The notes under the pieces: generated by a model
Seen by the model: only the letters and a program-made list of their open reading frames with translations
Databases searched by the model: none
Told to the model about the DNA's origin: nothing
Shown here: positions 1 through 40,289 of the stretch, piece by piece
Numbering within the stretch: position 1 is the stretch's first letter
Layout of the letters: every line of letters starts with the position of its first letter
Position numbers and translations under genes: made by a program
Source: Jimgerdemannia flammicorona
Taxonomy: Eukaryota
Direction: 5' to 3'
Length of the DNA: 40,289 nucleotides
NCBI GenBank assembly: GCA_003990765.1
Contig: RBNJ01000124.1
Location: 1 to 40,289, forward strand

Positions 1-76
<76 letters not shown>
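1..76 (+). repeat. Poly(A) run at the window start
   Basis: 76 A residues ending 4 nt before the Gypsy A LTR. Could be a LINE tail or a contig-end homopolymer. Confidence 0.7.
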
Positions 77-79
<3 letters not shown>

Positions 80-80
80 T

Positions 81-562
81 TATAATATAGTAGATGTATA
101 ATTATAGAAGTATATTGGATTTTTATATTTTAAAAACTTAATCTTATTTGACTCTACAGAGTTCTCAGAATGCAGTAAGTGAGTTCAAAGTATATCTGTT
201 TACAGACTTATTAGTTCTCTTACTTTCTCTTTACTTTGAACTATTTTGATCTGAGGTTTATTTACTCTAGATACTGAAGATATTTATATAAATTTACTAG
301 CTATAAGATAGCTAAGTTATGACTATATTTTCTGTGAGTTATTCTTCATAAGTATTAATTCTTAACATCTGTTAATCTTTGATAATTATCAAAACTTTTA
401 ACATTTGTGAAATCTCATACTTTAATATTTATTAAAGTTTCTATATTTGTAAAATATAACTACTATTTATAAAACTATACTATATTTGAAAATCAGATTC
501 AGATACTATAATAAAATATCTATTCTTCTGATTTATATTACTAATTTAGATCAACTATTACA
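81..562 (-). repeat. 3' LTR of Gypsy A (482 bp)
   Basis: Termini TATAA (decayed TGTAA) and TTACA. Followed on + by ACTTTCTTCTCT, which is a polypurine tract on the minus strand. Colinear with 14899-15235. Confidence 0.82.
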
Positions 563-579
563 ACTTTCTTCTAAATAGA

Positions 580-1110
580 TAATTTATCTCTAAAATATTC
601 TTTTCATTCAAACTCTCAAGTTTCTATAATTTGTATTTCCTTATACTGTATAATTTATATCATTATATTCTCTCAATAATATCTCTTGATATATCTAAAG
701 TCTCTTAGAACTACTTCTCAGAAATGGACTAGAGCTGGCTTATCATCTTTGAATAACTTATTAACTTATTTGACAATTGTGATCTAAGTATGAGAGAGCT
801 GGCACTCTCTGATCCAGTCTTCTTTTCCCATCTCTGGCTATAAGTTTAGTAGCTGTCTCAACTTGAAGTATTCTTGAAACTTAGTCTGATTTTGGTAGAT
901 CTTGAAATGTGAGATTTATAACAAATATATCTGGACTATACTCTAGATACTATTAAAGAATTATTCTATAATTGGTAGTTCAGTAGTATACTATTGTCTT
1001 TCTATAGCTCATTATATAGCACTGGTGATCTTGAGAACTGCAAAAGTACTTTATTGATTAGTTATAATACTTCTTGAGTCAGTTTTGATAAATAGTAGTA
1101 AGGATGATTA
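580..1110 (-). pseudogene. Decayed accessory ORF downstream of pol in Gypsy A
   Basis: Minus-frame translation with revertible stops: QEYFKL(R/G)QLLNL*PEMGKEDWIRECQLSHT*ITIVK*VNKLFKDDKPALVHF*EVVLRDFRYIK. Lies between the integrase and the PPT. Boundaries are approximate. Confidence 0.6.
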
Positions 1111-2345
1111 TGCCTAAGAGTTTTTATAGCCAAAAGGTAATTTCTTTTATATCTTATATCAAGTAAGATTCTTTCTACTTAGGCTTCAGCTTTTGTGATC
1201 ATGAAGCTTCTACTATATTCTGATATACCAGAACTTTGTCTTCTATCTTAATAATCTCTAGAGACTTGTAAATCTTTTCAGTATTATTCTATTATAGTAT
1301 CTATACTCTGGTTATATAATTCTCAGTCTTCTTTCTAATTTAATATAGTCTCTATATTTTTGTATCTCTATATTTCTATATAGCATCTCTATTAGATAAT
1401 AAGGTTTCTTGAGAACTTCTTCTCTAAATAACATCTCTCAAGAGATAAAATAGGTACTTTGTGATCAGATATCTCAGAGCATAGATAATGCTATTGGCAG
1501 ATAGTGATCTCAGTTTTCATAGTTATTACAGATTTTAGTGATGATATTCTTGAGAGTCTTATTAGTTCTTTCTGCTTATTTATTTCTCTAAGGATAATAG
1601 ACTATAGTCTGAGCAGTGGAAGAGGAGAGCCCAGCAGGAGCCAGAGGAGTAAATCCAGAGCCAGTGTCAAAGCAAATAGAAGATATATAGAAGAGTATAT
1701 ATAAGAGAGATGAATAAAGAATATAACAAAAAATGTATCAGTCATTTACTACTATATAAAAATATAGTCCTTATATATAAAATATGATATTTCAAATAGG
1801 AGAATATGCTACAACTCAGTGTTAACTGAATTAGGAATCACATAATTACTAGAGATAAGCAGAGATAAAGAGAGAGTCAATTCTAATTATAGGATAAAAA
1901 TCACAAATAAATACAAATAAAACAAATCTAAATCAAGATTAAAAAACATCTGCAGACCCCAGAGAGATCTCACACTTGCTTCAGAGTCTTGGCCTTACTC
2001 TGCTCTCCTCTGCTGTCTTTGGTCCCTTACTTTACTTAGACTTACTATAGCTTGCTCTATTTCAGCCTCACCCCTCACTTATGCTCACTCCTCCAGGGTC
2101 TGCAGATGTTTTTTAATTTTAATTTGGATTTGTTTTATTTATATTTATTTGTGATTTTTATCCTACAACTAAGATTGGCTCTTTCTTTATCTCTACTTAT
2201 CTTCAGTAGTCATATGGTTCCTAATTCAGTTCACCCTAAGTTGTAGCATATCCTCTTATTTGAAATATTATATTTTATATATAAGGACTGCATTTTTACA
2301 TATATAGTAATAAATGGCTAATGTATTTTTGGTTATATTCTTTGT

Positions 2346-3290
2346 TTGTCTCTCTTATATATGCTCTTTTATATATCTTTTATTCACTTTGACACTAGCT
2401 CTGGGTTCACTCTCCTGGCTCTCACTGGGCCCTCCTCCTTCACTACTATACCATCTACTCTCAGGGCCTCTACCTCTATTGATGAGGTTATGGATGAGAT
2501 TCCTCCTCCTCTCCTTCCTCTTGCTTTTATCTCTGCCACTGTCTCATTTGAGACCTATATCTTATCTGTCATCCTTTCCCTCTCTCTGAACCTTTGCCTG
2601 TCTGGTTGTCTACTCTTCTCTCAGTTCCAATTAGTCCTTACTCTTTCTGCCAAGAAAGCTTATCTTTACTGTAACATTGATGTCATTGCTCTGCCCACTG
2701 TCTGCTACTCTATTCTTTCTGAGGCCTGCCACCAAGCCCTCTCTGAAGAAGTTCATACTGCCACTACTACTGCTAAGCTTATTACTACCAATACTGTTAC
2801 TGCTTCTGCTACTGCCACTTCTGCCTCCTTCCACCATATCTGTGCCTCCTTTGTGGCCCTCACATCCTCCCACTTCATGAATGCTAACCCTTTCTGTGGC
2901 TTTGCCATCTATGATGTTTTCTCTACTACTACTGATATTGATACTATTTGTTACTTTCTCTTTGCTGGCATCTCCTTTGTTACTCATCTTTATGAGCAGA
3001 AAATAGCATATACTACCACCACTGCTTGCACTACCACCACTACTCCCCTGTCTGTCTCCTCTGAGGTTTTGATCTCTGAGGCCATCTACACTAAAGCCTA
3101 TGCTACTGCTTATACTGAGGTTTATTTCTTTGCCACTACTGCTGCCAAGACTCTTGTCAAGATCTCTGCTAAGCTCAATAGGGCTTTTTCAGCCTCTTCT
3201 CAGTCTCCCTCCCCTACCAAGGCCTCCTCCTCCATTCCCTCTGCCCCCAAGCATGGCTGCCAACTTGGTTCTTACCCTGTCAGGACTTGA
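2346..3290 (+). pseudogene. PLE ORF1-like open stretch (Ala/Thr/Ser-rich), decayed
   Basis: 314-aa open frame in the ORF track, just downstream of the 5' pseudo-LTR and upstream of the RT. A plausible ATG is at 2490. No recognisable domain. Confidence 0.45.
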
Positions 3291-4329
3291 CTCTATGCTG
3301 TCTGCTCTGATCACCTCTACCATACTTACTGGTACCTGGTCAAGTCTGTCTGTTCCCATGGTAGTGTCCCTTATACTGCTGTCCCTTCAGCTACTCACTC
3401 TCTCTCTACCTCCTCTACTGACTTCTCCTCTGTCTCCTCTACCCATATTCCTGAATGTAAGAGCTATACAAAAGTCTGTGGCCACAAGGTCTGGCACTCT
3501 GACAGAGTGTACTCCTGCTCATTGGGCTCACTATCTTCAAAAAAAGTCAGAGAGAAGGAGAAGGCCTCCTGCTCTTAAACTTCTCCCCAGTATAGTTCTT
3601 CCCCAGATCTCTGTTTCTTCTCAGATTCTATTGTTGCTTCTGGTATGCCCTGAGTGATTCCTCATGCTGTCCCCCCTTTCTCAGTTATTTGTCCTGAACT
3701 TTTGGGTTTATTCTTCTCTTAGAACACTTTTGTCTCCTCCTTTTTCTTTAGCTGACTGCTTCCTTTCTCCTCTTCAAGTCTTTGCTTTATCCTTGGGTCC
3801 TTGCTTTGTCTTCTCTGCAACTCCCTCACAATTCTCCTTCACCAATCTGGCTCATCTTACACACTTCCATCATTCTTGACTTTGTTATCTTCTTTAAGAA
3901 TTATAGTGAGATACTCTCTTGCTATTATGTCTCTAGTAATTAGGTCCCTCCTCCCAATGTCTCTTCACACTGTATATTTCTTGACATGGCTTACTCACTA
4001 TCTGTTTCTAGATATACTTACTCTTGCTTAGTTTCAGACTATATCATACATACTGTACTTAAATCAATCAAGTAACTGCCTCTATATTTACTCACAGTTA
4101 CTGATAAGAATTAGGGTTTTATACTTATTCCTAAGTCACTCTATCTTGACAGCCTTTCTGCCCTCCTTTGAGCTGTAGTTTATAAGCCTAGTGCTCTTAG
4201 ATTGGATGAGGTTCTCACTTTTCTTCAGATTTCTCTGGCTTATACCAGATTACTTTCAGATTCTTTGTTTACAAACTCCATTTTTAACTTCTTCCAGGAC
4301 TCTTTGTCTTTGTCAGACATTTGTCTTCT

Positions 4330-5160
4330 GGTTTTTTATGCTCTTCCTAAAGTCTACAAGCCTACTTTGGCTTAGCATCTCATTATAGCTGCTTATAGCT
4401 TACTCACTACTGAGATTGTAAAGTAGTTATTCTACTTCTTTCTCTCTTGGATAGCTCTTCTACAATACTGTCTTGGGCCTGAGTACATAATTCTTCATGA
4501 CACTCAGGAGCTCACCCTTCTCTACTCTACCATTATGCCTATTCACCATTTTTCACATTTGGCCTCTAGTGACTTCTCTTTCTTCTATACTGCTATTTAT
4601 TTTGATAAGATCAATGATTGTCTTCACTTTTTAGGTTCTATTGTTTTTCCTTTAGATTTCCCAGTTTTGCTAGCTTCTATTGTTGAGCTTATACATACTC
4701 CTCATCTACAGCTCCAACTATTTTAAGTTGGCCCTTAACTCCTTTTATCAGACCTCTGGTATTACTATAGGAATAAATTATACCTCCACCCTTGCTAACC
4801 TTATTGGCCTGACCCATGAACTTCATATGATATGTGATCCTTCTTCACCTCTTTCTATCATATTCTGGGCTGGAGATATCTTCTTTTACTGATATATTGA
4901 TAACTTTATTATTCTTACTATTGCTAGTATTGATATTTCTAGTGTGTTTTATAGTATCTATCTATTCCATCATTCTATTACTTGGGTGTGTGGTATAACC
5001 AATATTCTCTTTTTAGACCTTTCCATTTCTCTTTCTCCCTTCTGAACTGTTGTTTATTCTCATTTCTCCCATTTCCAACAGTTCTCTGACTTCTGTTCCA
5101 ATCATCCTCATCACACTCTTCTTGAATACATTTATGGTAAGATATATCATCTTATACTAT
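4330..5160 (+). pseudogene. PLE reverse transcriptase core and thumb, disrupted
   Basis: PLE RT motifs occur in the correct order but with stops and frameshifts. Confidence 0.8.
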
Positions 5161-7029
5161 ACTGCTCCTGTCATTCTGATTGGGTGTCTGCTATTCAGGT
5201 TCTTGATAACTTCATAGTTCATCATTGTACCTACTCTATTTCTATCATTCATGATCTGCTTGCTTCTGTTGAATGGTGTATTGTTTGCTCTTCCCTCCTC
5301 TCTTTTCTTTATCTCTCTTTCCTTCTCTCCCTCCCCTCTTACTCTCTCCATACCCCCTCTTCATTTCCACTCCTGATTCTTATTATATTATTTGATTATA
5401 CTTGCTAGATTGTACAATGTTCTGATACTATTCTGCACTCTTCTCTTTTTTACCATAGACTTTATCTCTTTCTTAATATTTTCTGATTACTTATTCATAT
5501 CTTTCTTCTATTTCTTCTTTAATCCATTACTCTTATTTTGTGTTTTCATTATCTTCTGATATCTTCAGCTCTGCTAGAGAGGATTAAAAAACATCCTTGC
5601 TCCCTCTGGAGTCTTGTGCTTACTCTGGAGTCTCAGCCTTACTCTACTTCTCTCTACTATCTTGGGCTTCTTGCTTCACTTAGGCTCACTATAACTTATA
5701 CTATTTCAGCCTCACCCCTTACTCACACTCATCTCTCTGGAGTCTGTAGATGTTTTTTAATCTCAATTCAGATTTATTTTGTTTGTATTTTTTTGTGATT
5801 TTTATCCTGCAACTGGGATTGACTCTCTCTTTATCTCTGCTTATCTCTGGTGGTCATGTGATTTCTAATTTGGTTTGTCTTGAGTTGTGGTACATCCTAT
5901 TATTTGGGATATTATATTTTATATATAAGGACTGTATTTTTATATAGTAATAAAAAGCTGATGCATTTTTGGTTATATTCTTTATTCATCTCCCTTATAT
6001 ATATATACTCTTCTATATATCTTCTATTTACTTTGACACTGGCTCTGAGTTCACTCTCTTGGCTTCCACTGGGCTCTCCTCCTCCACTCCTATGCTGAAT
6101 CTTGTACTTTTTATAGAGAATCTCAAAGAACTGATTCATAAATTCTGTTTCTCTATCTATAGTTACTTATAATAGGGTCTTAAATTGATAGATGATTTCT
6201 TTGTGGTAGAAATCAGTAATTGATTATATATTGACTTCCTTGAGAGATTCTGTCTCTATCTATTTTGTAAAAAGATCTATAATGACAATAATATATTGGT
6301 TGCCAGTCAAAGTCAAGGATAGAGGACTAATTATATCTATTATAATATATATAAAGAGTACTGATTCTATATATACTGATCCAGGAATTTGATTTTATTA
6401 ATCTTATTTCTATTTCTAGTATTTGTCACAGATCTTGATAAATTGTCTGATATTTTTCTCTATTTCTGACCACTATATTATTCTTCTTGCTTTATTATAT
6501 ATATTTGTTTCTTCTAGATAGTTAAGTTTATATACTAATTTCATTACTTGCTTCTTGTATTTAGGTATAACTAGTAGCTTTTCTTTCTTTAGTATTTCTC
6601 TATTAGTCTCAAATTATTTCTATATTCTATTGATAATTATTTATATCCATTCTTCCAGATATTGGAGTATCTTTAACTATTCTAGATAGGTGATAATTCC
6701 ATAGTAAAGTTCCTTATTCATAATTGATTTGCTGGTTAAGAGTTCTTCAGGATATCTGTGAGAGAGTATCTATATTGGCATTAGTTCTTCCAAAATAGTA
6801 TATAATAGTTATATCATAGATTTGTAACTTTATAATCGATCTAACATAGATTTCTTTAAGTTATCCAGTAGTCAGTAGTTAGATAAGAGCTAAACGGTCT
6901 GTTTGAATGGTGAAGTATCTTTCTACAAGATAGTAGTAGAACTTCTCTATGGCAAGATATTCCAACTTATAGAATTCATATACTTTTTCAGCTTCTCAAG
7001 TTTCTTAACTAAGATATGTAATTATATAT

Positions 7030-8614
7030 TATAATAGTGATCTCAGAATAATGATATCAGTATAGAAGACAGTCTTTCTTTATAAGCTACTAGATCATAG
7101 TACAAGAAGATCATATGGTATAACTCACCTAGGCTACAAGATGAACAATAATGACCAACTGTGAGTCATTGTAACTACAAGATAGACATCTTGAGGAATA
7201 TAAAAGAAAGATTGAGAAATTATAGTAATAGTAACTTAAACAAGACTTACAGAAATAGCTCAAAAGACTTACTATAAACAAAATATCTACTACTCACCAA
7301 ACCTCAAGATCCAGAAACTACCAAGGCTCCTTAGTCCAGAAAAAAAATATTCCAAGACATTAGAAGAGCTATGAGGACTCATATAAGAAGGACTCCTAGC
7401 CTCAATTTAGGTACTGGTGATCCTTATCATTATATTCTCTACTACTATGAAATGGAAACAGAATCACCATTATTACCAAATGCCTCTAGATATGATAGAA
7501 ATATGAAATAGGAAACCTTCTCTACCAGGAATTTCCTCAGATCAGTTACCAAGAAATACAAAATACCATTCCTATGGATATATATGAAATAAGGATAGCT
7601 AAGAAGATTTATTAGATCTTTAGGCATCAATCTCTAACTTGGAGTATACTAAGATCTCAGACTTCAAGAAACTATCAGCTTACCATACCAATGTACTAGA
7701 GGTCATAGTGGCCACAGAAGCCCAGTCTACTATTACTCTCAATAGTGATGAGATAGGAGAGTTCTAGAACTCTATCCTTGAGAACAATCTTGATCAATTC
7801 CTGTAAGAATTGATCTCAGCATTCCAAGGCCCCAGTATCTAGATTAGACCTCTCTAAGATCTTATATTTATCCTTTATTTTATGAAAGAGAATTTCATAG
7901 ATTGGAGAGCTCCAGATCTTCTTGTTTTCCCTACCACTGAATGAGATGATATCACCTGTGATGATATCATTAATGATGATATCATCCTGTATGATATGTG
8001 TGAAGTACATGAAATATATGATATATATGAAATGGTCAAAACATTCATAGACCTCATCTCCTTTGAAGATATCCTATCTCTGACCTCTGGCCTTGATAAT
8101 AGTGATGAAGATAAAGTCCCTATAGTCCTGAACTTTCTGCTCTAAGTTTTTGGTAATACTGAATTCTATCAGTATTTTTTTCTTATATAACTGTTATTCT
8201 TCTGGTATTCTGATCTTATATAACTCAGAAATTCTTTTGGTATTCTTTTTCTGTACTACTAAAATTCTACCAGCATTCTGAACTTGTACTTATAATCATA
8301 GTTTTCTATATTCTTATATTTTATTTGGTTATTGGAATTTATATTATAACTTAGCAACCATTAAATTATATTTTATATAAATATTCCTCTTATTTCCTTT
8401 GAAATAAAGTTAGTTTCAGTTCACTTATTCTCAATTCCATGCAAGCAATCTAAGAGATAACAAAACAGTTTAAAGATAAGAAGTTTAAGAACTATAAGAC
8501 CTTAGGAAGATACTCCAATAAGAACTTGCTTATAACAAACTTGAAGTTAGTTTAAGAGATATACCTTGAAGAGAATCTGATATATTTGAAGGACTCAGTA
8601 ACCACTACATGATA
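7030..8614 (+). mobile_element. Solo LTR of family B inserted in the RNase H of Gypsy A
   Basis: Reverse-complement match to 21640-23114 and 28796-30394. Termini TATAA (TGTAA) and TGATA (TGACA). 4-bp TSD ATAT at 7026-7029 and 8615-8618. The RNase H sequence rejoins across it. Confidence 0.85.
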
Positions 8615-9799
8615 ATATTCTACTTTGTCTTTCTTCTGGATCAGAACTACTTCTATATACTTACATCTATCTACAGAATAAATTCTTGAGTCTAATTAGA
8701 TCTTCTGAGGATAGGTATCTAGGTCAGCCTAATCTTGAGTTTATCAAATACTTTCTGTTATCTGCCAGTCTATTGAAACTTGACATTCTTCTTGTTTAGT
8801 TTATAGATTGGGCCTACAATATTGGAAAATCCTTTGATAAATCTGCAGTAGTATGAGGCTAGTCCCATGAAGGCTTAAACTTCAGTAACTGTGGTAGATC
8901 TTGAGTATACTGCTACTGCTTGAATTTTGAGAGAGTCTGTATATATTCTATCTCAGTTAATGATATGGTCAAGATAAGAGATCTCAATTTCTGAAAATTT
9001 ATACTTTTTAAGCTTGATATATAAGTCATACTATCTTAGCTTCTCTATCATCTGCTGGATATACTGTAGATATTTCTCAGCTATCTTGCTATAGATAATA
9101 ATATTATCTATATAAACTATCATCTATCTTCTCATATTATAGTAGAAGATTTTATTTATTATTTACTGGAAGCTTACTAGTATATTATACATTCTGAATA
9201 GTATTTATAGATAGATATAGATTCTGTTTAGGGTGATAAAGACTGATTTCTCACTTACTACTTCTATGAGAACAATTTGGTAAAATTCTAAGTATAAGTC
9301 CAAAGTACTGTAATACTGTACTTTATTTTCCAGAGTTATTAGGATATTACTGATGAGGGGCAATGATTGACAATCCTTCTTGGTAACTAGGTTGAGCTTT
9401 CAATAATCAATGTAGAGTCTTGGGGTGAATTTTTCTAGCTTGCTTGCTTTCTTTATGGCTAATATTACTAGTGAAGCTCAAGGATAGCTAGCTTCTTTGA
9501 TAATACTAGCTTCTTCCATCTACTTGATTTCTTCTCTGAGCCATTCATAGTAGGTTGGTAGAATTGGTTTTGCTTTTTAACAGATTGGTTCAGTATCTCC
9601 TGTATCTATATAATAATAGTAGTGTGGAGTCTTTTTCTTAATATTCTTGAAGTCTATAGCCAGAATATCTTTGAATTCATAGAGTATTTTCTTGAGTTCC
9701 TTTTTGAGTAGAAATTTATTTTTAATAATATAACTATACTTATTTGTAGTTTTCTTCTTCTTATGATCCAGTTTGGTAATCTTAGTACTAGTGAATACT

Positions 9800-10200
9800 C
9801 TTCTTTCTATGGATTTGAATTCCTTTCTTTTCTCTCTATTTTCTCTAACTTCTTAACTTCTATGATTTTTGGCTGAAGAACTGAGAATATTAACATTTAT
9901 ATCAGTCAGTAGTTCTTCTTAATTAGAAATGAAATTGTAGGGTTGTGGTTTCTAGTAATGAGTAGTATTTCTCCATATAATCTAAATTAATGACTTTCCC
10001 TTCAATAGTAATCTCACTCTTAGCCAGACTACTTCTTGTCTTAAGAATTCTGACATGGTCTTTTGGAATAGTTATCTCTAGATTTATTGTAAGTAGAGTA
10101 GTTGTCTAGAGCTTAAGTATAATTTCTTCTACTGTAACAATATCTATTTTAGCTACATTCTCTAACTTATATTCTAATAGAACTATATTAGGGTGAATCC
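9800..10200 (-). pseudogene. dUTPase domain remnant in Gypsy A pol
   Basis: KTRSSLAKSEITIEGKVINLDY...RNHNPT, colinear with the Gypsy B dUTPase. Lies between protease and RT. Confidence 0.8.
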
Positions 10201-11738
10201 TCTGAATCTTGACCTTGATTTCTTCTTCATTATTACTATCTTTTAGAAGAGCTGGTGACTCATCATCCTCTTTCTCTTTCTCTTCTCTTACTTGCTTTTC
10301 AAGAGCCTTCTATATTTTTTCATAGTATATCTTCTTGATACTACTGGTATACTGGTAGCAATCATTGATATACTCCATATAATATATCTTGATTACATGG
10401 GAGTAGACTCCTTGTGGTATATATTCTTCTACAATCTTCTTATACCAGTCCTCTTCACTAATCCATCCAACTTTCTTCTTTATTTTCTGAGTAGTCACTA
10501 TATAGACTTCTTCTTGCTCACTTTCTTCTTTCTCTACATATCTCTAGTACATAGTACTCCTTTATTGATATTGATAGAAATTCACATCTTCTGTCCTTTG
10601 TAGATAATTTGCATCTTCTGGGCATTCAGATTAATTATTGCTCTAGCTTTATAAAACCACTAGTTGCTGATGAGAATGTTATAGTTGGTTACATTAGTTA
10701 CAATGATATCTATTAGAATTGTTGCTCTTCTAAACTTGATGGGAATATCCTGAATCTTTCCTAGAGGTGTGGCTCTTATACTATCTATTGTGACAAATAC
10801 TAATTTAGTTATTTCTTCTATCTCCCAACCTAGATGATCTGCTGTTTTCTTGCTGAGAAGACATCCTTCTGCTCCAGTATCAATAATTACTTTAAAGATT
10901 CTGTCCTTGATCTAATAGATTGCATAGGCAGAGATCTTGTAATTATCTTCACTTTCTTCTTCTGAGTCTTCTTGAACATTATTGGCCTTAGTTATCTTTC
11001 AACCTTACTCCTTGATTGTCTCAGTAAGTCTATATCATATTTGTTATCTAAATGTGAGAATTTCTACCAGCTGGCCAAAAGTTGTATTGACTTTTTATTA
11101 ACTGAGGTCCTTGAAGATATCATACTTGAAGATCTTAGTTTTGTAAAGCTTCTACTCCTTTTCTCCTTTAATAACTAGAGTAGTTTCTCAAATAATATCT
11201 TGAACAGTCTGTTTCAGCTCTATATCTTGATCTATTTCTTCAGCTTGGCTTTCTGTAGTAGTCTCTATCTATTTTTCTATAGAGTTCTTCTTGGGTCTCT
11301 CTGATAATCTCTTATAGGATTACTTGTAGACATTCTTCTTAATAGTCTTAGTAGGATAAGCTTTCCATTCTTCTTCATCTAATTCTCCAATCTCTTCAAG
11401 GTAATAGTATTAGCCTGTTCTTTATTTTGAATAGTATTGCTTAACTGGACTATAAGTGCACAACCTCTAAGCCACCAAAATCACATGTCACCCTTGGAAC
11501 AAGCCACTGAAATTACACATGACCTCTGAACAAATCTGGAAATCACCTGCTTGATCACGAAGCTGAGTCAAACTGAAGTCACAGCGCACAAAGCTGAGTC
11601 AATACGAAGTCACAGAATACAAGAATTACATAAACGGAATCTTACCAATTAGGACCAAATACATATATACTGAGCACTGAGACGCATCAAATCAGAGAAC
11701 CAAAACAAACAACAACCACAACTTCCAAATACACAAAC

Positions 11739-12836
11739 ATGACCACTGAGATCTACAACTACATCCGCACTAACATTTGAAATGTCATTATCAACCGAGC
11801 CACACCCCCTCTGCCCCTCATGAATATCCATAGCCTGGCACCCCTCTACTTCATAGAAGTCCAATGGAATGCCCTGAACATGCTTAGTGAGGCCCACCGA
11901 ATCAGACAAATCTCAAGCTACTACCAGATCGGCCGCCTCCTGGAAGACATAGTCGAACATCACTATGATACAGACATTACCCAGATGTCTCAACACCAGA
12001 AGCTCATCACCCGCAAACATTGAGAACTCTTCTATGAGTATAACACCTTTATTCCCCGCCTCTGAGTCACTATCAGTGAAATGGTTGCTACCCTGTCCTA
12101 TGGCCAAATTGATGACATGATACAAGAACTCAACCACAAGTACCTTGAATATGTGCAGACTACAGACAGAACCTTCCCACACCCTGATGACCATATTCTG
12201 CAAATGCCTCAAGTCAGATACACTATGAAGGATGTCTACGATATAATCCACTTCGACGAAGATGAAGCAGAAGACAATGACCCCTCTGATGCCGACATGA
12301 CCTCTAGCCAAGGATCTCTGCCAACCCTGATCACACTGCCAAACTTGCCAATGAACTTGCAATAGTTCATAACTGCATACGAGACTTATTGGGACAATGA
12401 CCACTGGCATGAATATCAACCCGCGTTTACCCCCGACTACTTCAACTACAATGAAGAAACCAGAGAACACAACCTGTACCTCCAGACAACCCTTGAGATT
12501 GAACCAACCACTCCACCATCTGAGTATGAGCAACATGAACTACAGCCACCAGCTTACTACAATCCTGCAACTCATAGTGCTGTAACCTATAGAAGGTATG
12601 CAGACAGTGAATCCGATGAAAGCAAAGACAATACATCCATCCTTCGCCCACCAACACCTTATCCAGCCTATGAGACAGATGATGCTATCCTATGGGATGG
12701 AGACGAAGTTCTAATGTACTATTATCTCAGCGAACAAGGAGAAGTAATTCGCAAACCATTATTTCTAGACAACTACTTCATCAGAGATGATACAATCGAT
12801 GGTGATGTCATCGAAGACTACCCAGACAGTGCCTAA
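11739..12836 (+). pseudogene. LTR-encoded 365-aa ORF of unknown function with 4 premature stops
   Basis: Single frame from ATG 11739 to TAA 12836, containing track ORFs 11820-12023 and 12081-12365. No frameshift. The interrupting stops are three TGA and one TAG, each revertible to CGA or CAG. The C-terminal half is acidic and Tyr/Pro-rich. Confidence 0.8.
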
Positions 12837-13025
12837 ACTCATAAATAGCCTAGCAGTCATAGTATAGTTAGATTAGCCTTGTACGATATGACTGTGAACT
12901 AACTCAGCAGTCAGATGATCTCTTGATATATCAGATCACACTTGTACTATGTGACTTCATTCCGACTCAGCAAAGCACTTAGTGCTACACCCATATTTAG
13001 CATAGTCCAGATAGCCCCTCACTAG

Positions 13026-13033
13026 TATAAATA
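13026..13033 (+). promoter_or_regulatory. TATA box of LTR C
   Basis: TATAAATA followed by a C-rich tract, downstream of the ORF and upstream of AATAAA, as expected near a U3/R boundary. Confidence 0.55.
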
Positions 13034-14053
13034 CCCCCTCCCCCAGACCTCAGAATCTCAGACTTGAACAATCTGAACATAACTCCTGAGCACTTCTCCA
13101 CAATATCCCTTCACACAAATACTTCTAGTATAGTAATATCATGAATAGTAAATAAACCTATTCCATAACCCACAAACTACTCTTAAGTAAATCCGCTCCT
13201 TGTTAGGTCCCACTCCTAACCCCATCATGAAATTCCCTAATTGGTTATTGTCTGCAGCAATACACCAATTCAACTAAGCTGGTCTTAGTTTCTTGAACTT
13301 CCTGAAATACGGAAAATCCTGAACATCCAGAACTAGTCTGGAAAAGGACTTTGGTTGAGACATCAACCCAATCTTGAAATCAATAAGCATAGAGGACATA
13401 CTCCATATGAAATTGATCTTGATCATAAGAAAACAGTCTTCCAGAACATCCAGAATATCCAGAAAACCCTTCCAGAACTACATAACAGTTACTCTAAAAA
13501 GCAACCCTCTTACATGGACCTTGTGCTTGATTTTACTTATATATTTATATAAGTAGTAGTCTTCTTCACAAATATAGTAAGTATCTCTCTTCTTATCTAA
13601 GGTGATAGCAAACTTCTGGACTGGGCAGCAGTCTCTTCCTCTAATTTTCTTTACTATATCTTCTAAGTGAGTAGTTATTTTAGCAAACTTCTTAGTAAGT
13701 TCTTCCATAAGATCACTGTTTCTCTACTGCTCAGTAACTCTTAGCTGAGATGTATTTCAATTGATCACTATAGTAGGAATCACACTAGTTGCCTTAAGTG
13801 CTTCAATTTTGACTTCAGTAACTTTTTCTATTATATAGTCTTATAGATATCTGACTATCCAGTATTGCTGGACATAGGTGATCTTTTATACTAGATTCAG
13901 AACTACTAATGATAAGCAGATAGCTATGGCTATCTCTGAATAGACTCTTTTTATAAAGGTTGCTTCAGCTACTTAGTCTCAGATGATATTAGCATAATCT
14001 GCAAGAATTATCTAATATCAGATTCTGATATAGAATATGTTTAGATCCTTACT

Positions 14054-14055
<2 letters not shown>

Positions 14056-14091
<36 letters not shown>

Positions 14092-14478
14092 GTCTCAAGA
14101 ACTTCTACTTTATTACCAAACTATCTATGTTATACTAATATAAATGAATCCCTCACCCAATCCTATAAGGAAGCTCCCTCCTCTCTATATCATTCTCTTG
14201 AAATATTATTATTCCCTCTGCTACTCCAATTCTTCTCTCACTTTTTCTACAAATTATCTCTACTAGTTACTACTAATACTATACTAGCACTATACCCCCT
14301 CTACTATCTATTCAACAAGTCTAACATCAACCACTCCTATCTAGCAATCCTTATTTCTAGTATCAACTGTTGATCATCCTCAAATATATATAACTAATAT
14401 CCAGCAAGCCCAACCCAAATAGCTAGTATCCATCCCAACATCAGCTACTCATCTCCTACCCCCCTTCCACCAATCTTT
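14056..14478 (-). mobile_element. 5'-truncated LINE 3' end with poly(A) tail, inserted in the gag of Gypsy A
   Basis: Poly(T) at 14056-14088. TSD ATCCTTACT(T/C)A at 14045-14055 and 14479-14489. The purine-rich minus strand resembles the 3' part of the LINE at 19000-19900. Confidence 0.75.
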
Positions 14479-14847
14479 ATCCTTACTCATTTCTTGATAT
14501 ATTATATTGAGCTAATTCTTTAGAGCTTGCTTAATCTCATCTGTATAGTAGATAGTTCAGAGCCAGACCTTCTATACTACTAATATAGTATTATTATCAT
14601 TTTTTACATAGGTTACAGCTATAAATACTACTCTTACTAGTTCTTGGAGACTGAAGAGTATGAGGACTACTTATTGTCTTGCTGTCAGAGTCCTTATAGT
14701 AGTATATTGTTTAAAGTTATCAATGAATATAATGATTAATTTATCTGAAGTATATCTGTAGAATACTGATAGTCTTATATCTATTTTGTCTAGATGTCTT
14801 AATTTGATTTATATAGTTGTTTGAGTGATAGTAATTGTTTATTATTC

Positions 14848-14898
14848 AGCTTGAAAGTGAGAGATTTGTCTTGAATCACTAGCTAATGGGCACTAAGT
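14848..14898 (-). promoter_or_regulatory. PBS and leader of Gypsy A, shared with Gypsy B (28745-28795)
   Basis: The minus strand reads ACT-TAGTGCCCATTAGCTAG directly after the LTR end, consistent with a decayed TGGTGCCCATTGG. The primer tRNA is not assigned. Confidence 0.55.
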
Positions 14899-15235
14899 TG
14901 TAATGTAGTAGATACATAACTATAGAAATATGTTAGATTTCTATATCTTGAAAACTTGATCTTCTTTGACTTCATAGAGTCCTCAGAATACAGTGAATGA
15001 GTTCAAAGTATATCTACCTACAGGCTTACTAGTTCTCTTGTTTTTTCTTTACTTTGAACTATTTTGATCTGAGGTTTATTTACTTTAGATACTGGAGATA
15101 TTTATATAGTTTGCTAGCTATAAGGTGACTAAGGTATAACTATATTTCCTGTAAGTCATTCTTTACAAGTATTAATTCTTGACATCTGTAAAATCTTGAC
15201 ATTTGTGAATATTTTAACATTTGTTAAAGTTTTTA
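14899..15235 (-). repeat. 5' LTR of Gypsy A, truncated by the LINE
   Basis: Starts TGTAATGTAGTAGAT and aligns with 81-~440. Abuts the PBS-like sequence. Confidence 0.8.
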
Positions 15236-18200
15236 AAAGAGAGCAGATAGTCAGGATAGAGAATGAGCTATAGGATATTCCAGAGGAGAAATGAGATAAG
15301 TTTAATGCTAGAACAGATACTACCATATTAAAGAAAGAGAGGTCTGTAACTCTGAAGGAGAAAAATATTAATAATTTATACTGAATGAGTGTGGTGATAA
15401 ACAAGTTGACTATAGAGAAGCTAAAAGAGGTAGATCTATATGTTATCAGTAAGAAGTATTTGATAAGGATATTGAGAGATAATAGAGTAGTCAAGAAACT
15501 AACAGTAGAAGTTTTAGCAGTATTTTTAGAAGAGGAAGAATATGAGATAGATACTATAAGAGAGGCTGAACTGATAGTGTTTGCTAGAGAGTATGTTACT
15601 TTTTAATAAAGGTAGAGATATAGATTACAGCTCTGGCAGGCAGTATGTAAGGAGTATAAGGAGGAGATAGAGACTAAGAATAATAAGGTGATTGCTAAGA
15701 TTCTGGCTAGACTAAATATTAAAAAGGTTAAGACAGAGGAGGTAATTACTAAATATGGTTTAGACTTAGCTTAAGAGGAGATGAGTATAGAATTGTAAAG
15801 AAGATAGGACTATAATATAATAATAATTTTCTATAAATAGTATAACTAATATTTTCTCACTGAATGTGAATAGTCTGAGAGACTCTATGAGATATTGATT
15901 TTGCTTAGCTAAAGAGTTTGAAGGTAGATCTTTTTCTATTACAAAATATATACTATAAGAAAGATTTTGACAAATATAAGTAAGTGAGAAAATAGAATAG
16001 TGAGGCAGTTTAGAGGAACAAGGTGGGAATTTTAGTATAGAGTAGTAAAGAGAAGCTTTGTAAGATTGAGGGTTAGAGTGACTACTTGGCTTGAGGAGAG
16101 TGAAGAAGGCCAGAGTAGAAGCTAGTGATTATTAGCTTTTACTATTATTTAATAGTTCAGAGTGACTAAGTAGAGTGAATGGAGAGACTTCATAAGTGTA
16201 GCATACTTACTGAGGCTGATGTAGATATACTAGATAAGAACTTTAATATAATATATAATGTACTATTAGATAGAACTAAATAATAGAGAGAGATATGCTA
16301 GGGGCTAGAGTAGTGATCTGAAAGTCTGAGAGAAGGTAGAGTATCTAAGTTCTTTAGTGGATACTAGCAGAATAATATAGAAAAACTAAAGGATCTATAC
16401 TTATTAGATAGATGGACTTGTGATAAGGATTGACTGAATATTGACTGTTGACTGCTGGAGATTAAATATTTAAGTGACTTTAGAGATAGAGTAGTGTCTA
16501 TAGTCTATTTATTGGAGACAATTGGGTTATGATCAGTTTGAGAAGAGTGAAGATAAGCCTAGATATTAGCATCTTAATTTCTCCTTGTTAGAGGAAAAGG
16601 AGTTATAGAGTACTTAGGTAGAGAATATTGAATTGAAGATTATTTACTAAAAATATAAGAGAGGTCTATTGAGTAAAGTTGAAAGAGACTACCAGAGTAT
16701 ATTGAAGTGAGACTGACAGATTTATAGGAGCTCAGCAGAGATAGTAGGTGAGGTGGGCCTTCTATAGAATAAAAAGGTTATATAGAGATATTAGAGCAGA
16801 AGAATGTAAAATATTAGAGGTTGAGGTGAGTCTAGCAGAAGGTGATAGAGTTGATGAGAGTATTGAGAGAAGAGGAGGAGGCTTATATATAGAGTATATT
16901 GACTTAGCTCAGATGGCAGAGGCTTGAGAGTGAGAGGCCTTCTAAGTATTTATTTAGGCTTCTTCAGGCAAGGAGAGTGAGACAGTAGTAAAATAGTATA
17001 CTTAATAAGGAGAATACTCTAGTAAATGAAATATAGAGAATCTTAGATTCTTTAAAGAATAGATAGGATAGTCTGTAGAGTGAGAAAGAAGAGAGTACTG
17101 ATAGAGAGAAGATTGAGTACTCTCTGAAGGACTAGCATCCTCTACTAGTAGATAGTCTTGAGAACTTAGTTTGTCTGGTTCTAGAGGATGAAATTCTGAG
17201 TATCTTGTTAACTATGAAGCAGGACACAGCTCTTGATGAGGATAGCTTGCCTTGGGACTTCTGGAGGAAGATAGTTAAAGTCTCAGAAGTATTGAGAGAG
17301 ATGGTGGCACTATATAACTTCATTCTTATGTCTAAGAAGTAGATTGGGAGTCAGGATCTTGATCTGGTAGTACTGTTATTTAAGGATAAAAGTAGAAGAG
17401 AGAATTAGAAAAATTAGAGACTAATTATATTCCTAGATATAGACAGGAAGTTAGTCATAAAGGTAATTGTTGTAAGATTACAAAAGGTGGCTCAGTAGAT
17501 GTTAGGAGTTAAGTAGTGGAGTTTTATTAGTAGTAGACTGATTAGAGATAAAATGGCCTAAGTTTATAATATATATAATTGAGAGAATAAGAACTGGTGG
17601 ACTGAATAGATGACTGACTTTCTGGATCAGAAGAAAGCTTATAATTGAATTTGACAAGTCTGACTAGAGAAGATATTAGCTAGAATAGATATCTTTCACA
17701 GATTTCAACTATTAATAGTTAGTCTATTAGAGAGTAGTTAGATAGTAATTTTGTATAATGACTATTATAGTATTACTTTTATATTAGAGAGAGAATTTTC
17801 TCAGAGAGACTCACTATTTTCTATTCTTTATATTTTATCATTAGAGCTATTAATGAATAAGATTCATTATAAGATATCAGAACTATTGATACTAAGAGTA
17901 GTCTGGAAGGTTGGGGCCTTTATAGATAATATAGTAGTTGGACTTAGCTCTGTTGATGATATGGGTAAATTGAGGGCCACTGTAGACTAGTATGAAGAGT
18001 ACTCTAAAGTAAAGCTAAACTGATATAAGTATGAGATAATAGTACTGGAGAATTATTTGATAAGTGAGAATATTATTGGAACAATTATATCTATAGAAGA
18101 AGTTGTATAGTATCTGAGCATATTCTGGTCAGTATATAGATCTATCTTATCTAGAGCTTAGTGAGAGAAAAAGGTAGTGAAATGGGGGACTATTCTTCAG

Positions 18201-19372
18201 AGTTAGGGGGGATACTATATTTCTCTTATTAGGTAAGTATCAATCCTGAATATCTACTGGCTGCTAAAGCTCTGATATCTGATATACTACTTAGACTTTC
18301 TAGTATAAGTAGTAAAGAAGTTGCTGAAGATAGCTATGAACTAGATTTGAGTAATAAGAAAGAGCCAGATAAGTTGGGAGGTCTTGAGACTCTAGTAGAT
18401 AGGAGAGATATAGATCTGATAGACTTTCTGAAGATGTTGTATTACCTTAGGGCTTGATGGTTAAAGAGAGCTATTGAGCTATAGGGAGGAGAGTAGGTAC
18501 TGTTGATGCAGATAGTCTAAGAGGTGAGGTTCTCTTCTAGAGAATTCTCTGATGATTTATTATCTATAGTTAGACTGAGAGATAGTAAGTACTTATGATA
18601 CAAGAGATTCTAGTATGAGGTAATAGAGAGAGCTCATCATATTGGCTTTTATTGACATAGTAATAAGAAGAAGACTCAATTGAGTTCTACAATAGTAGTG
18701 GGATAGACTTTTGTTGAGCAGTTCACTACTAGTGAACTTTGATATTAGTATAAGTATAGAGTATTAGTAGAGAGTGGGTCAGGATCTGTAGCCATTAGGC
18801 TGATAGACAGCCAGTATTAGTAAGACTTAAGACTGAGCTAGAGTATGATCTTAGAGTACTGAGGTATAGCAGTAGCTTTCTTTGAAGTTCTGAATAGTGT
18901 GGTGATATATCTTGAGAAAGAATATTATATTGAACTTTCAATCAGGATATTTGGTAGAAGATAACAGCTTTGAGTATAAGGATTGTTTTAATATAGAACA
19001 GAAAAAAGAGATTATATAGATACTTAAATATTAGCTAAGTGAGTATAAAATACTTAGTGACTTTTGGAGAAGAGTTGGAGGTTGTCTGGGGGTAAGTAGT
19101 ATACTGATAGAGAGGGGAGTAGATGAGATAACTTAAAGGAGTAGTTGATAGAGTATATTGATAATGAGTAGCTCACTGTTGGGTAGACATTAATAGTATA
19201 GGTAGAGCTAGTAGATACTATGTAACTATATATTAGAGAATGGGAGACAGATGGTCTTAGGAAAAAAGATAACAAGATGAGAGAGACTAATGGTAGATAT
19301 TATGTTTAGCTGGTGAAGAGGGTGGGGCCCTCAGAGAGGTCACTATTAGTATCTGATAGAAGAGATATATGA

Positions 19373-19383
19373 AAAAAAAAAAT

Positions 19384-19414
<31 letters not shown>

Positions 19415-19423
19415 TAAAAAAAA
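19373..19423 (+). repeat. A-rich tract flanked by a 15-bp direct repeat (poly(A)-only retro-insertion)
   Basis: AGAAGAGATATATGA at 19358-19372 and 19424-19438, around an A-run with TAAAA(A) units. Confidence 0.65.
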
Positions 19424-19503
19424 AGAAGAGATATATGAGAAGAGTAGTAGATATATTGCAGTAGTTAATGATATAGTTGTTTTTGAGAGAGTGAGGATAA
19501 GAG

Positions 19504-19789
19504 TAGTGCTCTCAATGAATTAAATCAAAGGTCTAATTTGATTTAAGATTCAATTTGAACTCTATTTTCAAAATGTAATAACTCAACAAAAACATGTTTA
19601 AATTTAATGATTTTTAGCTTATTAGATTCCTCTATATAAGAGAAATCTAACAAGCTAAAAATTATTAAATTTAGACATATTTTCATCAAGTTATTATATT
19701 TTGAAAAATAGTATTCAAATTAGACCCTCAATTGGATTCAAATTCAATTCAATTTGATTTGAATTGATTCAATTCATTTAGGAGTACTA
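19504..19789. mobile_element. Fold-back MITE (hAT-type), copy 1, inside the LINE 3' end
   Basis: Ends TAGTGCTC and GAGTACTA. The whole element is a near-palindrome centred ~19635. The 8-bp flanks GATAAGAG and GATAGGGA differ only by transitions. Confidence 0.78.
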
Positions 19790-19982
19790 GATAGGGAGAA
19801 GAGAGTGTATTAGGGTAGAGTAGAGTTGGATAGGTTGAATTGAGACTATTGATATGGTATGAGAACTATTATTTATTATAGAATAGTTAATAAAGAGGCC
19901 TAGTACTCATAAATAAATAAAAAAAAGAGACTTCTATCTTTTTTACAGATAATGATATCACTATTCTGAGGTCACTATTACA

Positions 19983-20260
19983 ATATATAGTCAAGAAAAT
20001 CTCAGAAAAAGATAATAAGAAAGATAACCTTTAAGAACTACTTAAGAAATATAAAGATGTTTTTTAAGAATTCTAAGAACTACTACCTACCTAAGCAGTA
20101 GAATATAATATTGGAACTATTTCTAATTCAGACCCTCTCTACTATAGAATCTATTAACTAACTCAATCTGAGCTAGAAATTTTCAAGGAATAATTAGCAG
20201 AATTAGCAAGCAAAGATCTCATCTATCTATTAAAATTATTATAGTATACTAATTCTCTTT
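19983..20260 (+). pseudogene. RT N-terminal fragment of a different Ty3/Gypsy family (Tf2/chromovirus-like), inside an inverted segment
   Basis: Translation ELLKKYKDVF...VEYNIGTI.NSDP.YYRIY*LTQSELEIFKE*LAELASKDLI...ILF is typical of the Ty3/Gypsy pre-RT/RT1 region. Confidence 0.65.
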
Positions 20261-21598
20261 ATAGAAGACAGCCTTTTCTTATAAGTTACTAGATCAGAGC
20301 ATAAGAAGATCATATAACATAACTCACCCAGACTATAAGATGAGCAATGATGACTAACTATAAGTCATCATGACCATAAGATAGATATCTTAAGGAATAT
20401 AAAAAAAGAACTAAGGAACTATAGTAGCAGCAACTTAAATAAGACTTACAAAATCCCAAAATAGTTCAAAGACTCACTATAAATAAAATGTCTACTATCT
20501 ACCAAACCTCAAGATCCAGGAACCACCAAGGCTTCTTAGTTCAAGAAAGGATATTCTAAGATATCAGGAGAGCTATGAGAACTCACACTAAAAGGACTCC
20601 TAGCCTTAACCTGAGTACTGATGATCCTTATCACTTTATCCTTAACTACTATAAAATGGAAACAAAGATCACTATCACTACTGAATACCTTTGGATGTAG
20701 CAGAAATATAAAATAAGAAACCTTCTCTATCAGGAATTTTCTCAGACCAGTCCCCAAGAGATATAAGATGCTACCTCTATGGATATATATAAATTGAGAG
20801 TAGCTAATAAGATCTATCAGATCTTCAGATATACACCTTGATCAATCTCCAACTTGGTATATACCAGAGTCTCAGACTTCAAAGAATTGTCAGCCTGCTA
20901 TATAGATGCACTAGAGGCCATAGTGGCTACAGAAGTCCAATTCACTATTACTCTCAAAAGTGATAAGATAGGAGAGTTCTGGAATCCCATCCTTGAGGAC
21001 AACTCAGATTAATTCCTATAAGGATTAATTTCAGTATTCCAAGGCCTCAGTATCTAAGTTAGACTCTCTCAAGATCTCACCTTTATCTCCTACTTTGCAG
21101 AGAAGAACCTCATAGATTAGAGAGCTCTTAATCTCCTTGCTCTCTCTGCTGCTGTCAAACATAATGATATTATCCTACTAATTGATGATATATGTAAAGT
21201 ATATAAAATATGTAACATATGTAAAATATGTAAAATATATGAGATGGATAAAATGTTCACTAATCTTATTTCCTTTAAAGATATCCTATCTCTAACCTTT
21301 AGCCTTAATAGTGATGAAGATAAAGTTCTCAGGATTTTGAATATTCTGCTCTGAGTTCTTTGTGTAACTGTTATACTTCTGGTATTCTGATCTTATATAA
21401 CTCAAAAATTCTTTCAGCATTCTGATCTTATACTATCAATTATACAGATACTTGAATTTGTACTTACAACTAAAGTTTTCTGTATTCAAGTACCTCATTT
21501 ATTTAGTTATTGGAATTTATATTTAGTTTTATAGCTTAGTAACTATTGAATTATATTTTGTATAAATATCCCTCTCATTTCTTTGAAATAAAGTCAGT
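20261..21598 (+). repeat. LTR family B copy, missing its first ~32 nt (found inverted at ~19950-19982) and ~200 nt at the 3' end
   Basis: Colinear with 7062-8415. Confidence 0.82.
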
Positions 21599-21639
21599 AG
21601 TTAAGTAATAAAGTATTAAAAACTCAAGTCTCTAACTAC

Positions 21640-23114
21640 TGTCACGTAATAGTCACTGAGTCCTTCAAATATGCCAGATTCTCTTCAAAGTGTATCTCTT
21701 AGACTAACTCAAGTTTGTTATAAGCAAGTTCTTATTGGAGTACCTTCTCAAGGTCTTATAGTCCTCAAACTTTTTATCTTTAAACTGTCTTGTTGTCTCT
21801 TTAGATTGCTTGCAAGGAAGTATGTGTATTGCACTGAGTAGACTGACTTTATTTCAGAGAAATAAGAGGGATATTTATACAAAATATAATTCAATGGTTG
21901 CTAAGATATAAAGTGAAATATAAATTCCAATAACTAAAATAAAATACCAGGACAGAAAAGCTACTAAGTTCCAGGGTTGGTACTGATAGTTGTATAGGTT
22001 CAGGATACTGATATAATTTGGTGTTACATCAAAATACCAGTACTAGCATTATTTAGTATAATTAAGAGACTTAGAGCAGAATGTTCAAGACTATAAGGGC
22101 TTCATTATCAGAGGTCAGAATGTCTTTAAAGGAGATGAGGTCCACAAACTTATCATTATTATATGTTTTACATATGTCATGCAGGATGATATCATTACCA
22201 ATGATGTTATCATGTTTAGCAGCAGGGAAATCAGGGGTTCTCCAATCTATAAGGTTCTCTTCTACAAAATAAGAGACAAATGTGGGGTCTTGGGGATCTA
22301 ACCTAGATGCTTGGGCCTTGGAATACTGAGATCAATCCTTACAGGAATTGGTCTGAGTTGTCCTGAAGGATGAGATACCAGAAGTCCTCTACTTCATCAC
22401 TATTGAGGGTAATAGTGGACTGGGCTTCTGTAGCCACTCTGGCTTCTAGTGCATTGATACAGCAGGATGACAGGTCTCTGAAATCTGAGACTCTAACATA
22501 CTCCAAGTTGGGGATCGACTATGGTACATGTCTGAAGATCTGATGAATCTTCTTAGCTATCCTTATTTCACATATATCTATGAGAGTGGTATCTTATAGC
22601 TCTTGAGTACTGGCCTATGGGAACTCCTGGCAGAGGAGGTTTCTTATTTTGTATTCCTGCCACATTTGGAGGCATTCAGTAGCAATGGTGATCCTGGTTT
22701 CCATTTCATGATAGTAGAGAATATAGTAATAAGAGTCACTAGTACCCAGGTTGACACTAGGAGTCCTTCTTGAGCAGGTCCTCATGGCTCTTCTGATGTC
22801 TTGGAACATCTTTTCTTCGACCAAGGTGTCTTGGTGGTTCCTTGACCTTGAGGTTTGGTGGGCAGCAGACATTTTATTTGTAATGAGTCTTTTGAGCTAT
22901 TTTGAGATTAGTGGGTCTTGTTGGTTGCTATTACTACAGTTCCTTGATCCTTCTTTTATATTTCTTAGGATGCTTATACTGTGGTCACAATGACTCACAG
23001 TTGGTCATTATTGCTCATCTCATATGCTGTATAATCTTCTTGTACTTCGATCTGGTAGCTTGTAAGGAAAGACTGTCTTCTGTGCTGATATCATCATTCA
23101 GGGGTCACCGTTAC
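21640..23114 (-). repeat. 3' LTR of Gypsy B
   Basis: TGTCA and TTACA termini. Matches 28796-30394. Retains a few CpGs. Confidence 0.88.
22071..22872 (-). pseudogene. LTR-B-encoded ORF remnant, present in all four LTR-B copies
   Basis: Track ORF 22615-22872 continues through TAG/TAA stops: MWQEYKIRNLLCQEFP*ASTQEL*DTTLIDICEIRIAKKIHQIFRHVP*SIPNLEYVRVSDFRDLS, then an acidic tail. The copy at ~7502 reads YEIGNLL. Confidence 0.72.
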
Positions 23115-23499
23115 ATCTTCCTCTTGAATAAGGATCTTCTCAAGTGTCCTTATTCATTGGTCCAGTCCTGAAAAATTTGCTGATCTCATAACCTCTGGCA
23201 AGGGGTTGAAAAGTGGTGTTTATGGGCTAGTATCTTCTCTTTATATTTTGGCATAATGGTGAAGGGTTACTCCCTTCATATAGAGCAAGGGCCTGATTCT
23301 GATCTTGACCAATCAGTTGATGGTTCAAACTCCTCTGGCTTTGAAAGTCTCACAGATGAGTAGTTACTGATACTGTATCTCTTAGAGAATGGTCTAGACA
23401 GATAGCCTACTGATCATGAGACATGCTGTTACAATTCACAGACTAGAACCTCATGGGCAGTCATCATGTTTTGCTTCTCTTGTATAGGTTTGTGGTACT

Positions 23500-24650
23500 T
23501 CTTGAGTCTGTTCCTATGTACTGTAGTAGGCAGTATGATCTCTGAGATTTTTCTAAGCCAGAAGGTGGTTCTCTTAATATCTTACATATAGAAGGGTTCT
23601 TCTCATTTGAGCTTCAGTTTTTATGACCATGAGGCTTCTACCATATTTTGATACAGTAGGACCTTTTCTCTAATTCAGATGAGTTCTAGGGTCTTGTGAT
23701 TCTTTTCCGCATTTTTCCTTATTAGTACTTGTAACTTGATAATGTAATTTTCAGCCTTCTTTCTGATTTGGTATAGCCTCCAGATTTCTGCATCAACCCA
23801 TCTCCAAGTTAGGTCTAGATTTGTGACTGAGGTTCCATCAGAATCTTCTTCTCTGAAGAGCAGTTCTCTTGGGGTAAAGTGTGTGCTCTATGATCATATG
23901 TCTCATAGGACAGAAAGGGTGGTTGAGAGATAGTTATCTCAATTCTCATATGTCTCTGAGATCTTTGCCAGAATGATCTTAAGGGTCTTGTTGGTTCTTT
24001 CTGTCTGTTCATTTCCTTGAGGGTGGTATACAGTGATCTTGATGTGCTGGATCTTGTATTTCTGATACATTATCTCATGGAATCCATTGACAAATTCTGT
24101 GCCATGGTCTGTTGTGATTTGCTTTGGTGTCTTATAGTGGTAGATAATTTCTCAGTACAGGAAGTCAGCTATAGAGAGGGCATTGGCTTCTTGTAATGCT
24201 CCTGCTTCTATCCATTTAGTAAAGAGGTCTACAATAACTATAATATAGTAGTTTTCTGATAGTGTTACTGGTAGTAGTCCAATGATATCTATTGCGATGT
24301 AGTAGAAGGGGATAGACTCGATTCTTGATGACCCAGATGCCTGGTCTTACTGATCTTATTTCTGTTTTTGGCACTTGTCACACTCTTTGACAAATTGGTC
24401 CAGGTCTTCTTCCATCTTGGGCCACCACATGATTCTTCTTGTCTTGTTGTATATGTTGGTTCCTCCTAGGTGTCCTTGCTTGTATACTTTCTTTATTACT
24501 TGATACTTGTGTTCAGATATTACTAGCTTTTCTCCATTTCTGAGTATAGTATTGCTTAGTTTAAACTGTTTCCAAATCCAGTTGATGATGGTGATTGTCC
24601 AGGGTTTGAGATAGTTGGGCATTTTCTGCTGTCCAAGATAGCTGATTAAT
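23500..24650 (-). pseudogene. Gypsy B integrase, disrupted
   Basis: Zinc-binding HLGG...CDKC, IAIDIIGL, TDHGTEF, YHPQGNEQTERTN, C-terminal GPY/F-like KLK*EEPF. Confidence 0.88.
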
Positions 24651-24789
24651 CTATAGTATAGCTCCTTATTCATATTGAATAGTCTTAATGGGGGTATTTC
24701 AGAGTGTCCTTGAGAGTATATCAGTATTGGTATTGGTTCTTTCTGAGCAGTACTTGACAGTACAGTCATACTCTTGCAGTCTATAGATC

Positions 24790-26000
24790 TATCTGATATA
24801 TATTCCTTTGGGGTTCAGAGTGTAGAATAGCCAGGCAAGAGTGGAATGGTCTGTTTGAATAGTGAAGTATTTCCTGACTAGGTAGTAGTGGAACTTGTCT
24901 ACTGCCCAAACTACTGCTAAGTATTCAAGCTTGCATGACTTATAGTTCTGTTCTGCTCTGTGGGTACCTCAGCTTGTATAGGAGATGACATATTTATATC
25001 CATCTTTCTTCTAAGCTAGGACTGCTCCAAGTCCTATGGTACTTGCATCTATCTGCAGGATGAATTCTAGGTTCCAATCTGGTCTTCTGAGGATAGGTAC
25101 TTAGGTCAATCTGGTCTTGAGTTCATTGAAGATTTCTTGGTATTCCTTGGTCTATTTGAATTTGGTTTTCTTCTTCAGTAGCTTGTAGATAGGTGCTGTA
25201 ATGTTGGAGTATCCTTTGATGAATCTTCTATAGTAGCTGGCCAGTCCAAGGAAGGCATGGACTTCTGTGGTTGTTCTGAGTCTTGGGTAGGCTGCAATAG
25301 TCTCAATCTTTATGGAGTCTGTATGGATTCCAGTCTGATTGATAAGGTGTCCTAGATAGGTGATTTTCTGAGCTGCAAACTTGTATTTCTTGGGCTTGAT
25401 GTAGAGGCCATGCTCCTTGAGCTTCTTGAGAGCTAGTTGTATATAATTGACATGTTCCTGTACAGTATTGCTGAAGATGATCATATCATCAATATAGACA
25501 AAGAGATATTTTCCAATCTCATTGCTAAAGACTCTGTTCATTATTTACTGAAAACTTACTGGGGTATTACACATTCCAAATAGCATTTGTAGGTAGATAT
25601 AGATGGTATCAGATGTGATGAAAGCTGATTTCTCACTGGTATCTTAAGTGAGACCAATCTGATGGAAGCCTGAGAACAGATTCAATGTGATATAGTATTT
25701 GGCTTTACTTCCAAGGATGGTAAGGATTTCTTAAATATTTGGCAAGAGCTGCCTATCTTTCTTGGTGATGGCATTGAGCTTTCTATAGTCAATACAGAGT
25801 TTTGGTACAAACTCTCTAGGCTTACTTTCTTTCTTTAGAGCAAGGACAATAGGTGAGGCCTAGGGGCTGATAGCTTGCTTGATAATTCCAGCTTCTTTCA
25901 TTTCCTTGAGTTCTGCTTATAGCCATTCTCTATAGACAGGTAGTATAGGTCTGGCTTTCTGATAGATGGGCTTGGTATCACCAGTGTCAACTTCATGATA
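24790..26000 (-). pseudogene. Gypsy B reverse transcriptase and RNase H, disrupted
   Basis: FVYIDDMIIFS, ITYLGH, AFLGLASYYRRFI, LQIDASTIGLGAVL, FTIQTDH. Confidence 0.9.
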
Positions 26001-26184
26001 GTACTTAGATTCTTGATTATGGATATTTCTAAAGTCTATAGCAAGTACTCCTTCATTCTAGTGCAGGATCTTGAAAAGTTGTTCTTCCAGGGGAAAGTTT
26101 TCTCCAATGGTATATATGTGCTTGTTCTGGTCCTTGTCTTTCTTGTACTCAAGTTTGGTAATCTTGGTGGCAGCATAGGCTTCT

Positions 26185-26540
26185 CTTCCAGTAGATCCAA
26201 AGTCTTGTTCTCCTCTCTTGGTCTTAATGAGTTTGATGGCTTCAATGATCTTGGGTTTCTTGATTTCATGGATCAGTATCTGGCCAATTCTGTCATACTT
26301 CTTGACTTCAAATGAGGTGGTGGGGTTGTGATTCCTGACTATGAGGAAGATCTCACTAGTGTAATCAGGGTCAATTACTCCTCCTTCAACTGAGATTTCA
26401 CTTTTGGCCAGACTGCTCCTGGTCTTGATGATTCTGGCATAGTTCTCTAGCAGTTTGACTCTAATTTCAGTACCAAGTAGGGTGGTGGTCTGTGGTTTGA
26501 GAGTAGCATCTTGAATGCTGGCAAGGTCCATTTCTATAGC
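26185..26540 (-). pseudogene. dUTPase domain of Gypsy B pol
   Basis: Five dUTPase motifs in order: MDL, RSSLA, GVIDPDYTSEI, DRIGQ, RGEQDFGSTG. Lies between protease and RT. Confidence 0.92.
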
Positions 26541-28795
26541 TCCTTCAGTCTTGTATTCTGGGATCTTAACTTTGGGGTGAAACTTCTTGATCTTAAGGGT
26601 GATGTCTGATTCTTGTTCCTCCTCATTGTCACTATCAGCCTGAAGCTCTGGGGGCTGGTCATCTTCTTCAGCTTTCCTTTTTGCTTCAGCAGCTCCTTGC
26701 TCATATTTCTGTTGACAGATTTTCCTGACTTCACTGATACAGGATCAGCAGTCATTCAGGTGTTCAGAGCAGTACATCCTAGTACTATGGAGGTATCTTT
26801 CTTAAGGGGCATAGCTATCAATGATCTTGTTGTACTACTACTCATCTGTGAGCTTGGGTGTCTTGTTCTTGTTCTTGTTCACCAAGTGCATGAAGACTTC
26901 TATGTCCTCTTCATCTCCTTCCTCCATATCTAGTAGAACTCCTTTATGGACATTGATAGAGACTTATACCTTTCTTTCTCTATAGTTGATCTGTATCTTC
27001 TGGTCAATGATGGCCTTGGCCTTGTAAAGCCATTAGTTACTAATGAGGATGTCATAGTTGGTGGCACTTATAACAATCACATTTACTGAGATAGTAGCTT
27101 CTCCTATCTTAATAGAGACTTCTCAGATTTTGCCAAGGAGGGTAGCTCATATACTATCTGCTATAACATAGACTATCTTGGTAGACTCTTCAATGTCCCA
27201 GCCTAAGCAGTCAATTGCCTTCTTGCTCATAAGGCATCCTCCAGCACCAGTATCAATAATGGCATCAAAGATATAATCTTTAATCTGATATGGAGTATAG
27301 GCTGATATCTTGTGCTAGATTCTTCATCTAAGTCTTTTTGGTCATCTTCTTGTATATTGTGAGCTTCTACAATCTTGTACTCTTAATTCTTGGTAGTAGT
27401 TGTAAGTCCTACTCTTAACTATTATCTGAAGGCAGGGACTTCAGCTAGCTGTCCAAAAGTAGCATTAATCTTCTGTTTCTTGAGGTTCTTATAGATATCA
27501 TACTGATGAATCTTGGTCTTGTACAGCTTTTGTTCCTTCTTGCTTTCACTTTCTCCTAAGACTAGAGTAGTATCTTCAATGATTTGGCAGACAGCTTCAT
27601 CTAACTCTATATCTTGATCAATCTCCTTGAGTTGGGCCTTGCTTTGGATAGTGATAGCTGGGGTCTTCTTTGGTCTTCCAACTGACTTACTGTTGCTCTT
27701 CTTGTTATAGAGCTTGGACTGGGTTCTAGTATCTTCAGTAGCAGAGTAGAATTCAAGCTCCTTATAGTATTCTTCATCATCAGTATCACCAATCTCCTTG
27801 ATGACTACTGCATTAGTTTGTTCTCTGGTTCTACTAGTATTACTTAGTTTAGCTGTGTCTTATTTCAGTCATACAACTCTTTACATAGTGGCCTTCTTCT
27901 CCATATCTAAAGTATATGATATTGTATTCTTCTGTAGCAGCTGCAAATCTCTATACTGGTCTCCTGTTGGCACTTTGGACTTCTCTAATAATATCATCAA
28001 GGTGTGCAGTTATCTCAGCAAACTGCTTGGTGAGTTCCTCCACTGGGTCAGCTTTGGCTGCCTTGGGGGTAGTGGAGATAGTTGTCTATTTATAACTGTG
28101 GTGAGTATGATACTAGTTGGCTTTGATGGCTCTATCTTGATGCTAGTTATTTTCTTGATTGAGTGTTTGGCAGAGTGTCTGGCAGTCTAATATCTCTGTG
28201 CATAGACCACTTTCTGATCAAGAGTCATAGCAGCTAGGGTAGACCAGATTGCTAGGGCAATTTCAGGGTGAACTTCTTTAAGAAAGGTTGAATCTACTAT
28301 TTGTTCCTTGAGGTGGTCATCATAGCCAGCCAAGACAATCTGGTGGCAGATTCAAGTATAGAATGAGTTGGAATCTTCACTGAGTCTCTGGTAGATAGTA
28401 TTGAGTTGATTCTTGAGAGCTTGTTTGATCTCTTCAGTATAGTATGTTGTTCTGAGAAAGGTTTTTATATTGGTAAGTTTGGCTACATCAGTATCAGTAA
28501 TAGTGGCTGTATTGAACTTATCTCTGGTAGGTTCTCTGAGACTGACTGATAGAAGGGCCAATTGTGCATCCACATTAAGAGCTCATATAGTGGCAAATTG
28601 TTCAAAGTCTTCAATAAAGGTCAGAATTGACTCTTTAGTAGTATATCCATAGAATGTAGGGGGATGTATTTCTATCTTATCTTGAATTCTTATAGGGATG
28701 ACTCTTGTAGTCAGAGTAGTTATTGTGGTAGTTGTTCATTTTTTAGCTTAAAAGTGAGAGATTCATCTTAAATTATCAGCCAATGGGTACTAAGT

Positions 28796-30394
28796 TATCA
28801 TATAGTAGTCACTGAGTTCTTCAAATATATCAGATTCTCTTCAAGATATATCTCTTAGACTAACTCAAGTTTGTTATAAGTAAGTTCTTATTGGAGTGCC
28901 TTCCCAAGGTCTTATAGTCTTCAAACTTCTTATCTTTAAACTATTTTATTATCTCTTAGATTGCTTATAAGGAAGTATATATAAGTAAACTTGACTAGAA
29001 CTTAACTAGAACTTGACTGGAACTTGACTGACTTTATTTCAGAGGAAATAAGAAGGGTATTTATACAAAATATAATTCAATGGTTGCTAAGATATAAAGC
29101 TAAATATAAATTCCAATAACTAATAAAATACTGGAATACAGAAAACTGCCAAGTTCCAGGGTTAGCATAGATGGTTGCATAGGTTCAGGATGCTGGTATA
29201 ATTTCAGTAATATAGGAAAATAGTGCTGGAATAATTCTGAGTCACAAGGTCAGAATGCTAGTAGAGAAACAGCTATTATACAGAAAAAAGATACTGGTAT
29301 AATTCAGTATAACTAAGAGACTTAGAGCAGAATGTTCAGGACCATAGAGGCTTTATCCTCATCATCACTGTTCTCAAAGGAGATGAGATCTGTGAATGTT
29401 TTGGTCTCATCATATAGGTCATGCATTTCACATGCTTCATACATATTACACAGGATGATATCATTGCCAATAATGTCATCACATTTGGTGGCAGTGGGAA
29501 TAAGGAGATCTGGGGCTCTCCAGTCTATGAGGTTCTCTTCTACAAAATAGAGAACAAATATAGAGTCTTGGGGAGGTCTAACCTGGATACTTGGGCCTTA
29601 GAATACTGAGATCAATCCTTGCAGAAATTGATTTAGGTTGTCCTGGAGGATGGGATATCAGAAGTCTTCTACTTCATTACTATTGAGAGTAATGGTAGAC
29701 TGGACTTCTGACTTCTAGTACATTGATATGGTGGGCTGACAGATTTCTGAAATCTGAGACTCTAATATACTCTAAGTTAGGAATCAATCATAGTGTATGC
29801 CTGAAGATCTGATGAATCTTTTTAGCTGTCCTTACTTCTTATATATCTATGAGAGTGGTATCTTGTAACTCTTGAGAGCTGGCCTGTGAGAACTCCTGGT
29901 AGAGAAGATTTCTTATTTTGTACTTCTGCTATATTTGGAGATATTTGGTAGCAATGGTGATTCTTGTTTTCATTTTATAGCAATAGAGAATAAAGTGATA
30001 AGGATCTGCAGTATCCAGGTTAAGGCTAGGAGTCCTTCTTGTATGGATCTTTATGGCTCTTCTGATATCTTGGAATATCCTTTTCTTGACTGAAGTGCCT
30101 TAGTGGTTCCTTGATCTTGAGGTTTGGCAAACAGCAGACATTTTGTTTGTGGTAAGTCTTTGAGCTATTTTGGGATTGGTGGGTCTTGTTGAGTTACTAC
30201 TACTATAGTTTCTTGATCCTTCTTTTATATTCTTTAAGATGCCTGAACTGTGGTCACAATAACTCACAGTTGGTCATTATTACTCATCTCATAGCCTGAG
30301 TTATGCCATATAATCTTCTTGTATTCTGATCTAATAGCTTGTAAGGAAAGGCTGTCTCTTATGCTGATGTCATCATTCTGAGGTCACTATTACA
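28796..30394 (-). repeat. 5' LTR of Gypsy B
   Basis: TATCA (TGTCA) and TTACA termini. Adjacent to the PBS. Confidence 0.88.
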
Positions 30395-32800
30395 TTATAT
30401 AGAGTCTCTCTTTCTTGATCAGACTACTCTTTTTTGTAAAACAGATATAGGTTTCTTTAGAGACTTTTATTCTGATATCTGTGTTAATAATTGCTTACTT
30501 GTCTGATTTAATAGTTACTTTTATACTAGAGTAGAGATTATAACTAGTATCAGATTTATGGAATTTTTATAATAATATAAAATTTCTTAATTTTGATTTT
30601 TTTTAGAGATTTCTTTGAGATTATATTCTATTATAATAATAGTATATAAAGAGGATAGTTCTTTATTCATATTGATCTTCTTGTCAGAACATTTTCATGA
30701 TATATATATATTTTCTTTTTGTAGTAAGAATATACTCTTTTTTTTATAAGTTCTTCTATTTTCTTATCAGATAGTTTCTTGAATCTATCTTATAGTCTTG
30801 AGAACTTATTTTAGAGTTTATAATTCTTCTCAAATTGATGTTGTTTATCTTCTTTGTTATTGTTTCTATTGTCTCTTGACTTTTGGACTATGAGAATAGT
30901 ATATACTAGTGCTCCTAAATAAATTAAATCAATTCAAATTGAATCGAATTGAGGGTCATTTGAATCAAATTGAATTGGGGATTTTTCAATTTGAATTGAA
31001 TTTGAATTAAATTGAGGGTCCAATTCAAAACCTATTTTTAGAAATATAATAACTTAATGAATATATATCCAAATTCAATGATCTTTAGCTTGTTAGATTC
31101 TCCTATATAATAGGAATCTAACAAACTAAAGATTATTGAATTAGAATGTGTATTTATCGAGTTATTTAATTTCTAAAAATAGAGTTCAAATCAGACCTCA
31201 AATCAAATTGGACCTCAATTCAAATTGATTCAAATTAAATTAGGCCTCAATTCAATTCGAAGTTTTTAAATCAAATTGAATTTGGGTCTAATTCAATTCA
31301 ATTTGATTCATTAGGAGTACTAGTATATACTCTGATAATAGTTTATCCTAGGCACCATTGCTTATATAGATATTTGTAAAGTTATTCTTATTTATATATT
31401 TTCTCTGATAACTATCTGAGAATAGTATTAAAGAAATAGATAACATGAATTTTATTTACAAGCTATTCTCATTGATTATATTTTACTTCTATAGTATTTA
31501 AAAGAGTTTTCAGTCTTATAGTAAATATTTCAAGATCTTCTTTTCTATTATTATAAAACTGAAGATTTTGAGCTTAGTTCTGGCTTTAGCAATATAGACA
31601 GAGCTATAGAACTATGTATTAGATAATTAGTTTCTTTAGACCTATAGTAGCTGAGTAGGCTTTATAGTTAGGATAATCATCATCTCCTTCACTTGATTAA
31701 TTTTGGTATATATTTTCTAAGTAAGAGAGTATACTGATAGATTTTATCATTATTGGACAGCTATATCTATGAAATAGATAGTGACTTTCTCTACTTATAA
31801 GCCTATAGTTATATAGAGATCTTTAATCTTATAGTACTCATTATGTATTATTAAAGTACTATCTAGATTTTAATTATTATTTCATCTATTGGCATAATAA
31901 TTAATATCAATTTATCCTATAAATATTATTACTTGATCTACTTTGCCTTTGAATAGATTGAGATAGAGATCTTTTGTGAGTTTATTTATTTCAATACTGA
32001 GATGAAGGGCTTAAGTAAGTATAACTACTTAATCAGCTAGTATTACTATCTTATCATCTACTGATATCATTCTGCTATCTCTGTTATCTGTTTAGTAAAA
32101 TAGTTGGAGTCCTTCTTCTATTGTTATAGTATATTAATTATAATTTAGGGTTGACTTTTCTATGATATTACTGAAATAAGTGAGCTTATAAACTAGTAGT
32201 CTTAATAGAGTGACTGTTGGATCTGCTGTGATTTTTGATAAACTTGATGTTCTTGATAGTAGTTCAATAATAGTGCTGGAACCACCAATGTTAGGTTCAG
32301 ATATCCCTTCAATTATTCTCCTAGATCTAAATGATATAACAGAAATCTCACTAGGTCTAACAATTTGTAATTCTTATTACTAGATTATTCTTACTTATTT
32401 ATAAGGAATTTAATAATAAAAGTGTGATTTCTTTTAATAGATATAGTATCTCTTATAGTTTAGAAAGATATTAGCTTTATAATAGTAATTATTAAAGAAA
32501 AGGTTCAGAAAATGTTTACTTACAGCCTCAATAAATTCTTATATATATTTCTCATAAAAATAACTACTGATTAACTTATTGAATTTTTCCTTAAATTTAG
32601 TAATATAGAAGACTTCTTTGTTAAGTGTGAAAAAGGTGTTGAATACTTCTTGAATGATTTCATTGTTGAATTTGTCAAACTCCTCTTACCTGATATAAAT
32701 TTTGATCTACTTAATGATAATTCTGTTAGATTCTTCAGTTTAAGTCTGGAGAGTATCCAGGATAAAAGTATTACTAACTATGTTAGGAGATGTGAGACAT
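30395..32800. mobile_element. Unassigned, highly decayed repeat-like relic (hosts MITE copy 2)
   Basis: Same CpG-free, TpA-rich composition as the identified transposons. I could not recognise a diagnostic motif. Confidence 0.35.
30907..31322. mobile_element. Fold-back MITE (hAT-type), copy 2
   Basis: TIRs TAGTGCTCCTAA and TTAGGAGTACTA. Perfect 8-bp TSD GTATATAC. Same central hairpin as copy 1. Subterminal AATTC/GAATT repeats. Confidence 0.88.
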
Positions 32801-33600
32801 GAATCATTGGTGTTTGAGAAAGCATACATTAATTTGAATAAATGAAAGTACTATGCTATGTGAAAGAAGGGACTTTTCATCTCGGAAAACATCACGATCC
32901 AATCTATGTGAACCAAGATCCAACATATTCAGCAACAAAACTAGACAATTAAAGCGAGCAAAAACAAAGCTATCTACAAAACGACACTAGACTTCCGTCC
33001 ATTCTTGTAACTCTACTATTGCAACCGAAGTCTAGAGCGATGAAAGCACCGAATACTTGAATATCCAGATGTATGTGTATAGATTCATACCCACCAATAC
33101 TGCCCCACAATAAGCCAACCCAATTTAAAGTCACTAAAAATCGCAATCAGACCCTAAACAGGATTGTCAAAACGCCGAAAATGAGAAAGCAACAAAGCAA
33201 TTCTACTGTACACAATATCGGGCTAAAGCAGGTAAACATGGGGAACCAAAATCACAGAGAAGGAGAACAAAGCACCGTAAAAGAGGCAATGGGTATGTAT
33301 ATATAGAACATTAAGAAAACGAAATCTGGCGCATCGTCCATCGCGGAACATGCAAAAATGGTTAGTACGGAGTAGAAAATAGAAGGCATGCAATGCGGAC
33401 ATATGATGCATGTATCAATTTCATGTGCGAGAAGTGAAGGAAATGAAAAGAAGCAATCTGCAAGAAGAAAAAAGAAAAAGGAAAAAAAAAAAAAAAATGC
33501 AAATTAGACAGGAAAGGATTTTGCCAAATATGACAAATCTGAATTTTGCGTCACTTCCTCCGCCTCCCACACAGTATTACACACTCTTCAATACAAATTC

Positions 33601-36600
33601 TCAGTTGCCAAACATTCCCGCCCCATACTCGACCGCCGGCGGTATGAGAGACACATTGGCTGCATTCAACTCCCGGCGGAAAACGGCAAGGTTCTGGGTG
33701 AACCGGTCGCGGTTCTTGGCAGACAGGTTGGTCCACTCCACTTCCTCCATCAAAGTTTCAAGGGACTATCCAGATCATGGAGAGAACAGAAATCGGAGGG
33801 TGCATTATCCGTGAGCCTTGGTACAGTAGACATTTCCCATATATACCCATTGAAGCAATAACAAACCTTATGTAAGAATTCACGCCGCTCTGGAAGCTGA
33901 GTGTTAATAATAGTTTGTGTATACTCCAGCATGAACTGTAACGGAAGGCAGTTGGCCACATGCACAGAGTTAAAAGCGCGAATCGATATAATACCGGCAA
34001 CGAAAAATGTCCGCTATATCTTTTTCTAGTCATTCACTCACCTTCCTGTTCAGTAGCATCAGCCCTAACAGGGGTCTCGACAAACTCCATTGAATTGGTC
34101 GGTCCTCGAACAACACCGTGTTGAATACCGTGGAAAAGAGTAACGGTAGAATGCCAGGAGAGCTGTTAAGGAAAGACAGGAGCCAGTGCGAAGATGGCCG
34201 TTCTTTCTCGGATTGCTGCACGACAAACGTGCACAAATGATCAATGCAAGAGCAAGCCTGGGAGCAGATGTTGGTATCGACCGACTTCACCCCTTCGGCG
34301 AGAGCCCGCATCAGATAAAGGAACACATCCGCGTTCATAGAGGGCATGGCCATCATGTGCTCGTTAGTGAAAACATCCAGCAAACCGAAGAAAGCGCGTG
34401 TCAATTTTGGGAAGGACTGAAAAAAATAAAAATAAAAAAAAATAATATAAAAATAAAAATAAAATTTAAAATCGAATACACGAATTGTCAGTAACATTGT
34501 ACGAGTTTTCACTGGAGCATGAATGAAAATAATACGTACCATCATGTCTCCCATCGGAATGCTAAGCATCATCTGGAAAAAGATCTCCAATGCATGGTCG
34601 AGGGCCTTGTCACCGTACAGTGGGAAAACTCCAAAATTGACGTAACGTCCAGACAATGTGCGTGTGAGAATTGTAAAGCATACTGATATTCCTTTGTATC
34701 TAATAGTAAAAGAGAGTGCAAAATGGCGAATTGAGGATGATTAAGCACGAGAGGTTCTATAAGATATAGTACGATTGTACTTACTTGTCCGCGTATTTAT
34801 CAGAGATACTGGTTGCCGGCCGATTGAGTAGAATATGACCTGAATCAATGATGCACGGATGCAGGTATCCGCGTTTGAATGGTCACCAAGTGGAATAATA
34901 AAAAAATAAAAAAAATAAAAATCTGGTTTTCACGAACCATTCATTCAACATTGGGAAACTGCGTGGTACTCACCGTAAGTAGTCAACACCTTGCTTGTCT
35001 CGCGGAAGAGAAGGATACCGTTGGGGCTCGAAATTTCAAAGTTGAGTCGCTGACTCTTATTGTGCACAAGCTCAGCGAAAAATTTGAGGAGCGTTATGGC
35101 CAATCGGTCGTCTCCCCACGCTTGAAGACCGTGGATCAAGACTGGCATTCGGTCAGGGTAGAACCAGTCGAAAAAAGCCATGTAATTCTTTTTCGATTGG
35201 ATGGGTGTAATAAAGCCCCGGAGGTCTTTGAAGATTCCTTGTAGAATTCTCTATAAATACACGGCATGGGATCTATAAGTCATTCGTTGTAACCAGTTAT
35301 GATCGGGGCCAATATACACAATGGGGTATGCATGATACACACTTTTACCGGGTCTTGTCTGAACGCCTCGATGCTACGTAACGTAGCCAACTCGACAAAG
35401 GTGGCCTCGAATGGCTTCATAAACTCGTAAAACTCACGCTCGACGCTATCTTCGGCGAACAGGACTTTGGCGAGAGCACTGTAGTAAGTCATGCGGCTAG
35501 CAACGTTATCACCGCCCTCCAGGAAGGGGAACTGTTTCGATCCGTGGTTCTGCATGATGTATTGTGTTGTGTCGAGCTTCCGGAGTTGCTTCACACTGCT
35601 GTAACTGCTTGTTCGGCCAAAGTTAAGACGTAGGTTATTGAGTATTTTAAACGATATAAATTGGAGGATCCAAGGTAAACTTCACGTGATCACAGCTACG
35701 AAACGTGGTTTAAAGATATGGCATACCCATTGGCCAAGTCGTTAAATAAACGTAGCGATTTGGAAATGATGGACGAATCCTGGCTCCATATTGTTAAATT
35801 TGTCACACTGCGGAATGAAATGTAAAAAAAAAAAAAAAAGGATATGTTAGTCCAGTATTACAAACCAAAAGTTGGAACAAGCCAAATCATACTTACATTT
35901 TCTGCACGATCAAGCTCAACACCATGTTTTGATCATTGAGGCCAAAAGCCTCTGAAAGTTTGGAGTAAACCTAAACAAAATATCGACAATACCACGCATC
36001 ATTTGTGAGATCCATTCGGCCCACGCTCCCTCCCTCCTCCTCCCCCTCTCCCCCCCAAAAATACAAGGCACACATATACCAGAAAAAGCGGGGGTGTGGT
36101 GCAAACCATTAGACACTTACCGCTGATGATTTTTGCGAGCTATCACCTACATAACTCTTGCGGAATTGCTGAAAGAAGAACAAAAACGCCGACTCGAGTT
36201 TCTCACACCCACCAGAGGGGCCACGTTGACTCAGCCAAACTTGATTTACATTCATTAAGTGCAATGCTTTGGCCGTCAGTTCGCCGTCGAGACCATCGAG
36301 GTCATCTGAACTCAGGTACGCCTAGATTTTTTTTTTTTTTTTTTTTGAATGAGTAAACAAGGTCATATACGTCATAAATGCAATAAAAATAGACGATCAG
36401 GATATCGAGATGAAAACATCATACGATGCCCATACCGTACGACCTCCGATAAAAGCACCAATAATGTAGACCAGCCATGCAAGTTTCTGTTCAGTCACTG
36501 CCATCAACTTTTTCAAGTTCGCATCCAGGCCACCATTTGTCGCACGTGTTATCAATTCCTACATGTTTTACACGTTGAATGAGCAGTCATCTTCTTTGCG

Positions 36601-39600
36601 CTTCATCCTATGGGACTGATTTCGAAAAACATAAGCAGTCGACAAAAGCACCAAACTACCTTACCCTGTATTGCACTGCAATAGGATCAAATATCGAAAT
36701 AACGCACGCGGCAGAGTCGTCGTACTTGCATCGCGCCACGTTCGCCAGCATTTCCAGGCTCTCAAGCAACGCGTCTTCATTGTCCAACGGATCTGCAAGT
36801 AAATAAAGTCGGGGGTGACAAGGGCAGGCATGGGATGAAAAAAAGATTCATATGCGCTATTGACATTTAACAGGCGATGCGAAAAATCCAGTTTACCATC
36901 CATCGCCTGCTCTAGCGTAGGCTGCACGGACGCTATCCGCGATGAAGCATAAGCCCTTGTCAACTGTAGGCCGAATTAAAAAAGGAATATCAATTATGAA
37001 CATCACCCAAGGGCTATAAAATTGCGGGCCATGCACCAAGAGAACATAAACTAATTCCGAGTTCACCTACCTCAATGGTGATCGTCTCAAGCTTGCTCGC
37101 TGACGCAGGTCGCGCATGGCTCAGCGCCGACACCATTTTAGACCAGAACGTGAGCAAGTACTGCGTGCTGTTGGGCGCCCACTAAGAACGAAACGAAGAA
37201 AGCCCAAATTTATCTTTTCCTGGATTCAAACAGTATGCCAAAAACTACATTGCACAGCACACGCATAATAACTAAACCGGATCTTTTGTGCATTACTCGT
37301 CCACCATGCTTCGTTGTCCATCCCGCTCTACCCATCTTACAAACCCACCCTTACCTGCCAAGCTGAGAACCCCTTCACCGAAAACGTCGCAACTAGCTCA
37401 ATCCATTCAACATAATTCGTTTTCTCCGCGATTTCGTTAAGCTGATAAGTAGACCGAAATCGGGCGAGCATGCGACAGAATTCGTGATAGTTATTGGGAT
37501 CCTCCATGCCCTGCGATACCACTAGGATGTCGCGTATACCAGTCATCATCTGCACAATGAACTTGGAGCGCTCTTCTTCGTTGAAGAGAGAACGGCGAAC
37601 GGATGCGACTTGCACTAGGCATTCCATCACCTGATGGAGTCGGAATGGAGATATGTTTAGGAGGATATGTATGATAGTGAAACTTTGGATTCTTGAACCC
37701 GACAGGCGCAAGGCCACGCAGTAAGATATAGAACTATTGCAATGAATTGAAATTCCACGCACCTTGGCAGAATGCGGCGACCCAAACTCTCGATAGCAGT
37801 CGAAAATAGTTTGTAAAAACGTCCCATCTTCAAAAACTGCCTTCCACGCGCTCGGTACCTGAGAGTTCCAAACAAATTGGATCGCAAATGAAAGTTTAAT
37901 TTACTATAAGAAATCATTTATATATTCGTCTACTTTGTTTAGGATTCCCTTCTTTCAAAGTTTCCTTGTTTTACTCCCCATAGTCATGAGAACATCACGC
38001 ATACCTGAATGCTCCCCGCGTCCTCTCCAGATTCATCCGGCGTCGTCCCGATGAAGTCGAATGTGAGGCAGTTGCGAAACAAGCTCAATGCCATCTCCTT
38101 CATTCGATTCTCTTGTTCAGCTGTACATACGCAAATATTCGCGTTAACAAAGGCAAAAAGCAAAAGATTACAATACTGAATCATATCACGAGTTATAAAC
38201 CTAGCATGCTCAACTTGAATAAACGAACGCATTGGATTGCAGACACGCTAGGGGAGAAACACGTACATTTATTGAATGGCACCTGTCTATTGAGCAGCTC
38301 TCTCAGGATATTGTAGCCAGTCTTGAATATCTCGAGGAGTTGATTATCTCTGAATGCTACGGCTGCAGATTGAATTACGGTGATTTTTCAACATGTGAGA
38401 TGAAAGACAACTCTGCAGTAACCAACTCCACGGGTAGAGAAATCGACCATTTTACAACCTCGAATCATCAATGGACAGGGGAAATCGGGAACTCTCGAAC
38501 CTCAGCCAGGAACCTTCTTTATATCTGAATGACTACTCCAATTTGCATACCTGTCTTCCGATGCCTTGCCAAATTGCGCGGCGGTATAGGTTGGTTGATT
38601 TCCTGCACTACTACACCCAAAATTTGTAGTCCCACAATACGATGCTCGATTGTCGCCTAATTTTTTTTTTTTTTTTTTTTTTTTTTTTCCCGGAAATATG
38701 AATCCAGTCATGGGAAAGGCAAGCCGGGGGAGTTTGGGAGAGGGGGGGGGGAAAGGTGGGCAATAGATAAATATGGCTGGCATTTGTGATCTTGCAAACA
38801 GCAACATAACAAGCTATCTCTTTTCATTTCCGTTGATGCTCCCACAATCGACACTAAATCGACAATTTTCCACGGACAACCCGTGTTGTTGTGTACTTCT
38901 ATCACAACGATTTTTAACGTCACTTATTACCCATCCATTGTTCACAAATTACCTGCAAAAATTTCGACAGATCTTCATTCACATTTCGAAAATCATCTGC
39001 ATCGAACCAGCCCAGTTTAGTCAACATCGCAAAAAGCTGGGCGATTTGGTTGATGACGAAGTGCGTAAGGTCCGGGTGTTGGCCGGCGTATGTGAGCACA
39101 AAGTTACCTGAGGCGTCAAGTAGTTAAAAAAAAAAAAAGCTTAGTTTAGCGCGATAATTTTGTGGTGGCTGGGGATCGCCGTCGCTCAGATTTTTTAAGC
39201 CAGCAATGGCGATTAATGTAGAGAATGTATTTGCATTTGCACTGAGAATTGAGGACGCGCGACAACGCGAACACAGGAAGAGACGAACAGATAAGTCTTA
39301 CGTAGAGTCGTTTTGAAATCAGCCGGGAAGACGGAAAAGTGATCCGTTACGATGATTCTGAGTCTCGACAATGCAAACATTTGAGCCCAAGGTGAAGGTG
39401 AATTCTCAAGAAATATCTGAAGCGCGTAGGCCGATTCTGCCGGTGTACGCGGACTGGCAGCGACCTCGCCATTTGTAGTTCTGACGCTGGAGCTGTCAGA
39501 GAAGGTCGGGAACGAAATGTCCAGGATCTTCTCGGCTTCGGCGCGTTGTTCTGGGGCTGTCTGGCCGTTATAGAAGTCCAGACAGAGTTTCTCCAACAAT

Positions 39601-39623
39601 CTAAGCTGATCTGGGTTGCTCAT
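33601..39623 (-). CDS. XPO7: Exportin-7 / RanBP16-17 family karyopherin, 21 exons, ~1104 aa
   Basis: Manually spliced at GT-AG sites. Exons: 39623-39302, 39107-38953, 38656-38551, 38362-38267, 38120-38005, 37858-37763, 37630-37355, 37181-37071, 36963-36897, 36792-36665, 36558-36436, 36321-36121, 35970-35897, 35807-35727, 35604-35343, 35250-34974, 34839-34785, 34699-34540, 34416-34042, 33935-33867, 33765-33601. Total 3315 nt, in frame to TGA. XPO7-typical peptides: LTKLGWFD, RHRKTAVAFRD, CLTFDFIGT, ASVRRSLF, NYHEFCRML, QQFRKSYVG, NGILLFRETSK, YVNFGVF, QWSLSRPLLGL, KNRDRFTQNL. Confidence 0.93.
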
Positions 39624-40261
39624 CACGAAAATACGTGTGTTTCCTGGTGTGAAATAGAATTGAGGTGGTTTGGGCGAGGGGGGGAGGATAGGAAGTCAAG
39701 AAGAAATAAACGGGTGGTGGGAGAGAGGGGGGTGTCGTGTATGTACGTGGTTGTGGCTGACAGAATTTTGAGGCCATGTTTCACGACCAGGTGACAGACA
39801 CATGCATGGCAGAGGCAGTGGTGGCAGCAGGGTCAAAAGGCAGATCAGAGTCTGTCTGTCTGTCGGTCAGTTGACTGCCACACCCCGCCCCCTCCGACTC
39901 TCCGACCGACCCACCGGACTGTATATAATTGTCTGACATGCCCACACACACCACACGGAGGCTACGTCCTGCAAATCGTCATGAGCATGTGTTTCATTTT
40001 TTGTTGGGTGGACAATAACCATCTTGATGTGACTGTCCTTCCTTGTGTGTTTTCCCTTTTCCCTTGGCTCCTTTTCGCTGTTTCAGCCTTGGGTGTGTGC
40101 ACTGCTGATGAAAGATGTGACTTGCAATAAATTCCATAATCGGATTTAATTTATGCTGAAAATGGATCCCTTCAGCCCACACATCCTGCACCCAAAAAAA
40201 CGTTTATAGCCCCCCTGCTTTCCTTGATCTCTTCACTCGTTCCCCCCCAAACCCACACCAC

Positions 40262-40289
40262 CCCCCCCCCCCCCCCCCCCCCCCCCCCC
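40262..40289 (+). repeat. Poly(C) run at the window end
   Basis: Terminal homopolymer, probably where the assembly broke. Confidence 0.6.

What the first reader, a model, noticed from the sequence alone, without database searches (positions are those of the whole stretch)
580..22872. One conserved accessory protein family shared by three Ty3/Gypsy families at two different positions
By-eye alignment of repaired translations. LTR C (~11915-12100, +): SSYYQIGRLLEDIVEHHYDTDITQMSQHQKLITRKHRELFYEYNTFIPRLRVTISEMVATLS. LTR B (~22660-22460, -): WQEYKI(G)NLLCQEFPQASTQELRDTTLIDICEIRIAKKIHQIFRHVPQSIPNLEYVRVSDFRDLS; the Gly is preserved in the copy at ~7502. Gypsy A post-pol ORF (~876-680, -): QEYFKL(G)QLLNLQPEMGKEDWIRECQLSHTQITIVKRVNKLFKDDKPALVHFREVVLRDFRYIK; here the Gly is inferred from AGA. 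Shared pattern: Y-x-[IL]-G-x-LL, a 16-19 aa spacer, I-x-[KR]-[KR]-x3-[LI]F, then spaced hydrophobic residues. I see no DNA similarity between the three, so conservation is at the protein level. Inference: an uncharacterised third gene of this dUTPase-bearing lineage that moved from the env-like position into the LTR.
Basis: partly seen in the sequence, partly recalled or inferred. Interest (0 to 1): 0.85.

Follow-up and report, generated by a model that had tools for sequence, protein, structure and literature searches.

The report
Protein genes hidden inside retrotransposon LTRs
Two different long terminal repeats in this decayed cluster of fungal-type Gypsy retrotransposons each carry a real, previously undescribed protein gene, but it is not proven that these two, and a third look-alike stretch, belong to one family.

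Summary
The three translations are present at the stated places. The B segment lies in a 271-codon sense ORF wholly inside the 1.5-kb LTR of Gypsy B. All four LTR copies in the window carry it, broken by transition-type stop codons. Thirteen relatives, most of them intact ORFs, exist in public protein sets. They have no Pfam, PDB or viral-fold match, and the model of one shows a confident helical N-domain. The C segment lies in a 365-codon ORF inside a 2.06-kb solo LTR with a 5-bp target duplication; one partial relative is known. Both ORFs start 245-289 bp into the LTR, downstream of a TATA-like box.

Homology among the three is not established. hhalign gives 0.8% probability for B versus C and 7% for B versus A. 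Shuffle tests give p of about 0.01-0.04. However, C is the best non-self match of the B-family profile in the whole six-frame window, collinear from near the start codon. The A stretch is a weak match in fully decayed DNA, and no gene can be shown there.

Verdict: LTR-embedded accessory genes are real, B-C kinship is plausible, and the A link and the "moved into the LTR" story are unproven.

The parts
80..430 (-). Gypsy A 3' LTR (about 350 bp)
   Evidence: 80-412 matches 14898-15228 at 83.5%. The ends were read. TATA at LTR positions 141/143 and AATAAA at 169.
680..882 (-). It is a fully decayed stretch between the end of pol (about 1050) and the 3' LTR.
   Evidence: Translation confirmed. The 116 codons read (595-942) contain 9 stops. 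Weak ungapped match to the B family: hhalign probability 7.2%, P 0.005; profile score -1.5 bits, the 7th non-self hit.
7023..8615 (+). LTR B, copy 1 (solo, nested in Gypsy A). It carries the ORF remnant 7317-8145 in three frames.
   Evidence: 11 stops and two frameshifts. It retains the Gly in KYEIGNLL.
11451..13514 (+). LTR C: a 2064-bp solo LTR inserted in the gag region of Gypsy A. The 5-bp target duplication TGGAC lies at 11446-11450 and 13515-13519. The ends read TATAAG...CTTACA.
   Evidence: A/B collinearity brackets the insert.
11739..12836 (+). LTR C ORF: 365 codons with 4 premature stops (3 TGA, 1 TAG).
   Evidence: The partial relative P0001 was reported at 67% identity over 59% of the 424-residue query (window 11790-13061), E 3e-104.
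11564..11669 (+). Promoter-like stretch upstream of the C ORF: a tandem duplication carrying two TGAGTCA sites (11564-11570 and 11595-11601), then TATATA at 11664-11669, 70 bp before the ATG.
   Evidence: The function is inferred, not shown.
14898..15228 (-). Gypsy A 5' LTR
20260..21598 (+). LTR B, copy 2. It carries the ORF remnant 20488-21354 in a single frame with 9 stop codons counted over 20488-21354, the natural terminal stop included.
   Evidence: (profile score 302 bits).
21642..23116 (-). Gypsy B 3' LTR (1475 bp, TGTAAC...GTGACA). The polypurine tract AAGAGGAAGA lies just upstream.
22071..22872 (-). LTR B ORF in the 3' LTR, at LTR positions 245-1046. It has 5 premature stops and one frameshift near 22290.
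   Evidence: (288 bits). Intact relatives are P0002 (271 aa) and others.
22954..22997 (-). TGAGTCA (22991-22997) and a TATAAAAG box (LTR position 157), about 85 bp upstream of the B ORF's ATG. The TATA box is invariant in all four LTR B copies.
   Evidence: The function is inferred.
23117..28794 (-). Gypsy B interior (gag, protease, dUTPase, RT/RNase H, integrase)
   Evidence: dUTPase PF00692, E 4e-23, at 26061-26744. Integrase_H2C2 PF17921, E 1e-13, at 24359-24814. Collinear with Gypsy A.
28795..30401 (-). Gypsy B 5' LTR. It carries the ORF remnant 29322-30141 in two frames.

Best explanation
**What is there.** The region is a nest of decayed Ty3/Gypsy LTR retrotransposons. Two different long LTRs each contain a complete accessory gene in sense orientation.
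- LTR B is 1.5 kb and is present in four copies. Two of them flank a dUTPase-bearing Gypsy element.
- LTR C is 2.06 kb and is present as one solo copy.
- The B gene is 271 codons and the C gene is 365 codons.
- In this window both genes are dead, broken by C>T and G>A stop codons. Elsewhere, intact relatives of the B gene exist, as does one open but partial relative of the C gene.

**Shown.** Each ORF lies wholly inside its LTR, starting 245 (B) or 289 (C) bp from the LTR's 5' end. A TATA-like box lies 70-85 bp upstream of each start codon. The B protein folds in silico into a helical domain of about 150 aa, followed by a low-confidence, acidic tail. It resembles no known family.

**Inferred mechanism.** The gene is a self-contained cassette in the upstream (U3-like) part of the LTR, with its own TATA box. 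It probably ends at the LTR's AATAAA, which lies at LTR position 1264 in B. Every LTR copy, whether 5', 3' or solo, could therefore make a short LTR-only mRNA. The protein would act in trans for the element, most likely as a regulator or adaptor. Its structured helical head and acidic tail with short hydrophobic motifs suggest a transcriptional activator or an antagonist of host silencing. I give about 25% to that specific role.

**Kinship.** The B and C proteins are probably distant relatives (about 60%), but this is unproven. The A stretch is at best a remnant (about 35%) and cannot be shown to be a gene.
For: **Structure of the LTRs.**
- Direct repeats, termini and the polypurine tract for B.
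- The 5-bp target duplication and TG..CA-type ends for C.

**The B ORF is a real gene.**
- All 4 of 4 LTR B copies match the family profile, with scores from 45 to 302 bits per piece.
- The word-indexed searches and the exhaustive search together found 13 family proteins: 4, 4 more and 5 more. The exhaustive scan of 1.84 billion representatives found 5 at E<=0.001.
- Family members down to 26-31% identity still keep open frames of 175-342 aa.
- AlphaFold2 of P0002 with the 13-sequence alignment gives pLDDT block means of 79-95 over residues 61-160.

**The C ORF.**
- 365 codons with 4 premature stops.
- The relative P0001 matches at E 3e-104.

**Mode of decay.** 27 of 29 aligned premature stops sit at Q, W or R.

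**Promoter-like signals.**
- The TATA box is invariant in 4 of 4 B copies.
- Positions of TATA and AATAAA within the LTRs.

**B-C kinship.**
- C is the best non-self hit of the B-family profile in the six-frame window: 4.9 bits, E 0.31, profile positions 5-146 against 11694-12128.
- C ranks 1st of 1485 pieces for P0008 and 2nd of 1485 for P0007.
- BLASTP of P0008 versus C gives E 0.018, and of P0007 versus C gives E 0.035.
- Predicted helices fall in the same order when laid on the sequence alignment.
Against: **Against B-C kinship.**
- hhalign finds no significant B-C similarity: probability 0.86% with the 4-sequence profile and 0.8% with the 13-sequence profile.
The core reaches p 0.088 (264 of 3000). 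The 243 residues downstream show nothing (2700 of 3000).
- With the window's own B copy and with P0002, C ranks only 218th and 170th of 1485.
- The narrow 4-sequence profile does not pick out C: -1.2 bits, E 21.
- The exhaustive profile search returned no C-like protein.
- Of the family's best-kept residues (W-x-x-Y-E-I-G and H-Q-x-F-R-H-x-P), C keeps Y, I, G and F. A keeps Y and F.
- The C model is unreliable (mean pLDDT 30.5), so the helix correspondence is weak evidence.

**Against the mechanism.**
- TGAGTCA is not enriched in the window: 9 found against 7.8 expected.
- No transcript data exist. Whether the ORF lies in U3 or in R is not known.
- The contigs that encode the database relatives could not be inspected. 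That the ORF sits in an LTR is therefore shown only for this window.
Confidence: 0.6

Rival explanations
1. One accessory protein family is shared by A, B and C. It lay after pol, as in A, and entered the LTR in B and C. One way this could happen is an upstream shift of the polypurine tract, which makes the region part of U3.
For: - A and B are sister elements, 65-68% identical in DNA across pol.
- The A stretch is the top Smith-Waterman hit of the window's own B segment among 1485 non-B pieces: 40, against 39 for the next.
- A-B scores 44 against 21+-3.9 in shuffles.
- hhalign gives P 0.005 over 65 ungapped columns.
- In that register the DNA is 38.5% identical against 26.8+-3.7% at other offsets; 5 of 1319 offsets reach it.
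Against: - hhalign probability is only 7.2%.
- The profile score is -1.5 bits, the 7th non-self hit, E 27 in the window. It is -3.7 and -3.0 bits with the other profiles.
- 66 of 3000 shuffles reach the A score.
- A scoring scheme that allows for C>T and G>A decay did not lift A above controls: z 2.2 against up to 3.3 for controls.
- Only about 200 codons fit between the end of pol and the LTR in A, against 271 in B.
- No similarity extends beyond the 65 columns.
- The register was chosen by eye, so the pairwise statistics are inflated.
- C's parent element is unknown.
Confidence: 0.25
2. B and C carry unrelated orphan genes acquired independently. The shared pattern is chance, helped by similar helical, amphipathic composition.
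For: - No significant HMM-HMM similarity.
- The regions downstream of the N-domain show no similarity.
- Other places in the window score as high as C against my own simple core-profile scan, for example 26384-26115 and 9643-9374 with z of 4.7-5.0.
- Extra ORFs of LTR elements are known to be acquired repeatedly (abstract of PMC5408684, seen in the listing).
Against: - C is the top non-self profile hit in three of four profiles.
- The alignment is collinear from near the start codon for about 130 residues.
- Both ORFs have the same position and orientation in the LTR.
Confidence: 0.3
3. The LTR ORFs are not genes. They are chance open frames in non-coding LTR DNA that gene callers picked up.
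For: - All database relatives come from short contigs (567-4848 bp). They carry either no name or 'hypothetical protein'.
- There is no expression evidence.
Against: - Frames of 175-342 aa stay open in members only 26-47% identical.
- Conservation is blocky, with near-invariant motifs.
- The family alignment yields a confident helical domain.
- In the decayed window copies, 27 of 29 stops are at Q, W or R codons of the intact protein.
Confidence: 0.05
4. The A stretch is not A's own sequence. It is a decayed fragment of another ORF-bearing LTR nested between A's pol and its 3' LTR.
For: - The locus is a nest with five LTR insertions of the ORF-bearing kinds.
- A has about 640 bp between the end of pol and the LTR, against about 380 bp in B.
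- A weak anchor, A 651-618 to B 23378-23345 (E 0.086), would place about 300 extra bp exactly where the stretch lies.
Against: - No insertion boundaries, target duplication or further LTR similarity could be found.
- The anchor itself is not significant.
Confidence: 0.1

Closest known systems
MMTV superantigen gene (sag), the 'LTR ORF' of mouse mammary tumor virus
   Same: A complete sense ORF for an accessory protein lies inside the LTR. It is therefore carried by both LTRs of a provirus. (The abstract of PMC2118998 and other titles were seen in the listing. The U3 location is recalled.)
   Different: - There is no sequence or fold likeness: no Pfam hit, no Foldseek PDB match at E<=0.001 (best E 1.0), and no PDB sequence hit.
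- The host here is a fungal-type retrotransposon, not a vertebrate retrovirus.
- Here a TATA box sits directly upstream of the ORF.
- The protein here has a helical head and an acidic tail. It shows none of the features of a type II membrane glycoprotein (that description of Sag is recalled).
ORF0 of rice Retrosat2 / RIRE3 / RIRE8 (Ty3/Gypsy elements with LTRs over 3 kb)
   Same: An extra ORF of unknown function in long-LTR Gypsy elements. It diverges far faster than pol: about 10% similarity between the ORF0 proteins of elements whose ORF1 proteins share over 60% (passages of PMC3485330). Such fast divergence would explain weak B-C-A similarity.
   Different: ORF0 lies upstream of gag-pol in the interior of the element, not in the LTR. 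The host is a plant. No sequence comparison was made here.
Additional ORFs of fungal and animal Gypsy elements: 'brtn' of Botrytis BcGypsy1/Boty, CERV of C. elegans Cer1, shared extra ORFs of bdelloid LTR elements
   Same: Element-encoded accessory proteins beyond gag-pol. CERV is needed for nuclear export of genomic RNA (abstract start in the listing). brtn is an extra ORF in a fungal Gypsy (one passage). The bdelloid ORFs are shared among diverse elements (abstract start).
   Different: None was seen described as lying inside the LTR. No sequence relation was tested.
dUTPase-bearing fungal Ty3/Gypsy elements (Postia PosPlaTy3, Phanerochaete, Tuber Tmt1)
   Same: Gypsy B has a dUTPase between protease and RT. 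This is one of the placements described for fungal elements (passages of PMC2864245).
   Different: The passages I read mention 'add. ORF' only in a figure legend and report no ORF in an LTR. The source organism of this window was not determined.

Membership tests
LTR B ORF protein family (P0002-P0014; unnamed) | Significant profile match over the N-domain (profile positions about 1-200) | tested here: met
   For the four LTR B copies of the window: scores of 288 and 291 bits for the two least broken copies, and 45-165 bits per piece for the two frameshifted ones.
LTR B ORF protein family, membership of the C ORF | Significant profile or profile-profile match | tested here: inconclusive
   - Top non-self hit in the window, but only 4.9 bits, E 0.31.
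- E 0.014 when only the two candidates are searched.
- hhalign probability 0.8%.
- 24 of 3000 shuffles reach the score of the N-terminal 150 aa.
LTR B ORF protein family, membership of the C ORF and the A stretch | The family's best-kept residues: W-x-x-Y-E-I-G and H-Q-x-F-R-H-x-P (consensus) | tested here: not met
   C keeps Y, I, G and F. A keeps Y and F, and needs a one-residue shift for the I/L-G position. Most of the signature is absent in both.
LTR B ORF protein family, membership of the A stretch | Significant profile or profile-profile match | tested here: inconclusive
   - -1.5 bits, E 27 in the window. E 0.036 when only two candidates are searched.
- hhalign probability 7.2%, P 0.005.
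- 66 of 3000 shuffles reach the score.
LTR-embedded accessory gene (MMTV sag type) | The ORF lies wholly within the LTR, in sense orientation, and is present in both LTRs of a full element | tested here: met
   The B ORF is at LTR positions 245-1046 of 1475 and is present in the 5' and 3' LTRs and in two further copies. The C ORF is at 289-1386 of 2064. For C the sense orientation relative to its element is not testable.
LTR-embedded accessory gene (MMTV sag type) | The ORF lies in U3, upstream of the genomic RNA start site | not testable with these tools
   Only motif positions are available. In B, TATA is at 157 and at 1238, and AATAAA is at 1264. No transcript data.
LTR-embedded accessory gene (MMTV sag type) | Sequence or fold relation to Sag | tested here: not met
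   No Pfam family at E<=1 for six database proteins: five of the B family plus P0001, the relative of the C ORF. No PDB sequence hit at E<=1. No Foldseek PDB or BFVD match at E<=0.001.
env-like third ORF of Ty3/Gypsy elements | An open frame between pol and the 3' LTR | tested here: not met
   In A the position fits, but the 116 codons read contain 9 stops and no open frame remains. B and C are not at that position.
Ty3/Gypsy retrotransposon with dUTPase | LTR pair flanking gag, protease, dUTPase, RT and integrase in Gypsy order | tested here: met
   B: PF00692 with E 4e-23 and PF17921 with E 1e-13, plus LTRs and a polypurine tract. A: collinear translated similarity to B over the whole interior. 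For C: not testable, because only a solo LTR is present.
Solo LTR (for C) | A discrete insertion with a target-site duplication and TG...CA-type inverted ends, and no internal retroelement genes | tested here: met
   TGGAC duplication. Ends TATAAG...CTTACA, which is one G>A change from TGTAAG. No similarity to B's interior and no Pfam domain. No second copy is present to confirm that it is repeated.

The most novel reading that the evidence does not exclude
Fungal-type Ty3/Gypsy retrotransposons carry a fast-evolving accessory gene family built into the LTR as a self-contained cassette with its own TATA box, an ORF and the LTR's polyadenylation signal. Every LTR, including the thousands of solo LTRs a genome may hold, would then be a potential expression unit for a trans-acting element protein. 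The gene would be shared by distinct LTR families (B and C). In the sister family A it would lie between pol and the LTR, so it would have crossed the LTR boundary, for instance by a shift of the polypurine tract.
Probability: 0.25. Interest if true: 0.75.

Novelty: new variant of a known kind. Interest (0 to 1): 0.55.

Why it matters
LTRs are normally treated as non-coding control regions. Annotation pipelines therefore mask them, which would hide such genes. If the LTR of a retrotransposon holds a complete gene, several things follow.
- Solo LTRs are not inert scars. They may keep making an element protein.
- The element has an accessory function, such as activation, silencing evasion or RNA handling, that is unknown for fungal Gypsy elements.
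- The LTR boundary becomes a place where genes can enter or leave the duplicated part of the element.

Three literature searches listed no paper describing an ORF inside the LTR of a fungal retrotransposon. I saw only listings and abstract starts, so this does not show that it is absent from print.

Tried and rejected
**Searches for a known family (nothing found).**
- Pfam on the three X-read stretches found nothing. The only hit was a sub-threshold SWI-SNF_Ssr4_N match, 13.7 bits against a cut-off of 27.
- Pfam on six database proteins (five of the B family plus P0001) found nothing.
- A PDB sequence search with the family profile gave 0 hits.
- Foldseek of the P0002 model against PDB and BFVD gave no match at E<=0.001.
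- The ESM Atlas for P0002 gave no hit above 0.83, which is within the range shuffled proteins reach.

**Tests I designed that gave no usable answer.**
- A profile alignment that lets every T or A be a former C or G. It was dominated by AT-rich DNA and did not separate A or C from controls.
- By eye I saw downstream motif matches between B and C: 'P.F..YF...ID', 'FxxP..ILQ..P.Q' and 'RxPTP..PAYExDD'. The downstream profile test did not support them (2700 of 3000 shuffles reach the score). One of them is out of order relative to the predicted hairpin. I dropped them.
- Homology of A's short LTR to the last 370-400 bp of LTR B. The MAFFT alignment looks suggestive around the TATA and AATAAA. My semi-global score test was inconsistent: z from -0.6 to 4.8 over six pairs. 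I left it open.

**Other checks.**
- The AlphaFold2 model of the C ORF has mean pLDDT 30.5 and is unusable as a structure.
- A target duplication for the full Gypsy B element was not found: the flanks read TATAA and GTAGT.

- Inspecting the DNA around the database relatives.
- Cluster look-up (switched off).

Full report
**Layout of the region.**
- Self-comparison and translated comparison show a nest of decayed LTR retrotransposons.
- Gypsy A lies on the minus strand, with LTRs of about 350 bp at 80-430 and 14898-15228. Three things interrupt it:
  - an element with 466-bp repeats at 1612-6093;
  - a solo copy of LTR B at 7023-8615;
  - a 2064-bp insert, C, at 11451-13514.
- Gypsy B lies on the minus strand with LTRs at 21642-23116 and 28795-30401. 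These LTRs are 1475-1607 bp long and read TGTAAC...GTGACA. The polypurine tract AAGAGGAAGA abuts the 3' LTR.
- A fourth LTR B copy lies at 20260-21598.
- The interior of B has a dUTPase (PF00692, E 4e-23) and an integrase zinc domain (PF17921, E 1e-13).
- A is collinear with B along its whole interior. The DNA is 65-68% identical and translated identity reaches 53%.
- Nothing else in the window resembles B's interior.

**The observation.**
- The Gly at the copy near 7502 is real.
- 27 of 29 premature stops in the four B copies align with Q, W or R of an intact relative. The idea of repairing transition-made stops is therefore sound.
- One repair was wrong: it should be W, not Q, in HVP*SIP.

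**B is a real gene inside an LTR.**
- A search with one window copy found four proteins of 174-271 aa at E 1e-32 to 1e-66.
- An exhaustive HMMER scan of 1.84 billion representatives with their alignment found 5 proteins at E<=0.001.
- A third search with the wider alignment brought the family to 13.
- Members only 26-47% identical keep open frames of 175-342 aa and share blocks such as W.(E/D)YEIG and HQ(I/V)F(R/H)H.P.
- In the window the ORF runs 22872->22071, which is LTR positions 245-1046 of 1475. It recurs in all four LTR copies.
- AlphaFold2 with the 13-sequence alignment gives seven helices over residues 18-150. pLDDT block means are 79-95 over residues 61-160. The acidic tail has low confidence.
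- There is no Pfam family, no PDB sequence match, and no Foldseek match in PDB or BFVD at E<=0.001. No Atlas hit is better than the score shuffled proteins reach.

**C is a solo LTR with its own gene.**
- A/B collinearity brackets the insert.
- Reading the junctions against B shows a 5-bp duplication, TGGAC, at 11446-11450 and 13515-13519. The ends read TATAAG...CTTACA, one G>A change from a perfect TGTAAG/CTTACA inverted pair.
- Inside, an ORF of 365 codons (11739-12836) has only four premature stops.
- A 247-aa database protein (P0001) was reported at 67% identity over 59% of the 424-residue query, window 11790-13061; aligned to the ORF itself it is 68% identical and covers residues 115-364.
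- No second copy and no parent element are in the window. 'Ty3/Gypsy' and 'dUTPase-bearing' are therefore unverified for C.

**Shared design of the two LTRs.**
- Both ORFs are in sense orientation and begin 245 (B) or 289 (C) bp into the LTR.
- In B, a TATAAAAG box is invariant in 4 of 4 copies and lies about 85 bp upstream of the ATG. A TGAGTCA site lies 37 bp further up.
- In C, two TGAGTCA sites in a tandem duplication precede a TATATA, which is 70 bp before the ATG.
- TGAGTCA is not enriched in the window as a whole: 9 found against 7.8 expected. This is a lead only.
- Downstream of the B ORF, a second TATA (position 1238) and an AATAAA (position 1264) recur in the copies. They resemble the TATA and AATAAA pair of A's short LTR.
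- That A's LTR equals the tail of B's LTR could not be confirmed.
- From this I infer a self-contained cassette in the upstream part of the LTR. The inference rests on motifs alone.

**Are B and C related?**

For:
- The B-family profile's best non-self hit in the six-frame window is the start of the C ORF. This holds in three of four profiles:
  - 3.8 bits, E 0.94, with the four window copies;
  - 4.3 bits, E 0.49, with 8 sequences;
  - 4.9 bits, E 0.31, with 13 sequences.
- Among the 1485 of 1788 six-frame pieces that lie outside the B LTRs, C ranks 1st for P0008 and 2nd for P0007.
- BLASTP gives E 0.018 and 0.035 for those two.
- 24 of 3000 shuffles reach the score of the C N-terminal 150 aa.
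- Predicted helices correspond in order.

Against:
- hhalign probability is 0.86% and 0.8%.
- The narrow profile scores C at -1.2 bits.
- C ranks 32nd, 170th and 218th for P0010, P0002 and the window's own copy.
- The separate upstream and core tests reach only 236 and 264 of 3000. The downstream 243 residues show nothing, at 2700 of 3000.
- Most signature residues are missing.
- The C model has pLDDT 30.5.

I put B-C kinship at about 60%.

**Is A related?**

For:
- A-B pairwise score is 44 against 21+-3.9, reached by 1 of 2000 shuffles.
- A is the top hit of the window's B segment among 1485 pieces, but the margin is 40 against 39.
- hhalign gives P 0.005 over 65 ungapped columns.
- 66 of 3000 shuffles reach the A score.
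- DNA identity in that register is 38.5% against 26.8+-3.7%.

Against:
- hhalign probability is 7.2%.
- Profile scores are -3.7, -3.0 and -1.5 bits.
- The decay-aware scoring gave no lift.
- The 116 codons read contain 9 stops.
- There is room for only about 200 codons.
- The register was picked by eye.

I put A-B kinship at about 35%. The 'moved into the LTR' scenario needs it.

**Comparison with what is known.**
- An accessory ORF inside an LTR is known from MMTV (listing). No relation in sequence or fold was found here.
- Extra ORFs in Gypsy elements are known in several cases:
  - rice ORF0, which is internal and fast-diverging (passages);
  - Botrytis brtn (one passage);
  - Cer1 CERV and the bdelloid elements (abstract starts).
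- dUTPase-bearing fungal Gypsy elements are described in PMC2864245 (passages).
- Searches listed no paper on an ORF inside a fungal LTR.

**Left unchecked.**
- The contigs encoding P0001-P0014.
- The source organism.
- Any transcript evidence.
- Cluster membership.
- An Atlas search for C.

Noticed in passing
window 1-79: The window opens with an uninterrupted run of about 79 A, directly abutting the outer end of Gypsy A's 3' LTR. No target duplication for A could therefore be read.
   Followed up: no
window 1612-6093: A nested element with 466-bp direct repeats (1984-2449 and 5628-6093, 80% identical) and an inverted partial copy at 1612-1968. Its 3.2-kb interior is strongly C/T-rich on the plus strand. 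It has long open frames (for example 2322-3290) but no Pfam domain in the three plus-strand frames. The minus-strand frames were not scanned.
   Followed up: partly
window 15229-20260: An AT-rich stretch with strong positive GC skew (0.39-0.53). It has no translated similarity to the interior of Gypsy B. Its nature is unknown.
   Followed up: no
window 19529-19757 and 30986-31215: An inverted repeat pair, 81% identical over 231 bp, lying outside the annotated elements.
   Followed up: no
window 33400-40289: The right end has higher GC (42-50%) and looks like host DNA. An exportin-7-like TPR match (PF25795, E 3e-09) lies at 35283-35681 on the minus strand. A sub-threshold Med7 match lies at 33407-33811.
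   Followed up: partly
window 11564-11615 and 12949-12969: LTR C holds a tandem duplication of a 21-bp motif, TGAGTCA-N4-GAAGTCACAG, upstream of its ORF. A third, inverted, 2-mismatch copy lies downstream of the ORF. That is 3 matches against 0.35 expected.
   Followed up: partly
window 28760-28800 and 14860-14900 (minus strand): A and B share the sequence just inside their 5' LTRs, CTTAGT(G/A)CCCATT(A/G)GC. This is a likely primer-binding region that does not look like the usual TGG-starting tRNA site.
   Followed up: no
window 21599-21641: Two LTR B copies lie head to head only 43 bp apart (20260-21598 on the plus strand and 21642-23116 on the minus strand). The full Gypsy B element shows no matching target duplication: the flanks read TATAA and GTAGT. 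Its two LTRs are only 78-81% identical.
   Followed up: partly
LTR B positions about 1238-1264 (window about 21853-21879, minus strand) and LTR A positions about 140-170: A TATA box is followed within about 26 bp by AATAAA. This pairing recurs in the B copies and in both A LTRs, about 180-210 bp before the LTR end. It may be the genomic-RNA promoter and polyadenylation module common to both families.
   Followed up: partly

Follow-up and report, generated by a model that had tools for sequence, protein, structure and literature searches.

Among the described systems closest to the locus reported here, the sag gene of mouse mammary tumor virus (MMTV), a vertebrate retrovirus, codes for a membrane superantigen, and the Cassandra TRIM elements carry a 5S RNA gene in their LTRs that is read by polymerase III. 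Foamy viruses encode Tas (Bel1), which acts through an internal promoter and binds DNA directly; herpesvirus VP16 is an analogous activator. An ORF region of the 3' LTR is named for MMTV in the accessible part of PMC2118998. When the literature was searched for LTR ORFs, MMTV or its superantigen was recurrent among the matches listed. In rice, the elements Retrosat2, RIRE3 and RIRE8 possess an extra, lineage-restricted ORF of unknown function (ORF0), together with LTRs of more than 3.2 kb and a very long R, according to the available portion of PMC3485330. In the open-access literature searched, we found no report of a protein gene borne by the LTR of a fungal retrotransposon.

We analysed a transposon-rich stretch of 40,289 nt from the Endogonales fungus Jimgerdemannia flammicorona (the whole of which is referred to here as the window), whose genome is given as more than 77% repeats in the accessible text of PMC10386755. 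Within it lies a 2064-bp LTR-like insertion (Table 1), which a first-pass annotation had described as a solo LTR with TG/CA-type termini, a 5-bp target-site duplication and a complete gene in its U3. The duplication, TGGAC, was indeed found on both sides. The termini form a 6-bp inverted repeat in which five of the six bases are complementary; the 3' end reads CTTACA, in keeping with the annotated type, but the 5' dinucleotide reads TA, so that a TG terminus needs a G>A change. From this presumed change we infer that the original ends were TGTAAG and CTTACA, and a G>A at the 5' terminus is compatible with the decay pattern of the ORF relative to its homologue P0003, described below.

The insertion interrupts an older element of gypsy type within its gag region, and the flanks are collinear with a sibling of that element (10552-11252 with 26934-27640, and 13647-13707 with 27981-28042). 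When an empty-site model was computed against this sibling, 36 of 58 bases were identical within 30 columns on either side of the junction, with a single 2-nt gap. Together, the collinear flanks and the empty-site alignment provide independent support for an insertion. The segment behaves as a solo-LTR-type insertion in that it has a 5-bp duplication and short inverted ends and breaks an older element precisely, and this part of the original description is supported.

No further copy of the segment was found within the window, nor any internal region of its family on which a Ty3/Gypsy assignment could rest. Likewise, tblastn of the ORF protein and its two relatives against the window revealed no additional copy and no link to gag, and a scan of bacterial and archaeal genomes gave 12 pattern matches, none of which was confirmed. 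When frames of the window were scanned for domains (150 of the 160 that run from stop to stop for 60 residues or more, the omitted 10 all lying beyond 39149), the gypsy-type domains present (protease, dUTPase, RT and integrase) proved to be a property of other elements. An Rfam scan of the window returned no RNA families and a tRNA scan no tRNAs. The ratio of observed to expected CpG was 0.38 in the segment and 0.31 across the window.

Table 1. Features of the LTR-like insertion and its junctions (window coordinates).
Feature	Position	Strand	Remark
Target-site duplication TGGAC, left copy	11446..11450		sequence, and junction check against sibling element
LTR-like insertion, putative solo LTR, 2064 bp	11451..13514	+	A+C-rich on + strand
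5' terminal hexamer TATAAG	11451..11456	+	inverted partner of 13509-13514, 1 mismatch (G>A, second base)
Two tandem 31-nt units (81-90% alike), TGAGTCA core	11556..11617	+	array ends 47 nt before TATATA
TATATA, candidate TATA box of ORF	11664..11669	+	
ORF, 365 codons + TAA, now pseudogene	11739..12836	+	without frameshift relative to two natural relatives
In-frame TGA, codon 14	11778..11780	+	W in P0003 (TGG>TGA, G>A)
In-frame TGA, codon 95	12021..12023	+	R in P0003 (CGA>TGA, at CpG)
In-frame TGA, codon 109	12063..12065	+	R in P0003 (CGA>TGA, at CpG)
In-frame TAG, codon 209	12363..12365	+	Q in P0002 (CAG>TAG)
Two more 31-nt units, inverted (12870-12909 and 12933-12972)	12870..12972	-	end 54 nt before TATAAA
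TATAAA, candidate promoter of element's genomic RNA	13026..13031	+	occurrence no more than chance
AATAAA, putative poly(A) signal, only one in segment	13151..13156	+	occurrence no more than chance
3' terminal hexamer CTTACA	13509..13514	+	
Target-site duplication TGGAC, right copy	13515..13519		read from sequence

An arrangement that is new in this analysis is that the gene has its own TATATA box and two 31-nt repeats, and that the same repeats stand, inverted, before a second TATA box. The repeats share a TGAGTCA core, which we take to be an AP-1/Gcn4-type site, and the inverted arms are 80-81% complementary to the upstream units. Since TATATA lies 70 nt upstream of the ORF start with no ATG in between, the gene may be self-contained, or may lie in a long R. 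As had been noted from the sequence at the outset, the ORF is located upstream of a TATA box and a poly(A) signal. However, composition alone predicts about 1.6 TATAAA and 2.4 AATAAA motifs in 2064 bases, so these two motifs are compatible with an LTR and are not evidence for one; with both at chance frequency, the assignment of the ORF to U3 was not established.

In our view the best explanation, in which we have moderate confidence, is that a retrotransposon family of J. flammicorona carried a complete, selected protein-coding gene in its LTR, and that the segment is what remains of one such LTR, a decayed solo copy (or at least an LTR-like insertion of the integrase type). Under this model, the gene would be a self-contained transcription unit within the LTR, driven by the two TGAGTCA-core repeats and TATATA, with translation from the first ATG downstream of that box and an mRNA ending at the single AATAAA of the LTR. 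The genomic RNA of the element would instead start at the downstream TATAAA, preceded by the inverted repeat pair. With a repeat pair at similar spacing from each TATA box (47 and 54 nt), both promoters may respond to the same factor, and the protein would be expressed from every intact LTR as a unit, solo LTRs among them.

A different partition of the LTR, which we consider unlikely, would put the ORF in a very long R and not in U3, as the first cistron of a genomic RNA that repeats it at its 3' end. A transcript of the whole element would then run from TATATA (11664) to a point beyond AATAAA (13151). The placement of TATATA shortly before the first ATG, with repeats upstream, would suit such a start, as would the chance-level occurrence of the downstream TATAAA, and the accessible portion of PMC3485330 describes a plant element, Retrosat2, with a 2023-bp R inside 3.2-kb LTRs and ORF0 upstream of gag-pol. 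Nevertheless, an R of about 1.5 kb would be unusual, and the recurrence of the repeat pair before the second TATA box is more simply understood as a second promoter.

It is also unlikely, in our assessment, that the segment is not an LTR and is some other mobile or captured 2-kb unit; the cassette 11556-12972 might, for instance, be a small transposon with inverted repeats that sits inside older LTR-like DNA, or the ORF might be a captured fragment of a host gene, useless to the element. Inverted arms of 30-31 nt, 80-81% complementary, do lie on both sides of the ORF, and the window holds no paired copy of the segment. Yet each side carries two repeats and not one, these do not mark any recognisable end of an element and, judged by eye, no target duplication adjoins them, on which grounds they were rejected as transposon ends. 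Moreover, the protein has no match to a transposase or any other family, the exhaustive protein search yielded two fragments and no long cellular paralogue, and it is at the outer limits of the segment that a 5-bp duplication and short inverted ends occur, as is typical of what an integrase produces.

Returning to the preferred reading, in which a decayed LTR carries a gene, we examined the 365-codon frame itself. The ORF contains four internal stops, whereas the remaining two + frames have 16 and 34; over a span one codon longer than the ORF, with the terminal stop included in the counts, shuffled sequences had a mean of 17.6 stops (sd 4.0), and none of 2000 shuffles was as low. Codon periodicity is also strong, with G making up 26.5% of bases at codon position 1 versus 10% at position 2 and 13% at position 3. 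An exhaustive phmmer search of 1.84 billion representatives, in a collection that includes annotated proteins of the window's own contig (such as the exportin-7 match P0006), returned two real relatives of the ORF protein, P0002 and P0003, the only two among about 15 billion public proteins. Both are fragments, from contigs of 998 and 1180 nt, and neither has been assigned to a protein family, one of them being labelled 'hypothetical protein' by its source. P0006 came from a separate protein search, and uninterrupted exons agree with it at 100%.

The alignment of the ORF with P0003 has no gaps over 128 residues, and that with P0002 has only two 2-residue gaps in 250 columns, both relatives keeping the + frame open (across 128 and 247 codons). 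All four stops correspond to sense codons in these natural relatives, which have W, R, R and Q there. Three of the stops are C>T changes on the + strand, and the TGG>TGA change is a C>T on the opposite strand. The first-pass annotation was therefore correct in describing a frameshift-free frame broken by four C>T-revertible stops, but not in calling the gene complete, since this copy is a pseudogene. The frame is a genuine former protein-coding gene, dead in the present copy.

We then compared the pattern of differences from each relative. Relative to P0002, 39 of the 79 replacements were BLOSUM62-positive, as against a proportion of 0.33-0.35 under a neutral model (p 0.005). The 61 single-step replacements were distributed 37/14/10 over codon positions 1/2/3, where the neutral expectation is 0.42/0.46/0.12 (p from 0.002 to 0.00003 for kappa values of 1-8), and the differences were clustered (variance 4.33 vs 2.1, P 0.0012). 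In the case of P0003, 16 of 17 single-step differences were transitions, 14 of the 17 were G>A or C>T in the direction of the window, and their distribution over codon positions (8/8/1) was in line with the neutral model. In these tests, which are protein-level and use no dS, and for which there is ascertainment in that both relatives were found because their frames are open, the differences from P0002 look selected, indicating that the gene family was under purifying selection deeper in its history, and those from P0003 look like recent neutral C:G>T:A decay of the window copy.

Of the 17 C:G>T:A changes inferred relative to P0003, seven are at CpG and the others in mixed contexts. In view of this, and of the accessible text of bioRxiv 10.1101/2022.12.01.518749, which confines RID-1 to Pezizomycotina and assigns DIM-2-like enzymes to Endogonales, RIP, which gives C>T mainly at CpA, was rejected as the cause of the stops and decay. 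Part of the excess of replacements at codon position 1 could stem from mutations falling preferentially on G and C.

That the ORF is a compositional accident of an A+C-rich strand, and not a gene, is very improbable and already largely refuted: although an antisense frame (11916-12539, 208 codons) is open too and composition can yield long frames, this frame pairs with the ORF codon by codon and has 6 stops in 367 codons, its openness follows from the rarity of TTA, CTA and TCA as sense codons, and the + frame bears coding and selection signals and is held open in two other copies. The antisense ORF was likewise rejected as a true gene, being the exact complementary frame of one that the relatives retain.

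The ORF protein has a net charge of -42, with 31 Tyr, 26 Pro, no Cys and no hydrophobic N-terminus. Helices are predicted, with low confidence, only within residues 3-141, and the tail is very acidic, rich in aromatic residues and proline, and probably disordered. These properties agree with the helical-looking N-terminal domain and acidic Tyr/Pro-rich tail that had been described. Pfam and PHROGs scans assigned the protein and its relatives to no family. Structure prediction followed by a fold search had been proposed as a check. AlphaFold2 gave a pLDDT of 31 on the three-sequence alignment and of 51, with five helices, on P0003 alone, both models being of low confidence, and Foldseek, queried with a low-confidence model, found no PDB matches at E <= 0.001. 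The ESM Atlas model of P0002 had a pLDDT of 0.39 and no usable feature match, and a PDB sequence search with a three-sequence profile gave a best E of 0.53. Two weaker matches, P0004 and P0005 (12 and 6 matching stretches), are unproven as relatives; P0005, a tandem-repeat protein of 68 residues, aligns with residues 111-148 at an identity of 32-34%. Judged by these comparisons, the protein is an orphan, without a known family or usable fold, and it has only two relatives. Whatever function it may prove to have would be a novel one.

A transactivator or anti-silencing role, as put forward at the outset, is speculation. In what is the most speculative step of the model, the protein would boost transcription from the repeat-bearing LTR promoters as an adaptor or co-activator with no enzymatic activity of its own, and would be neither an enzyme nor part of an envelope or capsid. 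Direct DNA binding is unlikely, because the N-terminal part has a net charge of -5 and there is no basic cluster anywhere in the protein.

The window also contains a second, unrelated LTR family, which flanks a gag-pol-dUTPase element (LTRs at 21647-23116 and 28803-30395) and has further copies at 7032-8607 and 20260-21646. These LTRs include a stop-poor stretch upstream of an AT-rich 3' part. In this stretch, 8 of 12 gap runs are multiples of three and one aligned frame has fewer stops, with stops common to different lineages in 16 codon columns and raw stop counts only about 1-1.7 sd below shuffles. Homology between the ORF and this ORF-like stretch was rejected (hhalign probability 0.3%). 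That LTR retrotransposons of Endogonales regularly carry self-contained accessory protein genes in their LTRs, with a product that feeds back on shared LTR promoter elements, is a broader proposition that we think improbable, and of whose recurrence the stop-poor stretch of the second family may be a hint. If true, each insertion would bring two copies of the gene, and a solo LTR would persist as a promoter together with its gene.

Should the segment prove to be an LTR, it would show that a protein gene can ride within the repeat in a fungus and outside the retroviruses. A solo LTR would then be a dispersed, possibly expressed gene copy and not merely a stray promoter, and the locus would offer a simple system for how retroelements gain accessory genes and regulate themselves. 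Set beside the known systems, the segment would share with the well-known MMTV sag (the 'LTR ORF') a complete protein frame within the LTR and hence present in both LTRs. In contrast to sag, however, the ORF protein is acidic, lacks Cys and a hydrophobic N-terminus, belongs to a fungal host and seemingly has its own TATA box, and no sequence relation to MMTV Sag or other LTR-encoded accessory proteins was detected (no Pfam family; PDB E of at least 0.53). The rice ORF0 differs in being situated, according to PMC3485330, in the internal region upstream of gag-pol, and not in the LTR, and in belonging to a plant; no homology was seen. Tas and VP16 serve as a working analogy for what the protein might be, namely an element-encoded, acidic-tailed activator with two promoters that share response elements, although unlike Tas the ORF protein has no basic region, and no homology to either was detected. 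Finally, the gene of Cassandra yields a non-coding RNA, whereas Rfam identified no RNA families in the J. flammicorona window; in its organisation Cassandra is nonetheless similar, since an independent gene with its own promoter resides in the LTR and each copy of the LTR is also a copy of the gene.

The 2064-bp unit, which we call LTR-like and regard as a putative solo LTR, is known here from a single copy, since comparison of the window with itself, as repeats and as protein against DNA, found no second one. TATAAG at its start and CTTACA at its end make up an inverted repeat of 6 bp in which one position is mismatched. The first-pass annotation had described TG/CA-type termini; the inverted hexamers and the 3' CA agree with this, but the 5' 'TG' is something we infer, the dinucleotide written there being TA. 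The reported target-site duplication is present on both sides. The unit was inserted into an older gypsy-type element, now decayed, that codes on the minus strand. The sequences on either side of the unit are collinear with a sibling of this element elsewhere in the window (10552-11252 with 26934-27640; 13647-13707 with 27981-28042). When a computed empty-site model was compared with the sibling, the alignment was continuous over the junction; within 30 columns on either side, 36 of 58 bases agree and there is one 2-nt gap. Both the insertion and the TGGAC duplication are therefore genuine. Over a wider region (7032-21646), two plus-strand LTR copies of a second family lie 13.2 kb apart and enclose the minus-strand gypsy fragment hosting the unit (~8.6-14.5 kb) and a block at 14.8-19.5 kb, in orientations incompatible with one simple element.

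Features of the insertion unit, its host element and the rest of the window
Feature	Position	Strand	Remarks
Insertion unit	11451-13514		2064 bp; TGGAC on each side
Target-site duplication TGGAC	11446-11450 and 13515-13519		both flanks of unit
Aspartic protease frame, host element	10663-10911	minus	just left of unit
dUTPase remnant, host element	9926-10105	minus	just left of unit
Two tandem 31-nt units, TGAGTCA core	11556-11617	+	end 47 nt before TATATA
TATATA	11664	+	main ORF begins 70 nt further
Main ORF	11739-12836	+	365 codons + TAA
Two further 31-nt units	12870-12909 and 12933-12972	inverted	end 54 nt before TATAAA
TATAAA	13026	+
AATAAA	13151	+	sole one in unit
Second LTR family, four copies	7032-8607, 20260-21646, 21647-23116, 28803-30395	+, +, -, -	~1.4-1.6 kb
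Fairly complete gypsy-type element	21647-30395	minus	LTRs 82% identical
dUTPase domain of that element	26061-26744	minus	between protease and RT; Pfam E 4e-23
RT of that element	25155-25544	minus	Pfam
Integrase zinc domain of that element	24359-24814	minus	Pfam
Exportin-7 gene, intron-rich	~33600-39700	minus	uninterrupted exons, 100% match to P0006

Four stops interrupt the main ORF (TGA at codons 14, 95 and 109; TAG at codon 209), against 16 and 34 in the other two plus-strand frames of the same span and 17.6 ± 4.0 in shuffles of it, none of 2000 of which had so few. G occupies 26.5% of first codon positions, compared with 10% and 13% of second and third positions. After the TATATA the sole ATG is that of the main ORF, and 37 codons upstream of this start the reading frame is closed by a stop. 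An open antisense frame of 208 codons (11916-12539, minus strand) is the codon-for-codon complement of the main ORF; the complementary frame has six stops in 367 codons, and we read its openness as a by-product of codon usage, in which TTA, CTA and TCA are rare. The main ORF is a dead gene, not a chance frame.

Searched exhaustively with phmmer (E <= 0.001), a set of 1.84 billion representative proteins yielded four matches, two of which are real relatives. P0003, a 128-residue 'hypothetical protein' from a 1180-nt contig, is 84% identical to main-ORF residues 1-128 and aligns without gaps, while P0002, an open frame of 247 residues from a 998-nt contig, is 67% identical to residues 115-364 over 250 columns, with two gaps of 2 residues each. 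The first-pass description of one frame, free of frameshifts and broken only by four C-to-T-revertible stops, was thereby borne out. At these positions the relatives have, in order, W, R, R and Q. Three of the stops are thus C>T changes and one is G>A, and two of the changes lie at CpG. P0004 and P0005 were not counted among the relatives, their matches consisting of many short stretches. P0005 (436 residues) contains 68-residue tandem repeats, all six of which are 32-34% identical to a short helical stretch of the main ORF (residues 111-148), a similarity that may reflect chance or a common small motif.

Selection was tested at the protein level against the codons of the window, a comparison that yields no synonymous rate, and both relatives were found because their frames are open. 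Relative to P0002, 79 of 246 aligned residues differ, and 39 of the 79 differences score positive in BLOSUM62, against a fraction of 0.33-0.35 predicted for the same codons by a neutral single-nucleotide model (binomial p 0.005). Single-step differences (n=61) fall 37/14/10 at codon positions 1/2/3, the neutral model giving ~0.42/0.46/0.12 (depending on kappa, 1-8, p lies between 0.002 and 0.00003); the position-1 excess may be raised further by a mutational preference for G and C sites. These differences from P0002 are also clustered along the protein (P 0.0012). The comparison with P0003 has another character: only 18 residues out of 125 are changed, all but one of the 17 single-step differences are transitions, 14 of these 17 differences are G>A or C>T in the direction of the window, and codon positions (8/8/1) are consistent with the neutral model. 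We read this as purifying selection during diversification of the family, followed by neutral decay of the window copy through cytosine deamination. Deamination of methylated cytosines is a better reading than RIP, because CpG is depleted (observed/expected 0.38 in the unit, 0.31 in the window) and because one preprint places DIM-2-like methyltransferases in Endogonales and RID in Pezizomycotina alone (excerpt of bioRxiv 10.1101/2022.12.01.518749). The LTR-like insertion in this Endogonales fungus thus holds a genuine orphan gene that was once under selection. This confirms the first-pass observation and partly supports its interpretation.

Judging from the layout of motifs, the gene probably had its own promoter. 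Both TATA boxes have the same pair of 31-nt repeats ahead of them, at comparable spacing. This suggests that the unit has two promoter modules and a common poly(A) signal: the first repeat-bearing promoter would drive the gene and the second would start the element's RNA, both using the same AATAAA. Alternatively, transcription of the element might start at the first TATA box, placing the gene inside a long R region; a 2-kb R has a plant precedent, in a family whose extra ORF is not part of the LTR (excerpt of PMC3485330). As in the original placement of the ORF, candidate TATA and poly(A) motifs (TATAAA and AATAAA) lie downstream of it; single hexamers of these kinds occur in the unit at chance frequency, and another candidate TATA box, the TATATA, precedes the ORF.

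The protein has no family in Pfam or PHROGs, in keeping with the earlier failure to recognise a gag, pol or env motif, and a PDB sequence search found no relative. Confidence in the structure models is low (pLDDT 31 for the complete protein, 51 for P0003), and a structural search with such a model gave no match at E <= 0.001. Predicted helices in these models are confined to about the first 140 residues and the amino-acid content is extreme, with a net charge of -42, 31 Tyr, 26 Pro and not one Cys, matching the helical-looking N-terminal domain and acidic Tyr/Pro-rich tail first proposed; there is no basic cluster and no hydrophobic N-terminus. Our best guess, held with low confidence, is an adaptor or co-activator with an acidic, aromatic-rich tail, which would exert feedback on the promoters that bear the repeats. 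Nothing supports a role as an enzyme, envelope or capsid protein.

Two minus-strand copies of the second LTR family bracket a dUTPase-RT-integrase element, with a purine tract adjoining the 3' LTR. Stops are sparse in one stretch of this family, which lies at 7447-8145 in the first copy and may be what is left of an ORF carried by the LTR; the evidence is mixed. In favour of a coding past, one aligned frame has 9-19 stops in each copy versus 19-27 in the others, 8 of 12 gap runs are multiples of three (p 0.019), and variability is ordered position 2 < 1 < 3 in all six pairs (7624-8142). Against it, 16 codon columns have stops in at least two lineages and six in all four copies, raw stop counts are just ~1-1.7 sd under shuffles, and the within-element LTR pair shows equally low variability at position 2. 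Profile comparison detected no relation to the main ORF.

J. flammicorona is a mycorrhizal fungus of Endogonales. A review gives its genome as ~240 Mb, with >77% repeats (excerpt of PMC10386755). The best hit of the exportin-7 gene, the J. flammicorona protein P0006, is modelled with 872 residues from a start at ~38103; its Endogone orthologue P0007 additionally matches 38268-39623, so that exons at the N-terminal end may be missing from the public model. Two blocks show extreme strand asymmetry, 15000-19500 (GC skew ~+0.23 to +0.53) and 2000-6000 (~-0.25 to -0.40), and no Pfam domains were found in their frames; the latter includes a stop-free frame of 322 codons (2322-3287) without a family match. 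Repeats connect 80-398 with 14898-15215, and the contig opens with a run of ~76 A (1-76), which could be a poly(A) tail left by retroposition or the edge of the assembly.

Cassandra elements offer an analogy for a gene inside an LTR, as do foamy-virus Tas and VP16 for the proposed activator protein. A literature search among a set of open-access papers found no LTR-borne protein gene in a fungal retrotransposon, and a phrase search for LTR ORFs led mainly to MMTV. Retrosat2 and similar plant elements carry their extra ORFs in the internal region (excerpt of PMC3485330). The nearest known arrangement to the gene inside the unit is that of MMTV sag, an ORF within the LTR; the two show no homology and differ in the type of protein.
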